A stretch of DNA of 64,000 bases from Alphaproteobacteria bacterium (GTDB taxonomy: Bacteria > Pseudomonadota > Alphaproteobacteria > UBA828): the NCBI GenBank assembly GCA_965220745.1, contig CBDCQT010000003.1, positions 160,001-224,000 on the forward strand, read 5' to 3'. Below, one piece after another: positions 1 through 64,000 of this stretch (position 1 is the stretch's first letter; each line of letters opens with the position of its first letter). Under the pieces are notes generated by a model, which worked only from the letters and a program-made list of their open reading frames with translations, searched no databases and was not told where the DNA came from. A program made the position numbers and the translations under genes.

Positions 1-36
1 GAGCGTCCAACCTGCAACGATACAACAGGGAAGCGG

Positions 37-1224
37 ATGAGGTGGGCAAGTGGTTTGCCCTCGGCCCTCCTCATGGCCGTCTGGTTCACACTTCCGGGTG
101 CCGCGGCGGTGCAGGCAGAAGAGCCTGGGGTGACCGACCAGCAGATCCTCTTCGGACAATCGGCGGCTTTCAGCGGTCCCGCGCAGGACCTGGGTAAGAA
201 CCTGCGGCTCGGTATCCAGGCGGCGTTCGAGGAAGCGAACCGGCGCGGCGGCGTGCACGGGCGCAGGCTGGCGCTTCGGTCTCTCGACGACGCGTACGAG
301 CCGGAAGCCGCGATCGTCAATACGCGCCGGTTGGTCGTGGAGGATGGTGTCTTCGCCCTGATCGGCGCGGTCGGTACACCGACCTCTCGCTCCGCCGCCC
401 CTATCGCTGCCGATATGGGCGTTCCCTATCTCGCGCCATTCACCGGTGCCGAGTTTCTGCGCGATGCCAAGTGGCGGAACGTGATCAATCTGCGTGCGTC
501 CTACTACCAGGAGACCGAGGCAATGGTCTCCCGCCTGATCGGAGACTTGGGAATCGACGGGGTCGGGGTGATCTATCAGGACGATTCCTTCGGGCAGGCC
601 GGCTATCGCGGGGTGCGCCGGGCGCTCGAGCGGCGCGAGCTGGAGCCGGTGGTGATCGGGGTCTATCCGCGCAACACGACCGCGGTGAAAACGGCACTGC
701 TCGACGTGCAGCGTTTGGATCCCGAAGCCGTCATCCTGATCGGGGCCTATGAGCCGGTCGCCGCGCTGATCGCCTGGGCGCGGCACATCGGCTTCGATCC
801 GGTCTTTCTGACCATTTCTTTCGTGGGCAGCAACGCTCTGGCAAGAGAGCTTGGCACCGCAGGGACTGGCGTCTTCGTGACCCAGGTGGTGCCCTTTCCT
901 GACAGCGACGAGCCCGCGGTCACTGTTGCGTATCGCCGGGCGCTGGCGGCCAATTCACCAGAAGCCTCACCGGGTTTCGTCTCCTTCGAGGGCTACCTGG
1001 CGGGCCGCCTCGCGATCGAGGGTCTCGAGCGCTGTGGACGTGAGATCGACCGGTCCTGCCTATTGGACAGTTTACGCCGCGCTGAAGTTATCGATCTCGA
1101 TGGCTTCGGGCTTCGCTATGGCGAGGGTGACAATCAGGGGTCGGACGCCGTCTTCGTTACCGTGATCGGTGGGGACGGCCGCTACCATCCCATCGACACA
1201 CTTCGGCTCGCCGTGCAGCCATGA
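37..1224 (+). CDS. Periplasmic ligand-binding protein (type I PBP, LivJ/branched-chain-amino-acid-like)
   Basis: Signal peptide; GVTD..I.FGQSAAFSGP and DDAYEP motifs; stop overlaps the next start (ATGA). Confidence 0.85.
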   Translation: MRWASGLPSALLMAVWFTLPGAAAVQAEEPGVTDQQILFGQSAAFSGPAQDLGKNLRLGIQAAFEEANRRGGVHGRRLALRSLDDAYEPEAAIVNTRRLVVEDGVFALIGAVGTPTSRSAAPIAADMGVPYLAPFTGAEFLRDAKWRNVINLRASYYQETEAMVSRLIGDLGIDGVGVIYQDDSFGQAGYRGVRRALERRELEPVVIGVYPRNTTAVKTALLDVQRLDPEAVILIGAYEPVAALIAWARHIGFDPVFLTISFVGSNALARELGTAGTGVFVTQVVPFPDSDEPAVTVAYRRALAANSPEASPGFVSFEGYLAGRLAIEGLERCGREIDRSCLLDSLRRAEVIDLDGFGLRYGEGDNQGSDAVFVTVIGGDGRYHPIDTLRLAVQP

Positions 1225-3476
1225 CCACGTTGGCAAGACGGCTGCTTGACAGTCGCTTTCGACTCTCGACCCAGCTCTATCTGGGTATCGGGGGCGCCGT
1301 CGCGCTCACCGTCGTCGCCAGTCTGGTCGGCCTGGTTTCCTTCGATCATGTGGGCGACGTCCAGCGCCGCGTCAACGAGGGCAGCGTGCCAGAGATGGTG
1401 ACGGCCTTCGGCGTGGCGCAGCAAAGCGGTGCTCTCGTCGCCGCCGGGCCGAGGCTGACCGCCGCAGCGACGCCAGAAGAACTCGCCCACACCGTCGCGG
1501 ATATCTCACATGACCGGCAAGCCTTCGAAGCCCAGGTGGCTGCGCTGCCGGATCAAGGAGCGGAGGAGCCGCGCTTCGAGCGCATTCGCGCCCAAGGCAA
1601 TGCCGTGCTCGCGAATGTCGGCGCCATCGAGGAGTCGGTGGCTGAAGGCTTTCTGCTCGCCGAGCGCAGCGAGGCGTTGCGCGCCGAAATCGCAGCCCTG
1701 CAAAGGGAGCTTGCCGCCGCATTAATTCCGGCCATCGACGACCAGCTCTTCTACACGATGACGGGCTATCGGGCACTCGGCGAGGCGCCGGCGCCCCGCG
1801 CGGTGCACATGTCGGAGGAGGAGTTCAACCGCTACCGCCACATGGCGGGATTGCAGGCAAATGCCACGATTGCGATCCAGCTTCTGGCGAGCGCGTTCGA
1901 CGTCTCAGACATCGCCCTGCTCGAACCGCTCCGGGAGCGCTTCGAGGCCTCCGCCGGCAAGATCGAGCGCGGCTTGTCGGCCCTGGGCGCCACGCCCCTC
2001 CATGCCAGGATTGCACCCGCCTTGTCCCGTCTCGTCGATCTGGGTCTGGACCAGGATCAAGGCTTCGATTTGCGGGCTCACGAACTTTCTCTCGATGAGC
2101 GTCAGACGGCGTTGCTCGCATCCAACAACAATCTTGCTGTCGAACTCGCCGCCGAGGCAGAGGGGCTGGTCAGCGCGGCGCGTGAGAGCGTCCAAGACGC
2201 GGCTCAGGCGTCCTCGACGGCGATCAGTACCGGCGGCAATCTCCTGCTTGCGATCAGCGTGACCAGTATCGTCGGGGCGGTGCTGATCTCATGGCTGTTT
2301 GTCGGCCGCGTGCTGATGCGGCGTCTCGGGCGGCTCTCGGATCGGATGCGCCGGATGGCCGAGGGCGATATCGAAGCGGAAGTGGTGGTCGACGGACGAG
2401 GCGAGGTCGCGGACATGGCCGCGGCGTTGGAGGTCTTTCGCCGTCACGCGCTCGAAGTCCAACGGCTTAACTTGGTCGAGAAGCTGGCAGAGGAACTCAA
2501 GGGCAAGAACGAGCAGCTCGAGGACGCGCTCGCGAACCTTCAGCGAGCACAAGACCAGATCGTCATGCAGGAGAAGCTTGCGGCGCTTGGTGAGCTCACT
2601 GCCGGCGTGGCGCACGAAATCCGGAACCCGCTGAACTTCGTCAAGAACTTTTCAGACGTAACGGAGCAGCTGCTGGAAGAACTCCTGGAAGAGCTGCAAA
2701 CGGTTCTCCCTGAGCCGGTCGACGGAAAGGAGGACGAGAGCAGTGCGCTGATCCGAGAGATCAGCGCCGACATCACGGAAAACCTCAGATTAATTCGGGA
2801 GCACGGCGAGCGCGCAAATCAGATCGTACAGCACATGCTCAGCATGGGGCGCGATTCGGGCGGCCGGCAACCGACGGACATCAATGCCTTGCTCGACGAG
2901 CATGTGCGGCTTGCCTACCACAGCGCCCGGGCAAGCGATGACAGCTTTCAACTCGACATCGTCCAGGACTTCGATCCGGCAGTAGGGTCGCTCGACGTCG
3001 TCACTCAGGACGTGGGCCGCGTCTTCCTCAATCTGGTCGGCAATGCCTGCCAGGCGACGGCCGAGAGGCGGCGCGCCGAGGAAGCCGCGGACGCAGCGGA
3101 TCCCGGTCCCGATGGTTCAGGGGGGGTCGCTTACGAGCCGACGCTCACCCTGGTCACCCGGCGATCCGAAGAAGGGGTCGAAATCCGGATCAGAGACAAC
3201 GGGAGCGGGATCCCACCCGAAATCATCGACGACATCTTCAACCCCTTCTTCACGACCAAGCCGCCGGACCAGGGCACCGGCCTGGGCCTCGCGCTCTCAA
3301 GCGATATCGTCCGCCAGCACGGCGGCGAAATCAGGGTGGAGTCCGAAGTCGGCGTGTTCACCGAAATGATCGTCACGCTGGCCGCGCAACCGCCTCAGCA
3401 GACCGAGGACGACGCGACCGAGGACGAGGCGGAGTTAGAGGACGAGCACCCCAAGGAGTCGCCCTTGCCATCGTGA
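1221..3476 (+). CDS. Membrane sensor histidine kinase (large helical periplasmic domain, HAMP, HisKA, HATPase)
   Basis: Two TM segments; GVAHEIRNPLNF H-box; NLVGNA N-box; DNGSGIP, FFTTK and GTGLGL boxes. Confidence 0.93.
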   Translation: MTTLARRLLDSRFRLSTQLYLGIGGAVALTVVASLVGLVSFDHVGDVQRRVNEGSVPEMVTAFGVAQQSGALVAAGPRLTAAATPEELAHTVADISHDRQAFEAQVAALPDQGAEEPRFERIRAQGNAVLANVGAIEESVAEGFLLAERSEALRAEIAALQRELAAALIPAIDDQLFYTMTGYRALGEAPAPRAVHMSEEEFNRYRHMAGLQANATIAIQLLASAFDVSDIALLEPLRERFEASAGKIERGLSALGATPLHARIAPALSRLVDLGLDQDQGFDLRAHELSLDERQTALLASNNNLAVELAAEAEGLVSAARESVQDAAQASSTAISTGGNLLLAISVTSIVGAVLISWLFVGRVLMRRLGRLSDRMRRMAEGDIEAEVVVDGRGEVADMAAALEVFRRHALEVQRLNLVEKLAEELKGKNEQLEDALANLQRAQDQIVMQEKLAALGELTAGVAHEIRNPLNFVKNFSDVTEQLLEELLEELQTVLPEPVDGKEDESSALIREISADITENLRLIREHGERANQIVQHMLSMGRDSGGRQPTDINALLDEHVRLAYHSARASDDSFQLDIVQDFDPAVGSLDVVTQDVGRVFLNLVGNACQATAERRRAEEAADAADPGPDGSGGVAYEPTLTLVTRRSEEGVEIRIRDNGSGIPPEIIDDIFNPFFTTKPPDQGTGLGLALSSDIVRQHGGEIRVESEVGVFTEMIVTLAAQPPQQTEDDATEDEAELEDEHPKESPLPS

Positions 3477-3524
3477 AGCGAGGCGGGAAGCCACTCTTCG
3501 GGCATGCCGCATAGGCGAGGAGGG

Positions 3525-4805
3525 ATGGACATACCTCGAATGAGGTCGCCGACGAGGAGAAGCGTCCTTCGGTACGGCCTTGCCGGTTGCCTGTTGGGTC
3601 TTGGTTGGCGTCCATCCGGCGCGGCGGCATCATCGGGTGTAACCGACAGCGAGATCGTGCTGGGCACGTCCGCCGCGTTCTCCGGTCCTTCCCGCGGTCT
3701 CGGCATAGAGCTCTTCCGCGGGGCCAGTGCCTATTTCGAGCACGTCAACCGCGACGGTGGCGTCAGGGGTCGAAGAATCGTTCTCAGGACCTATGACGAC
3801 GGCTATCAGCCCGACCCGTCGGTTCAGAACACGATGACCCTGATGCTGGAAGACGAGGTCTTCGCGCTCTTCGGTTATGTGGGTACGCCGACGGTCACGC
3901 GCATCCTTCCCATGCTCAAGAAGTTTCAGGAGAGACAGGTCTATCTCTTCTTCCCGTTCACCGGTGCGCAGCCGCAGCGGGAGCCGCCATACGGCCCCTT
4001 CGCCTTCAATTTGCGCGCCTCCTACCGGCAAGAGACGGCCGGCCTGGTTCAGAACTTCGTCGGGATCGGCCGCAAGCGCATCGCGGTCTTCTATCAGGCT
4101 GACGCTTACGGCCGCAGTGGTTGGGCGGGCGTGCGCCGTGCCTTGAGACCGTTCGGCGAGCGGATCGTCGGCGAGGCGACCTACAGGCGGGGCTCCAAAT
4201 TCACGGGCATCATGCGCGATCAGGTGGAGATCCTGAAGGCATCGCGCCCGGATGCGGTCATTTGCATCGGGGCCTACGCCGCCTGCGCCGCGTTTCTCCG
4301 CGACGCGGTGGACCTTGGGTTGCGCGTGCCGATCGCCAACGTGTCCTTCGTCGGCAGCGAGAACCTTCTCAATCTCATCACGCAAGGGCGTGACGATGGC
4401 GAGCGCTATACCGAATTGCTGGTCAACTCGCAGGTTGTTCCCAGCTATCACGACGTGGGGATTCCTGCTGTCCAGCAGTACCAGGAATTGATGGCGCGAT
4501 ACGATCCTCAGCCGCCGCAGGAATTGCTGAGAGAGGATTACACGCCCTTCTCGCACAGCTTCGTCAGTCTGGAGGGCTTCCTCAACGCCAAGTTGATGGT
4601 CGAGATCCTGGATCGCCTTGGCGACAAGCCGGATAGAAGTGCGCTGGAGGGGGCCGTCTTCAGCATAAGGGATTTCGATTTGGGAATCGGCGAGCTGGTC
4701 TCGTTCGGGCCGGAGCGCCGCCAGGGTTTGCAGAAGGTCTACTACACCGTTGTGGACGAGGGCCGCTTCGTTCCCCTGGACAGTTGGGAAAACAGGTTCG
4801 GCTGA
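3525..4805 (+). CDS. Second type I periplasmic ligand-binding protein with Tat-like signal
   Basis: TRRSVL twin-arginine-like signal; paralogous to 37-1224 (DDGYQP, NLRASY, SFVGSE); start uncertain. Confidence 0.85.
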   Translation: MDIPRMRSPTRRSVLRYGLAGCLLGLGWRPSGAAASSGVTDSEIVLGTSAAFSGPSRGLGIELFRGASAYFEHVNRDGGVRGRRIVLRTYDDGYQPDPSVQNTMTLMLEDEVFALFGYVGTPTVTRILPMLKKFQERQVYLFFPFTGAQPQREPPYGPFAFNLRASYRQETAGLVQNFVGIGRKRIAVFYQADAYGRSGWAGVRRALRPFGERIVGEATYRRGSKFTGIMRDQVEILKASRPDAVICIGAYAACAAFLRDAVDLGLRVPIANVSFVGSENLLNLITQGRDDGERYTELLVNSQVVPSYHDVGIPAVQQYQELMARYDPQPPQELLREDYTPFSHSFVSLEGFLNAKLMVEILDRLGDKPDRSALEGAVFSIRDFDLGIGELVSFGPERRQGLQKVYYTVVDEGRFVPLDSWENRFG

Positions 4806-4806
4806 C

Positions 4807-5553
4807 ATGAAAATCCAGAAACTCTTCCGAAAGACTCTGTTCGGCGTATTTTTCCTGTTCGGCGTAATCGGCGTATCGACATCGGTTCTCTGCATTTACA
4901 CGGTCGATACGCACCTGTCCGAAGAATATGAATCGAACAGCAAGGATATCGCCAAGACAATCGCCGATGCCAGTGTCGACATCCTGTTGAACAGGAATCT
5001 GACGGCTCTGCAGTCCCTGATCGACCAGTTCGTCGAGATTCAGGGAATCAGCTACATCTACATCACGAGCGAGACAGGGGAGTTTCTGGCGCACACCTTC
5101 GTTCCGGGCATTCCGGAGGAGATCAGGACCGGTGACACGACCAGCATGGTGACGGTGGAACGAAGCCTGCCGGGCATGGGCGATTTCGTCGAAGTCGCGA
5201 GTCCGATCCTGGCGGGCGTTGCCGGCGCGGTCCACATCGGCAGCGACACCGGGCTGATCGCGTTGAAGGTGCAAAGAGCGATCGGCCAGCAGATCTATCT
5301 CATCTCCATCATCTTCGTAGTCGGCATTCTCGCCGCGATCTGGCTCGTCGGCCAAGCAGCCAGACCGGTCGACGGCGTTCTCGCCTTTGCGGTGAAGCTC
5401 GCACAGGAGCGGGAGGCCGACGGCAGAGGAAACGAGAAGCTGCTCGCGCGCAATGACGAGGCAGGAGAGCTTGCGCGCCTCTTCCTCTACTTCTCGCAGG
5501 TGATGGATAGAGACAAGGCGGACGGGCTCTCGCAGCCGGGCGGGAAGGAATAG
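4807..5553 (+). CDS. Membrane protein with periplasmic sensor domain and HAMP-like C-terminus, no output domain
   Basis: Two TM helices; RNDEAGELARLF HAMP-like motif; ATG 1 nt after the upstream stop. Confidence 0.7.
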   Translation: MKIQKLFRKTLFGVFFLFGVIGVSTSVLCIYTVDTHLSEEYESNSKDIAKTIADASVDILLNRNLTALQSLIDQFVEIQGISYIYITSETGEFLAHTFVPGIPEEIRTGDTTSMVTVERSLPGMGDFVEVASPILAGVAGAVHIGSDTGLIALKVQRAIGQQIYLISIIFVVGILAAIWLVGQAARPVDGVLAFAVKLAQEREADGRGNEKLLARNDEAGELARLFLYFSQVMDRDKADGLSQPGGKE

Positions 5554-5560
5554 CCTTCCG

Positions 5561-6880
5561 GTGGCTCATTCTCGTACAGCGGCAATTCTCTATTGCACCG
5601 TCCTGCAGGTTTGCTTCGGGACCGTCTATGCGTGGAGTTTCTTTCAAACGCTTCTCGTGAGGCAGCTCGGCTGGTCGTTCACCGACACGGCGCTCGCCTT
5701 CAGTATCACGATCTTCTCTCTCGGCATGTCTGCTGCGGGCGCGGGCATGATTCTGCCCAAGGTGGGGCCGCGGCGATTGGCGCTTGCCGGCAGTGTGATG
5801 TTCTCGGGCGGGTACATGATTGCCGGCCTCGCCCTGCAGCTCGACAGTCTCGCGCTCTTCTATCTCGGTTACGGCGTGATCGGCGGCGCCGGGATCGGGC
5901 TCGGCTACGTCACGCCCGTCGCCACGGTGGCGAAGTGGTTCCCGGACAAGAAGGGACTGGCGACGGGCATCGTCGTCATGGGCTTTGGGATCGGCGCGGT
6001 GGTTCTCAGTAAGGGACTGGCACCCTTGCTGGTGGTTGAGACGGAAGGCGATCTTCCGCTTCTGTTCATCTGGCTCGGCGTGGTGTTCGCCGCCGTCTTG
6101 ATCCCGTGCAGTCTGGCGCTGCGGGATCCGCCCGCGGAGCTCGCGAGTCGTCTAGATAATGCCACCGCTTCCAGCAGCGTACAGGACGAGCCGGACTCGA
6201 CCGCGCGCTGCCTGTATTCGGGCGAATTCGCCGTCATGTGGCTCGTGTTCTTCTTCAACATCGCCGCCGGCATCGCCGTCATCAGCTTTCAGTCACCGTT
6301 ACTTCAGGACGTGTGGGGACTCGCCGATCCGTCCGTGGAGCCGGAAACCCTCGCGGAATATGGCGCGACGCTGATTGCCGCCAGTTCGCTTTGCAACGGA
6401 TTTGGCCGGCTCTTCTGGGGATTGCTGTCCGATCGAATTGGCCGCATCCGCGTGTTCAGAATCCTGCTGGCCAGCCAGATGATCGTCTTCGGCATCCTGA
6501 TGACCGAGCGCGATCCGTGGATATTCTCGGCTCTCGTCTGCTACATCATGCTCTGTTTCGGCGGCGGCTTCGCAACGATGCCCTCTTTCGTGCTCGACGT
6601 CTTCGGCGCGAAAAAGATGTCTGCGGTCTATGGCGTCATGTTGACGGCTTGGGCGGCGGCCGGCGTCTGCGGCCCCCTCTATATCGGCTATCTCAAGGAC
6701 CAGTATCCCGACCGCGCCATCATCTACTGCTTCCTGATCGGTGTTCTGATCCTGGGTCTCGGGTACGTGTTCTCCTACCTGCTGAGCGACAAACGCATCC
6801 GACTTCAACGTCCGAGCGTGGAAAGCACGCTGCGCGAGCACGGAATTGCGATACCGCGTCGCAGACTGCGACCGTGGTGA
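5561..6880 (+). CDS. MFS transporter, oxalate:formate antiporter (OFA) family
   Basis: About 12 TMs; G.VYAWS and KWFPDKKGLATG motifs. Confidence 0.88.
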   Translation: MAHSRTAAILYCTVLQVCFGTVYAWSFFQTLLVRQLGWSFTDTALAFSITIFSLGMSAAGAGMILPKVGPRRLALAGSVMFSGGYMIAGLALQLDSLALFYLGYGVIGGAGIGLGYVTPVATVAKWFPDKKGLATGIVVMGFGIGAVVLSKGLAPLLVVETEGDLPLLFIWLGVVFAAVLIPCSLALRDPPAELASRLDNATASSSVQDEPDSTARCLYSGEFAVMWLVFFFNIAAGIAVISFQSPLLQDVWGLADPSVEPETLAEYGATLIAASSLCNGFGRLFWGLLSDRIGRIRVFRILLASQMIVFGILMTERDPWIFSALVCYIMLCFGGGFATMPSFVLDVFGAKKMSAVYGVMLTAWAAAGVCGPLYIGYLKDQYPDRAIIYCFLIGVLILGLGYVFSYLLSDKRIRLQRPSVESTLREHGIAIPRRRLRPW

Positions 6881-7035
6881 GAAATGCGGGTTAAGGCGCG
6901 AGGAATGGCGCACAAATGGGGGAACGGCGACACCGGCAGGGCTGACGCGGATCTTGAGTCATGGCGCCGCTCGACGATCACAGATAGGGCGCCGCCACCT
7001 GGATCATCGCAAGGGTGCGGGCGGTGGAGGCAGGC

Positions 7036-9066
7036 TTAGGCGGCGGTTATGGCTGCCGTTGCGGCGTGGAGCCAGTCGAGAGCAGCCGCGTCGTCCGCCA
7101 GTAGTGGTGCGAGGGTCTCGGCCACGCGCGCGTGATAGGTGTCGAGCCAGGCGCGCTCATCCGCCGTCAGCATGGCAGGGTCGATGAGGGCGCGGTCGAT
7201 GGGTGCGAGCGTCAGCGTCTCGAAGCCGAGGAAACTCCCGTTGGGGTCGTCGGCCTCCGTCACCGCCACAAGGTTCTCGATGCGGATGCCATAGGCGCCG
7301 GTCTTGTAGTAGCCGGGCTCGTTGGAGACCACCATGCCGGGTGCGAGCGCCGCGCCCGAGCCCATGCGGGAGATGCGCTGCGGGCCCTCGTGCACGTTGA
7401 GGTAGTGGCCCACGCCGTGCCCGGTGCCGTGGTCGTAGTCGAGGCCCGCCTGCCACAGGAACTGGCGGGCGAGCGTGTCGAGCTGGGCGCCAGTGGTGCC
7501 GCGCGGGAAGCGCGCCGTCGCCAGCGCAATATGGCCGCGCAGCACGCGGGTGAAGCGGTCCCGGTGCTCGGGCTCCGGCCGGCCGATCGCGACCGTGCGG
7601 GTCACGTCCGTGGTGCCGTCCAGGTACTGCCCGCCCGAATCGACGAGATAGAGCGAGCCCGCCTCCAGCGTGCGGTTGCTCTCTGCCGTCACCCGGTAGT
7701 GGACGATGGCGCCGTTGGGGCCCGCGCCCGAGATCGTGTCGAAGCTCGGCCCCCGGTAGTGCTGGCCGCAGGCGCGCATCGCCGCCAGGCGCGCGACCGC
7801 GTCGAGTTCGGTGATCGAGCCAGGTGGCGCGGCCGCGAGCCAGGCCAGGAAGCGGGTCAAGGCCGCGCCATCTCGGCGATGGGCCGCACGGATGCCGTCG
7901 AGCTCCACGGCGTTCTTGCAGGCCTTGGGCAGCGCGCAGGGATCGGCGCCGCGAATCACCTCGGCACCGCCCTCCGTCAGCCGATCGACCATCCAGACCG
8001 GCGTCGCCGCCTCGTCGACCAGCACCGACTTGCCGGCGCTGGCAAGCGCGTCGAACACGTTCGCCATGGTCTCCGGCGCCTGCACGTGCACGGCATTGCC
8101 GAGATGTGCCGGAGCCTCGGGGAGGAGCTTGCGGCTGTCCACGAACCAGTCCACTTCGGCGTCCCGGTGAACGACCGCGAAGGAGTGGGGGAGGGGGCTG
8201 TTGGCGACGTCGGCGCCGCGCACGTTGAGCAGCCAGGCGATGGAATCGGGTGCGCTCAGCACCGCGGCGGCCGCGCCCTTCTCCGCAAGCCGGGCAGCAA
8301 CGATCTCCCGCTTCTCGCCCGCCTCGGCGCCCGCGAAGCGCGCCGGATGGGGGGCGATGGGGCCGAGCGGGGCCGGCGGCTGGTCCGCCCACAGCGCGTC
8401 GATGGGATTGTCCTCGCACGGGACCAGGCGGGCACCGACAGCGCGGCAGGGCGCAGCGAGCCGATCTCTTTGGCTCGCGCCGTGAAGCCGGGGGTCATAG
8501 CCGAGCGCGGCGCCTCCCGCGAGATGCTCCCTGAGCCACGCGCCGGGCGGTTCGTCAGTGATATGACGGTGCTCGTAGAGGCTGCCGTCCACCTGCGCCG
8601 CCGCCTGCAGGGTGTAGCGGCCGTCGACGAAGAGCGCGGCCCGCTCGGCCAGCACGATCGCCAGGCCGGCAGAGCCCGTGAAGCCGGTGAGCCATGCCAG
8701 CCGCTGCGAGCGGCGCGCCACGTACTCGCCCTGGTGCTCGTCGCTGAGTGGCACCACGAAGCCATCGAGGCCGTGCTTGGCAAGCTCGGCCCTGAGCGCC
8801 GTAAGCCGGGACTCCTGCTGCGGGGTGTCGATCCCGTCCGGCGTTTCGGCATAGGTCTGTCGCAGAGCCTCGAGGCGCTCGGCTCCGACGGTCCCGGCGT
8901 CGGCCTCCGGGTGGATCAGGCGAAGCCAGTCCCGGTCCTGCACCGCCGCCGCGGCGACTCCTCGCACCAGCGCTTCGACCTCATGGATTGGCGTGTCGAT
9001 ACCGGCCTCGGCGAGCGCCTGCGCCAGTGCGCTTCGCCGGTCGGTTGTCGCGTTGTCCTCTGGCAT
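7036..9066 (-). CDS. Xaa-Pro aminopeptidase (aminopeptidase P, M24B)
   Basis: GFTGSAG, DSGGQYLDGTTDVTRT, HGTGHGVG..L.VHEGP, SNEPGYY, GIRIEN motifs. Confidence 0.95.
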   Translation of the reverse strand: MPEDNATTDRRSALAQALAEAGIDTPIHEVEALVRGVAAAAVQDRDWLRLIHPEADAGTVGAERLEALRQTYAETPDGIDTPQQESRLTALRAELAKHGLDGFVVPLSDEHQGEYVARRSQRLAWLTGFTGSAGLAIVLAERAALFVDGRYTLQAAAQVDGSLYEHRHITDEPPGAWLREHLAGGAALGYDPRLHGASQRDRLAAPCRAVGARLVPCEDNPIDALWADQPPAPLGPIAPHPARFAGAEAGEKREIVAARLAEKGAAAAVLSAPDSIAWLLNVRGADVANSPLPHSFAVVHRDAEVDWFVDSRKLLPEAPAHLGNAVHVQAPETMANVFDALASAGKSVLVDEAATPVWMVDRLTEGGAEVIRGADPCALPKACKNAVELDGIRAAHRRDGAALTRFLAWLAAAPPGSITELDAVARLAAMRACGQHYRGPSFDTISGAGPNGAIVHYRVTAESNRTLEAGSLYLVDSGGQYLDGTTDVTRTVAIGRPEPEHRDRFTRVLRGHIALATARFPRGTTGAQLDTLARQFLWQAGLDYDHGTGHGVGHYLNVHEGPQRISRMGSGAALAPGMVVSNEPGYYKTGAYGIRIENLVAVTEADDPNGSFLGFETLTLAPIDRALIDPAMLTADERAWLDTYHARVAETLAPLLADDAAALDWLHAATAAITAA

Positions 9067-9090
9067 GGGGCGTTTCTGCCAGCGCGCCGC

Positions 9091-9996
9091 TCACCGCGTC
9101 AATATCAGCGTGACCCAGGCGTCGAGCCGTATGCGCCGCCGGAGCCGGAACCGCGCCGCACGGAAGGCCGCGAGTACCAGCCGCTCTTCGGCGGCGAGAA
9201 GGCCGGAGAGCACCGCAGTGCCGCCCGGCCGCAGGTGCTGGGCGAAGGCCGGCGCCATCGCCGCGATGGGCTTTGCCCTGATGTTGGCGACGATCAGGTC
9301 CGCCCGGCCAAGCCGGCACATGGGGTCCGAGCGGAAGCCCTCTCCCCGCGCCACCGTCACCCGGCGAGAGAGCCCGTTTTGCCGCACCGTTTCCCGCGCC
9401 GTGACCACCGCCACAGGATCGCCATCGAGGGCGAGCACCCGTGCCGGCCAGAGCCGCGCCGCCGCCACCGCGAGGATGCCGGAGCCCGTGCCGATATCGA
9501 ACGCTCGGGTCACGTGTCGGCGTCTGGCCAGCCAGTCGAGCGCGAGCAGGCAGCCTTGGGTCGATTCGTGGCGGCCGGAGCCGAAAGCGGGGCCGGCATC
9601 GACGCAGATGACGAAGCGTCGGCGGGGCGGGGCCTGGCGCGCACCAATGATCGTCAAGCGCCCGACCGAGACAGGCGGAAAGGAGGCGAGGGACTGCGCT
9701 TCCCAATCGGCGGGGCCCACCGGCTCGACCGACATTTCGTCGGGCTCGCCGCCCGTCGCGCTCAGCAGCGTGCACAACCGATTTGGCCTTGGGTCATATC
9801 CTGTCGTGGCGGCGCCGAACAGGGCCACGCGGAGAAGGTCCGCCGGGGCTTCCTCGATTGGGTGTGTTGCCTTGATCGTCTCGGCCACCACGGCATCCGC
9901 ATTCTCTTCGAGCGCCGCCTCCAAGGCCACGAAATCAGCCCGACTGAGCGTCACCTGGAGCCGCCAGCCTTGGGCCTCGGGGCGGTTTCCGCTCAC
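9091..9996 (-). CDS. prmA: Ribosomal protein L11 methyltransferase
   Basis: AFGSGRHEST, DIGTGSGILA, ANI and LSGLL motifs; start uncertain. Confidence 0.8.
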   Translation of the reverse strand: MSGNRPEAQGWRLQVTLSRADFVALEAALEENADAVVAETIKATHPIEEAPADLLRVALFGAATTGYDPRPNRLCTLLSATGGEPDEMSVEPVGPADWEAQSLASFPPVSVGRLTIIGARQAPPRRRFVICVDAGPAFGSGRHESTQGCLLALDWLARRRHVTRAFDIGTGSGILAVAAARLWPARVLALDGDPVAVVTARETVRQNGLSRRVTVARGEGFRSDPMCRLGRADLIVANIRAKPIAAMAPAFAQHLRPGGTAVLSGLLAAEERLVLAAFRAARFRLRRRIRLDAWVTLILTR

Positions 9997-10064
9997 GGCC
10001 GTCCCCGGCGCGGGCGGATTCCGGCTAAGATGGGGTCCCCGCAACGTATGGTTGGAGGCCCGCG

Positions 10065-10769
10065 ATGTCTGAGATGCCGGACTGGCAACGCTTCCTGAGC
10101 GCGGATGACAGGGAGACCATCGAGCGCGGCCGCTGGGCCAAGCGCGTCGGCTTCGGCGTGCGCCCGGCCGTCCTCCTCATCGACGTGCAGAACTACATGG
10201 TGGGAGAGGAGGGCAACCACGACCTCGCCGCCTATCCTTATAGCTGTGCCGCCGGCTGGCCCGCCGTCTGGCAGACCAAGCGCATCGTCGGCGCGGCCCG
10301 CGCCGCCGGCGCCCCGGTGATCTACACCCGCTTCGCCATCGACCGCACCGTCGGTGATGCCGGGCTCTTCGACGCCAAGATCGGCGCGGAAGCGGGCGAG
10401 AACGTCTACTTCGAAGGTACTCACGGCGGCGAAATCGTAGCCGCAGTGGCGCCCGAGCCCGGCGATCTGGTCTTCACCAAGAAGAAGCCGAGCTCCTTCC
10501 ACGGCACACCCCTCCTGCCCTATCTGATCGACCGCGCCATCGATACGCTGATCGTCACCGGCGGCGCCACCTGCAACTGCGTCCGGGCCACGGTCTTCGA
10601 CGCGTTTTCTTATAATTACCGCACCATCGTACCGTCGGACGCGGTCTTCGACCGCCTGCCGATCAGCCACGCGATCAACCTGTTCGACATGAACCGCTGC
10701 TCGGCCGACGTGTCGGACACCGAGGCCGTGCTCGACTATTTCGCCGAGCAGGCCCAGCGCGCGGCTTAA
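10065..10769 (+). CDS. Isochorismatase-family cysteine hydrolase
   Basis: LLIDVQN, K..PSSFHGT, G.....CVRAT..DA motifs. Confidence 0.9.
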   Translation: MSEMPDWQRFLSADDRETIERGRWAKRVGFGVRPAVLLIDVQNYMVGEEGNHDLAAYPYSCAAGWPAVWQTKRIVGAARAAGAPVIYTRFAIDRTVGDAGLFDAKIGAEAGENVYFEGTHGGEIVAAVAPEPGDLVFTKKKPSSFHGTPLLPYLIDRAIDTLIVTGGATCNCVRATVFDAFSYNYRTIVPSDAVFDRLPISHAINLFDMNRCSADVSDTEAVLDYFAEQAQRAA

Positions 10770-10801
10770 AGGTCGCCGGTGGCACCTGCTATAGTGCGGG
10801 C

Positions 10802-10898
10802 GGGAGATCGGCGGCGGACGGCTAACTCGCCAACCCGGTCAGGTCCGGAAGGAAGCAGCCGTAACGAGCTTCAAGCCGGGTCGTCTGCCGGTCTCCTG
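10802..10898 (+). ncRNA. ffs: Signal recognition particle 4.5S RNA
   Basis: Conserved CAGGTCCGGAAGGAAGCAGC domain IV; pairing ends GGAGATCGG/CCGGTCTCC; TATAGT just upstream; lies before dnaX. Confidence 0.95.
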
Positions 10899-10953
10899 CT
10901 GCCAACCCCACGCGCGGCCCCGCGAGACGCGGATCGAAGGACGCCATGCACCG

Positions 10954-12681
10954 ATGAGCGAGGACGCCGCCGCCTATCGCGTGCTCGCGCGCAAGTACAG
11001 GCCGGCGAGCTTCGCCGGGCTGATCGGCCAGGACGCCCTGGTGCGCACGCTGAGCAACGCGATCGCGATGGACCGCCTGGCCCACGCCTACCTGCTGACG
11101 GGCGTGCGCGGGGTGGGCAAGACCTCGACCGCCCGGATCATCGCGCGCGCCCTCAACTGCATCGGTGAGGATGGCACCGGCGGCCCGACGCCCGAGCCCT
11201 GCGGCAAGTGCGATCACTGCATCTCCATAGCCGAGGACCGCCACGTCGACGTGATCGAGATGGACGCCGCTTCGCGCACCGGCATCGACGACGTGCGCGA
11301 GCTGATCGAGAGCGTGCGCTACCGCCCGGTTTCGGCGCGCTTCAAGGTCTACATCATCGACGAAGTGCACATGCTCTCGAAGCAGGCCTTCAACGCCCTG
11401 CTCAAAACGCTCGAAGAGCCGCCGCCCCACGTCAAATTCGTGTTCGCAACGACCGAGGTGCGGCGCCTGCCGGTGACGGTGCTCTCGCGCTGCCAGCGCT
11501 TCGACCTGCGCCGGGTCGATATGGAGCTGCTGATCGAGCACTTCTCGGGCATCGCCACCAAAGAGGGGGCGGAAGTGGAGCCGGCGGCGCTCGCGCTTAT
11601 CGCCCGGGCCGCCGATGGCTCGGTGCGCGACGGCCTATCGGTGCTCGACCAGGCGATGGCGCACGAGGGCACGCGCATCACCGAAGAGGCGGTGCGGGCC
11701 ATGCTTGGCCTCGCCGACCGCACCCGGCTCTTCGACCTGTTCGACATGCTGATGAAGGGCGCGATCAAGGACGCGCTGGATTGCTTCTCCGAGCTACACG
11801 ACGCCGGCGCGGAGCCGCAGACCCTGCTGCAGGACCTGCTGGAACTCTGCCACTGGCTGACGCGGCTAAAGCATGTCCCCGCCGCGGCGGAGGACCCCGC
11901 GGTGCCCGAGGCCGAGCGCACGCGCGGGCGTGCCATGGCGGAGGCGCTAGCGGTGCCGTCGCTCACCCAGACCTGGCAGATGCTGCTTAAGGGGCTGGAA
12001 GAGGCCAACCGGGCGGCGCGGCCTGCGCTTGCGGCCGAGATGACCCTGGTGCGGATCGCTTATGCCGCCGACCTGCCGAGTCCGGCCGATGCGCTCCGCG
12101 CCATCGGCACCGGCGGCAACGGGGCGCAGCCGAAAGACGCACCCGCAGCATCGCCCGCCTCTGCTCCCGCGCCCGCATCAGGCGGTGCTGCAAGCGCCGG
12201 TGCAGCGGCTGAGCCGGCTGTGGTGCCCGAATCGGCGCCCGAGCCGGCAACTCAGCCAGCGCCGGTGGCCGCATCCGTCCCGCATGTGCAGCCGACATCC
12301 TGGCGTGAGATCGCTGCGCTCGCAGAGGAGCAGCGGGAGCCGATCCTGAGCGCGTGGCTCCGGACCGAGGTCCGCCCCATTCGCGTCGCCGCAGGCGCGG
12401 TCGAGATCAACTGCGGGCGTTCGCCTGACGGCAAGATGCTCGCCCTGCTTCAGGAGCGGCTCGAGCAATGGACCGGCGAGCGCTGGATGGTCGCGCTGAG
12501 CGAAGAGGGCGGCGAGCCCACCCTCGACGAGCAGGATCGGGCCAAGCAGGAAGCGGCCGACCAGGCGGCAATGGACCACCCCTTGGTGCGGCAGGTCCTC
12601 GATGCCTTCCCCGGCGCGCGCGTGCGCAAGGTGCACCGGCCGGCGCCGGACAGCGGAAACGACGGAGATGTCTCCCCATGA
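10954..12681 (+). CDS. dnaX: DNA polymerase III subunit gamma/tau
   Basis: YRVLARKYRP, G.RGVGKT, DEVHMLS, LLKTLEEPP, SRCQRF. Confidence 0.97.
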   Translation: MSEDAAAYRVLARKYRPASFAGLIGQDALVRTLSNAIAMDRLAHAYLLTGVRGVGKTSTARIIARALNCIGEDGTGGPTPEPCGKCDHCISIAEDRHVDVIEMDAASRTGIDDVRELIESVRYRPVSARFKVYIIDEVHMLSKQAFNALLKTLEEPPPHVKFVFATTEVRRLPVTVLSRCQRFDLRRVDMELLIEHFSGIATKEGAEVEPAALALIARAADGSVRDGLSVLDQAMAHEGTRITEEAVRAMLGLADRTRLFDLFDMLMKGAIKDALDCFSELHDAGAEPQTLLQDLLELCHWLTRLKHVPAAAEDPAVPEAERTRGRAMAEALAVPSLTQTWQMLLKGLEEANRAARPALAAEMTLVRIAYAADLPSPADALRAIGTGGNGAQPKDAPAASPASAPAPASGGAASAGAAAEPAVVPESAPEPATQPAPVAASVPHVQPTSWREIAALAEEQREPILSAWLRTEVRPIRVAAGAVEINCGRSPDGKMLALLQERLEQWTGERWMVALSEEGGEPTLDEQDRAKQEAADQAAMDHPLVRQVLDAFPGARVRKVHRPAPDSGNDGDVSP

Positions 12682-13001
12682 AGAACATCGGCAAGATGCT
12701 GAAGCAGGCGCAGGAAATGCAGACCAGGATGGCCGAGCTGCAGGAGAGCCTCGGCGCGCTGGAGGTCGAGGGCACGGCGGGCGGCGGCCTGGTGCGGGTG
12801 ACGCTCACCGGCAAGGGCGAAATGCGCCGCCTCTCCATCGACCCGGCGCTGGTGAGCGGCGACGAGGTGGAGGTGCTGGAAGACCTGATCGTCGCCGCCT
12901 TCAACGACGGCAAGGCCAAGGTGGAGCAGCTCGTACAGGAACGCATGGCCGAGGTCACCGGCGGACTCAAGCTGCCGCCGGGCCTCGACCTCGGCATGTG
13001 A
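12678..13001 (+). CDS. ybaB: YbaB/EbfC nucleoid-associated protein
   Basis: MLKQAQEMQ..., GGGLV.V, LEDLI.AAFNDG; between dnaX and recR. Confidence 0.93.
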
Positions 13002-13038
13002 GTGCGCGCCGCAGCCCTTCTCTCACTGGCGACGGGCG

Positions 13039-13635
13039 ATGACGAGCCCTGCGATCGAGCGGCTGGTCGGGCATCTCAGCAAGCTCCCCGGTCTCGGGCC
13101 GCGCTCGGCCCGCCGTGCTGCGCTGCATCTGCTGGAGCGGCGCGAATCGCACCTGGAGCCGCTGCTCGCCGCGCTGCGCACGGCGGCCGAGAGCGTCCGC
13201 GCCTGCGCCACCTGCGGCAATCTCGATGCGCAGGACCCCTGCGCGATCTGCGCGGATCCCGAGCGCGATCGCTCGGCCATCTGCGTCGTCGAGCAGGTCG
13301 CGGACCTGTGGGCGCTGGAGCGCACACTGATGTTCCGCGGCCGCTACCACGTGCTGGGCGGGCTCTTGTCCGCGCTCGACGGGATCGGGCCGGAGGACCT
13401 CGCCATCGCCGGCCTCGTCGCCCGCGCCGGCGAGCCCGAGGTCAACGAGATCATCCTCGCCACCAGCGCCACGGTGGATGGGCAAACCACGGCTCACTAT
13501 CTGACCGATCGCCTCGCCGAGAGCGGCGTCGCGATCTCCCGTCTCGCTCACGGCCTGCCGGTCGGCGGCGAGCTCGACTATCTCGACGACGGCACCCTCG
13601 GCACCGCGCTCAAGGCACGCCAGCGCCTGCTCTGA
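13039..13635 (+). CDS. recR: Recombination mediator RecR
   Basis: [11 protein letters not shown] HhH, C4 zinc finger, toprim domain with [12 protein letters not shown]. Confidence 0.96.
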
Positions 13636-13731
13636 ATCGGCGCGAATACGCGCTGGATAGTCCGCCGCACGCCCTCTATGGTCGCGCCCCGGCCGCCAGC
13701 CAGGCGGCCGATGAGACTGTTGGAGAGGGCC

Positions 13732-14652
13732 ATGGCAGACGAGGCGAAGAGCGCGGGCCGGCTGGAACAGGTGCTGCGCGCGGGCGAGTTCGCCATCACG
13801 GCTGAGATGGGCCCGCCCGACTCGGTGGATCCGGCCGACGTTCTGGCCCACGCCGGCTGCCTCAAGGGGCTCGCCGATGCCGTCAACGTGCTCGACGGCG
13901 CCGGCGCACGCGCGCATCTCTCGCCGCTCGCGACTGCCGCGATTCTGGTCCGCGAAGGCATCGAGCCGGTGCTTCAGTTCACCATGCGCGACCGCAACCG
14001 GCTCGCACTTCAGGCCGACGTGCTGGGGGCGGCAGCGCTCGGCGTGCACAGCCTGCTCTGCCTGACCGGGGATTCGGTGGACGCCGGCGATCAGCCTGAG
14101 ACGAAGCCGGTCTTCGACCTGAAATCCAACGAGTTCATGGCGTTGGTCCGCACCATGCGGGACGAGGCCGTGCTGCCGGGCGGGCGTAGCCTCGCCTCGA
14201 CGCCACGGCTGCTGATCGGCGGCGCCGATGCGCCCCGCGAGCCCAAGGCGGGCGATACGCCCACCAGCCTTCAGGCCAAGATCGAGGCCGGCGCGGATTT
14301 TTTCCAGACCCAGTTCTGCTTCGATATGGCGATGCTGAGGCGCTACCTCGCCTGGCTCGGGGATTTCGGCATTCCCGAGCGCACGTCGATCATCGTCGGC
14401 ATCGGGCCTATAAGGTCCGCGCGTTCGGCCCGCTGGATGAACGAGAACCTGTTCGGCGTGCACATCCCGGATGCGGTCATCGCCCGGCTCGACGGCGCCA
14501 AGGACCCGCAGGCCGAGGGCATTCGCATCTGTGTCGAGCTGATCGAGGAGCTGCAGGAAATCAAGGGCGTCGCCGGCGCGCACCTGATGGCGCCGCGCGG
14601 CGAGCAGGCCATCGCCAAAGTGATCGCCGAAACGGGACTTCGCGGCGCCTGA
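13732..14652 (+). CDS. Methylenetetrahydrofolate reductase family protein
   Basis: RDRNRLALQ, LCLTGD, KIEAGADFFQTQ motifs. Confidence 0.88.
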   Translation: MADEAKSAGRLEQVLRAGEFAITAEMGPPDSVDPADVLAHAGCLKGLADAVNVLDGAGARAHLSPLATAAILVREGIEPVLQFTMRDRNRLALQADVLGAAALGVHSLLCLTGDSVDAGDQPETKPVFDLKSNEFMALVRTMRDEAVLPGGRSLASTPRLLIGGADAPREPKAGDTPTSLQAKIEAGADFFQTQFCFDMAMLRRYLAWLGDFGIPERTSIIVGIGPIRSARSARWMNENLFGVHIPDAVIARLDGAKDPQAEGIRICVELIEELQEIKGVAGAHLMAPRGEQAIAKVIAETGLRGA

Positions 14653-14682
14653 ATGCGCCCTCAGCGGCGCACTTACGTTCCC

Positions 14683-15534
14683 CTAGAACAGTTGCCGGAC
14701 GCCGATCTCGAGGAAGTGGATGCGGAGGTCGGTCTCCGTCGTCGTCGAGACCATACCGTTGTCAGCGCTGAACGACAAGCCGTTGAGGGCCTGCAGGCGG
14801 TAGCCGATGTTGAGCGTGGCCGTATCCGACAGAGCGTAGCCGATTCCTGCCCCGATCTGATAGGCGAAGGCGGTGTCGGTGGTGGAGAGCCTGGGAACGT
14901 CGGCGGCCTGTAGGGGGCGGAGGCCGGCTAGGGCGGCCAACAACTGCGGATTCTGGGCCGCAGCCATAGCTGCCCTTTGGCTGATCGCGTTTTTCACCGC
15001 GTTGGGATCGTAGCTCAAATCGCTTTGGTCGATGCGGATGAGGCCAAGGCCACCGCCGATGTAAGGGGTCCAGTTATCGCCGGTGTCGAAGTCATACCAG
15101 AGGTTCACCATGGCGCCGAACTGGTCGCCAGTGCCCGATACCGGGATGTCCACATCTCCAAGAAGGTCGGGGGGTAGCGGCAGTCCCGGCAAGGAAATGC
15201 CGGTGTGGGTGAGCCTGCTGACCTCGGCCCTGGCGAAGAATATCTCGCCCTCGACGCGGAGGTTGGACTCCAAATGATGGCCGAGGACGGCGCCGAGCTT
15301 GAAGCCCGTGTCGTGTTCCGACCTGACCGTGGACTGAAGTTCGATCGGCCCCTGGGGACTCGAGAAGCTTGTGTTGGCGTTGGAGTCGCTATCGTCAATG
15401 AACATGAGGGGCATGTTCGCCCCGATGTACCACTCCCCTTCCTGTGCCTTCGCAACTGACGCGACGCTGAATGCAAGACACGCGGCCGTTACTGCTCCAA
15501 CAATCCAGCGCGATCCGAAGCTGTTTCCAGACAT
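14683..15534 (-). CDS. Outer-membrane beta-barrel protein (opacity/OmpA-like transmembrane family)
   Basis: Signal peptide; NLWYDF, TPYIGGGLG, AYQIGAGIGY; C-terminal Phe. Confidence 0.85.
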   Translation of the reverse strand: MSGNSFGSRWIVGAVTAACLAFSVASVAKAQEGEWYIGANMPLMFIDDSDSNANTSFSSPQGPIELQSTVRSEHDTGFKLGAVLGHHLESNLRVEGEIFFARAEVSRLTHTGISLPGLPLPPDLLGDVDIPVSGTGDQFGAMVNLWYDFDTGDNWTPYIGGGLGLIRIDQSDLSYDPNAVKNAISQRAAMAAAQNPQLLAALAGLRPLQAADVPRLSTTDTAFAYQIGAGIGYALSDTATLNIGYRLQALNGLSFSADNGMVSTTTETDLRIHFLEIGVRQLF

Positions 15535-15692
15535 TTTCCGGTTCTCCCCGACTACGCCTCATCTGCCCGTCTAGTCTAGGCTATTGCGAGACGAAACGTG
15601 GCGCAAACGTCTGCGGCAGCCTCGACACCCGCGCGTTTTGAACGCGTCGAGATACGCGTCTACCGTAAGCGGCGCTCAGCCCGCCTCTTTGC

Positions 15693-16559
15693 TCATCCGC
15701 CGGCATCGCGCTCGCGCGTACCCTCGTAGCCGGAGGGCAAGTAGCCAAAGCGTTCCATTTGGGTGCGGTGACGCTCTACCACGCGGCGGACCTGTGCGTC
15801 GTCCAGCACCTCCCGCCAGCCGCCCATCTTGCCGGTCCGGAAGAACCGGTCCTGCGACGGGGTGCGCTCGATAAAGCCGGTGCGGTCTTCCTGCGCGCGC
15901 AGTGAGCGGAAGGACGAGTGCCGCATCGCCCGCTCCAAGCGCTCGCGCGGAGGCTTGAGGCCGAGGAAGGCCGAAATGGCGCGGAAGGTCGGGCCGGGCC
16001 GGCGACCCATGTCTTCGTAGCGCACGACGTGGAGTTGCGGATGCGAGCTGGCGGTCCAACTCTCGACATGGGTGGACCAGTCACTGTGGTGCTCGGGCAC
16101 CTGGTCCGCCGACGCGGGCGAATGAAATCCCCTAGTCTCCATGAGCGTGATGACGTCGTCCGTCGGCTGGCCCAGGTGGTGGGCGTAGGAGACGACCACG
16201 TCGAGCGGGTTGCGCACGACATAGATCGCCCCTGCCGTGAGCGACTGGGTAATCATGGGCACGCCATCGGCCTCGACGAGGGCGTTGTGGGTCTTGACCA
16301 TGACGGTATCGGGCGCGCTCTCGGCGATGAGTGCGTGCACCCTGGGCCTGAGGCGCGCAAGATCCTCCCCGCCCAGCGCCACCGGCGATCGGGAATCGAA
16401 CCGCTCGTACCAGTGCGCTTGGCTGTCGCCCGCTGTCAACTCGGACATTCGGTTGATGTCAAAGGGCGCGCGCGAATTCCGCAGCAGGTTGTGCAGGAAG
16501 GCGCGTAGCCACGTGTTGCCCGACTTGGGGTAGGAGGCGAGCCACAGGATACCGCTCAT
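15693..16559 (-). CDS. PAPS-dependent sulfotransferase (copy A)
   Basis: LASYPKSGNTW 5'-PSB loop, VRNPLDV.VS 3'-PB, RYED, FFR.G..GGW. Confidence 0.92.
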   Translation of the reverse strand: MSGILWLASYPKSGNTWLRAFLHNLLRNSRAPFDINRMSELTAGDSQAHWYERFDSRSPVALGGEDLARLRPRVHALIAESAPDTVMVKTHNALVEADGVPMITQSLTAGAIYVVRNPLDVVVSYAHHLGQPTDDVITLMETRGFHSPASADQVPEHHSDWSTHVESWTASSHPQLHVVRYEDMGRRPGPTFRAISAFLGLKPPRERLERAMRHSSFRSLRAQEDRTGFIERTPSQDRFFRTGKMGGWREVLDDAQVRRVVERHRTQMERFGYLPSGYEGTRERDAGG

Positions 16560-16714
16560 GAATTATCGCAGAGAGACCGAACGCTTATTAGGCCGGCAAT
16601 GCCCTTCAGGTGACCGCGCGGCGCGAGTCCAGCAGATGCTGAACGCATCCCGGTCATCTCCTCCTTCCTGCCCAATCGCCTGATTCGAGCGTGCGGTCGG
16701 CTGGAATCCGCCCA

Positions 16715-16744
16715 AAGAAAAGGGAGCGGCCGAAGCCGCTCCCC
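16715..16744 (-). terminator. Intrinsic terminator after porin A
   Basis: GGGAGCGGC-TTCG-GCCGCTCCC followed by TTTTCTTT on the minus strand. Confidence 0.75.
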
Positions 16745-16769
16745 ACGCTCTTGACAACAATGCTCCAGA

Positions 16770-17768
16770 CTAGAAGTTGAGCATCGTCCCCAGAAGGATC
16801 TGAGTGAAGTCGTTCGCGCCACTCTCGCCCGCGCCAATCTGCATCCCGACATCGATTCCCGGTCCGAGATTGTAGTTGGCATTGAAGGCCACGATGTTGC
16901 TGTCGTTGGACTCGTTGTCGCCGTACTGAACGCCCAGCATCATGGGGCCGTCGGTCCAGGACACACCAATGTCGGACTTCGAGGTCGTGACACCACCGAT
17001 TTCCTGATCGTACACGGCGCCGCCTAGCGCGATCTGGTCGATGCTGATCGAGGCCCCGTAACGCATGCCCTCGGGATCCGCACCGCCGTCTTCGTTCGTG
17101 TAGCCCTCGTAGCTGACATTGGCGCTGAAGCTGCCGCCCATGACGTCGACCGAATAGCTAAGGGCGGCGGAGACCCCCTCCGAGTTCTGCCCCGGGTCGG
17201 CAGTACCCGTTCCGCCATAGGAGGCTGTCGTATCCTCGGGCGCGTAGCTCGCGGCAAGGGAAATGCCGTTAAAGCTTGGCGAGAAGTAGAGGACCTTGAT
17301 CGCATCCTCATTCATGATGGCGTTCGTCGTCCACATGCCGCCGATGCCGCCGAACCAAGGCGACTTGATGCCGCCGATAGGCACGGTCCCGCCTGGCGCC
17401 CAGACGACCGTCTGCTGCGCGGCGCCTTCGATTGCGCCGACGTGCAGGGAGCCGAAACCGCCGCTAAAGGTGATTTCCTGCTCGTCGCTGTGCTCGTAGT
17501 CGTTGGCGGCGAAGCGGACCCTGACGCCAACGGTGATGCCGTTGTCGAGGGTAGACGAGCCCGCGATCTGCATCTCCATGTTCTGCTGGATGACGTGGCC
17601 GCGATCATCCATGGCACCGTCCATGTCTCGGGCGACGAGAGCGGTGGTGTAGTAGCCGCCCACGCCTACGCTGATCGGCTCGGCCATCATCTCATCGGCA
17701 GACGCGACATTGCTGGCCAGCAGGCCAACAGCCGCGAGTGCCGTAGTTCCCAACAATACCTTCTTCAT
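16770..17768 (-). CDS. Gram-negative (alphaproteobacterial) porin, allele A
   Basis: MKKVLLGTTAL signal peptide, TLDNG.T.G, GGFGS, YFSPSFNG, NYNLGPG; C-terminal F. Confidence 0.9.
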   Translation of the reverse strand: MKKVLLGTTALAAVGLLASNVASADEMMAEPISVGVGGYYTTALVARDMDGAMDDRGHVIQQNMEMQIAGSSTLDNGITVGVRVRFAANDYEHSDEQEITFSGGFGSLHVGAIEGAAQQTVVWAPGGTVPIGGIKSPWFGGIGGMWTTNAIMNEDAIKVLYFSPSFNGISLAASYAPEDTTASYGGTGTADPGQNSEGVSAALSYSVDVMGGSFSANVSYEGYTNEDGGADPEGMRYGASISIDQIALGGAVYDQEIGGVTTSKSDIGVSWTDGPMMLGVQYGDNESNDSNIVAFNANYNLGPGIDVGMQIGAGESGANDFTQILLGTMLNF

Positions 17769-18175
17769 GCTTCGCGAGCGCAATTTTGGAGGTGATTCTG
17801 TACTCCGCTGTTATGATGGGGTAATTATGAGGTCCTGACGCGCTGGCGCTGAGCGCCCGAGAATTTCCGTAAGCGCTCAGGAAGCGGATTGATTACAACG
17901 TAAGCGTAGTCCTGCGTATTCCTGTCGGTAAGCGTTCCGTTCGCCCGTGGAGATGTTGATCCACCCGCCGTTTCGCTTCCGCCAGCCCGATGATCGCAGG
18001 GGCGATTTTAGCGGCTGAGCGCGCGTTGCCAATCCCTTCTGAGCGGCCGGAGCCAGACGTCCTTGCGGGGCTTTGGGGCTGTGGAGACCGTGCCGTGTCG
18101 GCACAGTCCTCCGCGCCGAATCGAGCTTGTACAAGTCGCTGGTAACATGATTCGACATGCGCTATCGTCGAGCGC

Positions 18176-20575
18176 ATGGCGGTTCTCGACGATGATTTCC
18201 GCGCAGACGGGACGCTGAACGAGGGCGGTGACGGGCTCTGGTCGCCCCCCAGGCCGGCGCCATCGGGTGCGCCGCACGATTTGCCATCCCTGTACGAGCA
18301 GGAACGGGCGCGGGCCGACGCGGCCGAGGCACGCTGCGAAGAACTGCGCCAAGCGGAGCTTTCCGCCCGTACTGACGCTGGTTCGTGGAAGTCGCGCTTC
18401 AAGTCCTGCCGACGCCGGCTGAGCGAGGCCGAGGAGGAGACGAAGGAACTGCGCCGCGCGGCGAAGGACGTGCCGTCGTTGCAGGCCCAAGTGGCGCGCC
18501 TGACGACGCTGCTTTCCGAAGCCGGCATCGAGTCGAGCGAGACCGGGAAGGTCGAGGTGCTGGGCAAGGAAGTCGCCCGGCTTCGCAGGGCCTTGGCAGC
18601 GCAGCCGGGGAAGGCTGCGGCCGGGGAGGCTCGGCGGGCTCGCACGGCGCTGGAACAGGCGCAGCAGCACAAGGACACCATCAGGACGCAGCGCAAGGAG
18701 ATCACCCGGCTGAACCGGGAAGTGGCCCGGCGCGACAAGGAGCTGGTCCGGCTCAATGAGCGCCTCGGCCAGCAGAAGGAACGGACGGAGGACATCAGGG
18801 AGACCGCCAAGAATCTGTCACAGGACTCTCTCCGGCTCTACAGGGAGGTCGGGTTCCTGCGCGACGCCGAGGCCCGATCCCGGTCGCTGTCCGAGGAGAA
18901 CTTCTGGCTGCGCCATGCGCTTGACGTGTCCAGGCACGGGCAGAAGAAGTTGACGGCCCGGATCGCCAAGCTCCGCGCGGCCGGAGCGACGCTGACGAAG
19001 TTGTCGTTCGACGAGGCGGCTCACCTGCGCAACGTTCTGCGACGGTCGCGACGTCAGAAGACCATGATCGCCCGGCTGCGCAAGGAGAACGCCCGGCTGC
19101 GAAGGACCGCGCAGAGGGCGCGGAACCGGGTCGAGGCGCTGGAAGCCGACATCGCGCGGCTGCGCTCGACCGGAGCGGTGCTGTCGAGAAGGCTCTACGG
19201 ACGCAAGAGCGAGCAGCAGAAGAAGCCGGGCACGGGACGCAAGCGCGGCCAGCAGCGCGGCGCGCCCGGCCATGGCCGTACCCAGCGGCCCGGACTCGAC
19301 GAACGGCTCGAAGAGCTCGAAGTGCCGGAGCAGGCGCGGGTCTGCGGGCACTGCGGCCAACCCTATGCGCCGAACGGCGCGGAGGTGTCCGCCCTGATCG
19401 AGTTCGAGGTCATCGTGTACAAGCGCGTGATCAGCCGTGAGCGATTGCGCCGGACCTGCGCGTGTGCGTCCTCGCCCGTGGAAGTGACCGCGCCCCCGGC
19501 GCCGCGGCTGTTCCCCACGACATCCTACGGAATCACCTTCTGGGCGCGCTTCCTCTTCGAGCACTGCGCCTGCTTCCGGCCCCTGCGCCGCGTCGCCGCG
19601 TGGTTCTCCAGCCAGGGACTGGCGGTCTCGCCGGGGACGCTGGCCAACAGCCGCAAGCGCTTCGCGGCGCTGTTCGAGAGCCTGTACGAGGCGATCCTCG
19701 CGCATCAGAACACCGCGGCGCTGCGCCATGCCGACGAGACCTCATGGCGCGTGCAGGAACTTCGTGGCGACGACTGCTCGAGCCGCGCCTGGCTGTGGAC
19801 TTCGGTCAGCAGCGACGCGGTCTGCTTCCATATCGACCCGAGCCGCAGCGCCGAGGCGGCGCTCAAGCTGTTCGCCGAAGCCCTGCCCGGCACGATCATC
19901 GTCTGCGACCGCTATAGCGCGTACAAGCGCCTTGTTCGCCTTCTCGGGGACATGGCGATTCTGGCCTACTGTTGGGCTCATCAACGCCGCGATTTTGTCG
20001 AGGCCGCCGCCGGCCAGCCTCGGCTGGAGCAATGGTGCCAGGGATGGGTCGGGCGGATCGCGGAGATCTACCGGCTGAACGGGGAGCGGCTCGAACATTA
20101 CGACCCCGGCAGCAAACGCCAGACGGCGGCGTTCAGGAAGGCGACGCGCAAGCTGAAGAAGGCGCTCGACCGGCTGTTCGCGCAGGCCGAAGCGGAACTG
20201 GCCGCCTTGCCGGACCACGCGCGCGAGGCCAGGGCGCTGCGCTCCCTGCTCAACCATCGCGAGGGGCTGTGCGTCTTCGTCGACAACCCCCTGGTCCCCA
20301 TGGACAACAATTTTGCCGAGAGAATCCTGCGCGCGCCCGCGATAGGGCGAGGGTTGTCGCACGGCTCCGACAGCGAGGACGGCGCCCGGTTCACCGCGAT
20401 CATGTACTCGGTCGTCGCCACGCTCTCGATGAACGGCATCGACGTCCTGCGCTGGCTTCAGGCGTGGCTCGAAGCGTGCGCGAAGAACGGCGGCCAACCG
20501 CCCGATGACCTGTCGGCCTGGCTGCCATGGTCGATGAGCGAGAAGCGCAGGCGCAAGTTCACGGCGCCGGGATGA
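18176..20575 (+). CDS. tnpC: IS66 transposase TnpC with long N-terminal coiled coil
   Basis: LYGRKSE, CGHCG zinc finger, HADET, CDRYSAY, CWAH.RR, DNNFAER. Confidence 0.92.
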   Translation: MAVLDDDFRADGTLNEGGDGLWSPPRPAPSGAPHDLPSLYEQERARADAAEARCEELRQAELSARTDAGSWKSRFKSCRRRLSEAEEETKELRRAAKDVPSLQAQVARLTTLLSEAGIESSETGKVEVLGKEVARLRRALAAQPGKAAAGEARRARTALEQAQQHKDTIRTQRKEITRLNREVARRDKELVRLNERLGQQKERTEDIRETAKNLSQDSLRLYREVGFLRDAEARSRSLSEENFWLRHALDVSRHGQKKLTARIAKLRAAGATLTKLSFDEAAHLRNVLRRSRRQKTMIARLRKENARLRRTAQRARNRVEALEADIARLRSTGAVLSRRLYGRKSEQQKKPGTGRKRGQQRGAPGHGRTQRPGLDERLEELEVPEQARVCGHCGQPYAPNGAEVSALIEFEVIVYKRVISRERLRRTCACASSPVEVTAPPAPRLFPTTSYGITFWARFLFEHCACFRPLRRVAAWFSSQGLAVSPGTLANSRKRFAALFESLYEAILAHQNTAALRHADETSWRVQELRGDDCSSRAWLWTSVSSDAVCFHIDPSRSAEAALKLFAEALPGTIIVCDRYSAYKRLVRLLGDMAILAYCWAHQRRDFVEAAAGQPRLEQWCQGWVGRIAEIYRLNGERLEHYDPGSKRQTAAFRKATRKLKKALDRLFAQAEAELAALPDHAREARALRSLLNHREGLCVFVDNPLVPMDNNFAERILRAPAIGRGLSHGSDSEDGARFTAIMYSVVATLSMNGIDVLRWLQAWLEACAKNGGQPPDDLSAWLPWSMSEKRRRKFTAPG

Positions 20576-21453
20576 CCGGCGCGGTCGAGTGCCGCTACTA
20601 CGGCCGCGACTTCACCACTGAGGAAATGGCGTTGCTGCGCGCCCTCGTCGCGTCCGACCCGCAGCCGACCCGCGCCGCCCTGTCGAGAGAGTTCTGCCGG
20701 CGCATCGGCTGGCTCAAGCCCGACGGCGGGATCAAGGACATGATGGCCCGTGTCACCATGCTCGCCATGCACCGCGACGGCGTGATCGCCCTGCCGCCGC
20801 CGAGGAGTCGGAAGCACCGGCCCAGGCCGATCGTGTTCGGACCCGACACCGAGCCGCCGCTGTTCCCTCCACCGACGACCCTCGACGAGGTCCGCCCCCT
20901 CGACTTCCGCATCGTCGTGAGCGGCAGCCGGGAAGGCAGGCTGTGGAACGAGTTCGTCGCCCGCTACCACTACCTCGGATACAAGACCCTGGTCGGCGCC
21001 CAGATGCGCTACGCCGTCCATGACCGCAACGGCTGGCCGCTCGCCATGCTCGGCTTCTCCACCGCCGCCTGGAAGCTCGCCCCGCGCGACCGCTTCATCG
21101 GATGGACGCCCGAGATGCGCGAGAAAAACCTGCCGCTCGTGGTCGACAACCCGCGCTTCCTGATATCGCCGTGGATCGAGATCCCCAACCTCGGCTCGCA
21201 CATCCTCGCCATCGTGCGCCGCCGCCTGCCCACCGACTGGTCCGAGCGCTACAACGTCACGCCCGTGCTGATCGAGACCTTCGTCGAAACCCCGCGCTAC
21301 ACCGGCGCCGTCTACCGGGCCTCGGGCTGGACCCATGTCGGGACCACCCAGGGGCGCGGACGCTACGACCGGGACAGGTTCTACGACAAGCCCCGCAAGG
21401 ACGTCTGGCTCCGGCCGCTCAGAAGGGATTGGCAACGCGCGCTCAGCCGCTAA
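20572..21453 (+). CDS. DUF4338 (Druantia DruA-like) protein
   Basis: YHYLGY, AWKLAPRDRFIGW, NPRFLI.PW..PNL.S, ETFVE..YTGAVYRASGW. Confidence 0.85.
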   Translation: MTGAVECRYYGRDFTTEEMALLRALVASDPQPTRAALSREFCRRIGWLKPDGGIKDMMARVTMLAMHRDGVIALPPPRSRKHRPRPIVFGPDTEPPLFPPPTTLDEVRPLDFRIVVSGSREGRLWNEFVARYHYLGYKTLVGAQMRYAVHDRNGWPLAMLGFSTAAWKLAPRDRFIGWTPEMREKNLPLVVDNPRFLISPWIEIPNLGSHILAIVRRRLPTDWSERYNVTPVLIETFVETPRYTGAVYRASGWTHVGTTQGRGRYDRDRFYDKPRKDVWLRPLRRDWQRALSR

Positions 21454-22258
21454 AATCGCCCCTGCGATCATCGGGCTGGCGGAAGCGAAGCGGCGGGTGG
21501 ATCAACATCTCCACGGGCAAACGGAACGCTTACTCCTGTCGCTCAAACCCTACATGTCGACGGCGGGATCGCCCCTCTCGGGGTCGAGTCGCACGCTCTC
21601 GACGGCGGCGACTCGGGCCGGTCCGGGACGAGGCGGGAGAGCGGGATCGGGTCGGTGCCGGCGGGCCTGATTGACGTGCGTGGCATGGCGGAGAGGGGGT
21701 GTCGTGGCATTTTGGCCACAGTGCCCATGGAAAACGACCGACCGTTAGAATTCGGTCATAAATTCGGTTGCGCGAGGGGGGTCGGTTGCCTCATTCTCCG
21801 GCTCCAGTGGGTTGGGACCGGTCCGAGCACGGGCGGTATGAGACCCAGAGGCTTTGGACCAATGAAAACAGAGGAGACAGAAGCATGAAGAAGGAAGCGC
21901 GCTGTATGGGCAAGCGCTTCGTTCATGCGACATTCCTACGCTTGACTACGATTGGCTACGACAAGTAGCTGATTCTATACACTGATCGTTCATCCCTCCC
22001 CGTAGCTTCCGTATCGACTTCGCGACTCCTGTACGCAGGCGTACGCAGGGGTTTGACACCACTTGCTTGCGTGGCGCTTACGGGATCGTGTACCCTCTCC
22101 CGGCGTGGTCGAGGCGTTCGGCCACGCGGCGACGGCGGGATCGAGGTGCCGTGCGTATGTTGGCGCGGCCCAGATCATATGGGGTGCAACAGCCTCCCTG
22201 ACCATCGCCATTTCATGATCGAACGCCCTCTCGCGGTGGTCAACGGGGTGGTGATTTT

Positions 22259-23449
22259 ATGTCACAGTACGGTGAGCGCACAATCTCAAAACGGACCGTC
22301 GATGCCCTTTCCGTCGAGGATCGGGACGCCATCTTCTGGGACCGGGACCTGTCCGGCTTCGGGGTGCGCGTCTACCCCTCCGGCCGCAAGGTCTACGTGG
22401 TGCAGAGCCGGGGTCCGGGGGGCTCCAGGCGGGTCACGCTGGGCCGGCACGGGAAGATCACCGCAGAGCAGGCGCGCAAGCGCGCCGCCGGGATCATCGA
22501 CAGGATCAAGACCGGGCAGGAGCCGCTGCCGGTTGAGCCCAAGAAGGAGAAGGGGCCGACCGTAGCCGACCTTGCCGACCGCTTCATGCGCGCGCATGTG
22601 GCGGTGAACTGCAAGCCTGCGACGGCGGTGCGCTATGGCGGGCTGCTCAGGAACTGCATCCTGCCCGTCCTGGGCTCCATGCCCATCGGCTCGGTCGAGC
22701 GCACGCACGTGGCGGACCTGCACTACGCGCTGCGTGACCGGCCGAGCTCGGCGAACAGGTCGGTCGACATTCTGAAGAAGATGTATTCCCTGGCCGAGGT
22801 GTGGGGCCTTCACCCGCAGGGGCGGAACCCGTGCCGGTCCGTGCGCAAGTACAAGGAGCGCAAGCCACAGCGGTTCCTGAGCGCCGAGGAGTACCAGTGC
22901 CTGGGCCGGGTCCTGGACGAGATGGAGGCGGAGGGCACGGCCTGGCTCCCCGCGATTGCCGCGATTCGCCTGCTGATCCTGACCGGCTGCCGGCGCAACG
23001 AGATCCTGTCGCTGCGATGGGACGACGTCGACCGGTCCTCGGGCGAGTTGCGCCTGAGGGATGCGAAGACGGGCGGCAGGATGGTACCGCTGACGCCCAC
23101 GGCGGCGGCGGTGCTGGACGCGATCCCGCGCATGCCGGGCAGTCCGTGGGTGATCGCAGGGAAGCGGCCGGGGAAGCACCTGAGGAACGTCAACGAGCTC
23201 TGGTATCGCCTGCGGGTCCGGGCCGACCTGAAGGACGTGCGCCTCCATGACCTGCGTCATTCCTGGGCCAGCAGGGCGCTGGCGCTCGGCGAGAGCCTGC
23301 CGATGATCGGCAGGCAGCTGGGCCACACGCAGGTGCAGACGACGGCGCGCTACGCGCACCTGGCACAGGACACGGAGAAGGTCTCTGCGGCCAGGGTGGC
23401 GGACAGCATCGAGGCCGACATCATGGTTCCGGACGCGGAGGCGGCATGA
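22259..23449 (+). CDS. Tyrosine integrase with N-terminal arm-binding domain (#1)
   Basis: WD..L.GFGVRV..SG.K arm domain; TGCRRNE, HDLRH, LGH......RY catalytic motifs. Confidence 0.93.
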   Translation: MSQYGERTISKRTVDALSVEDRDAIFWDRDLSGFGVRVYPSGRKVYVVQSRGPGGSRRVTLGRHGKITAEQARKRAAGIIDRIKTGQEPLPVEPKKEKGPTVADLADRFMRAHVAVNCKPATAVRYGGLLRNCILPVLGSMPIGSVERTHVADLHYALRDRPSSANRSVDILKKMYSLAEVWGLHPQGRNPCRSVRKYKERKPQRFLSAEEYQCLGRVLDEMEAEGTAWLPAIAAIRLLILTGCRRNEILSLRWDDVDRSSGELRLRDAKTGGRMVPLTPTAAAVLDAIPRMPGSPWVIAGKRPGKHLRNVNELWYRLRVRADLKDVRLHDLRHSWASRALALGESLPMIGRQLGHTQVQTTARYAHLAQDTEKVSAARVADSIEADIMVPDAEAA

Positions 23450-23488
23450 TGCGCGGGGGACCGGGTACAACCGAGGAGATCGCGCGCC

Positions 23489-24706
23489 ATGGCTAAGCTG
23501 CACTACAGGTCGATCTCGAAGCGCATGGTGGAGGCGCTGGAGGTGGACAGGGACACGATCTTCTGGGACCGGGAGCTTTCGGGCTTCGGGGTGCGCGCCT
23601 ATGCGTCTGGCAAGAAGGTGTACATCGTGCAGGCCCGCGCGAAGGGGAAGTCGCGGCGGGTCACGGTGGGCCGGCACGGGGTGCTGACGGCCGAGCAGGC
23701 GCGCCAGCGGGCGGCGCAGATGATCACGCGCATCAAGGCGGGGGAGGAGGTGAGCCCCAAGAGTCCCGAAGCGCCCAGGCCGGAGGGTCCGACGGTTGCA
23801 GAGCTGGCGGAGCGCTACCTGACGGAGCATGTGGCTGTCCGGTGCAAGCCGAGGACCGTGGAACTGTGCCGCCTGATGCTGAAGAACCACGTCCTTCCCG
23901 CGCTGGGCGACGTTCCCATCGAGGCCGTTGAGCGCAAGCAGGTGGCCGATCTTCACTTCCGCCTGCGCGACCGGCCGGCCACGGCGAACCACGTGGTTGC
24001 GGTTCTGTCGCGCATGTTCAATCGGGCGGAGGCGTGGGAGCTGGTGCCGGAGGGGACCAATCCGTGCCGCGCGTTTCCGAAGTACAAGACCCGCAAGCAC
24101 GAGCGGTTTCTGACCGAGGAGGAGTTCCGGCGCCTTGGCCGCGTGCTGGCCGAGGCCGCCGACGAGGGCGGCGCGTCGAAGTACGCGGTGGCTGCGCTGC
24201 GCCTGCTGATGCTGACGGGGTGCCGTCGCAGCGAGATTCTGGGCCTGCGATGGGCCGACGTGGACCTGGAGGCGAAGGTGCTGCACCTCGCCGATTCGAA
24301 GACGGGTCCCAGGGCGGTGCCGCTGTCGCCTGCGGCGGCAAGGCTTCTGTCCGATCTGCCGCGCGTCACGGACAATCCCTGGGTGATTGTGGGCAAGAAG
24401 CGCGGCACGCACCTGCGCAACCTCAACCAGTCCTGGGACGTCATCCGCCGCCGCGCCGGTCTGGAGGACGTGCGGCTTCATGACCTGCGTCACAGCTGGG
24501 CCAGCAGGGCGCTTGCGCTGGGCGAGAGCCTGCCGATGATCGGCAGGCTGCTCGGTCACACGCAGGTCGAGACCACCGCGCGGTATGCGCACCTTGCGCG
24601 GGATTCCGTCAAGGAGTCGGCGGCCAAGGTCGCGGCCAGCATCGGGGAGGACCTCTACAGGCACCGGGAGGCGGCTGGTGGTCATCTTCACCGGGCAGGC
24701 TCCTGA
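23489..24706 (+). CDS. Tyrosine integrase with N-terminal arm-binding domain (#2)
   Basis: Paralog of #1; TGCRRSE, HDLRHS, LGHTQVETTARY. Confidence 0.93.
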   Translation: MAKLHYRSISKRMVEALEVDRDTIFWDRELSGFGVRAYASGKKVYIVQARAKGKSRRVTVGRHGVLTAEQARQRAAQMITRIKAGEEVSPKSPEAPRPEGPTVAELAERYLTEHVAVRCKPRTVELCRLMLKNHVLPALGDVPIEAVERKQVADLHFRLRDRPATANHVVAVLSRMFNRAEAWELVPEGTNPCRAFPKYKTRKHERFLTEEEFRRLGRVLAEAADEGGASKYAVAALRLLMLTGCRRSEILGLRWADVDLEAKVLHLADSKTGPRAVPLSPAAARLLSDLPRVTDNPWVIVGKKRGTHLRNLNQSWDVIRRRAGLEDVRLHDLRHSWASRALALGESLPMIGRLLGHTQVETTARYAHLARDSVKESAAKVAASIGEDLYRHREAAGGHLHRAGS

Positions 24707-24748
24707 GCGGTGAGCGCTGACGCTCATCCGCTCGTTTAGGATCGGCCC

Positions 24749-25753
24749 ATGCACTTCGTCGCTCTCGTCGCCGCGCTTCTGGCACTCCCGTCGTTGGCCT
24801 TCGCCGCCTGCGAGGGGCAGGACTGGCGTACCCAGCTTGCGCCGGAGACGATGCAGGAGATTCGGGACAGCCTGGCGCACGTGCCGTTTCACCGGGGGAT
24901 CGCGTTCGAGGCGGTCCGCGGCGAGAGCCGGCTCACCCTGTTCGGCACCGTCCACGTGTACGATCGAGGCGTCCATGTCCCGGACGATATCGCCGCGCGC
25001 ATCCGCTCGGCCGACCTCGTTCTCGTGGAAGCGACGCCGGAGGTGATGGCGTCCTTCCGGCAGAGGCTGGCGGAGGACTACGCGCTGTCGTTCGATGTGT
25101 CCGGCCCTCGTCTCTGGAGCCGTCTCACGCCTCGGGAGTGGGCCGTCCTTCTCCGCGCCCTCCTGGCCCGGGGCATTGATGCCGAGGTGGCCGAGCGGAT
25201 GCGGCCCTGGTTCGCCGCTGCCATGCTGGAGCAAGCCCCTTGCGACATTGCTGCCAGGGCGGAGGGCGGCAAGATCCTCGACGAGCGGGTCGAGGCGCTG
25301 GCGCGCGATGCGGGTGTGGCCGTGGGCGGCCTGGACGAGGATGCGGAGCGGCTTCTGACCTACTTCTCCGGTCTGCCGGAGGACGAGCAGCTCGATCTTC
25401 TGCGCCTGACGCTCGCGTCCCACGCGTCGGACGGCAGCCAGATCGTGACGCTGGTGCGCGGTTGGCAGGACGGCGAGGTGGCTCTTGCGTGGGAGGTTGC
25501 CAACGCCCGCGCTGCCGCGCTCACCGGGGACGGCGCGGCGGTTGAGGCGTGGTTCGCCCGGCTGCACGAGGTTCTCGTGGCGGCGCGCAATCGGGAGTGG
25601 ATGCGGCGGCTTCTGGAGTTGAGCGGCGCGGTCCCGCATATCGTCGTAGCGGTCGGTGCGATGCATCTTCCTGGCGAGGACGGGCTTCTGCGTCTGCTCG
25701 AGCGGCGCGGCTTCGCGATCCGTACCCTGATCCTGGCGCCGCGAGACGGATGA
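24749..25753 (+). CDS. TraB/GumN family protein
   Basis: Signal peptide; LFGTVH, RNREW, VAVGAMHL.GEDGLL motifs. Confidence 0.85.
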   Translation: MHFVALVAALLALPSLAFAACEGQDWRTQLAPETMQEIRDSLAHVPFHRGIAFEAVRGESRLTLFGTVHVYDRGVHVPDDIAARIRSADLVLVEATPEVMASFRQRLAEDYALSFDVSGPRLWSRLTPREWAVLLRALLARGIDAEVAERMRPWFAAAMLEQAPCDIAARAEGGKILDERVEALARDAGVAVGGLDEDAERLLTYFSGLPEDEQLDLLRLTLASHASDGSQIVTLVRGWQDGEVALAWEVANARAAALTGDGAAVEAWFARLHEVLVAARNREWMRRLLELSGAVPHIVVAVGAMHLPGEDGLLRLLERRGFAIRTLILAPRDG

Positions 25754-26113
25754 GGGTTCGACGGGCTTGCCCGGCATGAGCCGGGGACGCCGGAAACGGC
25801 GAGATGCTGCAGCTGTGACGGCCTCCGAATCACCGGCGGCCTTGCTCACCGTGTCCGGCGTGGTGGCCGCGTCGGTGGACCAGGACGCAGGCGGCACCCC
25901 CTCCCCGATCATGACGCCTCGCCGCTGGCTGCGCTGCTCGCGAGCGGCAAGGAGCGCGGCCATGTCGCCGGCACCGGTTTCGGCCGGGAACTCTCATTGA
26001 CGCGCGGATACATCCACCGGATCGCGAGCGGAACCCTGCGGAGGTTGAAGCGCCCCTCGCGTGCTTCGCAGCCTCCGCGATCCCTGTGCTGTCCTCTCCA
26101 CCCCGCATCGCCG

Positions 26114-26572
26114 TCAGCGCATGAAGCGGGCGCGGTTGCCCCGCCCCGCGCGGCGGCGCAGGGAGACGACGGCCGCCCACGCCGGCAGACTTCCAGCCGC
26201 CGCGCAGACGACCACCGCGAACGGCCCGAGCATGGCGGCCTGCGCGCACCCGGCGACAGTCAGTGGGGCCAGGACCGCCGCAAGCCACCATGCCGTTCCT
26301 GCGCGACCCCTGCGCCTCAGCGCAGCGACAGGCAGAGCCAGCAGCAGGCCCGCCGGCGCCAGCAGGACCAGGTCCGGCGATATGACCGGACCCAGCTGCT
26401 CGGGCTGCCCGCCGGCAGCGAGGAACGCGAGGCAACAGCCGGCCGGCAGCCAGACCAGACCCAGCGCCGCACCTGCCAGGCGTTGCCCGCGCTGTCCGCC
26501 CTTCATCCGGTGCCGGCCGTCGAACGGCCGCGGGGGATAGCGCACGTGCGTCAGCGAGATCGGCTCGGTCAT
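26114..26572 (-). CDS. Hypothetical membrane protein
   Basis: Four hydrophobic segments; start uncertain. Confidence 0.4.
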   Translation of the reverse strand: MTEPISLTHVRYPPRPFDGRHRMKGGQRGQRLAGAALGLVWLPAGCCLAFLAAGGQPEQLGPVISPDLVLLAPAGLLLALPVAALRRRGRAGTAWWLAAVLAPLTVAGCAQAAMLGPFAVVVCAAAGSLPAWAAVVSLRRRAGRGNRARFMR

Positions 26573-26639
26573 GAAAGTCGTCCGCGGCGGGATGGCGCGC
26601 AATAGGTCAGAACGGCGCCCGCACTGCAAGCCCGCAGGT

Positions 26640-26830
26640 CATGCCCGAGCCGGCCCTACTCCTCTCCTCCCCGCCGCCTCCTCGACGGGCCCCGGGTCCG
26701 CAGCCGGTCCCGCGCGGTTCAGCACACTCACGCGCAGGCACACGTCGCGGCCGCCATCGTCGGAGGCGACGAAGCCGAAGCCCTTGCCGGCGTCGTGGAA
26801 CTTGACCACGCCGAGCAGCCCCTCTACCGG
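26640..26830 (-). pseudogene. Cold-shock domain remnant
   Basis: Minus strand reads GVVKFHDAGKGFGFVASDDGGRDV (RNP1-like KGFGFV); RNP2 degenerate; no good start in frame. Confidence 0.5.
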
Positions 26831-27039
26831 CGCTCCAGCCGTCTCTCTCCGCTGCCCGTGCCGGTCATCCGCCGTCCCGCGCGTTCACAATACCGTCAAG
26901 GGGGCAAAATCGCTTTCGCGCACCGCCGACGTTCAGCCACAATGACATGGGTTTCGCGCGGCGCGGCTGCCCGAAGAGGCGGCGCGAAGCCACGATCCCA
27001 GGAAACCGGCAACGCGCCTGCGAGGAGGACGTACCGAAG

Positions 27040-27264
27040 ATGATCAAGGAAACTGTGGTCGCCGTGAGTATCGTCACCATGGCGGCCGGTGCCGCTCTTG
27101 CGCCGACGGCCGTATCCGCCGATGACGGGCGGATCGTCGTCGCGGACTCGCATGATCCGTGCAACCCGTGCGCGGCATGCAACCCGTGCGCAGCAGACCC
27201 CTGCAACCCGTGTGCTGCGTGCAATCCGTGTTGCGCCGATCCCTGCAACCCTTGTGCCTGCTGA
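27040..27264 (+). CDS. Secreted cysteine-rich CNPC-repeat peptide (74 aa)
   Basis: GAGGAGG SD; signal peptide; tail DPCNPCAACNPCAADPCNPCAACNPCCADPCNPCAC. Confidence 0.8.
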   Translation: MIKETVVAVSIVTMAAGAALAPTAVSADDGRIVVADSHDPCNPCAACNPCAADPCNPCAACNPCCADPCNPCAC

Positions 27265-27433
27265 CGCGTCGCGCATTTCCGATCTTTTCCGGGGACGCCG
27301 CCTCAAGAGAGGCGGCGTTCTTACGTTGAGCCCCGCGCCTTTCGCCGCCATGGGGTCCGCACACCGGCGTGAGGGCTATGAGGGCGACTCGGAGACCGGC
27401 ACTAAGGTGACGTTCTCGCCAAATCTCCACTCT

Positions 27434-27473
27434 CTTGACTGCATCTGCCCCCACTTGACTGCATCTGCCCCCA
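27434..27473. repeat. 20-bp tandem direct repeat
   Basis: CTTGACTGCATCTGCCCCCA x2. Confidence 0.9.
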
Positions 27474-27566
27474 TAAGAGGGAGAGGCCGGCCGTGACGCG
27501 GGCGGCGGGGGCGGCGCTGCGAAGAGCGTTTCCCCCGCGGCGACCACGGACGAGGGGGAACGGACG

Positions 27567-27890
27567 ATGCGGACCGGCCGGATGTTCCATCGCGACGCGC
27601 AGACCTATCTGGTGCATTTGTTCGGCAGAGGCCTCGACGACGAGCGCTACGTGGTCGAGACGTACCGCTCGCGTCCCGACGGGCGGATCGAGCCCGTCGA
27701 GCCGGAGCAGTCCAGGACGAAAGGGCGACGCAGGCAACGACGCACGATCGCGAGCTTGGCCGCGGTGAAGAAAATGCGGCCCGAACGCGACCAGATCATC
27801 GTCTGCACGGGCGTCAAGCTGGCAGGCTCCGGGGTCCAGCTCTACGGATGGCAGGCGACGGGCCTGGTCGCCGCCCGCTACGCGCGCTGA
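27567..27890 (+). CDS. Hypothetical protein
   Basis: GAGGGG SD; GC3-rich codons; runs into the next gene. Confidence 0.55.
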   Translation: MRTGRMFHRDAQTYLVHLFGRGLDDERYVVETYRSRPDGRIEPVEPEQSRTKGRRRQRRTIASLAAVKKMRPERDQIIVCTGVKLAGSGVQLYGWQATGLVAARYAR

Positions 27891-27905
27891 CCGGGGTGGC
27901 CGGCC

Positions 27906-28715
27906 ATGCCGCTCAAGGACCCGGTGAATAAGCAGGCGCGGGATCGCCGCCTCCGCCAGCGCCACGCCGCTCGCCTCAAGAAGCGTTTGTGTACCCGGTG
28001 CGGCCGCGTTCCGCCCGAGCCCGGCCTCAAGGTATGTACCGACTGTGCGGAGAAGCGCCGCACCGCCGACCGCGCCCGCCGGGCGAAGGCGCGGGCCAAG
28101 GGTCTCCCCTACGCCGGCCGCGATCCGGAGCGCTGCCGCCGAGCCGACCGCGCCGGCGACAGGCGGCGGCGGAGGGCGTGGAAGGAGGCAGGGCTGTGTA
28201 CATCCTGCGGCCGCCGCCGGCCGGAGGACAACCGCTCCGTCTGCGAGCCGTGCCGCAAGGCTCGGCGCGCACTCGACCGCCGGCGCTATGCTGCGCGAAA
28301 GGCCGCCGGTCGCTGCGTGCGCTGCACGCAGCCCACGGTCGGCGGTTTATCCAGATGCGGCCGGTGCTCGGCGCTGGCGGCGGAACGCGCGTCTCCCGAA
28401 CGGGAGAGCGCCGTCAGCAGGAAACGATACGCCGCCCGCCGCGCGCAGGGCGCGTGTGTGGATTGTGGAGTTCCCGCCGGTGGCTCGGCCCGCTGTGAGC
28501 GCTGCGCATATCGGTCCAACTCCCGCGCGCCCGAGCGTCATCTCGTGTCGATGTGGCCGCCGCAGATCACCGTGATCGAGTTGGAGACGGGCGAGGAGCT
28601 GGGCGTCTTCGAGACCGAGGCCGAGGCGGCCGCCTGCATCGTCTTCGCCGGGCTGCGGCCCGACCAGGTGGAAGTGCGGACCAACGTGCCCCTCCTCGCG
28701 ATTTGCGCACGGTGA
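27906..28715 (+). CDS. Basic protein with four CxxC...CxxC zinc-finger-like repeats
   Basis: CTRC/CTDC, CTSC/CEPC, CVRC/CGRC, CVDC/CERC joined by Arg-rich helices. Confidence 0.7.
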   Translation: MPLKDPVNKQARDRRLRQRHAARLKKRLCTRCGRVPPEPGLKVCTDCAEKRRTADRARRAKARAKGLPYAGRDPERCRRADRAGDRRRRRAWKEAGLCTSCGRRRPEDNRSVCEPCRKARRALDRRRYAARKAAGRCVRCTQPTVGGLSRCGRCSALAAERASPERESAVSRKRYAARRAQGACVDCGVPAGGSARCERCAYRSNSRAPERHLVSMWPPQITVIELETGEELGVFETEAEAAACIVFAGLRPDQVEVRTNVPLLAICAR

Positions 28716-28910
28716 CCGTCCGCACGGTGACCGTCCACACCCCGCCAGGCAAGCACCGGCGGGGGGAAGGTGCCCAGGTCCGCCGGGACCTTCCGCAATC
28801 TGCGGCCGTCGGGGGCGTGCCGGCGGTCAAGGCGCTCTTGCGGACAAATCGCCTTGACGCAGGACGTGACGATCCATGAATGTACTATCTACTAGCGTGA
28901 GGGAAGAGCC

Positions 28911-29159
28911 ATGCGCACCGTCTCCCTGATGACCGCCAACCAGGAGTTCTCGAAGCTCGTCCGCGAGGTCGAGCGCGGAGAGGGCTTCCTGATCACCCGG
29001 CGGGGCCGGCCCGTCGCCAAGCTCGTGCCCCACAGCGCCGACAAGGACGCCGATCCCGAGTGGGCGGCGGCCCATCGGCGCATGATGGCGCGGCTGAAGG
29101 AGGGAGCGTCGCTCGGCGGCCTCAGGATCGAACGGACCGCGCTTTATGACCGCGGTTAG
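28911..29159 (+). CDS. Phd/YefM-family antitoxin
   Basis: FSKLVREVE.GE...ITRRGRPVAKLVP; TTGACG promoter-like element upstream. Confidence 0.88.
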   Translation: MRTVSLMTANQEFSKLVREVERGEGFLITRRGRPVAKLVPHSADKDADPEWAAAHRRMMARLKEGASLGGLRIERTALYDRG

Positions 29160-29607
29160 GGGGCGCTTCTCGCTGGATACCAACATTCTGGTCTATGCGG
29201 TCGACCGTGACGGCAGCGAGCGGCACTGGCTCTCCATGGAGTTGGTGGGGCGGGCGGCCCGGCGCGACTGCGTCCTGACGGTTCAGGCGCTGGCCGAGTT
29301 CTTTCATGCCACCACCCGGAAGGGCCTGCTCGAACCGTCCGAGGCCGGCCGGTTCGTGCGCGACTGGCTGGAGGTGTTCGAGGTCGCATCGGCCGACGGC
29401 GCGGCTCTCGCCGAGGCGATGGCAGCGGTGGACGAGCACCGGTTCTCGTTCTGGGACGCGATGCTTTGGGCGACCGCGAAGCGGGCGGGCTGCTCTGTCC
29501 TCGTGAGCGAAGACATGCAGCATGGACGCCGTCTCGGCGGTGTGGAGTTCGTCAACCCGTTTGCGCCCGACGGCCCCTCGGCGATGGCGACGATGTTCGA
29601 TCTGTGA
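29146..29607 (+). CDS. PIN-domain (VapC-like) toxin
   Basis: LDTNILVYA, QALAEF, SFWDA, SEDMQHG; overlaps the antitoxin. Confidence 0.9.
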   Translation: MTAVRGRFSLDTNILVYAVDRDGSERHWLSMELVGRAARRDCVLTVQALAEFFHATTRKGLLEPSEAGRFVRDWLEVFEVASADGAALAEAMAAVDEHRFSFWDAMLWATAKRAGCSVLVSEDMQHGRRLGGVEFVNPFAPDGPSAMATMFDL

Positions 29608-29936
29608 GCTCCGCCGGCTAACCCGAGCTCTGCGCCTCCCGGCCCCGCAGGCCGTCCCGCCCCTGGCGCTCCCGCCGACGCGGCACCGAGCCGCCGCACC
29701 CCTCAAGCAAGGGCCGCATCCCGCTCTACCGATCCTCCTGGCGCCGTGCGTAGCGCCGCCATCGTGGCGGCCGGAAGTGCGGGCTGCGATGTCCTTGAGA
29801 ACCCTGCAGGCCCCGGAGCAGGCCGCTGCCGGGAGGAGGAGAGGGACCTGGAGGAGGGTGAACGGAGGAGGTCACGAGAGAGATCGATCCGTTCGCCAAC
29901 CTTCGTCATCAACTCGGAAGAACAGGAGACAAGACC

Positions 29937-30389
29937 ATGTCGTTCGGATTGAACAGGGCGGAAGTCATTGGGCGCCTGGGCGCAGACGTCACCATCAGCA
30001 ACCTCGCCTCCGGCGGGCGCGTCGCCAATATGAGCGTGGCGACCGACGAGAGCTACCTGGAGAAAAATTCAGGGACCCGGATCGACAAGACAGAGTGGCA
30101 CCGGGTCGTCAGCTTCCAGGGCGGGCTGATCGACATGCTGGAGAAGCACGCGAAGAAGGGCCGCCTCGTCTACGTCGCGGGCAAGCTGCAGACCAGGAAG
30201 TGGCGGAAGGACGGCGAGGACAGCGACCGGTTCTCGACCGAGATCCTGCTGGTCCCCGGTGGCCGCGTGCAGTTTCTTGATCGTCCTGCCGGGGCCAACG
30301 GCAACGGTTCCCAGCCGGCGAACGGCGAGGCGGCGGAGGCCGCAACCGGCGCCGGCGAGACTGGCAGCGGCTCAGACTTGCCGTTCTGA
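29937..30389 (+). CDS. ssb: Single-stranded DNA-binding protein
   Basis: N...IGRLG, TEWHRVV, G.LQTRKW, C-terminal DLPF. Confidence 0.93.
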   Translation: MSFGLNRAEVIGRLGADVTISNLASGGRVANMSVATDESYLEKNSGTRIDKTEWHRVVSFQGGLIDMLEKHAKKGRLVYVAGKLQTRKWRKDGEDSDRFSTEILLVPGGRVQFLDRPAGANGNGSQPANGEAAEAATGAGETGSGSDLPF

Positions 30390-30432
30390 GCCAAGACCCC
30401 GCAGCGGGCCTTCCCCGCCCGCTCGCCCCAGA

Positions 30433-30471
30433 GCCCGCCCCGCGTTCCTCCCGCGCGGGGCGGGTTTTTTT
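30433..30471 (+). terminator. Intrinsic terminator after ssb
   Basis: CCCGCCCCGCG stem followed by a T run. Confidence 0.75.
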
Positions 30472-30674
30472 GCAGCCTGATCCGAGCCCCCCGCAGGTCG
30501 GACGGCGCGCCGTGCGCTTCACACGCCACCCCCCCGTCCCGGCGCCGGCGAGAGGTCGGTCGTGGCCGGGACCGGGGCGCGTCCAACGCAGCGTCCCGAG
30601 AGGTCTCTCATGCTCCCCATGACCGCCGACGGTCCCGGCTTCGCCGGTTCCGGCCTGATCCAGAAGTATGCGCC

Positions 30675-31658
30675 ATGAACGCGGCCGCCGTCGCCGCAGC
30701 GCTCGCCGAGCGCGCCGAGGAGGTCTGCCGCCGATACCTGCCCTACGGACGCCGCCGGGGCCGGTATTGGGTCGCGGGCGACCTCGACGGCGGGCGCGGC
30801 CGATCCCTCTACGTCCGTCTCGCGCCTCCGGGCACGCCGGGGAAATTCACCGATGCCGCCGCGGGGCAGCATGGCGATCTTCTCGACATCATCCGCCACC
30901 GCATCAACGCGCCGACGCTTCGCGCGGCGCTCGACGAGGCCCGCGCCTTCCTCGCCCGGCCGGCTGCCCCGGCTGCGGGCTCGGGCGACGCCTACGACGC
31001 CACCGAGGCGGCACGCCGCCTCTGGCGCCGATGCCGCGCCATCGACGGCACCCATGCGGAAGCCTACCTGCACGCCAGGGGTCTCGCGCGCTGCCGCTTC
31101 CCCGCGCTGCGCTACCACCCAGCGTTGCTTTACAGGGACGGCGGCGGCGTGCGCCGCCTGCCTGCGATGGTCGCCGCCGTCACCGCTCACGACGGCGACA
31201 TCATCACCGGCGTCCATCGCACATGGTTGGACCCTCAGCGTCCCGCGAAGGCAAATCTCTCATCGCCGCGCAAGGCCCTCGGGCGGATCTTCGGACATGC
31301 CGTCCGCTTCGGCGACCCCGCCGACGGAGCTTCGCTCCTCGTCGGCGAGGGCATCGAGACGGTGCTGTCGCTGGTGACCGCCTCGCCCGAGGTCACCGCC
31401 GCCGCAGCGCTGTCGGCCGGCAGCCTCGGCGCATTCGCGCCGCCTGCCGGCGTCACGCGGCTGGTGATCGCGCGCGACAACGACCCCGAGGGAGAGCGTG
31501 CCGTCGAGCGCCTCGCCCGGCGCTGCGCGCGGGCGGGCGTCGCCGCCACCGTCATCGTGCCTCGCGGCTCCGACTTCAACGAGGACTTGCTCACCTTCGG
31601 CCCCGCCGCGCTCGCCGCCTGGACGGCGGCCGCGCTCGCAGACCGGGAGCCCGGGTGA
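30675..31658 (+). CDS. Plasmid-type primase/toprim domain protein
   Basis: HGDLLD N-terminal domain; GVHRTWL, GEGIET, IARDND, DFNEDL. Confidence 0.85.
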   Translation: MNAAAVAAALAERAEEVCRRYLPYGRRRGRYWVAGDLDGGRGRSLYVRLAPPGTPGKFTDAAAGQHGDLLDIIRHRINAPTLRAALDEARAFLARPAAPAAGSGDAYDATEAARRLWRRCRAIDGTHAEAYLHARGLARCRFPALRYHPALLYRDGGGVRRLPAMVAAVTAHDGDIITGVHRTWLDPQRPAKANLSSPRKALGRIFGHAVRFGDPADGASLLVGEGIETVLSLVTASPEVTAAAALSAGSLGAFAPPAGVTRLVIARDNDPEGERAVERLARRCARAGVAATVIVPRGSDFNEDLLTFGPAALAAWTAAALADREPG

Positions 31659-31735
31659 GGGCAGCCAGGGGGCGAGCCGCATGGAGAGGAGAGAGAGTCC
31701 TCTCCGTGCCGGCAGCACGCTACGGGGAGAAGACC

Positions 31736-31963
31736 ATGAGCAGCGACATCGGGTTCCGGCGGGTGGGCGAGAACGAGGCCAGGGTCTATCAGGACGGCGA
31801 CCACGTCGGTGACGTCTATCGCCACGACGACATCCTGAACCCCGGCGAAGTGTTCTACGTGGTACATCTCAGCGAGGATCCCCGCGGCCCCGTCAGGGTG
31901 CACGAGCGCCATCGCGTCCGCGAGGTCGCCCGCCACCTCCTCGACACCCACCCGATGCTCTGA
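31736..31963 (+). CDS. Small hypothetical protein
   Basis: GGAG SD; GC3-rich 75-aa ORF. Confidence 0.55.
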   Translation: MSSDIGFRRVGENEARVYQDGDHVGDVYRHDDILNPGEVFYVVHLSEDPRGPVRVHERHRVREVARHLLDTHPML

Positions 31964-32560
31964 GCGGTGACCAGCGCCACCGGCGGTGTCATCGGCGGCA
32001 CCGGGAGCGGCTCGCCCTCGATCCCGTTGCCCGGCCCGCGGCTGGCACCGCGCCTTTCATCGCTGCGGCGGTGCCACGCCGCTCTCTTGCAGGAAACAAA
32101 AACAAGGGTCCGTCCGTCGTGTCCTTCGATGATTTCACGCGTGCTCGCGGCAGCAACCCTGCGGGTGTACCACCCTTAGGGTGCTTCGGTCGCTCCGCTC
32201 CCTTCGCCCTTCCCCAAGACCTCCTAAGACCGGCCGTGAAGATGCCCGACCGTGAAGTCGGCTCGCCTGAACTCTCCAACGCCTCGTCTGAGGCGCACCG
32301 GCCCCTCTCGCGGGGCCGGTGCGTCGGCCCGGCGCTAGCAGTTCTTGAGAAGGCCAACTCGAAACGCGGCCAGTCACAAAGGCGGCGCGCCGGGCCTCCC
32401 AGGATCAGAGAGCGCCGACTTCCGCACCATCGGGCATCTTCCGCACCAAGACCGGTCCAAGGAGCTCTAGGGGAAGGTGCTGCCCCTGCGCGCGCGTGAA
32501 TCAGAAAGGACATCACAACGGGGCACAGGGTCCCGGAGGTTGAACCAACAGGAGATCGTC

Positions 32561-33481
32561 ATGATCGACACCACAAGCGCTACCGCATCCGCTTCTTCCA
32601 CTGCCACGGTCTGCGAGAGCATGGCCCTCTACGGCGCAGCGCCCGAGCGCGGCGAGCTCGACAGCAGGGTCGTCTGGGACGAGGACGACGCCATCGACGC
32701 GCTGAACGAAGCCATCCGCGTCATCGTCGACGGCATCACCGTCGACGGCACGCAGATGGCCGACGAGCGCGAGCCCCTCATGTGGGGCCTGACCAACATG
32801 CTGCACTCCCAGGTCACCCGCCTCGACCGCGCCGTCGACCGCATCGCGCCCGAGATGCGCGACCTCGAGAAGGCGCAGGATGGATCGGAGGTGAAGGCGC
32901 ACGAGCTCGAGACGATGACCGACCGTGCCCAGAACCTCGGCGACCGGCGCGACGCCTTCGAGAAGATGCGCGACCTCGCCGCCGACGCCTACCGCGTCGA
33001 GACCGGCGACACATGGCGCCCGAGGCACGGCTCGCACACGAGCCAGACCGGACAGCTCACCTCCGCCGCCATCGACGCCCGCGACTTCAGGCGCGCACGC
33101 AAGGACCGCGAGACCCGCGCGCACCTGCCCGAGGGCACCCTGGTCGCCATCACCGGCGGCAAGACCGTTGCCGATGCCGACGCGGTCTGGAGCACGCTCG
33201 ACATGGCGCGTGCGAAGTACGGCGACATGGTCCTGCTGCATGGTGGCGGTCCCGGCGTCGAGAAGGTCGCCGCAAGCTGGGCCGAGGCCAGAGGCGTCAA
33301 CCAGGTCGTCTGCCGCCCCGACTGGACCGCGCACGGCAAGGCCGCGCCCTTCCGCCGCAACGACGAGCTGCTCAACTTCCTGCCCAAGGGCGTCATCGCC
33401 TTCCCCGGCAGCGGCATCACAGGCAACCTCGTCGACAAGGCGAAGACGTTGGGTATACCCGTGATGACCGTGGCCGCGTAA
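32561..33481 (+). CDS. DUF2493 / YspA-like SLOG domain protein
   Basis: VAITGG, VLLHGG, PDW..HGKAAPFRRND, IAFPGSG. Confidence 0.85.
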   Translation: MIDTTSATASASSTATVCESMALYGAAPERGELDSRVVWDEDDAIDALNEAIRVIVDGITVDGTQMADEREPLMWGLTNMLHSQVTRLDRAVDRIAPEMRDLEKAQDGSEVKAHELETMTDRAQNLGDRRDAFEKMRDLAADAYRVETGDTWRPRHGSHTSQTGQLTSAAIDARDFRRARKDRETRAHLPEGTLVAITGGKTVADADAVWSTLDMARAKYGDMVLLHGGGPGVEKVAASWAEARGVNQVVCRPDWTAHGKAAPFRRNDELLNFLPKGVIAFPGSGITGNLVDKAKTLGIPVMTVAA

Positions 33482-34730
33482 GCAGCGCGCGCGTCCTCGA
33501 CAGCGGCCGATCCCCGATGCGGGATCGGCCGCTTCGTCGTGTTTCACGACGAGCGTCACGAGCGGTGTCCCTCGCCGCCCCGGCTTCGACCCCGCATCCG
33601 GCTCGGCGCTGCGCACCATCGCCGGACGCTCACCTCGCAGAAGACAGACGGACCGCGGCTCACTCCGCTAAGGCCTGCCTGCGGTCGAACAGCGCGCCGC
33701 CATCGCCGGCCTTTGCACCGGCGCGCGCATGGACTGCGCGCGCTCCCGCCTGTGCCGGTGACGACGATCGCGGCGATGAAGATGGCGATGGTGCGCCGAC
33801 GACTGCGGCCGCCGATATCGTTCTGCAAATCACCTTCGACCCATGGAGTGCAAGTCTCATGCGCGTGCTCGGCGTCGGCGTCGTCGCCGATGGCGACGAG
33901 CGCCTCGACGCCTCGCCCGACATTGGTGCCGTCGCGCCTGAACGGCCCGGCGTCACCACGCCCGGCACTCGTGACGATCATGGTGATCGGCCCACTGCGC
34001 CGGCCATGATGGCATGCCCCAATTCCGCCGCATTTCCGAACGCCGCCAGGCCAGCGAGAATATCCCCCTGCACGAGCTCGGCAGATCGATCCCCGATCAA
34101 TGCATCCCGAGCCGTGCCGAGCGCTCCGGCATCGCCACACACGGACAACATAAGTCGCTATTTGTGTCTCTATGGAGCGCGCACCATAAGAAATTCCGCG
34201 TATGCTCTACGAAATACGCCCGAATTCCCGGATTCCTGGCCTCACCGTGCCTCCTGCGCCTCCTAAGTGGCTGGGCCTGATAGCCTTTCTGCGGACCCTT
34301 GGACCTGTCCTACGCCCTGAGGGCGCTTTCACCCTCACACCCGACGCACCCCAAGGTGCAGAGCTACTTGAGGGGTCAGGAGTGCGCAGGGCTACGCCAG
34401 AGCCCTCAGTGCTACGCAGGAGTTCGATGGGAACATGTCCCTGTTTCGGGTGACGGCGCAAGTGTCTGTAAGGATGCGTGTTTCTGTCGACGTGCCCGAC
34501 CTGCGTCGCGTAGGATTCGTGCTACCGGCCCTGCGCATTACGATGTATTGCATCGCGCATTCGCCCGAATTTTGCCTCGGCCGGCGTGTGATGAGAGGCG
34601 GCCAGGACCATAATGGCCCAGAAATCCCGGCGGGCGACGAGCTCGCACAGTCGACCCGATGCCGAAGGGGCTCGTGCCGCTCAGCCGGTCCGGCTGGGAC
34701 ATGATTCCGGACCAACGACGGAGGCTGTCG

Positions 34731-35072
34731 ATGACGACGCCACGCTTCCAGCGCTCGATCAGGTTCTCCCAATCCGAGTGGAACGCGATTTGCGAGGCGG
34801 CCGAACGGCGCAACATGAAGCCCGCCGAGTTCGTCCGCGAGGCCGCCGCCGGCGTCGCCGCGCGCGAGGTCGGCCTCGACGACGGCAAGCTGACGCCCGC
34901 GCTGGTCGAGATGATCGAGCGAACGTTTCGGGGCGTGCACCTGCTCGCCTACCTCAAGCACGAGGAACTTGCCGCCCTGGGCAGACAGGAAGATTTTCGG
35001 CGCGCCACTGAGGCCGGCCAGATTGCGCAGGCGGAGACGCTCGGCCGGGGAGAAGCAGACGACGAGACGTGA
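34731..35072 (+). CDS. Ribbon-helix-helix DNA-binding protein (relaxosome-accessory-like)
   Basis: RSIRFS..EW..I..AA......AEFVREAA; GGAGG SD. Confidence 0.65.
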   Translation: MTTPRFQRSIRFSQSEWNAICEAAERRNMKPAEFVREAAAGVAAREVGLDDGKLTPALVEMIERTFRGVHLLAYLKHEELAALGRQEDFRRATEAGQIAQAETLGRGEADDET

Positions 35073-35310
35073 GTCCAGGCCTCCTCGTTACGGCTATCCC
35101 ACCTGGTCTCGCCGTTCCCGGCCGGGTTTCGGATGTCCATGAAGCCTGCATAGTTCGGCGCGGGCGATGCTTCCGAGACGCCGAAGCCGGCAAGGTGAAG
35201 CGAGTTCCATGTTCAATCGAGGCCGATAACGGACGGCCGGAGTCAACTCCGCACCTGAATTTGGAGCCGACGAAGCGACGGATCTGCGCGCCCCAAAGCG
35301 CCGCCGGGGG

Positions 35311-36717
35311 CTATTCCGGCGCCTCGATCCCGAGCTCGCGCCATATCCAGCTCGTATCGTAGGGCTTGTGGCGCTGCTGCATGGCGCGGCGATACTCGGT
35401 GTTTTCCAACTGCTTCAGCCAGTCGATCACTTTCTCTCGCCCCTTCCTTGTCCCGGCCGCCTGCCGCAGCGTCCTGCCGTCCACCGAGGGGTGCGGATCG
35501 TCGAGGATGCGACGGTAGTAGTCGTCGAGGCAGGAGTGGATCACCTGCACCGCTTCTTCGGGTGGAAACTCGGGTTCCACGTCCGATTGCCCCGCCTGTT
35601 CGTCCAGCGCCCTCTCCGGATCCTCATGCGAGATCAGCGCTGGTCCGACAAGATCGCCCAGGCAGGACGCCAGGAGGTCCCGTCCCCTCTCGGCTCGCTC
35701 GCGAGAGTTGACGAACAGCGTCACTGCCCCCGCATTCATCTCCGCGTGGCCGAGCGACGTGTTGCCGATGACGCTCTCCGATTCAGGAGCGTCGCCCCCT
35801 CTGCGGCGGATTGCCATCCGGTGCAGGGGCGAGCCGGGAACGGACCATGTCCAGCTCGGCCCGTCCTCCTCGTCCCTCTCGAAGCACTCGATCCCGTCGA
35901 GCATCGTGGCAACTTCCGCCTCGTCGCCCACGACGGGGAAGCGCACCCTGCAGAACACGATCGGCTCGTCGTCGGTGTTGTGCAGCGCAGGCAACGGAGC
36001 CTGGGCCTGCAGGAGGGCGTCGAGCAGCCAGACATGCGTGAACATCCGGGCGCCGGCTCCGCCGCCGAGGATGATCTCGCGCACCATGGACCGGATATCC
36101 GCCGCCTCTTCGATCTCCTTGCGGGCCTCCTCGGGAATGTCCTCCTCCATCTCCGTCGCCGTCTCGTCGAACATCGACAGGAACAGAAGCGACAGCTCGT
36201 GGCGAAAGCGCAGAACGGCGCCGGTGAAGTACATCTTGCCGTTCACCTCAACGACGCGCGCGGCCAAGCGGTCCCACGGTGCCGCCGACTTCGAGCCCAG
36301 CTTCTCGTGCACGGTGACCGCATCGCCGCCCCGGATGAGGTCATGGACCGTCATGCTGCGCCCCGGATCGATGCCGACGACCTCGTAGAGAGACACCGTG
36401 GAATCCCTGAGCGACTCCAGGTAGCGCCTGCCCGGCGCGGTCTCCCGCCAGCCGCGCCGCTTCAGATAGTCGTCGACGACGTTCACTTCGTCGTCCTCGC
36501 CGAAGCGGGCGGTGAAGAAGTCCTCCACGATGAAGACACCCAGCATCTCGGCGGCGTCGCCGAGAAGCTCTTCGAACTCGTCCTCGGATACATCGAGGAT
36601 GTCGGCAACGGGTGCGACGTGAGCATCGTAGATGTCGAGTTGCCACTCCACCCACTCGTCCCTCACCGACCACCTGATGAGGTTCTCGGTCGCCTTGTCG
36701 AAACGGGAAGCACTCAT
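35311..36717 (-). CDS. Hypothetical island protein with possible C-terminal Xre/MbcA/ParS-like motif
   Basis: Long acidic ORF with coding-like GC3; LDDPHPSVDGRTLRQAA motif. Confidence 0.6.
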   Translation of the reverse strand: MSASRFDKATENLIRWSVRDEWVEWQLDIYDAHVAPVADILDVSEDEFEELLGDAAEMLGVFIVEDFFTARFGEDDEVNVVDDYLKRRGWRETAPGRRYLESLRDSTVSLYEVVGIDPGRSMTVHDLIRGGDAVTVHEKLGSKSAAPWDRLAARVVEVNGKMYFTGAVLRFRHELSLLFLSMFDETATEMEEDIPEEARKEIEEAADIRSMVREIILGGGAGARMFTHVWLLDALLQAQAPLPALHNTDDEPIVFCRVRFPVVGDEAEVATMLDGIECFERDEEDGPSWTWSVPGSPLHRMAIRRRGGDAPESESVIGNTSLGHAEMNAGAVTLFVNSRERAERGRDLLASCLGDLVGPALISHEDPERALDEQAGQSDVEPEFPPEEAVQVIHSCLDDYYRRILDDPHPSVDGRTLRQAAGTRKGREKVIDWLKQLENTEYRRAMQQRHKPYDTSWIWRELGIEAPE

Positions 36718-36884
36718 GGCCACTCGTGGCGGGTGGGTCTGACGGTTTCGTCGGCGCGGCACCGCCTACGGTAGTTGGGATCGCCGGAGGCTACAACGCG
36801 GGCTTCGACACGCGGGTCATGACGAGCTTTGCCTCGGCGGTGCGGTTGCAAGGCACCATGCACATAGCAGGCGGCTGGATGATC

Positions 36885-39800
36885 CTACAGTTCGAGTTCC
36901 AGCTCGTATTCGATCTGCTTGGGCGCGCGCTCCTTCACCCGTTCCGGCGCCTTCGCGGGCTCCGGTGCCCTCGCCGGTTGAGGCGCCGGTACGGGGCGCG
37001 GTGCCTGGGCGGGTGGCTGCTCCCTCTCCGGTTCCGGCGTTCTTGCGGGCGTCGGCTGCCGTGTCCTCTCCGGTTTGCGGGCCGGCGCTTCGGGCTCGAT
37101 ATCGGGCTCCCTGCTTCTCGCCGGCGCAGGCGTCCGCATTCCTGCAGGATCGCGGACCGGCGCATCCCGCTCGATCCGCGTTTCCCTGCTCCTGGCGTCT
37201 TCGCGTGCCTGCGCCTGCCTGGCCCGCTCCGCACTCTTCGCTCTTTCCGCCGCCGCAGCGGCGACGACGCCTTCCAGCGCCGAGACGCGCTCCCCGGTCG
37301 CCGTCTCCAGGCGGTCGCACAAGGCCTTCGCGTCGTCCGTGACCAGCTCCGCCCGGTGCCGCGCGCGGCTGATCTCGACGTAGAAGCTCTTCTGCGTGGT
37401 CAGGTGGGGGTGATTGGCCTCCATCACCGCGATCACGTTGTCGACCGTGCGTCCCTGGAACGCGTGCACCGTGGACGCCCAGGCGTGGTCCACGTGCCGC
37501 AGCTGCGCATGGTCGCGGCGGAGGTCCAACCTGCGGCCGTCCTCCAGCAGGAACGATACCCGGTCTTCCCGCACCGCCGTCACTTCCGCCGCATGGCTGT
37601 TCATCAACCCGAGCCTGGCGTCGTTGCGGGTCCAGCGGATGCGGTCGCCGGCACGAAGCTCCATCGGCTCGACGCGGTACACCTCGACGGCGCCGCGCAG
37701 GGCGCCCACCTGGCGCGGGCGCCAGGGTATCGCCTCGCCCTTGCGGCCCTCCAGCGTGACCACGCCGGGTGCACCGGCCCCGAGCACGCGGCGTTCGTCG
37801 CCCTTCTCCACGCCGAGGCTCCTGTAGGCACGGTGGAAGGACACGACATCCCCCGGCGCATAGTTCGCCGCCTGCATCTTCTCGGCAGTGGTATACCCGC
37901 GCGAGACCAGCCGCTCGCCCTCAAGCCCCGGTCCATGAATGACGCCCTCGCGGGCGAGGCGCTCGCGGATGTGGCCGTTGACGCTCTCGCGCATCGCATG
38001 GCTCGGCGCCATCAAGCCGGTGTTCTCACGCTCTTCGGCAGAGAGCCTCAGCCAGCGGGCCGCCGCAGCGCCGGCGAGATTGTCCGCCTTCACCTCCGCC
38101 ACGCTCTCGCCCAGCTTGCCGAAGGCCGCACGCACGTCGCCCGCGAGGCTCGCGCGCACCGCCTCCTTCAGCGCGGGGTCCTTCTGCCGAAGTATCTCGT
38201 CCATCACCACCGTCTTCATGCCCGCCCGCTGCAACTGTGCGAAGGGCTTGCCCGCATCCACGGCATCCAGCTGCTTCTCGTCTCCCACCAGGACGACCCG
38301 AGATATCCTGAGCCTGTCGGCGATCCGCAGCAGATCGCGCGCCTGCACGGTGGAGGCCAACGAGCCCTCGTCCACCACCAGCACCGTCTTGCGGAAGGAA
38401 GCGCGCATCCTGCGCTCGGCGCCGGGCGTGAGCCGCCCCTCCGCCACGCCCGCGTTGCGGGCGAGGAAGCGCTGCAGCGTCTCGCTGCGGATGCCGGCCT
38501 CGGTGCCGAGGGTGGCGGCCGCCGATGCCGAGGGTGCCAGGCCGACCATGCGCCAGCCGCTCTTGCCCGCGAGAGAGCGCGCCCTGTCCAGCATCGCTGT
38601 CTTGCCCGTGCCGGCATAGCCCTGCACGCCGACGACCCGGTCCTTCGACGAGAGGATCGTGGTCACCGCCTCCTTCTGGCCCTGGGTCAGGCGGCCGTTG
38701 TGGAGCAGAGGCGCCGCGATCCACTTGCGCATCACCGGCTTCGAGCGGCCCTGGCCGCGCTCCATGAGCGCGATGGTCTCGGTCTCGTCGATGAGAGCCT
38801 TGTCCGTGGTGAGCGCGTCGCCCAGCACTGGCGTCCTCGCCGCATGGAGGGTGCCCGTCTTCTCCATCTGCCCCACGGCGGCCTCGGCCTCTTCGATATT
38901 CACCTTGCCGGGGTTCCAGGCGAGGGTGGCGGTGAGCAGGTCGGTGCGGGCGAACACGGCCTCTCGTTCGGAGAGGTGCGCCACCGCCCAGGCGGCGGCG
39001 CGCTCGGCCTCCGCCGTGACGCCGGGCTCTGCCTCGCGGTCGTGGCCGGCAGAAGGCAGGGAGCGCTCCGGATACGCCGCCTGCCAGTGCCGGGCCTCGG
39101 CAACCATGCCGTGTGCGTCGAAGCCCAATTCCGAGGCCTGTCTCTGCCAGGTCTCGCGCAATGCCTCCTTGTCGACGTCGCGCTTGTGCGAGCGCGTGAC
39201 CAGCGCCGCGCGTTCCGCCACGCGCTGGTTCGCCGCCGGATCGCCGAGACCCCGTGAAGCCATCGCCGCCTCGATCTCGGCGCGTCGTGTCGAATAGGCA
39301 TCGATCACTGTGCGAGAAACACCTGCGATCTCGAACCGCCCGTCGGCGTGCGTTTTCTCGACGGCATACCCCAGCTCCTCCAGGCCCCGCGCCAGCTCGG
39401 CCCGGTAGAGAGCGCCGATCAGCATCTTCGACGCATACAGCTTCTCGTTCGCCATGGTGCGCCACTTGCGATCCTCCCCTTGCACCATGTTGGCGATCAC
39501 CGCGTGCGTGTGCAGCTGCGGGTCCAGGTTGCGGGACGTGTCGTGTCTGAAGGTGGCCGCGACGATCGACTGACCGCCGGTGCGCACCATGCGGCCGAGC
39601 TCGGGGTCCATCATCCTGGTCTCGGCCGCGTTGGCCTCGATCCAGGCCAGCGCCCTGCGCACGGCGGCATCGTGGACGCCCACGATGCGCTCGTCGCCAC
39701 CGATCAGCGCGGCCAGCGAGACGGACTTGGATGCAGAAAAGGTGAGGTCGCGGCCGGGGCGGTGCTCGATCTCGCCCTCCCTGTTCCTGCGGCCGAGCCG

Positions 39801-40010
39801 GAGGCCGGAGCCGTCGGGGACCTCGCCCGCGAGGATGTCGGTGAAGAGGTCGGGATCGACGGTGCCCTCCAGGCCCAGGGCCTCTGCACCCTTGCCGAAC
39901 CAGGCGCTGGCCTCCCGGTGGGCGGCGTCATCCTTCGCGTAGTAGCCATCTCTTTCATAATAGGAGACGCCCTGCGCGGCAGACGCCACGGCGCCGATGG
40001 AGACCACCAT
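36885..40010 (-). CDS. MOBF (TrwC/TraI) conjugative relaxase-helicase
   Basis: YY...YY, DLTFSASKSVS, H.TSR..DPQLHTH, GYAGTGKT, STVHAFQG. Confidence 0.95.
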   Translation of the reverse strand: MVVSIGAVASAAQGVSYYERDGYYAKDDAAHREASAWFGKGAEALGLEGTVDPDLFTDILAGEVPDGSGLRLGRRNREGEIEHRPGRDLTFSASKSVSLAALIGGDERIVGVHDAAVRRALAWIEANAAETRMMDPELGRMVRTGGQSIVAATFRHDTSRNLDPQLHTHAVIANMVQGEDRKWRTMANEKLYASKMLIGALYRAELARGLEELGYAVEKTHADGRFEIAGVSRTVIDAYSTRRAEIEAAMASRGLGDPAANQRVAERAALVTRSHKRDVDKEALRETWQRQASELGFDAHGMVAEARHWQAAYPERSLPSAGHDREAEPGVTAEAERAAAWAVAHLSEREAVFARTDLLTATLAWNPGKVNIEEAEAAVGQMEKTGTLHAARTPVLGDALTTDKALIDETETIALMERGQGRSKPVMRKWIAAPLLHNGRLTQGQKEAVTTILSSKDRVVGVQGYAGTGKTAMLDRARSLAGKSGWRMVGLAPSASAAATLGTEAGIRSETLQRFLARNAGVAEGRLTPGAERRMRASFRKTVLVVDEGSLASTVQARDLLRIADRLRISRVVLVGDEKQLDAVDAGKPFAQLQRAGMKTVVMDEILRQKDPALKEAVRASLAGDVRAAFGKLGESVAEVKADNLAGAAAARWLRLSAEERENTGLMAPSHAMRESVNGHIRERLAREGVIHGPGLEGERLVSRGYTTAEKMQAANYAPGDVVSFHRAYRSLGVEKGDERRVLGAGAPGVVTLEGRKGEAIPWRPRQVGALRGAVEVYRVEPMELRAGDRIRWTRNDARLGLMNSHAAEVTAVREDRVSFLLEDGRRLDLRRDHAQLRHVDHAWASTVHAFQGRTVDNVIAVMEANHPHLTTQKSFYVEISRARHRAELVTDDAKALCDRLETATGERVSALEGVVAAAAAERAKSAERARQAQAREDARSRETRIERDAPVRDPAGMRTPAPARSREPDIEPEAPARKPERTRQPTPARTPEPEREQPPAQAPRPVPAPQPARAPEPAKAPERVKERAPKQIEYELELEL

Positions 40011-41185
40011 CAGTAGAAGTCCTGACTGGCGCGGCGGCGCCGTCTCCCGCGGCCGCGCCGACTGGCGGCGGATAGCGGCCGGTCGTTCGATCCCGGCATT
40101 CTGTCAGCGGAGGCGCCGCCCTCGCCCTGGGGCTCTGGCGACGGGCCGCCTTCAGAGCCTTCGTCGCGAGCGGCGTCACGACGCTCTTGCGAGGGGCCGG
40201 GCTTTGGCGAGGCGCCGCCACCGGCTTCGGATTTGCGGACATCGCGGGAAACTTGCCGCTGACGGTGCGGCATGCGGCTCGTCGGTTCGGAACGCCTCGG
40301 GTTGGCAGAATCGTCGAGCAGGGCGGGCGGTGATGCCGTCGGTGCCGACGGGGAGATCGCCGGCAGGCGCGTGCCTGATGGATCGTCTTGCGCCTTGTTG
40401 CCGAGGCGATGGTCGAATCGAAGACGGGCTTGGCCACGAGGCGCCTCCGCAGCATCCGCCCGGTGCTGCCTCCCCAACCGCACGGCTTCGAACAGCCTGA
40501 CCGTCAGCTTGCCGAATGCTGCGGGAACCGCGGCACTTCCTCGCCGCCGCGCAGGGCCGTAGGCCGCGGCCTCCGCCGCATAATGTTTGCCAACCGTCGA
40601 ATTTGCGTCCTCACGCTCCACGCTGCCGCTGTGCGCGTATCCCTTCGCAGTCTTCCGGACGAACCGCACGGACACCGGGAGGAAGCACAGAATTGAATTG
40701 ACCCGGCGGACGATCCGGCGTCGGAGCGAGAGGGCCACACGCCTCTCTCCGGCGCCCCGGCGGCGCCTGGAGTTTCGCCAGTGAACGATGCGCAAGACGA
40801 CGACGGTTCCGATCAGGAGGCCGGCACCGATGCCGCCGCCCCACAGCGCAGCACCGAGAGCATCGCCCAACATGCGGTCGCGCAGGTCGAGGATATAGCC
40901 ATGCCTCGTGATGGCGTCGATGGTCCAGACCAGCACTTCCCCGTCCAGGTCGCGGATCTTCTTGGTCTTGCCTGACGTGAACGGAAGGAACAGCAGGAAT
41001 TCGCCGAGCACGTAGACGCCGAAGACGTGCCAGTCGTGCGCCGTGTATCTCGCGACGGTGGTCCAGACCGCCGCTCCCAGCCCGAACACGGCGGCGACAA
41101 AGACGAGGAACCAGGCGAACGCGTACCAGTCGCGCCAGTCCCGCCAGACGATATACAGATCGATCGCTTGGACCAGCCTCTTCAT
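40010..41185 (-). pseudogene. Probable truncated coupling protein (TraD/TrwB-like N-terminus, no ATPase)
   Basis: TM-containing N-terminus, low-complexity tail, stop overlaps the relaxase ATG; no Walker A. Confidence 0.5.
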
Positions 41186-41717
41186 GGTGACGCCTCCGCT
41201 GTTGAAGCCTCCGCTGTTGAAGCCTCCGCTTCTGCGGGGAGCGGCCCCGCCCCAGCCGTCACGGAGGGGACCGGCCAGTCCCCCGAACAGGGCGCTCCGG
41301 CCCCCGGCGACGGTCACCGAGGCCCGAACCGTGTCGCGCGGCGGCGGAAGAGACGCGTTCGTGCCGTCCACGCCAAAACCGCGGCCTGCCAGGCGGTCGC
41401 ACCGTTCTGCGGCATCGGCGGTGCGAGCGACGAAGCGCAGAGGCTCTATGGGGAGAACTCTCCCCATAGAGCACTCGCCGGATCGATGTCCGCCGCTGCC
41501 GGCACCTGCCCAGCTTCCGGACCTGCCTCCGTGTCCTCCGCGTTCAAGGCGAGACCGCAAGCACACTCAACCGCCTTTCACCTCGCTCTACGGACGAACA
41601 GTCGTCCAGGCTCGGGCGCCTCCGCCGTGCAGGTGCCCAGGCAGGAATGCCGGAAAGCAGACAGCGGGTCCGATTGCCGAGGCGACGGAACGACCAGAAG
41701 CAGACCGGCGCCGACGG

Positions 41718-41984
41718 TCATGGCCCCGAATTCCCGGTGCCGTCATCGTCGTCGTCCCCGTCTTCCGGGACCGCGTCCGTGAGGCCGTCGTCGGAGGTCG
41801 AATGCCGGCGCCGCGCCACTGCCCACTTCAGGACTTCGGACAGCAGATAGCGCACGAGTACGCTGCCGACGACATAGAAAGGCGGGCCCCCACCGCGTGA
41901 TCGGTAGCTCTCCAGCGTGCGGTGGCTCAGGCCCACATACGCCGCCACTTCCCGCGTGGTCATGAGGCGAGTGTTCTCGTCCAT
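41718..41984 (-). CDS. AlpA/excisionase-like HTH protein
   Basis: LMTTREVAAYVGLS.RTLESYR..GGGP.F...VRY....V.KW. Confidence 0.85.
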   Translation of the reverse strand: MDENTRLMTTREVAAYVGLSHRTLESYRSRGGGPPFYVVGSVLVRYLLSEVLKWAVARRRHSTSDDGLTDAVPEDGDDDDDGTGNSGP

Positions 41985-41989
41985 CTTCT

Positions 41990-42130
41990 CTCTCCCTTGT
42001 GTCGTGCCCCATCGACCGGAAACCCCGCTCCGGCCTGAGCACGAAGCCGGGACCGCTCATTGCCCTCTCGCCGAACCTTTGCGGCTCGATGCCGGTCTCC
42101 TCGAGGAAGGCCTCCTGCAGGAAGCCGGGG
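41990..42130 (-). pseudogene. Degenerate small Cro-like HTH gene
   Basis: EAFLEETGIEPQRFG..A.SGP.FV resembles small alphaproteobacterial HTH proteins. Confidence 0.3.
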
Positions 42131-42729
42131 CCGATGGGCTCCAGGCTTTTGGGGGCCGGCACCGTGTCGGCAGTGCCGAGGCGCACGTCCGAGCCCCGGC
42201 CGAGGCGGCCAGGTAAGGGCGCGTCGCCGGGCACGGCGCTGCCGAGGGCGCAATGCGAGAGATGCTCGCGAGCGATGTACGCCTCGACGCTGTGCACCTC
42301 GGTGCTGTGCGCCTCGGTGCTGTCGATCAGCGCCCGACGGCTGCCTGGGGCAATACGGTCGATGTGGAGTGATGTGCTCATGGGAGAACATATAGAGATC
42401 AAACTCCTGCCGGCAACTGTAGGAAATCCTCCAAAAAACTGTAGGGAAAAGGCTATTTGCTATAGCAATTGGCTAAACGCGACGACATAAGACGACATGA
42501 GACGACAGGAGTACGCTGGAGTACGATCCAGTATGGAGATCAAATGTTCGTGATGCCGGCACGGTCCTTCCGGGCGCGAGAATTCGCCGCCATCCGCCGC
42601 AGCCGCTACAGGGTTGGCGGTCAGGGGGAATTCGGAAGGCGCAGGGTGCCTGCCGCCGGTTCCATCGTGATGCCCGCGGAACTCATTGATGGTGAGACCG
42701 AAGAGTTGCGCCGCGTAGCACGATGCCGG

Positions 42730-42900
42730 CGGGGGCAGACTGTCCATCGCGACCATGTCGCCGGCCTCAGGCGCGGACGACACCGGCACCTGCCCGACGT
42801 GCGTGAAGAGGACGGTGCCGTGCATGGCGTTGAAGAGCCCCGTGGGTCATTCCGCTCAGCCTGAGCGCGCCGACAATGATCATGTTCTCCAATGCCCGTG
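42730..42900 (-). pseudogene. IS630 transposase remnant
   Basis: GAL..SGMT, MHG..F..VGQV, GDMVAMDSL align by eye with the intact IS630 at 49754. Confidence 0.6.
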
Positions 42901-42983
42901 GAGCATCGGCACCCGATGTTGTTTCGGTGGGAGAGGTCGAAACCGGGAACGCCGGAGGCGCGAACTGCTGTGCCGGCAACCCG

Positions 42984-43640
42984 TCAGCCGCCCATTGCCG
43001 GTATCTCGGTCTGGCTCAGCGCCTCAGGCGCGCCGTCTGTCAGTTCGAACACGAAGACCTCCTTGGGCTGGCCGTGGTGGCGCCAGCGCGCCGGCCCACC
43101 GGGCTCACGGGCAAAGCCGCGCGTCAGCCCCAGCGAGCGCCAGTTGGCGGCGCGGTAGCAGGTGCCGGCGAAGCGCGAGATGTCCACAAACGTCTCCGCC
43201 AGAAGTGCCGGGTATCCGTGCGCCGCATGCATGTCCTGCGACAGCCACCGCAGGCTCAGCCGCAGCACTCGCGAGGCCAGGTTGGGCACCCGCTCAGGCG
43301 TCAGGATGACGAAGCGTGAGTTGTTGGCGATCAGATGCAGGCGCTGGAACTGCTGCTCCGCCGACCACCCGATCCAGCGATCCCGCGCGCCCAGCTTGAA
43401 CGCGCCGGGCTGCCAGCCGATCAGTGCGAGCCAGGTCTCGCCATGAACCGCGACATAGCGCAGTCCCTTGCTGATGACGCCGTGGAACCGCAGATAGTGG
43501 TGCTCCTCCACCAACGGTTCCCAGCGCCGGTGCTCCTGTGCGCCCCAGATCGGGCGCACTGTGACCGCGCGCAGATCAACGGACGAAGATCCGGGATCGG
43601 CAGCGTCGCCATGAACGGCACACTGCCACATCGAGAACGG
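42984..43640 (-). CDS. Second DUF4338 (DruA-like) protein, probably partial
   Basis: HHYL, AFKLGARDRWIGW, NNSRFVIL, PNLAS, AETFVD..F.GTCYRAANW. Confidence 0.75.
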   Translation of the reverse strand, partial: PFSMWQCAVHGDAADPGSSSVDLRAVTVRPIWGAQEHRRWEPLVEEHHYLRFHGVISKGLRYVAVHGETWLALIGWQPGAFKLGARDRWIGWSAEQQFQRLHLIANNSRFVILTPERVPNLASRVLRLSLRWLSQDMHAAHGYPALLAETFVDISRFAGTCYRAANWRSLGLTRGFAREPGGPARWRHHGQPKEVFVFELTDGAPEALSQTEIPAMGG

Positions 43641-43781
43641 AATGGCCGACCCCAACTTCAGCTCAACCCGCTCAACGAACGGACAATATATTCGTCCTGA
43701 GTGCTGTCGGAGAGTGCTTGACGCCACCGCGTCAACCTGACACATTCATTCTCATAAATAGCGGGATGACAAGGACAATCC

Positions 43782-44093
43782 GTGAAAGGCGTATGCCTGA
43801 TCGTCGTACTCGCGACGTTAGCAACGACCAATGCTGCCGCGCATCCGCAATCGAAGACGCAGCATCAAACATGGTACTGTGGCAAAGATTTTGTGACCTT
43901 CTCGGTTACGAGAGGCAAGTATTCCGAAACAAAGACAATTCGGAAGTCAGATGTCACTGGTCTCGATCATGCAGGAAATTCAGCCAGAATCTGGATTCGT
44001 CGCTCTGTGAGGGACCACGAGAGTATCATTGAGCAATTCCAGCTTGCGTCAGGCGCCTCCGAATACGAGTCCCTTGTGCGATGCCTGAATTGA
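43782..44093 (+). CDS. Small secreted hypothetical protein
   Basis: AGGA SD, GTG start, signal peptide; lower-GC region. Confidence 0.55.
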   Translation: MKGVCLIVVLATLATTNAAAHPQSKTQHQTWYCGKDFVTFSVTRGKYSETKTIRKSDVTGLDHAGNSARIWIRRSVRDHESIIEQFQLASGASEYESLVRCLN

Positions 44094-44112
44094 CCAAAGA
44101 GGAGTGGAGCAC

Positions 44113-44361
44113 ATGTCAAGAACCTCACTGGGTCTCATCTTTCTGTGCTTGATGGTAGCCGTAGGCTCTACGGCGAGGGCACAGGACCTTCTCGAATGTC
44201 TCAACAATAGTGAACTGGTGGGGACGTGTTTCGATTCGGGGCCTATTTCCAATGCCGCAGATGAACACTTTTCGAACTTGCTCGAGGAGTACGCCACAGA
44301 AGGAGCAGGGATCTGGACCCCTTCTGCCACGGAGCGATTTCAAGGGTACTTGTCTAAGTAA
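44113..44361 (+). CDS. Small secreted hypothetical protein
   Basis: GAGGAG SD; signal peptide ending ARA. Confidence 0.45.
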   Translation: MSRTSLGLIFLCLMVAVGSTARAQDLLECLNNSELVGTCFDSGPISNAADEHFSNLLEEYATEGAGIWTPSATERFQGYLSK

Positions 44362-44858
44362 TGAACCCGGAAGATGACTCAAGCGCGCCTCAGCGCGAAG
44401 CCGAGGGTTCGCGTCACCTCGCGATAGTGCAGACTTATTTCGCTAGTCTGTTGGCCATTACCGCCGTCGGGGTCGTCGGCCTGCTCTCAGGATACTTGGT
44501 GGGGCACACCGGTTTAAACCACCCTCAAGTGACTGGCGCCGTCGTCCCTGCCGTGATCACAGGCATAGTAGCTGGGATTCTCTGGTTAGTTGTCAAGAGC
44601 ACGAACATTAGAATTATCGTCGGCAGTCTCTCGGTGCTCCTCTTTTGCGGACTCTTCTTTCTGGGAGGTAACTTAGGTGTCAGCGAGCGGGCGAAGGACA
44701 ACACCAATGCGACCAACAACGCACGGAAATTGGAGAGGCAGCACCACTTCGACCACCTAGAGTGGTGCTCTGACATCGAATACAGAATCAACAACCTTCG
44801 AAATAAGGCGAGCCTCCCCCCGTTGAGTAGCGAGTATTTCTGTCGCCAGAAGCGGTAG
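44361..44858 (+). CDS. Hypothetical membrane protein (3 TM)
   Basis: TAATG coupling with the upstream ORF; three hydrophobic segments. Confidence 0.55.
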   Translation: MNPEDDSSAPQREAEGSRHLAIVQTYFASLLAITAVGVVGLLSGYLVGHTGLNHPQVTGAVVPAVITGIVAGILWLVVKSTNIRIIVGSLSVLLFCGLFFLGGNLGVSERAKDNTNATNNARKLERQHHFDHLEWCSDIEYRINNLRNKASLPPLSSEYFCRQKR

Positions 44859-45509
44859 TTTCAGACATCCTGACCTCATGAATTTGGTGCTTTGATCTGG
44901 AGTGTGTAGAGTTGTGTCGAAGCGCTTGAGATTCGAGCGTTTCTTTGCTGTTTCAGGCGGCGTATTCATTGACCGTAGTAGCTGGGTCTGCTTTTTCGGT
45001 GGTAGGGTTTTCGTGGCTCTAACCGTGTCCACTACCCTCCCTCTTTGCTCTCCAGAGGCGGTTCCGATCAGCAATATTTGCTTTGTTATTCTGATCTCGG
45101 TCGACACGCACACGCACCTTACCAATCTGGTTCCGTTTGACAGCTATGCCGCTGAAGTCCGTGTCGCGATGCTTCTGCGGATCGGCCGGCTGGCTGTGGT
45201 CAGGTTGGCTAATCTGTTGCTCACGCTCAGCCGCAGGTGCTGCTGGCGGGAGTCGCGCGAGATTCACGTTGTGCCGAATGTCGACGTGCCCGTGAGGTGA
45301 CGGACGCCGGCGGCTTGGCGATCACCAGTGGTTTTAGCATCGATCTCCGAGACGGTTCGGCGGCTCGCCGTCGCGATCACGGGAGGTGAGTTGTGGCTGC
45401 CCTGTGACCGAAACCGGCCCGCCGTCGTCATTTTCACCGAGAGAGTGCCGTCAATGCCCTCTCTACACGAAGCCTGCGCGTCGAGTGAACACGGAGCGAA
45501 GACCGGACA

Positions 45510-46269
45510 CCAAGCCCGGATCTACGTGCTCCTCGAGCATAAGAGCAATGTCGACGCCGGCACGCCCCTTCAGATTCTGAAGTATATGGCCAACATCTGG
45601 CTCCGCGAGATCGAGGGCGGCACCGCCAGGGACAGGCTCCCCCCGATCATCCCGCTCGTGTTCTACCACGGCCAGGGTCGATGGACGGCGGCCCGCTCTG
45701 TGGCGGAAATGATCGAGGCGCCCGACGAGCTGGCACCCTTCCTGCGGGAGTTCGCCTACGTGCTACACGACCTCGGGGAGATAGCGCCGCTTAGACTGTC
45801 CCGAACGCCCGAGGTGCGGGCCGGGCTTCTGGCGCTCAAGATGGTCCATGCCGACGCCATCCCGCCTGACATTCTCGATCAGATGACCGGCGGGCCGGTT
45901 GCGGGAAGCGAGTTCGAGCGCCATATTGTTCGTTACATCGCGGAGCGCATGAACCTGACGCCGCCCTTGCTGGAGGCGTGGTTGCGCCGGACGAAGCCGG
46001 ACCGCTGGGAGGCGCTGATGGGCACTGTGGCGGAAGCCTGGATCGAACAGGGAAGAGCAGAGGGGATCGAGAAGGGCCTCGCCCAGGGCATCGCCACGGG
46101 CCAGGCCGGACTGCTTCTTCGCCAGCTGGAACTGCGTTTCGGTGAATTGCCGGTCACCGTTTGCGAGCGCGTTCGCGGCGCGTCGGCCTCCGAGCTCGAA
46201 GCCTGGGCCGTGGCGGTGCTGGTCGCGGCCAGCCTCGACGAGGTGCTGGCGGTCAAACCCGGGTCCTGA
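45510..46269 (+). pseudogene. 5'-truncated Rpn/YhgA-like (PD-(D/E)xK) nuclease with DUF4351-like tail
   Basis: IYVLLEHKS, LPPIIPLVFYHG, EQGRAEG, LLRQL.LRFG.LP; the family N-terminus is absent. Confidence 0.8.
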
Positions 46270-46457
46270 CTTCCGGGCGGCTGCCGCCCCACCGGTAAAT
46301 GCGAGTTCCGCTCTGACTTATCGATTCGCTCGGGAAACGTCGTGATGGCAACGGCCGTCCCGGAATTGCTGACGGTGTGGCGTTGCGTCGCGGAGCCCGG
46401 CATCTTCAACACGACAAAGCCGGCCCACCAGCTTGGCGTCGTCAAGCGGTTGGATGA

Positions 46458-48914
46458 TTGGAGAGCAAATTGGCTCGCCAGAACTCCGATAGCGACGAGG
46501 CCGCGCGCATTCGCGACCGCCTCGCTCGGCTCGATGCCGAACGCGATGCCCTGAAGGCACGGCTTGCCGAGCTCGAAGCCCAAGATCAAGGCGCGCCGAA
46601 CGACAGCTCGAATTGTGAGCAGGTAACCGAGCGCTCGCCTGCGCGTGAGAAGGTCGCGCTGTTCCGATCGCTCTTCCGCGGCCGCGACGAGGTCTATCCC
46701 AAGCGCTGGGAGAACACCCGGACCCGAAAGTCGGGATACGCGCCCGCCTGCAGCAACGAGTGGAAACCGCAGGTATGCGGCAAGCCCAGGATCAAGTGCG
46801 GCTCATGCACCAACCAGGCCTTCCTTCCTGTCACCGACGAGGCGATGGTCGACCACCTGCGCGGCCGCCACACGCTCGGTGTCTATCCCATGATGGCGGA
46901 CAGCACGTGCCACTTCCTGGCCGCCGACTTCGACAAGGAGACATGGCGGAAAGATGCCGAAGCTTTTCTCGCCGTGTGCCGCTCGAAGGGCGTTCCGGCG
47001 GCCCTGGAGCGCTCGCGCTCGGGCAATGGTGGTCATGTCTGGATTTTCTTCGCCGAGGCCGTGCCCGCGATACTCGCCCGCCGCCTCGGCGCCCATCTTC
47101 TCACCGAAGCCATGGAGAACAACCCCGACATCGGCTTCAAGTCCTACGACCGGCTCTTTCCGAGCCAGGACACTCTGGCGGATGGTGGGTTTGGCAACCT
47201 CATCGCGCTACCCCTGCAGGGCGGCCCGCGCGAGAGCGGCAACAGCCTGTTTCTCGACGACGAGTTCGAGCCTTGTGCCGACCAGTGGGCCTTTCTGGCC
47301 ACGGTTGGCCGCCTGAGCCTGGCGGAGGCCACGGCCATCGTCGACGAAGCCAGCAGGCAAGGCCGAGTCGTCGGCTTGCGCCTTCCGGTCGAAGAGGAAG
47401 ACGAGAAGCCCTGGACGGCGCCGCCGTCGCGGCGGCGGTCTCCGCCGGCAATCTCCGGCACGCTCCCCGAGCGGATCGACGCGGTTCTGGGTGACCAGCT
47501 CTACGTGCCGCGCGAGGGCCTGCCGCCGGGTCTGGTCAACCGGCTCGTCCGCCTCGCAGCATTCCAGAACCCGGAATTCTATCGTGCACAGGCGATGAAG
47601 CGCTCCACCTTCGGCATCTCCCGCATCGTCGCCAGCGCCGAACTCCTGTCCCACCACATCGCCCTGCCGCGCGGCTGCCGCGCGGCGATGGAGCAGTTGC
47701 TCGACGAACTCGACATCGCCTGTCATGTGCGCGACGAACGCAACGTCGGCCGGCCTCTCGATATCGCCTTTCTCGGCGAGTTGATCCCGGAGCAGCAGGC
47801 GGCGGCCGAGGCCCTGCTGGCACACGAGACCGGCGTGCTGGCGGCAGCGACGGGGTTCGGCAAGACGGTGGTCGCCGCCTCCGTGATTGCCGCGCGCAAG
47901 GTGAACACGCTCATTCTGGTTCACCGCAACCAGCTGATGGATCAGTGGGTCGCGCGGCTGGGGGCGTTCCTGGATCTTCCGAAAGGCGCGATAGGACGTA
48001 TCGGCGGAGGCAATCGAAAGCCGGGCGGCATCGCCGATGTGGGCACGTTGCAGAGCCTTGAGCGCGACAACGTGGTGGACGACGTCGTGGCCGACTACGG
48101 ACATCTGGTGGTCGACGAGTGCCACCATCTCTCGGCGACCAAGTTCGAGATGGTAGCGCGGCGTGCCAAGGCCCGTTACGTCCTCGGGCTGTCGGCGACG
48201 GTCACGCGCCGGGACGGTCATCATCCCATCGTCTTCATGCAGTGCGGCCCGGTGCGGTACCGGGCGAGCGCCAAGGCGGAGGCGCGCCGCCACCCGTTCA
48301 GGCATCGGGCGATCCTGCGTCCGACTTCGTTCAGGTTGCCCGGCAACGACGACGAAGATCGTCCGCCGATCCAGAACATTTACGCCGCGCTGGCCGACGA
48401 TGAAGCTCGCAACGCGCTGATTTTCGACGATGTGCTGACGGCGCTGGAAGCGGGCCGCTCACCGATCCTTCTGACCGAGCGCAAGGACCACGCCGACCGC
48501 TTTGCGGAGAGGCTCGGCCGTTTCGCCCGCAACGTGATCCTTCTGCGCGGAGGCATGGGGGCGAAGCAGCGCCGTGAGGTCATGCAGCGTCTCGAAGATG
48601 TACCCGATCACGAGGAGCGTGTTCTCGTCGCGACTGGCCGCTATATCGGTGAGGGGTTCGACGACGCCCGCCTCGATACGCTGTTCCTGACCATGCCGAT
48701 ATCGTGGAGGGGGACACTCGCTCAGTATGTCGGTCGCCTGCACCGCAATCATCCGGAGAAGCGCGAGGTGCTGGTCTACGACTACCTCGACGACGCCGTG
48801 CCGGCGCTTCGGCGCATGGCAGCAAAGCGCGTTCGCGGATACGAGAACCTCGGCTACACGGTCGAGACGCCCGATGCGCTGAGCATCAAGCGAGACTCTT
48901 CGGGCGATGCATAG
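46458..48914 (+). CDS. AEP primase-like domain fused to a ResIII-type DExH helicase (TOTE-system-like)
   Basis: FLAADFD, ERSRSGNGGHVW, GFGNLIALPL; ATGFGKT, DECHH, SAT, QYVGRLHR. Confidence 0.85.
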   Translation: MESKLARQNSDSDEAARIRDRLARLDAERDALKARLAELEAQDQGAPNDSSNCEQVTERSPAREKVALFRSLFRGRDEVYPKRWENTRTRKSGYAPACSNEWKPQVCGKPRIKCGSCTNQAFLPVTDEAMVDHLRGRHTLGVYPMMADSTCHFLAADFDKETWRKDAEAFLAVCRSKGVPAALERSRSGNGGHVWIFFAEAVPAILARRLGAHLLTEAMENNPDIGFKSYDRLFPSQDTLADGGFGNLIALPLQGGPRESGNSLFLDDEFEPCADQWAFLATVGRLSLAEATAIVDEASRQGRVVGLRLPVEEEDEKPWTAPPSRRRSPPAISGTLPERIDAVLGDQLYVPREGLPPGLVNRLVRLAAFQNPEFYRAQAMKRSTFGISRIVASAELLSHHIALPRGCRAAMEQLLDELDIACHVRDERNVGRPLDIAFLGELIPEQQAAAEALLAHETGVLAAATGFGKTVVAASVIAARKVNTLILVHRNQLMDQWVARLGAFLDLPKGAIGRIGGGNRKPGGIADVGTLQSLERDNVVDDVVADYGHLVVDECHHLSATKFEMVARRAKARYVLGLSATVTRRDGHHPIVFMQCGPVRYRASAKAEARRHPFRHRAILRPTSFRLPGNDDEDRPPIQNIYAALADDEARNALIFDDVLTALEAGRSPILLTERKDHADRFAERLGRFARNVILLRGGMGAKQRREVMQRLEDVPDHEERVLVATGRYIGEGFDDARLDTLFLTMPISWRGTLAQYVGRLHRNHPEKREVLVYDYLDDAVPALRRMAAKRVRGYENLGYTVETPDALSIKRDSSGDA

Positions 48915-49661
48915 CGGAGGAGGAGGCGTCGCCGCGATCAACGGCCGACAATGTCGCGCCTTGCATCCGGCTCATCGCCCGCGGCGCGTTCTTCGGCATG
49001 CGCCACCGTGGTGAAAGCCGAGTTGATCGCCTGTTTAGGTCCGCTCCGGATCGATCCAAACGCCTCTCCACGTTCGCTATCGGTTTCAGGGGATCCGCCA
49101 TACCGCCGAATTCGGCTTGGCCACCATCACCGCCTTCATGACGATGTCATCGTACGCGCCGTCGAACCTGGTGTGATCGTCGTGACCAGCGTTGTTCCAG
49201 AACATTCCGTGCGAGCCGTGCCTGACGCGTACGTGGGCGTACGTCGTAAAGGCCCTCGATCGCTACGAGAGCGACATGTCGACCAGGCTGTTCGTGTGGG
49301 ACCAATTTCCGGGCGCCTACCCCACACTCCTCGGCAACATCGCGGTGAGTCGGGCCCGCGTGATCCTGAAATTCATGGAAGACGCGGGCCAGACTTTCGC
49401 CCAGGCCCACAACGCGCTGAACATGCTGGGGCCAGAGACATGGTAGACCTGAGCATGTGCACAAGGGGGGCTATGGCTGACAAGATGACCGTCGGACGGT
49501 TCATCCTCCTCCCGCTGGGTTTGGCGATCGCGTGCGCGGTCCTGGCGGTGATCATGCTTCAATTTGTTCAGCTATGAGGATGCGGAGCCAACGGGGCTGG
49601 GCGGCGCCGTGTGGGACGGGAGCTATCTTTGCGCCTTCAGTTCCCGAACCAGGGCTCGCAC

Positions 49662-50719
49662 TAGAGCATTTTTCGATCTTAGAGAATCTTTAGAATTTTC
49701 AATCGCTTGGATTTGTGATTCAAGATGCAGGCTGGTGAAGGAGGCCAGCCTGCATGACACGACCTCTTTCGAATGATCTGCGTCGCCGGGTGGTGACGGC
49801 GGTGGTAGACGGCGGCATGACCCGCCGGGGCGCGGCAAGGCGCTTCGGGATTGCGCCGTCGACGGCGATCAAGTGGGTCGATGCCTGGCGCCGCACGGGG
49901 AGCTATCGCCCCAGAGCGCAAGGCGGCGACAGGCGCTCGCGGCGGATCGAGGCCCATGCTGAGGTGGTGCTTGCGCTGGTCGACGAGACCCCAGACATGA
50001 CGCTGGCGGAGATCGCCACCCATCTGGAAGACGAGCACGGTCTGCGGGTCTCCCAGAGTACCGTGTGGCGCTTCTTCCACCGCCGCGGCATCACCTTCAA
50101 AAAAACGGCGCACGCCAGCGAGCAGCAGCGCCCTGACGTGCTCAGGCGCAGGCGCGCCTGGGTCGACACCCAACCCGATCTCGACCCTGAGAAGCTCGTC
50201 TTCGTCGATGAAACAGGCGCTTCCACCAAGATGGCGCGACGATGCGGCCGGGCTCCTCGCGGACATCGCTGCCGCGCGCCTGTACCCCATGGGCACTGGA
50301 AGACCACAACCTTCGTCGGCGCCTTGAGGCTGAGCGGAATGACCGCACCCATGGTGCTCGACGGTGCCATGCACGGGGCCGCTTTCTTCGCCTACGTCGA
50401 ACAGGTGCTGGTGCCCGCGCTCGAGCCCGGCGACATCGTGGTGATGGACAACCTTGCCTGCCACCGCAGCGCCGCCGTGCGCGACGCCATCCAAAGCGCC
50501 GGGGCCGAGTTGCGCTTCCTGCCGCCATACAGTCCCGACTTCAACCCGATCGAAATGGCCTTCTCCAAGCTCAAGGCCTCCCTCAAACGACGCGCCGCCC
50601 GCTCCGTCAACGAACTCTGGGAGGCCATCGGCGAGGCCACAGACACCTTCACACCCGCTGAGTGCCAAAACTACTTCGCTGCTGCGGGATATGACTACGT
50701 GTGATCGGATAGCGCTCTA
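49662..50719 (+). mobile_element. IS630-family insertion sequence
   Basis: Imperfect IRs TAGAGCATTTTTCGATC / GATCGGATAGCGCTCTA; TA ends within CTAG. Confidence 0.9.
49754..50704 (+). CDS. IS630 transposase (single frame)
   Basis: FVDET, VVMDNL..H, LPPYSPDFNPIE DDE motifs. Confidence 0.95.
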   Translation: MTRPLSNDLRRRVVTAVVDGGMTRRGAARRFGIAPSTAIKWVDAWRRTGSYRPRAQGGDRRSRRIEAHAEVVLALVDETPDMTLAEIATHLEDEHGLRVSQSTVWRFFHRRGITFKKTAHASEQQRPDVLRRRRAWVDTQPDLDPEKLVFVDETGASTKMARRCGRAPRGHRCRAPVPHGHWKTTTFVGALRLSGMTAPMVLDGAMHGAAFFAYVEQVLVPALEPGDIVVMDNLACHRSAAVRDAIQSAGAELRFLPPYSPDFNPIEMAFSKLKASLKRRAARSVNELWEAIGEATDTFTPAECQNYFAAAGYDYV

Positions 50720-50720
50720 G

Positions 50721-52152
50721 TACTACAGTTTCGTTTTACTGCTCTGTATGGCTCTCTGGGCCGAACGGCTGCGGAGAGGTGGATCGATGAGCGTGGCGGA
50801 TTGGTCGGGCTCGCTTCTGGAATGGGAGCGCGAGCTGGGGTTGTGGAAGCTGCGTCTGGGCCCGGTATTCGGGCGTCGTGAGGTGCGCGAGACGGGGAGC
50901 GCGTTTTTGGACGGCCTGCTGTCGGGGATCGCGCGCAAGACGGGCTGGATGATGGCGGAACAGGCGGGGCTGTCCCGGCCGTGGCGGATGCAGGCGCTTC
51001 TGGGCCGCAGCCGCTGGGATGCCGAGGCGCTGCGGGACGAGGTCCGAGCCTATGCGCTCGAGGCGCTGGGCTGCCCGGACGGCGTGCTGGTGGTCGATGA
51101 GACGGGCTTCGTGAAGAAGGGCCGGCATTCGGTCGGTGTTGCCCGCCAGTATTCGGGGACGGCGGGTCGTGTCGAGAACAGCCAGGTCGGTGTCTTTCTT
51201 GCCTACGCGGGCCATCTTGGGCAGGCGCTGATCGACCGCCGGCTTTATCTGCCGCGCGCGTGGGCCGAGGACGGCGCACGTCGGGCCAAGACGCAGGTGC
51301 CCGACGAGATCGTCTTTGCGACCAAGCCGGCGCTCGCCCGCGCGATGATTGCTGCGGCGCTCGATGCGGACCTGCCCTGCGCCTTCGTTCTCGCCGACGC
51401 GGTCTATGGCTCAGATACCCGGCTGCGGCGCATGCTGGAAGAGCGAGGACAGAGCTATGTGCTGGCGGTGCGCAGCAACCACACTCTGCGCTTTGTCACC
51501 CCGTCCGGGCTGATCGAGACCGATCCCGCGACCATGGCCGATGATCTGGACGACGGGGCCTGGGCGGCCCATGCCGCCGGCGAGGGCAGCAAGGGCCCAA
51601 GGCTCTACGACTGGGCTCGCATCGCCCTGGGCCGGCCCTGCGACGAAGGGCCGGAACGATGGTTGCTCATCCGCCGTTCCCGCAACGATCCGAACAAGCG
51701 GGCCTACTCTCTCGTCTTCTGCCCCCAAGACACCACGCTCGCCGAACTCGCCGGTGTCGCAGGCCTGCGATGGACCATCGAGGAGTGCTTCCAGAGAGCC
51801 AAGGACGACCTCGGCCTCGACCATTGCGAGGCCCGCTCCTGGCACGGTTGGCATCGCCACATCAGTCTCGTCATGGCCGCGGCCGCCTTCCTCGCCAAAC
51901 TCGCTGCCGAGCTGCGAAGCGCCGCATCCGGCAAAGAGAACGAAACGAGTCCCAACCCGCCAATCGCCGCCTGATGCTCCTCGCCGCCCTCGTGCCTTCG
52001 GTCCCCGAAATCCAAACCCTTCTCGCTCGCTTGATATTCAAACCGTCGCAAAGAGCTTCCGACATCATCCAGTGGTCTCTATGGCGACGGCAACACCAAG
52101 CCTCAGCGGCTGTCTCTCACTACAAGAAACGAACATAAACGCAACTGTAGTA
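50721..52152 (+). mobile_element. IS701-family insertion sequence (copy 1)
   Basis: IR TACTACAGTT..CGTTT; flanked by CTAG at 50717-50720 and 52153-52156. Confidence 0.9.
50787..51974 (+). CDS. IS701 transposase
   Basis: VDETGF.KKG.HSVGVARQY.G..G..ENSQ, ADAVYG, RWTIEECF. Confidence 0.93.
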   Translation: MSVADWSGSLLEWERELGLWKLRLGPVFGRREVRETGSAFLDGLLSGIARKTGWMMAEQAGLSRPWRMQALLGRSRWDAEALRDEVRAYALEALGCPDGVLVVDETGFVKKGRHSVGVARQYSGTAGRVENSQVGVFLAYAGHLGQALIDRRLYLPRAWAEDGARRAKTQVPDEIVFATKPALARAMIAAALDADLPCAFVLADAVYGSDTRLRRMLEERGQSYVLAVRSNHTLRFVTPSGLIETDPATMADDLDDGAWAAHAAGEGSKGPRLYDWARIALGRPCDEGPERWLLIRRSRNDPNKRAYSLVFCPQDTTLAELAGVAGLRWTIEECFQRAKDDLGLDHCEARSWHGWHRHISLVMAAAAFLAKLAAELRSAASGKENETSPNPPIAA

Positions 52153-52175
52153 CTAGTGGTCGCCCACTCGCCTTC

Positions 52176-53051
52176 TTACTTACTGCGCAGCGCAGCATCG
52201 CGCTCGTTCGTACCTTTGTGGCCGGAGGGCAGGTAGCCGAAGCGCTCCATTTGGGCGCGGTGACGCTCCACCACGCGGCGGACCTGCGCGTCGTCCAGCA
52301 CCTCCCGCCAGCCGCCCTCCTTGCCGGCACGGAAGAAGCGCTCCTGCGACGGGGTGCGCTCGATAAAGCCGGTGCGGTCCTCCTGCGCGCGCAGTGAGCG
52401 GAAGGACGAGTACCGCATCGCCCGCTCCAGGCGCTCGCGCGGCGGCTTGAGGCCGAGGAAGGCCGAAATGGCGCGAAAAGTCGGGCCGGGCCGGCGGCTC
52501 ATGTCTTCGTAGCGCACGACGTGGAGCTGCGGATGCGAGCTGGCGGTCCAGCTCTCGACATGGGTGGACCAGTCGCTGTGGTGCTCGGGCACTTGGTCCG
52601 CCGACGCGGGAGAATGGAATCCCCTTGTCTCCATGAGCGTGATGACGTCGTCCGTCGGCTGGCCCAGGTGGTGGGCGTATGAGACGACCACGTCGAGCGG
52701 GTTGCGCACGACGTAGATCGCCCCTGCCGTGAGCGACTGGGTAATCATAGGCACGCCGTCGACTTCGACGAGGGCGTTGTGGGTCTTGACCATGACGGTA
52801 TCGGGCGCGCTCTCGGCGATGAGTGCGTGCACCCTGGGCCTGAGGCGCGCAAGATCCTCCCCGCCCAGCGCCGCCGGCGATCGGGAATCGAACCGCTCGT
52901 ACCAGTGCGCTTGGCTGTCGCCCGCTGTCAACTCGGACATTCGGTTGATGTCAAAGGGCGCGCGCGAATTCCGCAGCAGGTTATGCAGAAAGGCGCGTAG
53001 CCACGTGTTGCCCGACTTGGGGTAGGAGGCGAGCCACAGGATACCGCTCAT
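52176..53051 (-). CDS. PAPS-dependent sulfotransferase (copy B1)
   Basis: Nearly identical protein to 15693-16559. Confidence 0.92.
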   Translation of the reverse strand: MSGILWLASYPKSGNTWLRAFLHNLLRNSRAPFDINRMSELTAGDSQAHWYERFDSRSPAALGGEDLARLRPRVHALIAESAPDTVMVKTHNALVEVDGVPMITQSLTAGAIYVVRNPLDVVVSYAHHLGQPTDDVITLMETRGFHSPASADQVPEHHSDWSTHVESWTASSHPQLHVVRYEDMSRRPGPTFRAISAFLGLKPPRERLERAMRYSSFRSLRAQEDRTGFIERTPSQERFFRAGKEGGWREVLDDAQVRRVVERHRAQMERFGYLPSGHKGTNERDAALRSK

Positions 53052-53096
53052 ATGCAAATTGCCAGTGGCCACCCCTCGGAAACAAGCTTAAGTAGA

Positions 53097-53119
53097 GGGA
53101 GCGGCCGAAGCCGCTCCCC
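53097..53119 (-). terminator. Hairpin between porin B1 and sulfotransferase
   Basis: Same GGGAGCGGC-TTCG-GCCGCTCCC stem; weak U tract. Confidence 0.55.
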
Positions 53120-53147
53120 CAAAGCCATAGACGACGATGTTCCACGC

Positions 53148-54140
53148 CTAGAAGTTGAGCATCGTCCCCAGAAGGATCTGAGTGAAGTCGTCCATGCCCT
53201 TCTCGCCCGCGCCGATCTGCAGCCCGAGATCGACTCCCGCTCCGAGATTGTAGTTGGCATTGAAGGTTACGATGCTGCTGTTCTCGGACTCGCTATCACC
53301 ATACTGAACGCCCAGCATCATGGGGCCGTCGGTCCAGGACACGCCGACATCGGAATGCGAGTTCGATACTCCGCCGATTTCCTGATCGTACACGGCACCG
53401 CCGAGCGCGATCTGGTCGATGCTGATCGAGGCCCCGTAGCGCAAGCCCGAGGGATCTTCACCGCCGCCCTCGTTCGTGTAGCCCTCGTAGCCGACATTGG
53501 TGCTGAAGCTACCGCCCATGACGTCGACCGAGTAGCTAAGGGCGACAGATACCCCCTCCGAGTTCTGCCCCGCTTCGTCATTGGTCCTTCCAGCATAGGA
53601 GTCTGTCGAATTCTCAGGCGCGTAGCTCGCCGCAAGGGAAAGGCCGTTGAAGTTCGGCGAGAAGTAGACAACCTTGAGCGCATCCTCGTTCATGATGTCG
53701 TTCGTCGTCCACATGCCGTCAATTCCTTGGAACCACGGCGACTTGATACCACCGATCGGCACGGTCCCTCCCGGCGCCCAGATAACCGTCTGCTGCGCGG
53801 CGCCTTCGATTGCGCCGACATGAAAGGAGCCGAAGCCGCCCTTGAAATAGACTTCCTGCTCATCGCTGTGTTCGTAATCGTTCGCGGTGAAGCGGACGCG
53901 CACACCAGAGGTAATGCCGTTGTCCAGCGTGGTCTCTGCTCTGAGCTGCATCTCCATGTTCTGGTTGATGCCGTGGCCACGATCATTGACACCGTCCTGG
54001 TCGTAGCCGATGGCGGCGATCGTGTAGTAGCCGCCCACGCCGACTTCCATCGGCACCATCATGTCCTGAGCCTGCGCCGCACCAGCCGCGAAAGCACCAG
54101 CGGCTACGAGCGCCGTAGTTCCCAAAAGGAGTCGCTTCAT
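53148..54140 (-). CDS. Porin allele B1 (has SD, probably the expressed copy)
   Basis: MKRLLLGTTAL; paralog of allele A; GAGGAG SD upstream. Confidence 0.9.
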   Translation of the reverse strand: MKRLLLGTTALVAAGAFAAGAAQAQDMMVPMEVGVGGYYTIAAIGYDQDGVNDRGHGINQNMEMQLRAETTLDNGITSGVRVRFTANDYEHSDEQEVYFKGGFGSFHVGAIEGAAQQTVIWAPGGTVPIGGIKSPWFQGIDGMWTTNDIMNEDALKVVYFSPNFNGLSLAASYAPENSTDSYAGRTNDEAGQNSEGVSVALSYSVDVMGGSFSTNVGYEGYTNEGGGEDPSGLRYGASISIDQIALGGAVYDQEIGGVSNSHSDVGVSWTDGPMMLGVQYGDSESENSSIVTFNANYNLGAGVDLGLQIGAGEKGMDDFTQILLGTMLNF

Positions 54141-54642
54141 GCTTCTGTCTCCTCTGTTTTCATTGGTCCAAAGCCTCTGGGTCTCATACCGCCCGTGCTC
54201 GGACCGGTCCCAACCCACTGGAGCCGGAGAATGAGGCAACCGACCCCCCTCGCGCAACCGAATTTATGACCGAATTCTAACGGTCGGTCGTTTTCCATGA
54301 GCACTGTGGCCAAAATGCCACGACACCCCCTCTCCGCCATGCCACGCACGTCAATCAGGCCCGCCGGCACCGACCCGATCCCGCTCTCCCGCCTCGTCCC
54401 GGACCGGCCCGAGTCGCCGCCGTCGAGAGCGTGCGACTCGACCCCGAGAGGGGCGATCCCGCCGTCGACATGTAGGGTTTGAGCGACAGGAATACGCAGG
54501 ACTACGCTTACGTTGTAATCAATCCGCTTCCTGAGCGCTTACGGAAATTCTCGGGCGCTCAGCGCCAGCGCGTCAGGACCTCATAATTACCCCATCATAA
54601 CAGCGGAGTACAGAATCACCTCCAAAATTGCGCTCGCGAAGC
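54141..54642. promoter_or_regulatory. Porin control block copy B (intact, 502 bp)
   Basis: Lies between divergent porins; bounded by inverted GAAGCATGAAG; SD at the left end only. Confidence 0.85.
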
Positions 54643-55653
54643 ATGAAGCGACTCCTTTTGGGAACGACGGCGCTCGTAGCCGCTGGTGCTTTCGCGGCCG
54701 GTGCGGCGCAGGCTCAGGACATGATGGTGCCGATGGAAGTCGGCGTGGGTGGCTACTACACCACCGCTCTTGTCGCCAAAGACGTGGACGGTGCCGCGGA
54801 TGATCGCGGCCACGTCATCCGGCAGAACATGGAGATGCAGTTCAGGGCAGAGGGGACGCTGGACAACGCCATTACAGCTGGCGTCAGGGTTCGCTTCACC
54901 GCCAACGACTACGAACACAGCGACGAGCAGGAAGTCTATTTCAAAGGAGGTTTCGGCTCCTTGCACATCGGCGCAATCGAGGGCGCCGCGCAGCAGACGG
55001 TCATATGGGCACCAGGCTCAAGTGTGCCTATCGGCGGCATCAAGTCGCCCTGGTTCGGCGGCATCGGCGGCATGTGGAATACGGGCCCGGGAACTGGTGT
55101 TGCCATCATGAACGAGGATGCGATCAAGGTCCTCTACTTCTCGCCGAACTTCAACGGCCTCTCCCTTGCCGCGAGCTACGCGCCTGAGGATACGACAGAC
55201 TCCTATGGCGGAACGAGCACTGCCGACCCGGGGCAGAACTCGGAACAGGTCTCTGCCGCCCTCAGCTACACGGTCGACGTCATGGGCGGCAGCTTCAGCG
55301 CCAATGTCGGCTACGAGGGCTACACGAACGAGAGCGGTGGTGAGGATCCCGAGGGCTTGCGTTACGGGGCCTCGATCAGCATCGACCAGATCGCGCTAGG
55401 CGGTGCCGTGTACGACAAAGATGTTGGCGGCGTCGCGACGTCGCATTCCGATATCGGCGTGTCCTGGACCGACGGTCCCCTGATGCTGGGCGTTCAGTAC
55501 GGCGACAACGAGGGTACCGACAGCAACATCGTGGCCTTCAATGCCAACTACAATCTCGGACCGGGAATCGATGTCGGGATGCAGATCGGCTCGGGCGAGA
55601 GTGGCGCGGACGACTTCACTCAGTTCCTGCTCGGGACCATGTTCAACTTCTAG
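54643..55653 (+). CDS. Porin allele B2 (no evident SD)
   Basis: First ~120 nt almost identical to B1; the rest is closer to allele A. Confidence 0.9.
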   Translation: MKRLLLGTTALVAAGAFAAGAAQAQDMMVPMEVGVGGYYTTALVAKDVDGAADDRGHVIRQNMEMQFRAEGTLDNAITAGVRVRFTANDYEHSDEQEVYFKGGFGSLHIGAIEGAAQQTVIWAPGSSVPIGGIKSPWFGGIGGMWNTGPGTGVAIMNEDAIKVLYFSPNFNGLSLAASYAPEDTTDSYGGTSTADPGQNSEQVSAALSYTVDVMGGSFSANVGYEGYTNESGGEDPEGLRYGASISIDQIALGGAVYDKDVGGVATSHSDIGVSWTDGPLMLGVQYGDNEGTDSNIVAFNANYNLGPGIDVGMQIGSGESGADDFTQFLLGTMFNF

Positions 55654-55681
55654 GCGTAAACATCGTCGTCTATGGCTTTGA

Positions 55682-55703
55682 GGGAGCGGCTTCGGCCGCT
55701 CCT
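55682..55703 (+). terminator. Hairpin between porin B2 and sulfotransferase
   Basis: GGAGCGGC-TTCG-GCCGCTCC stem. Confidence 0.55.
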
Positions 55704-55760
55704 TCTACTTAAGCTCGTCTTTTGAGGGTTGGCCGTGAGGCGGTCACTAGCAATTTGCAT

Positions 55761-56627
55761 ATGAGCGGTATCCTGTGGCTCGCCTCCTACCCCAAGTCGG
55801 GCAACACATGGCTGCGCGCCTTTCTGCATAACCTGCTGCGGAATGCGCGCACGCCCTTTGACATCAACCGAATGTCCGAGTTGACAGCGGGCGACAGCCA
55901 AGCGCACTGGTACGAGCGGTTCGATTCCCGACCGCCGGTGGCGCTGGGCGGGGAGGATCTTGCGCGCCTCAGGCCCAGGGTGCACGCGCTCATCGCCGAG
56001 AGCGCGCCCGATACCGTCATGGTCAAGACCCACAACGCCCTCGTCGAGGCCGATGGCGTGCCCATGATCACCCAGTCGCTCACGGTAGGGGCGATCTATG
56101 TCGTGCGCAACCCGCTCGACGTGGTCGTCTCCTACGCCCACCACCTGGGCCAGCCGACTGACGACGTCATCACGCTCATGGAGACTAGGGGATTTCATTC
56201 GCCCGCGTCGGCGGACCAGGTGCCCGAGCACCACAGCGACTGGTCCACCCATGTCGAGAGTTGGACCGCCAGCTCGCATCCGCGACTCCACGTCGTGCGC
56301 TACGAAGACATGAGCCGCCGGCCCGGCCCGACCTTCCGCGCCATTGCGGCCTTCCTCGGCCTCAAGCCTCCGCGCGAGCGCCTGGAGCGGGCGATGCGGC
56401 ACTCGTCCTTCCGCTCACTGCGCGCGCAGGAGGACCGCGTCGGCTTTATCGAGCGCACCCCGTCGCAAGACCGCTTCTTCCGTGCCGGCAAGGTTGGCGG
56501 CTGGCGGGAGGTGCTGGACGACACGCAGGTCCGCCGCGTGGTAGAGCGTCACCGCACCCAAATGGAGCGCTTCAGCTACTTGCCCTCCGGCTACGAGGGT
56601 ACGGGTGAACGCAATACCGGCCGATGA
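55761..56627 (+). CDS. PAPS-dependent sulfotransferase (copy B2)
   Basis: Nearly identical protein to copies A and B1. Confidence 0.92.
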   Translation: MSGILWLASYPKSGNTWLRAFLHNLLRNARTPFDINRMSELTAGDSQAHWYERFDSRPPVALGGEDLARLRPRVHALIAESAPDTVMVKTHNALVEADGVPMITQSLTVGAIYVVRNPLDVVVSYAHHLGQPTDDVITLMETRGFHSPASADQVPEHHSDWSTHVESWTASSHPRLHVVRYEDMSRRPGPTFRAIAAFLGLKPPRERLERAMRHSSFRSLRAQEDRVGFIERTPSQDRFFRAGKVGGWREVLDDTQVRRVVERHRTQMERFSYLPSGYEGTGERNTGR

Positions 56628-57039
56628 GAAAGGAGGCTGGCTGAGCGCCTGGTTGATGTTGCTGCTCGGCTCAGAGCGACGGCTCCTGAAGTGCAGTTTT
56701 GCTCGCCAACCAATCAATGAGTGACCGACAAGAAGGTGCAACGAAATCCTGCCTAGAGCTCACTCGATCGGGTCGCGTGTCACCAGCTCGGGACAGAGGG
56801 AGAAATCCCGGTCGCGCGTGAACAGCGCGTCGACGCCATGCGCGATGCACACCGCCGCGATGCGGGCATTGTGGACGACCCTGCCACCACATGTGGACGG
56901 CTCGCGATCCGCTCCAGAAACTCAATGAAGTCGTCGATCTCGCCGATCATGTGGTGCGAGGGTGACCCTGCCCAAGCTATGAACTGGCGCTATGCATGAT
57001 CGGGCTTGGTCGCCCCATCCTTCCAGATGCGGCGGTTAG

Positions 57040-58473
57040 TACTACAGTTGCATATTAGTCGATGATGTGATGTCCTCGCTGCGTGATGGACGGGAAGAGG
57101 GGGAATGATGAGTATCGCGGCCTGGTCCGGTTCCCTCGTGGAGTGGGAGGGTGAGCTGTCGTCGCTGAAGGCGCGTCTTGGCCCGGTCTTCGGCCGGCGC
57201 GAGCTTCGCGAGACGGGAAGCGCGTTTCTGGATGGCCTCCTGTCGGGGATTGCGCGCAAGACCGGATGGATGCTGTCGGAGCACGCGGGCTTTGAACGTC
57301 CCTGGCGGATCCAGGGCCTCCTGGGCCGAAACCGCTGGGATGCTGACGCGCTGCGCGACGAGGTGCGTGCCTATGTCGTGGAAGCGCTCGGTTGCGAGGA
57401 CGGCGTCCTGGTGGTGGACGAGACAGGCTTTCTGAAGAAGGGGCGTCACTCGGTCGGGGTCGCACGCCAGTACACGGGGACTGCAGGCCGCATCGAGAAC
57501 AGCCAGGTCGGTGTCTTTCTCGCCTATGCCGGCCGTTTCGGCCAGGCCCTGATCGACCGGCGCCTGTACTTGCCGAAGGATTGGGCCTCGGATGAGGCCC
57601 GGCGGGCGAAGACGGGCGTCCCGGCCGACCTGACCTTCGCCACCAAGCCCGCGCTGGCACGGGAGATGGTGGCGCGCGCCCTGGATGCGGGCGTTCCCTG
57701 TGCGTGGGTCCTGGCCGATGCGGTCTACGGGTCGGACTTCGGCCTGCGCTCCATGCTGGAGGAGCGAGGACAGGCCTACGTGCTGGCGATACGCAGCAAC
57801 CATCATCTGCGCTTCATCGACGCCGCGGGCTTGATTGAAACGACCCCTGCTCAGATCGCCGACGGTCTTGACCACGACGCCTGGTCGGCCCATGCCGCCG
57901 GCGAGGGCAGCAAGGGTCTGCGGCTCTACCACTGGGCGCGGTTCGCTCTGCCCTGGGACTGCCCCTCGGGCTGGCAACGCTGGCTCCTGATCCGCCGCTC
58001 CCGGAAAGACCCGGAGAAGCGGGCCTACTATCTTGTCTTCTGTCCCGTCGCCACGAGCCTTGCCGAGCTGGCAGGCGCCGCCGGTCTGCGCTGGACCATC
58101 GAGGAATGCTTTCAGCGGGCCAAGGACGACCTCGGCCTCGATCACTGCGAGGCCCGCTCCTGGCACGGCTGGCACCGCCACATGAGCCTCGTCATGGCCG
58201 CCGCCGCCTTCCTTGCCAAGGTGACTGCCGACATGCGCCGCATGGCATGCCGCAAACGGAACAAATCGAGTCCAGTCATGGCAACAGCCGTCTCGCCGCC
58301 ATGAACGCTCTCGTGCCGACAGTGCCGGAGGTCCGCCATCTGCTCGCCAAGCTCCTTCTCAGGCCGCCGATCTGTGCCGCGTTCGTCATGCAGTGGTCTC
58401 TCTGGCGACGAAGACACCAAGCCCGTGCCGCACGAGCCCATTACAAACATCGCCACAAAACGCAACTGTAGTA
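57040..58473 (+). mobile_element. IS701-family insertion sequence (copy 2, diverged)
   Basis: IR TACTACAGTTGC / GCAACTGTAGTA; TTAG TSD at 57036-57039 and 58474-58477. Confidence 0.92.
57105..58304 (+). CDS. IS701 transposase
   Basis: Same motifs as 50787-51974. Confidence 0.93.
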   Translation: MMSIAAWSGSLVEWEGELSSLKARLGPVFGRRELRETGSAFLDGLLSGIARKTGWMLSEHAGFERPWRIQGLLGRNRWDADALRDEVRAYVVEALGCEDGVLVVDETGFLKKGRHSVGVARQYTGTAGRIENSQVGVFLAYAGRFGQALIDRRLYLPKDWASDEARRAKTGVPADLTFATKPALAREMVARALDAGVPCAWVLADAVYGSDFGLRSMLEERGQAYVLAIRSNHHLRFIDAAGLIETTPAQIADGLDHDAWSAHAAGEGSKGLRLYHWARFALPWDCPSGWQRWLLIRRSRKDPEKRAYYLVFCPVATSLAELAGAAGLRWTIEECFQRAKDDLGLDHCEARSWHGWHRHMSLVMAAAAFLAKVTADMRRMACRKRNKSSPVMATAVSPP

Positions 58474-58534
58474 TTAGGTTCTGTACTCGTTAATGTATAA
58501 CATTCTGTTCAAATACTGATTTTCCAGATGTGTC

Positions 58535-58859
58535 TCGGTGAGAAGATGAGCACCGAGGCGGCGGGTGAGTACCGCGGGCACGGCGTCGGCGAAGAAAATC
58601 CAGACGTGCCCGCCATTGCCCGAGCGGGACCGTTCCAGCGTTGCCTGAACGCCCTTCGAGCGGCACACGGCGAGAAAGGCTTCAACATCTTTCCGCTACG
58701 TTTTCTTGTCGAAGTCGGCGGCCGGGAAGTGGCACGTGCTGTCCGCCATCATGGGGTAGACACCGAGCGTGTGGTGGTCACGCAGGTGGTCCACGATTGC
58801 CTCGTCGGTGACGGGAAGGAAGGTCTGGTTGGTGCATGAGCCGCACTTGATCCTGGGCT
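58535..58859 (-). pseudogene. Fragment of the AEP-helicase gene
   Basis: Inverted, diverged copy of about 46783-47107 (ERSRSGNGGHVWIFF). Confidence 0.85.
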
Positions 58860-59195
58860 CGCAACCACCGAGAGCGACATTCTCATACTGTGTCAGTCTG
58901 AATCAGAGGTGCACATTTGATTCTGCGCGGCTTTCCACAAACCAGCCCCTTGTAGTTTGGCGAGGTGCATGGGAATCAATAACCGCGTTCACGGTCTTGA
59001 TGGCGACCGAATGTTCGCTTCGCGGCTGCGTGGGTCGGTTGCCGGGTAGTTGCATGCTGCCCGCGCTCTTGGGCATCCAACCGCACGAAATCGGCGTGAG
59101 GAATCCTGAGCCGTCTGCCCAACAATGGGCGATTATCCCTGGCAGACGGGCTTTCTGACTGTCGCCATCAAGCCTTCGACGCTAGAGTTCAGAGC

Positions 59196-59726
59196 CTACT
59201 CTGGATCGAAGTCACCACATATCACCGTCGCTTGGACCCCCACGCGCTCGAACAGCCGTTTGACGGATACCGCGTGATCGGCACCGCAAACGAAGAGTAC
59301 CGGCCACCCTTCACCGGAGAGAACACGTGCAACCCAGACTCGCTCCCGTACCTCCCCGCAAAGGAAGTTGAGCGATTCCCGGAATTTCGCTATCTCGCTG
59401 TTCTCCTCAGCATGCTTGATAGAAGATGTGATGATGTTGGTATCCGAGAGCGACAGGCAGGCCCGTTCCTTCATGCCAAGATCGACGAATTGGACCGAAA
59501 TATCCTTCGGGGCAATACGTTGGCAAATCGTTCCATTTTCTGCCTCGTCACCGAGCCTCTCTCGAAGCCCATCGTGGGACATTTCCTCCGCGATGCGTCT
59601 AATGCCGTGATCGGACAGTGCTCCCAGAATCACTTGCTTCAGAAGGGAGATGCGGTCGTCTCCGCATTCCGCGGCCCCGCACTGTAACGGATGGGATGTC
59701 CCCAAAATGAACACGGTGGACGTCAT
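59196..59726 (-). CDS. Hypothetical protein
   Basis: GGAG SD; globular ORF with GTSH...EE...VCGADH. Confidence 0.6.
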   Translation of the reverse strand: MTSTVFILGTSHPLQCGAAECGDDRISLLKQVILGALSDHGIRRIAEEMSHDGLRERLGDEAENGTICQRIAPKDISVQFVDLGMKERACLSLSDTNIITSSIKHAEENSEIAKFRESLNFLCGEVRERVWVARVLSGEGWPVLFVCGADHAVSVKRLFERVGVQATVICGDFDPE

Positions 59727-60015
59727 GCTGAACTCCAATGTGTCGCCGGTCGCCTTTACCTGACGCCGTTGACCACCAACCGATCATGACGACGAGAGCG
59801 GCCGCTACTGTACTTCATCCAAGCGCTCTTGCCCCTCAACCAACCTGGGGACTGTTGCAAACGCCGAGACTGACATTTGATCGAAATCCGTTCTGATTTA
59901 CCGTAACTCTCCACATTACCATAGAAAATCATGGGGATTATAGCGAATAGTCACATTTTCGCTTGACGCCGCGCCCATCAACCCCTATCTTATAGTCACA
60001 ACAGAGGGTTGAACG

Positions 60016-60999
60016 ATGGCACGCAAGGCACCGGGAAAATCGCACCGAAGGGACTGACCTTCACCGAGGTCGCCGACATGTTCCGCGACGAAGACGCGGC
60101 GCGGGAGTGGATCGCAAAGGAGCGCTGGCCGTCCGGCGCGCACTGCCCCAAGTGCGGCACGACCAACGTGCAGTGCAACATCAAACACAAGACCATGACC
60201 CATCGCTGCCGCGAGTGCATGAGCGGCAAGAGCAAGACGATGTTCTCGATCAAGACCGGCACGGTCATGGAGGGGTCGAACCTGAAATATCGCGCGTGGG
60301 CCGTGGGCATCTACCTGTTCACGACCAACATCAAGGGCGTTTCGTCCATGCGCTTGCATCGGGAGTTGGGCATCAGCCAGAAGGCCGCATGGTTCATGCT
60401 GCATCGGCTGCGGCTGGCCTTCGATGCCGAGACGGGGCCGTTCGACGGGCCGGTGGAAGTGGACGAAACGCACATCGGGGGCGAGCGGAAGAACAAGCCG
60501 CTGGCGAAGCGGAAGAAGCTGGAAGGCCGTGGCGCGGTGGACATGACCACCGTTGCCGGGGCGAAGGATCGCGAGACCAACCGTGTCAGCGCCCGCGTGG
60601 TCGAGAACACCGACGCACCGACGCTACAGGGCTTTGTCCACGAGAACGCGAAGCCGGGCGCCACGGTCTACACGGACGAGGCGAAGGCGTACAAGGGAAT
60701 GCCGGAGTTCACCCATGAGAGCGTGAACCACAGCGTTTCCGAGTACGTCCGGGAAATGGCCTCGACCAACGGGATCGAGAGCTTCTGGGCCATGATCAAG
60801 CGGCCAGCAGGGCATCTACCACAAGTTCTCGCCCAAGCACCTGGACCGCTACGTCACGGAATTCGCGGGGCGGCATAACGACCGCGAGGCCGACAAAATC
60901 GACCAAATGGCCGGGATCGTCGCGGGCATGGAAAGCAAGCGGCTGACCTACGCTGACTTGATCGCGGACAACGGACTGGACTCGGGGGCGCGCTCATGA
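60016..60999 (+). pseudogene. IS1595 transposase with two apparent frameshifts
   Basis: CPKC..CREC zinc ribbon, VEVDET, YTDE, TNGIESFW; C-terminal GIYH.FSPKHLDRYV.EF is in another frame; shifts near 60048 and 60803. Confidence 0.85.
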
Positions 61000-61412
61000 C
61001 CGAGAAAGAGGCTCGCCATGAGGATTGGGTGGAGCTGCGGGCGGGGTGCACAGAACAAGGCACTTTCGATCTCATCGCGGAGACCGTGGAGCGCGACGTT
61101 GAGCGCTTCAACAAGCTCCCTTCAAAGATGCGGAGAGATCGAACATTCAAATTCGCGCGGACAGAACCCCAGATTGTCTACGTCGCCCAAGTGAGCGAGT
61201 CCGGGGCGTGGATAAGCGGGAGGGCCGGAATAAATATTGAAATGAGGGGAGTCGCCATTCGAGTGTGGCGCCACGAAGAGTGTCGGTTTGAGATCAAGCA
61301 GGAATGGAACGAAGCGACACTGACGTGCGATTTGAAGGTCGAAGGGGAAGTTCTTTCCGTCTGGCAGATCAGCCAGAAGGCCATCGGAGATTTGCTCTTC
61401 GGCTATGGCTGA
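60996..61412 (+). CDS. Hypothetical passenger protein
   Basis: ATGA coupling to the transposase stop; overlaps the next gene. Confidence 0.6.
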   Translation: MTEKEARHEDWVELRAGCTEQGTFDLIAETVERDVERFNKLPSKMRRDRTFKFARTEPQIVYVAQVSESGAWISGRAGINIEMRGVAIRVWRHEECRFEIKQEWNEATLTCDLKVEGEVLSVWQISQKAIGDLLFGYG

Positions 61413-61785
61413 TCCGAACTGGAGAAACCGGAGATTCAAAGTGAGCAAAAACGGAACTGTCCACCGCGCCCCGGAATTTGAGGAAAGGAGCTTTTGGAAC
61501 AAGCTCGCATCGGCTGCCGGGAAAGCCGGGCGCGAGGTTCTGGAAATCGCTTTGACCCTCCTCTACGCCCTGCATGACGACGATACTCCGGCGTGGGCGA
61601 AGGCAACGATCATCGGCGCCTTGATCTACTTCATCAATCCTGTCGATGCGGTTCCTGATGTTATCCCTATCGTTGGATACACGGACGACTTGGTTGTGCT
61701 GGCCGGGGCGGTTGCAGTAGTCACCGCGCACATCAAACCCGAGCACCGGGAAAAGGCTCGCGATTGGGTCGAGAGAAACCTGTAG
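61405..61785 (+). CDS. YkvA/DUF1232 family membrane protein
   Basis: TPAWAK...GAL.YFINP.D.VPD.IP.VGYTDD. Confidence 0.9.
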   Translation: MADPNWRNRRFKVSKNGTVHRAPEFEERSFWNKLASAAGKAGREVLEIALTLLYALHDDDTPAWAKATIIGALIYFINPVDAVPDVIPIVGYTDDLVVLAGAVAVVTAHIKPEHREKARDWVERNL

Positions 61786-61801
61786 GCGAGAGGATCAGGA
61801 C

Positions 61802-61990
61802 ATGACCGACAAGCCGCACAAGCGCCGGAAGCTGCCGGAGCCCAGGACGATCACGCTGCCGGATCAGAAGACCTACCAGCCGCCCAAGGCGGAGCGTGAG
61901 CGGGAATACGACATGCCGGGGGCGAAGCTGAAGACGGTGCGGCGCGCGTTCTTCCGCCCGGTCAATGTCCGCCGCGAGGGCTGCGACTGA
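61802..61990 (+). CDS. Small basic hypothetical protein
   Basis: AGGA SD; GC3-rich 62-aa ORF. Confidence 0.55.
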   Translation: MTDKPHKRRKLPEPRTITLPDQKTYQPPKAEREREYDMPGAKLKTVRRAFFRPVNVRREGCD

Positions 61991-62068
61991 CCGGCGAAAA
62001 GCGGCGGGGTGCCGGTACAGGGCCGGCACCCCGCCTAGAGCGCCCGAATGTCGAGGCGTGGGGCGCTC

Positions 62069-62659
62069 CTACTGGCAACGCAGCTCCCATTCGGTTGGCA
62101 AGTCCCCTTCGTGATCGAGCTTGTTGAGCTCCTTCACGAAGGACTGCGCCGCTTCGACGGCGGTTTGATCCAAGAAGACGAATATGCGGGAGTCTGCGCC
62201 CCCCTCTAGCGGCCTCGCCCCCAAACCCATCGTCTTCCCGCCGTATTCCCCGACGATGATGCACCGCTGTTCCTGCGCCGCTTGCCGCTCGTCACATTGC
62301 TGATCGAACTTGTGCCGAAGGAGGGGAATCAGCTTCCTGTGGTATTTGTCGACATCCAAGCCTTCCGGGAATTCAAGGCCCTCGAAATCCCATCGTTCAT
62401 AACGGTCTTCAATGTAGGCGATTGAAGAGCGCAGATCGGCGCAATCGCAGGCCGCTTCTTCATGCCACTTGTCAAGTTCCTCCCGTGTGAAGAACTCCAA
62501 TGCGTTCTCGTCACCCGCCTCGACCGACGCGATAATGGCGGAGACTTGGACGCATTCATCGTCAAGATATTGCGGACGCTCTTGCGCCACTGCCGTTTGC
62601 ACCAACGGCGCGAGCACGGTCAGCCCGCACACCGCAAGCGCCATGACCGTCATCTTCAT
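62069..62659 (-). CDS. Secreted hypothetical protein
   Basis: AGGAGG SD; signal peptide ending AVA. Confidence 0.65.
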   Translation of the reverse strand: MKMTVMALAVCGLTVLAPLVQTAVAQERPQYLDDECVQVSAIIASVEAGDENALEFFTREELDKWHEEAACDCADLRSSIAYIEDRYERWDFEGLEFPEGLDVDKYHRKLIPLLRHKFDQQCDERQAAQEQRCIIVGEYGGKTMGLGARPLEGGADSRIFVFLDQTAVEAAQSFVKELNKLDHEGDLPTEWELRCQ

Positions 62660-62686
62660 GGCGTGCCCTCCTAGAGCCGTCCGACC

Positions 62687-62920
62687 CTACAGACCCATAC
62701 GGAGCTTGATGAGTTCCCGCGTGAAGAAATCGCACGCGGTGTGGCAATCCTGTTCGCGCATCTCGAATGTGTCGTCTAGCTCTAAACCGCTGCAGCACCG
62801 TACACAGTGCTCGTGAATGATCATCCGTTCGAGTTGCACGCTATCTCTGTCGTGCGCGCTCGCGCCGGGTGCTGTGAGGATGGCACCGGCCAGCATGCCA
62901 GCGATCAGGAAGGCCCGCAT
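62687..62920 (-). CDS. Small secreted Cys-containing protein
   Basis: Signal peptide ending ASA; CxxCC...CxxxC. Confidence 0.55.
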   Translation of the reverse strand: MRAFLIAGMLAGAILTAPGASAHDRDSVQLERMIIHEHCVRCCSGLELDDTFEMREQDCHTACDFFTRELIKLRMGL

Positions 62921-62926
62921 GGCTAC

Positions 62927-63112
62927 CTAGCGGCCGCCCTCGAAAACGTCGGCGGTGCCAGGGCGCGCGCCGTGGCGCATCTTGATCGCTGGCCGCGGCG
63001 GCGGCGGCGCGAACCGGCGCAGTAGCTCTTGACGGGCTGCGGTGTCGGTCTCGGGAACGGTGTTCATGGCCGCGAGAATGTCGTCGCGGCTCGCGTCTTC
63101 GGGCAAGTCCAT
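62927..63112 (-). CDS. Small hypothetical protein
   Basis: AGGAG SD before MDLPEDAS; runs into the next gene. Confidence 0.4.
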   Translation of the reverse strand: MDLPEDASRDDILAAMNTVPETDTAARQELLRRFAPPPPRPAIKMRHGARPGTADVFEGGR

Positions 63113-64000
63113 GGGGCGGACTCCTTGCGTCAGAGCCCGGCTTGACCGGAAGCGCCCGCACTGGTAGTCAAGACGCAGCGATGGCGCGGTCGGCCAGAGC
63201 CGGGAGTTTTGCAGACGCCCCTTGGGACACCGAATCCCTTGGGGCGTTTCCTGTTCTACCGCGGCCTGTGGCGCGGCATCAATGCTCGGTCCCGTGCAGC
63301 ACATCGACGGTCCGCTCGATCTCGGCCGCTAGGCTCGAAGCCTCGCCGGACCGCAGCGCCAGGTTGACCGGCGCCACGGCCAGACCGCCGGCATCCACGC
63401 AGTTCAGCCGCAGCAGCACGATCCGCTCGCCCTCCGCGTTTCTCGCGCCAAGCACGCGCGCCCCGATAACCGACAAATGATCTTCGACCCGCTCGCCTTC
63501 ACCCATGATCCCCGGCTCCTCCTAGAGCCTGAAGCCGCACTGCTCGACCAAGCGCTTGGCTTCGTCGAAGGCGCGTTGCGCGGGCGTGCGGGCGCGCCCG
63601 CGGTGCGGGAGTGCCGCCGCGAGAATGGCCGCCGCTTGATCAAGGGGAACGGGGCCGATGCCGGCCAAGTGGACGATTGGTGAGTGCATGGCGATCCTTT
63701 CCCGGCGGGAAGATCGCCATTGACCATGAGCAACGGTTGCGGCATGATCGTGAGCGTCCGGCAAGACACCCATAGCGATCTATCGCCGATTGAGGGCCGA
63801 CCCCGTGTCGGCCCGAAGTCGTTTCAGCCTACCGTGGCCTGAAGCGGGGGGTCAACGCCGGGTCAAGCGAAAATGTGACTATTCGCTATAATCCCCAAAA
63901 TCATGCAGCGGCGGCACAATGTCTGCTGCGGCCGATGAGCGGCTCGGGGCGGGCAGGACTATCCCATTTCGATGTCGTAGCTCGTGTTCTGGTTCCCATC

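What the first reader, a model, noticed from the sequence alone, without database searches (positions are those of the whole stretch)
17763..54648. Candidate integrase-driven porin expression switch with crossover at the start codon
Seen: a 502-bp noncoding block occurs twice in opposite orientation (17769-21884 minus the IS66; 54141-54642). The copies are nearly identical (I found one mismatch by eye), while the flanking porin genes are much more diverged. Identity stops at the same 11-bp core, GAAGCATGAAG, at all four ends (17763-17773, 21880-21890, 54135-54145, 54638-54648), and the core contains the porin ATG. Only one end of the block (P2) has a GAGGAG SD. P2 feeds porin B1 in block B and a dead stub leading to the integrases in block A. 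The SD-less end (P1) faces intact porins A and B2. Inference: the junctions behave like attB (P2|B1), attL (P2|integrase arm) and two attR (P1|A, P1|B2). Inversion between 21885 and 17768 would turn on porin A. Excision between 21885 and 54643 would turn on porin B2 and release the island carrying B1. This would be a mobile-element-run phase or antigenic switch of a major outer-membrane protein, for example a phage receptor or host-exposed antigen.
Basis: partly seen in the sequence, partly recalled or inferred. Interest (0 to 1): 0.92.

Follow-up and report, generated by a model that had tools for sequence, protein, structure and literature searches.

The report
Islands nested at porin start codon
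Two related mobilizable genomic islands sit one inside the other exactly at the start codon of an outer-membrane porin gene, so that of three intact porin genes only one keeps a porin-type promoter and ribosome-binding site; recombination at the shared 11-base site could reshuffle this, but no switching was seen.

Summary
A 502-bp block occurs twice, inverted, and the copies differ at 1 of 502 positions. One copy is split by an IS66-family element. All four ends carry GAAGCATGAAG, which holds a start codon.

The closest relative (G008) has the empty site pstCAB-phoU-phoB > P3 > porA, and its homology to this genome stops at the core. In 6 genomes the integrase-proximal arm (the "stub") begins exactly at the ATG, behind different promoter regions. 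The P1 end and the stub arm share phased TACG repeats and a 10-mer, as attP arms would. P2 is a homologue of the native porin promoter P3.

My reading is that a 32.8-kb mobilizable island (two tandem tyrosine integrases, TrwC relaxase, AlpA-like gene, own porin B1) is integrated at the start codon of porin B2. Porin B2 is the cargo of an older inverted island copy that itself sits at the start of chromosomal porA.

Block orientation relative to orthologous porins differs between species, so at least one exchange at the cores has occurred. Active phase variation is unproven: assembled public contigs showed only the reference junctions and had no power to detect rare variants.

New variant of 5'-end-targeting integrative elements; interest moderate to high.

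The parts
15693..16559 (-). sulfotransferase A, downstream of porA (chromosomal)
   Evidence: Pfam Sulfotransfer_1, 2.5e-29. Syntenic with G008, which has no island.
16770..17768 (-). porin A, the chromosomal Pho-operon-linked porin; now joined to the P1 end
   Evidence: Pfam Porin_4, 5.1e-35. The orthologue in G008 lies directly behind phoB and P3. dN/dS 0.09 against G008.
17763..17773 (-). core J1 (P1|porA), attR-type junction
   Evidence: Homology to G008 ends at 17771.
17769..17927 (-). P1 part of block A (candidate P arm of attP)
   Evidence: 100% identical to 54484-54642. Carries the TACG repeats and GCGCTTACGG.
17928..21533 (+). IS66-family element carrying a DruA-like passenger gene, inserted at the P1/P2 boundary of block A
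   Evidence: DDE_Tnp_IS66 3.3e-55 and DruA 2.3e-38. 146-nt inverted repeats. Target duplication TCCTGTCG. Single copy in the genome.
21542..21884 (+). P2 part of block A: porin-type promoter, 5'UTR and SD, here reading into the stub arm and the integrases
   Evidence: Identical to block B except at 1 position. Homologous to the native promoter region P3.
21880..21890 (+). core J2 (P2|stub), attL-type junction
   Evidence: The island arm starts at this ATG in 6 genomes.
21885..22258 (+). 'stub' = integrase-proximal att arm (P' arm), not a gene
   Evidence: Conserved as DNA in 6 genomes but not as an ORF: indels, and an ATA start in G020. Phased TACG at +52/62/72/147/157/194, plus GCGCTTACGG.
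22259..23449 (+). tyrosine integrase 1
   Evidence: Pfam Phage_integrase, Arm-DNA-bind_3 and SAM-like N domain. The R, HxxR and Y motifs are visible in the translation.
23489..24706 (+). tyrosine integrase 2 (about 60% identical to integrase 1)
36885..40010 (-). TrwC-type relaxase-helicase of the island
   Evidence: Pfam TrwC 2.1e-82 and AAA_30
41718..41984 (-). HTH_17 (AlpA/excisionase-like) gene, candidate directionality factor
   Evidence: Pfam HTH_17, 2.2e-07
29937..31658 (+). SSB and DUF7146-Toprim primase genes of the island
46458..48914 (+). TOTE-type AEP primase-helicase (defence cargo)
   Evidence: Pfam AEP-TOTE, 1.3e-97
49754..51974 (+). two IS transposase genes (IS630-type DDE_3, then DDE_5) inside the island
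52176..53072 (-). sulfotransferase B1 (island cargo)
53148..54140 (-). porin B1, the island-borne porin; the only porin here joined to P2 with an SD
   Evidence: Occupies the same position as the island porin in the collinear G005 island.
54135..54145 (-). core J3 (P2|porB1), unoccupied attB-like site
54141..54642 (+). block B = P2 part (about 54141-54483) plus P1 part (about 54484-54642)
54638..54648 (+). core J4 (P1|porB2), attR-type junction; right end of the 32.8-kb island
54643..55653 (+). porin B2, cargo porin of the older island copy; now joined to P1
55722..56627 (+). sulfotransferase B2
57105..58304 (+). DDE_5 transposase gene, an IS inside the older island copy
58535..58862 (-). remnant of a TOTE gene. 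It marks the start of the inverted older island copy, which continues past the window end to the contig end at window-equivalent 78652.
   Evidence: 90% identical to 47107-46780. Further out, 7.8 kb at 91% to 43000-35244.

Best explanation
The locus records two nested site-specific integrations by one family of integrative mobilizable elements. These elements use the translation start of a porin gene as their attachment core.

Ancestral state. This is seen intact in the closest relative: pstC-pstA-pstB-phoU-phoB, then a promoter/5'UTR/SD region (P3), then ATGAAGAAGG... porA, a sulfotransferase, an OMP beta-barrel gene and MTHFR.

The island. Island 1 spans 21885-54642 (32.8 kb). It carries:
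- an integrase-proximal arm (the 'stub');
- two tandem P4-like tyrosine integrases;
- SSB, a primase and a TrwC relaxase;
- an AlpA-like gene and defence cargo;
- at its far end, a captured copy of the target locus: a sulfotransferase, porin B1 and a P3-like promoter (P2). P2 lies back to back with about 155 bp (P1) that share arm-type motifs with the stub arm.

The 502-bp block is therefore P2 (porin promoter plus SD) joined to P1 (att arm). It is bounded by two inverted copies of the core because both a porin start and the island's own att core sit at its ends.

History in this genome (inferred). An older island first integrated at P3|porA, giving P1|porA. Island 1 then integrated at the start codon of the older island's cargo porin B2, giving P2|stub and P1|porB2.

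Result. porB1 alone keeps P2 and an SD. porA and porB2 are fused to P1. P2 of the older island now reads into the integrase genes. Strand exchange is inferred to lie within about N-ATGAAG of the core.

Shown versus inferred.
- Shown: the anatomy, the empty site, the exact arm boundaries, the shared arm motifs and the second island copy.
- Inferred: the order of events, which junction is native, and any effect on expression.
For: Empty site.
- G008 is 91.5% identical over window 12195-17771, and the homology ends at the core. Beyond it lie P3 and phoB.
- PhoB scores 345.8 bits against TIGR02154 (cut-off 296.2), and PhoU, PstB, PstA and PstC are also found.
- G015 has a second empty site.

Island arm.
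- Integrase-1 orthologues (89-97% aa) occur in 5 other genomes.
- In all 6 genomes the arm starts at the ATG. It follows P2 in G000, G015 and G001. It follows P3 directly behind phoB in G005 and G020. It follows a P3-like end in G011:C2.

Arm motifs.
- TACG density is 26 per kb in P1 and 16 per kb in the stub arm, against 2.0 per kb in the window and 0 in P2. The repeats are spaced 10 bp apart.
- GCGCTTACGG has 3 matches in the window, all in P1 or the stub arm, against 0.18 expected.
- TACGCAGG has 5 matches against 1.13 expected, 4 of them in these arms.
- The stub-arm motifs are conserved in 6 genomes.

Other lines.
- P2 aligns with P3 and shares GTGGCATTT..CACA and GAATTC(T/G)GTCAT boxes and the SD.
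- The G005 island is collinear with 21885-54145.
- A second island copy lies inverted to the right of porB2.
- The base before the ATG covaries among all cores of a genome: C in most, G at both ends in G013, T at three sites in G005.
- Both integrases have intact catalytic motifs.
Against: - No excised form, empty secondary site or inverted block was seen. There were no joints in the contigs of 4 runs, though contigs drop rare variants.
- The P1|stub junction was found in 0 of 21 genus genomes.
- The islands at the native site in G020 and G005 have P2 next to the chromosomal porin and P1 next to the island porin. A simple integration with attP = P2|stub would give this, so those lineages need an extra flip under my reading.
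- The older island's integrase end is not on this contig, and the pst-phoB cluster is missing from the assembly.
- Blocks A and B are 99.8% identical while the two island bodies are only 88-91% alike. This is unexplained.
- It is unknown whether P1 silences a porin. porA shows dN/dS of 0.09-0.12.
Confidence: 0.75

Rival explanations
1. Active switch. This rival is not exclusive of the best explanation. The integrases, with the AlpA-like factor, reversibly invert the block(s) or excise island 1 at useful frequency. The single promoter+SD end (P2) is thereby moved among porA, porB1 and porB2, giving phase or antigenic variation of a major porin.
For: - Inverted cores flank the block in all 8 block-bearing genomes, and the variable core base covaries within each genome.
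- The block end joined to orthologous partners differs between lineages. The chromosomal, OMPbb-side porin is joined to P1 in G000, G001 and G013 but to P2 in G020 and G005. The island porin in the same collinear position is joined to P2 in G000 but to P1 in G005.
- J1 x J2 (inverted) and J2 x J4 (direct) are ordinary attL x attR pairs.
- All three porins are intact, and porA is under purifying selection.
Against: - No within-sample variant junction was seen (the data are contigs only and have no power for minor forms).
- The differences between species may reflect one or two rare events.
- In G001 the two blocks are only 73-83% alike, and in G020 some arm motifs are degraded. This argues against continuous exchange everywhere.
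- It is untested whether P1 means OFF.
Confidence: 0.3
2. Same element, opposite native geometry. Here attP is P2-core-stub. The island carries P2 to replace the displaced promoter and SD, so that the target porin stays expressed, as dusA- and prfC-targeting elements do. P1 is simply the island porin's own upstream region. The present G000 arrangement then arose through additional flips or core exchanges.
For: - Islands at the native site have phoB>P3|stub at one end and P2|chromosomal porin at the other. In G020 both ends lie on one contig. In G005 the island is collinear with island 1.
- P2 is a close architectural copy of P3, which is what a promoter-restoring end would look like.
- Elements that restore a 5'-targeted gene are documented (PMC8409611, passages read).
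Against: - It needs two extra inversions to produce G000 and one to produce G013.
- P2 has none of the motifs shared by P1 and the stub arm.
- The G020 interval between porin and integrase (67 kb) is mostly unlike island 1, so it may hold several elements.
- The G005 block is split over two contigs by IS66 copies.
Confidence: 0.3
3. No site-specific chemistry is involved. The blocks are duplicates spread by homologous recombination and IS activity, and the 'core' is only the usual start context (MK...) of exported proteins.
For: - The locus is full of IS elements (IS66, IS630, two DDE_5) and long inverted repeats.
- A 20-mer of P2 end plus core has chance matches at unrelated gene starts in metagenomes, so the sequence is not exotic.
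Against: - The island arm boundary falls on the same base in 6 genomes, behind P2- or P3-type left partners, and the empty site breaks at the same base.
- Identity between loci A and B drops from 100% to 12-62% right after ATGAAG.
- Arm-type motif clusters flank the core.
- The core base covaries within genomes.
Confidence: 0.05
4. The duplicated block is an assembly artefact.
For: A 343+159-bp exact repeat could in principle be misjoined. The assembly is in 13 contigs.
Against: - Separate Logan contigs show P2|stub, both IS66 junctions and a contig running from porB1 across the core into P2.
- The same two-locus architecture exists in G001, on two contigs.
- The two copies differ by one base and by the IS.
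Confidence: 0.02

Closest known systems
Integrative elements that target the 5' end of a gene (dusA-specific IMEs such as IMEVchUSA3; ICE SXT in prfC)
   Same: A tyrosine-integrase element inserts in the 5' end of a chromosomal gene. It is mobilizable, with a relaxase and an RDF-type small gene. The element end next to the target supplies new upstream sequence. Source: PMC8409611, abstract and passages read.
   Different: - The crossover here lies on the start codon itself, so the coding sequence is unchanged beyond codon 2.
- The target is a porin behind the pst-phoB operon.
- The element carries a full paralogous copy of its target (promoter, porin, sulfotransferase) back to back with its att arm. 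That copy creates a new attB-like site, which a second island has used.
- There are two tandem integrases.
- It is not shown that the target stays expressed.
Invertible promoter switches (fimS/FimBE, Hin/hix; Campylobacter fetus sap promoter inversion between opposed homologues). Named from memory; no call tested them.
   Same: A short promoter-bearing segment is bounded by inverted repeats and sits between or next to surface-protein genes, with tyrosine recombinases nearby. Block orientation differs between lineages.
   Different: Inversion within a population was not observed here. The inverted repeats are att cores of a mobile element, not dedicated switch sites. The recombinases are island integrases with arm-binding domains.
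Multipartite or nested ICEs assembled through several integrase/att pairs (Mesorhizobium tripartite ICE). Recalled; not tested.
   Same: Several related integrases and att sites in one replicon mean that integrase reactions can invert or reassemble large segments.
   Different: Here one att type is reused in a nested way, because the island carries a copy of its own target.
Porin genes carried by mobile elements that replace a host porin (Lc porin of lambdoid phage PA-2; nmpC of a defective prophage). Recalled; not tested.
   Same: A mobile element brings its own general porin while the host porin's expression is changed.
   Different: Any replacement here would act in cis, by uncoupling the host porin from its promoter and SD at the integration site. 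The element is a mobilizable island, not a phage.

Membership tests
Tyrosine (P4-like) integrase-driven integrative element | Intact tyrosine recombinase with catalytic R, HxxR and Y motifs and an arm-binding N-terminal domain | tested here: met
   Pfam Phage_integrase, Arm-DNA-bind_3 and SAM-like domains in both genes. Motifs ...TGCRR..., LHDLRHS and ARYAH are visible.
Tyrosine (P4-like) integrase-driven integrative element | Empty target site in a relative, with the break at the same base as the element boundary | tested here: met
   G008 and G015:C68 carry phoB>P3>porA uninterrupted. G000 homology stops at window 17771.
Tyrosine (P4-like) integrase-driven integrative element | Direct observation of attP/attB (excised form) or of recombination | tested here: not met
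   No joints in the contigs of 4 runs. P1|stub junction found in 0 of 21 genus genomes. The contig data have no power for rare forms.
Integrative mobilizable element (IME) | Relaxase/oriT functions present and no complete type IV secretion system | tested here: met
   TrwC relaxase and a NikA-like gene were found. Among the ORFs scanned between 21.9 and 52 kb, none matched a T4SS family. ORFs of 518 aa and 483 aa have no family, so a divergent coupling protein cannot be excluded.
5'-end-targeting elements that restore the target (dusA/prfC type) | Integration within the 5' end of a protein gene | tested here: met
   The core contains the ATG of porA and porB2.
5'-end-targeting elements that restore the target (dusA/prfC type) | The element end provides a promoter and translation signals, so the target stays expressed | tested here: inconclusive
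   In G000 the end next to the targets is P1, which has no SD. In G020 and G005 it is P2, which has an SD and P3-like boxes. The sigma-70 consensus scan found 0 sites in the block. No expression data were available.
Invertible-promoter phase-variation switch | Promoter segment bounded by inverted repeats next to the regulated gene(s) | tested here: met
   11-bp inverted cores bound the 502-bp block in 8 of 8 block-bearing genomes.
Invertible-promoter phase-variation switch | Both orientations coexist in one population | tested here: not met
   Only the reference orientation appears in the contigs of X1-X4. Raw reads were not available.
Invertible-promoter phase-variation switch | Orientation polymorphism between related genomes with the same flanks | tested here: met
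   The OMPbb-side porin is joined to P1 in G000, G001 and G013, and to P2 in G020 and G005. The collinear island porin is joined to P2 in G000 and to P1 in G005.
IS66 family insertion sequence (element at 17928-21533) | DDE_Tnp_IS66 transposase, terminal inverted repeats starting GTAAGCG, 8-bp target duplication | tested here: met
   That IS66 inverted repeats begin GTAAGCG is recalled knowledge.

The most novel reading that the evidence does not exclude
A family of tandem-integrase mobilizable islands uses the ribosome-binding-site/start-codon region of the major Pho-linked porin as its att core. Each island carries a captured promoter+porin copy back to back with its att arm. Each arrival therefore disconnects the porin in use, installs its own and creates the landing site for the next island, building an archive of intact porin alleles. 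Ordinary Int/RDF reactions between the inverted or direct cores (block inversion, island excision) would then move the single promoter+SD end among the archived alleles. This would be a receptor or antigen variation system run by a mobile element. Because the host porin promoter reads into the integrase genes after integration, it might even be tuned by phosphate supply.
Probability: 0.3. Interest if true: 0.85.

Novelty: new variant of a known kind. Interest (0 to 1): 0.62.

Why it matters
Porins are main entry points for nutrients, antibiotics and phages. This mobile element integrates precisely at a porin start codon and brings a replacement porin under a copy of the native regulatory region. 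It also leaves the displaced alleles intact. If that reading holds, horizontal transfer, surface variation and possibly phage-receptor exchange are joined in one mechanism.

The case also shows an uncommon design: an island that carries a copy of its own attachment target. That design explains nested accretion of islands and yields a promoter segment flanked by inverted att cores.

The locus offers a compact, testable system. It has an 11-bp core, two integrases, one small HTH gene and three reporter-ready junction types. With it one can ask how tandem integrase pairs, which number 20-90 copies per genome in this genus, choose and process their sites.

Tried and rejected
- Reads. The look-up of sequencing runs gave four runs of one sample (X1-X4), held only as Logan contigs. 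Laid on 52000-57000 they showed no joints. The loose ends were those expected from locus A (stub, IS66 ends). One X3 contig links porB1-P2 to 30 letters beyond 54491. I reject this as evidence of rearrangement, because the P2 part is an exact repeat and the depth is about 4.
- Public collections. The plasmid collection gave no match to porB1-block-porB2. The genome-contig scan with integrase 1 gave only 2 loci, one being G015's contig. The metagenome scan with the 20-mer of P2 end plus core gave 7 loci, all unrelated gene starts.
- Block content. Rfam at E<=1 found nothing meaningful in 53000-56000. The promoter consensus scan found 0 sites in the block.
- Arm similarity. Extended similarity between the block and the stub arm did not exceed shuffles (best local score 28 against a shuffle maximum of 35). 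Only the short motifs stand.
- Rejected idea. I first thought the 32-kb segment between the P2 cores had been inverted relative to relatives (from G013). I rejected this after G005 proved collinear with 21885-54145.
- Block homogenization. I tested whether within-genome homogenization of blocks is general. It is not: the two G001 blocks are 73-83% alike.
- IS66 relative. A regular-expression search for the ends of the IS66 relative on contig C9 found nothing.
- G011:C2 porA. The start coordinate was mis-set, so its dN/dS rows are meaningless and are not used.
- Literature. Searches found no paper describing an island integrating at a porin start codon or an invertible porin promoter of this kind. 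I saw listings and abstracts only, apart from passages of PMC8409611. Supplements were not consulted.

Full report
1. WHAT IS IN THE SEQUENCE

Block B is 54141-54642. Block A is its reverse complement, 17769-17927 plus 21542-21884. Block A is interrupted by a 3606-bp IS66-family element at 17928-21533. That element has 146-nt terminal inverted repeats, an 8-bp target duplication, a DDE_Tnp_IS66 ORF and a DruA-like ORF.

With the insertion removed, the copies differ at 1 of 502 positions (54300 A/G). GAAGCATGAAG occurs 4 times in the window with up to one mismatch, exactly at the four block ends. The expectation is 0.70, and 0 of 100 shuffles reached 4. The genome has 8 exact copies in all. The block has no third copy in the genome.

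Three intact Porin_4 genes abut the cores: porA (16770-17768, -), porB1 (53148-54140, -) and porB2 (54643-55653, +). Each is followed by a sulfotransferase gene.

The P2 end carries GAGGAG seven bases before the ATG and faces porB1 and the 'stub'. The P1 end has no purine-rich SD and faces porA and porB2. Beyond ATGAAG, the locus A flanks and locus B flanks are 12-67% alike. porB1 and porB2 stay 96-97% alike for 120 nt.

2. THE ELEMENT TO THE RIGHT OF THE STUB

Pfam scans place the following genes to the right of the stub:
- 22259-24706: two tandem tyrosine integrases, about 60% identical, both with Arm-DNA-bind_3 and intact catalytic motifs;
- a TraB/GumN protein;
- a Phd/PIN pair;
- SSB and a DUF7146-Toprim primase;
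- a NikA-like protein;
- a TrwC relaxase (36885-40010);
- an HTH_17 (AlpA-like) gene (41718-41984);
- DruA-like and YhgA-like genes;
- a TOTE AEP-helicase;
- two IS transposases;
- then sulfotransferase B1 and porB1.

No type IV secretion family was found among the ORFs scanned in this interval. The element is therefore an integrative mobilizable element.

3. RELATIVES

The block is present in 8 of 21 genomes of the genus. Integrase 1 has orthologues at 89-97% identity in five other genomes.

Empty site. The closest relative at this locus, G008, lacks both block and island. It is 91.5% identical to window 12195-17771, and the homology stops three bases past the porA ATG. Beyond that point G008 has a 236-bp region (P3) with a strong SD. 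Behind P3 lie phoB, phoU, pstB, pstA and pstC. PhoB scores 345.8 bits against a cut-off of 296.2. G015 has the same uninterrupted site. So porA is the porin gene immediately behind the pst-phoB operon, and P3|porA is the empty attachment site.

Arm boundary. In all six island-bearing genomes the integrase-proximal arm starts at the ATG of the core. Three kinds of sequence precede it:
- P2 in G000, G015 and G001;
- P3 directly behind phoB in G005 and G020;
- a P3-like end of a diverged 473-bp block in G011:C2.

The arm is conserved as DNA, not as an ORF. It shows indels, and G020 has an ATA start. So the 'stub' is an att arm.

4. WHAT THE BLOCK IS MADE OF

The alignment of five full blocks shows two conserved ends and a variable middle. 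The break falls near block position 345.

P2 aligns with the native P3 regions. They share a GTGGCATTT..CACA palindrome-like box, a GAATTC(T/G)GTCAT box with a direct-repeat look, a 5'UTR of about 115 nt, and the SD. That this resembles a PhoB/OmpR-type site is my inference from recalled consensus.

P1 shares short motifs with the stub arm:
- TACG occurs at -150, -140, -134 and -103 in P1, and at +52, +62, +72, +147, +157 and +194 in the arm. That is 26 and 16 per kb, against 2.0 per kb in the window and none in P2.
- GCGCTTACGG occurs 3 times in the window, all in P1 or the arm, against 0.18 expected.
- TACGCAGG occurs 5 times against 1.13 expected, 4 of them there.

I read P1 and the stub arm as the two arms of an attP. 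I read P2 as the promoter of a captured copy of the target locus (promoter, porin, sulfotransferase).

5. NESTED ISLANDS

The G005 island is collinear with window 21885-54145. It runs from phoB>P3|stub through the integrases, SSB, primase, relaxase, HTH_17, YhgA and TOTE to a sulfotransferase and a porB1-like porin next to a P1 fragment.

In G000, the contig to the right of porB2-sulfB2 carries a second island copy in inverted orientation. It comprises:
- a TOTE remnant at 58535-58862;
- two YhgA copies;
- 7.8 kb at 91% identity to 43000-35244;
- a NikA-like piece.

It runs on to the contig end at window-equivalent 78652.

The simplest history is two canonical integrations. An older island entered at P3|porA, giving P1|porA and leaving its cargo porB2 behind P2. 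Island 1 then entered at P2|porB2, giving P2|stub at 21885 and P1|porB2 at 54643.

The pst-phoB cluster and the older island's integrase end are not in the assembly next to this locus.

6. EVIDENCE FOR EXCHANGE AT THE CORES BEYOND INTEGRATION

First, the base before the ATG is the same at all cores of a genome but differs between genomes. It is C in most genomes, G at both block ends in G013, and T at P1, P2 and P3|stub in G005. This is what is expected if that base lies in the overlap region of sites that recombine with each other.

Second, the block end joined to equivalent partners differs between lineages:
- The chromosomal, OMPbb-side porin is joined to P1 in G000, G001 and G013, but to P2 in G020 and G005.
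- The island porin in the same collinear position is joined to P2 in G000 and to P1 in G005.

Whichever junction is native, at least one flip of the block, or an equivalent pair of core exchanges, is needed. The single-island genomes G020 and G005 fit attP = P2|stub better. G000, G013 and the arm motifs fit attP = P1|stub better. I cannot settle this. An invertible block would reconcile both.

7. WHAT IS NOT SHOWN

Four runs of one sample, held as contigs, show only the reference junctions. Contigs drop minor variants, so this says nothing about rare switching. No genus genome holds a P1|stub junction (0 of 21). There are no expression data.

porA is not decaying. Its dN/dS is 0.09 against G008, which has the empty site, and 0.12 against G001, which is occupied. 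So porA is either still expressed or was disconnected recently.

The 99.8% identity of the two blocks, against 88-91% for the island bodies, remains unexplained. Candidate explanations are a shared att/promoter module, gene conversion, or cassette exchange at the two cores. Such homogenization is not general, because the two G001 blocks are only 73-83% alike.

8. COMPARISON WITH KNOWN SYSTEMS, AND VERDICT

Integration into the 5' end of a gene, with the element supplying new upstream sequence, is documented for dusA-specific IMEs and for SXT in prfC (PMC8409611, passages read). The present case differs in five ways:
- the crossover is on the start codon;
- the target is a porin;
- the island carries a full copy of its own target next to its att arm;
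- the islands are nested as a result;
- a promoter block bounded by inverted att cores is produced.

My searches turned up no description of such a system. They covered listings and abstracts only.

I classify it as a new variant of a known kind. The att-site interpretation is supported by comparative evidence. The phase-variation claim is open, at about 0.3.

Noticed in passing
window 17920-17927 / 21534-21541; L026 about 9290-9302; L027 about 10043; L025 about 9790: IS66-family elements sit at exactly the same site of the block, the P1/P2 boundary, in G000, G005 and G011. The target duplications are CGACAGGA and CGACAAGG. The elements are only about 76% alike and have different terminal sequences. 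The G000 element is single-copy in its genome. This is either an old shared insertion or a strongly preferred target.
   Followed up: partly
G000 contigs C8 (about 11165), C9 (about 27721), C10 (about 809388); loci L074-L076: Three other tandem-integrase pairs have a divergently oriented gene about 270-450 nt upstream of the first integrase, across a TACG-rich arm. The gene encodes a 610-718-aa lipoprotein starting GAAGCCATGAAGAAG. The three proteins share an identical signal peptide (MKKTKLTRSLLAACSIVAL..YGC) but have unrelated mature parts. Many copies of the arm plus signal-peptide module occur in relatives. This suggests that the integrase family is generally tied to the starts of surface-protein genes.
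   Followed up: partly
whole genus: This integrase family is greatly expanded and mostly occurs in tandem pairs. At E<=1e-40 there are 29 matches in G000, 90 in G011, 58 in G004 and 51 in G005.
   Followed up: no
G000 whole genome versus L061 5588-12507: The pstCAB-phoU-phoB cluster that precedes porA in G008 has no counterpart at nucleotide level in the G000 assembly. The only hit is a 71% phoB paralogue on C13. The cluster has been lost, replaced or not assembled.
   Followed up: partly
window 20178-20263 (-): ARAGORN calls a tRNA-Ala(cgc) inside the IS66 transposase ORF. This is probably a false positive, and it is the only tRNA call in the window. The island is not tRNA-associated.
   Followed up: no
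window 20527-21453 (+) and 42984-43745 (-): Two DruA-like (PF14236) genes are present. One is a passenger of the IS66 element and one lies inside the island. No other Druantia component was seen among the ORFs scanned.
   Followed up: no
window 50748-51974 and 57105-58304: Two DDE_5 transposase genes, 75-78% alike at nucleotide level and in direct orientation, lie just outside sulfB1 and sulfB2-X. The second type has at least 5 copies in the genome.
   Followed up: no
L028 11632-11748 (G020): A 117-bp fragment of the phoB 3' end (80% identity) lies, convergently oriented, just after the island-side porin of G020. It is probably a relic of an earlier rearrangement at this locus.
   Followed up: no
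L053 (G003:C2 2504000-2523000): A more distant tandem-integrase pair (79% nt identity) lies next to a divergent porin pair in a genome that lacks the 502-bp block. This hints that the link between porins and these integrases is wider than the block-bearing clade.
   Followed up: no
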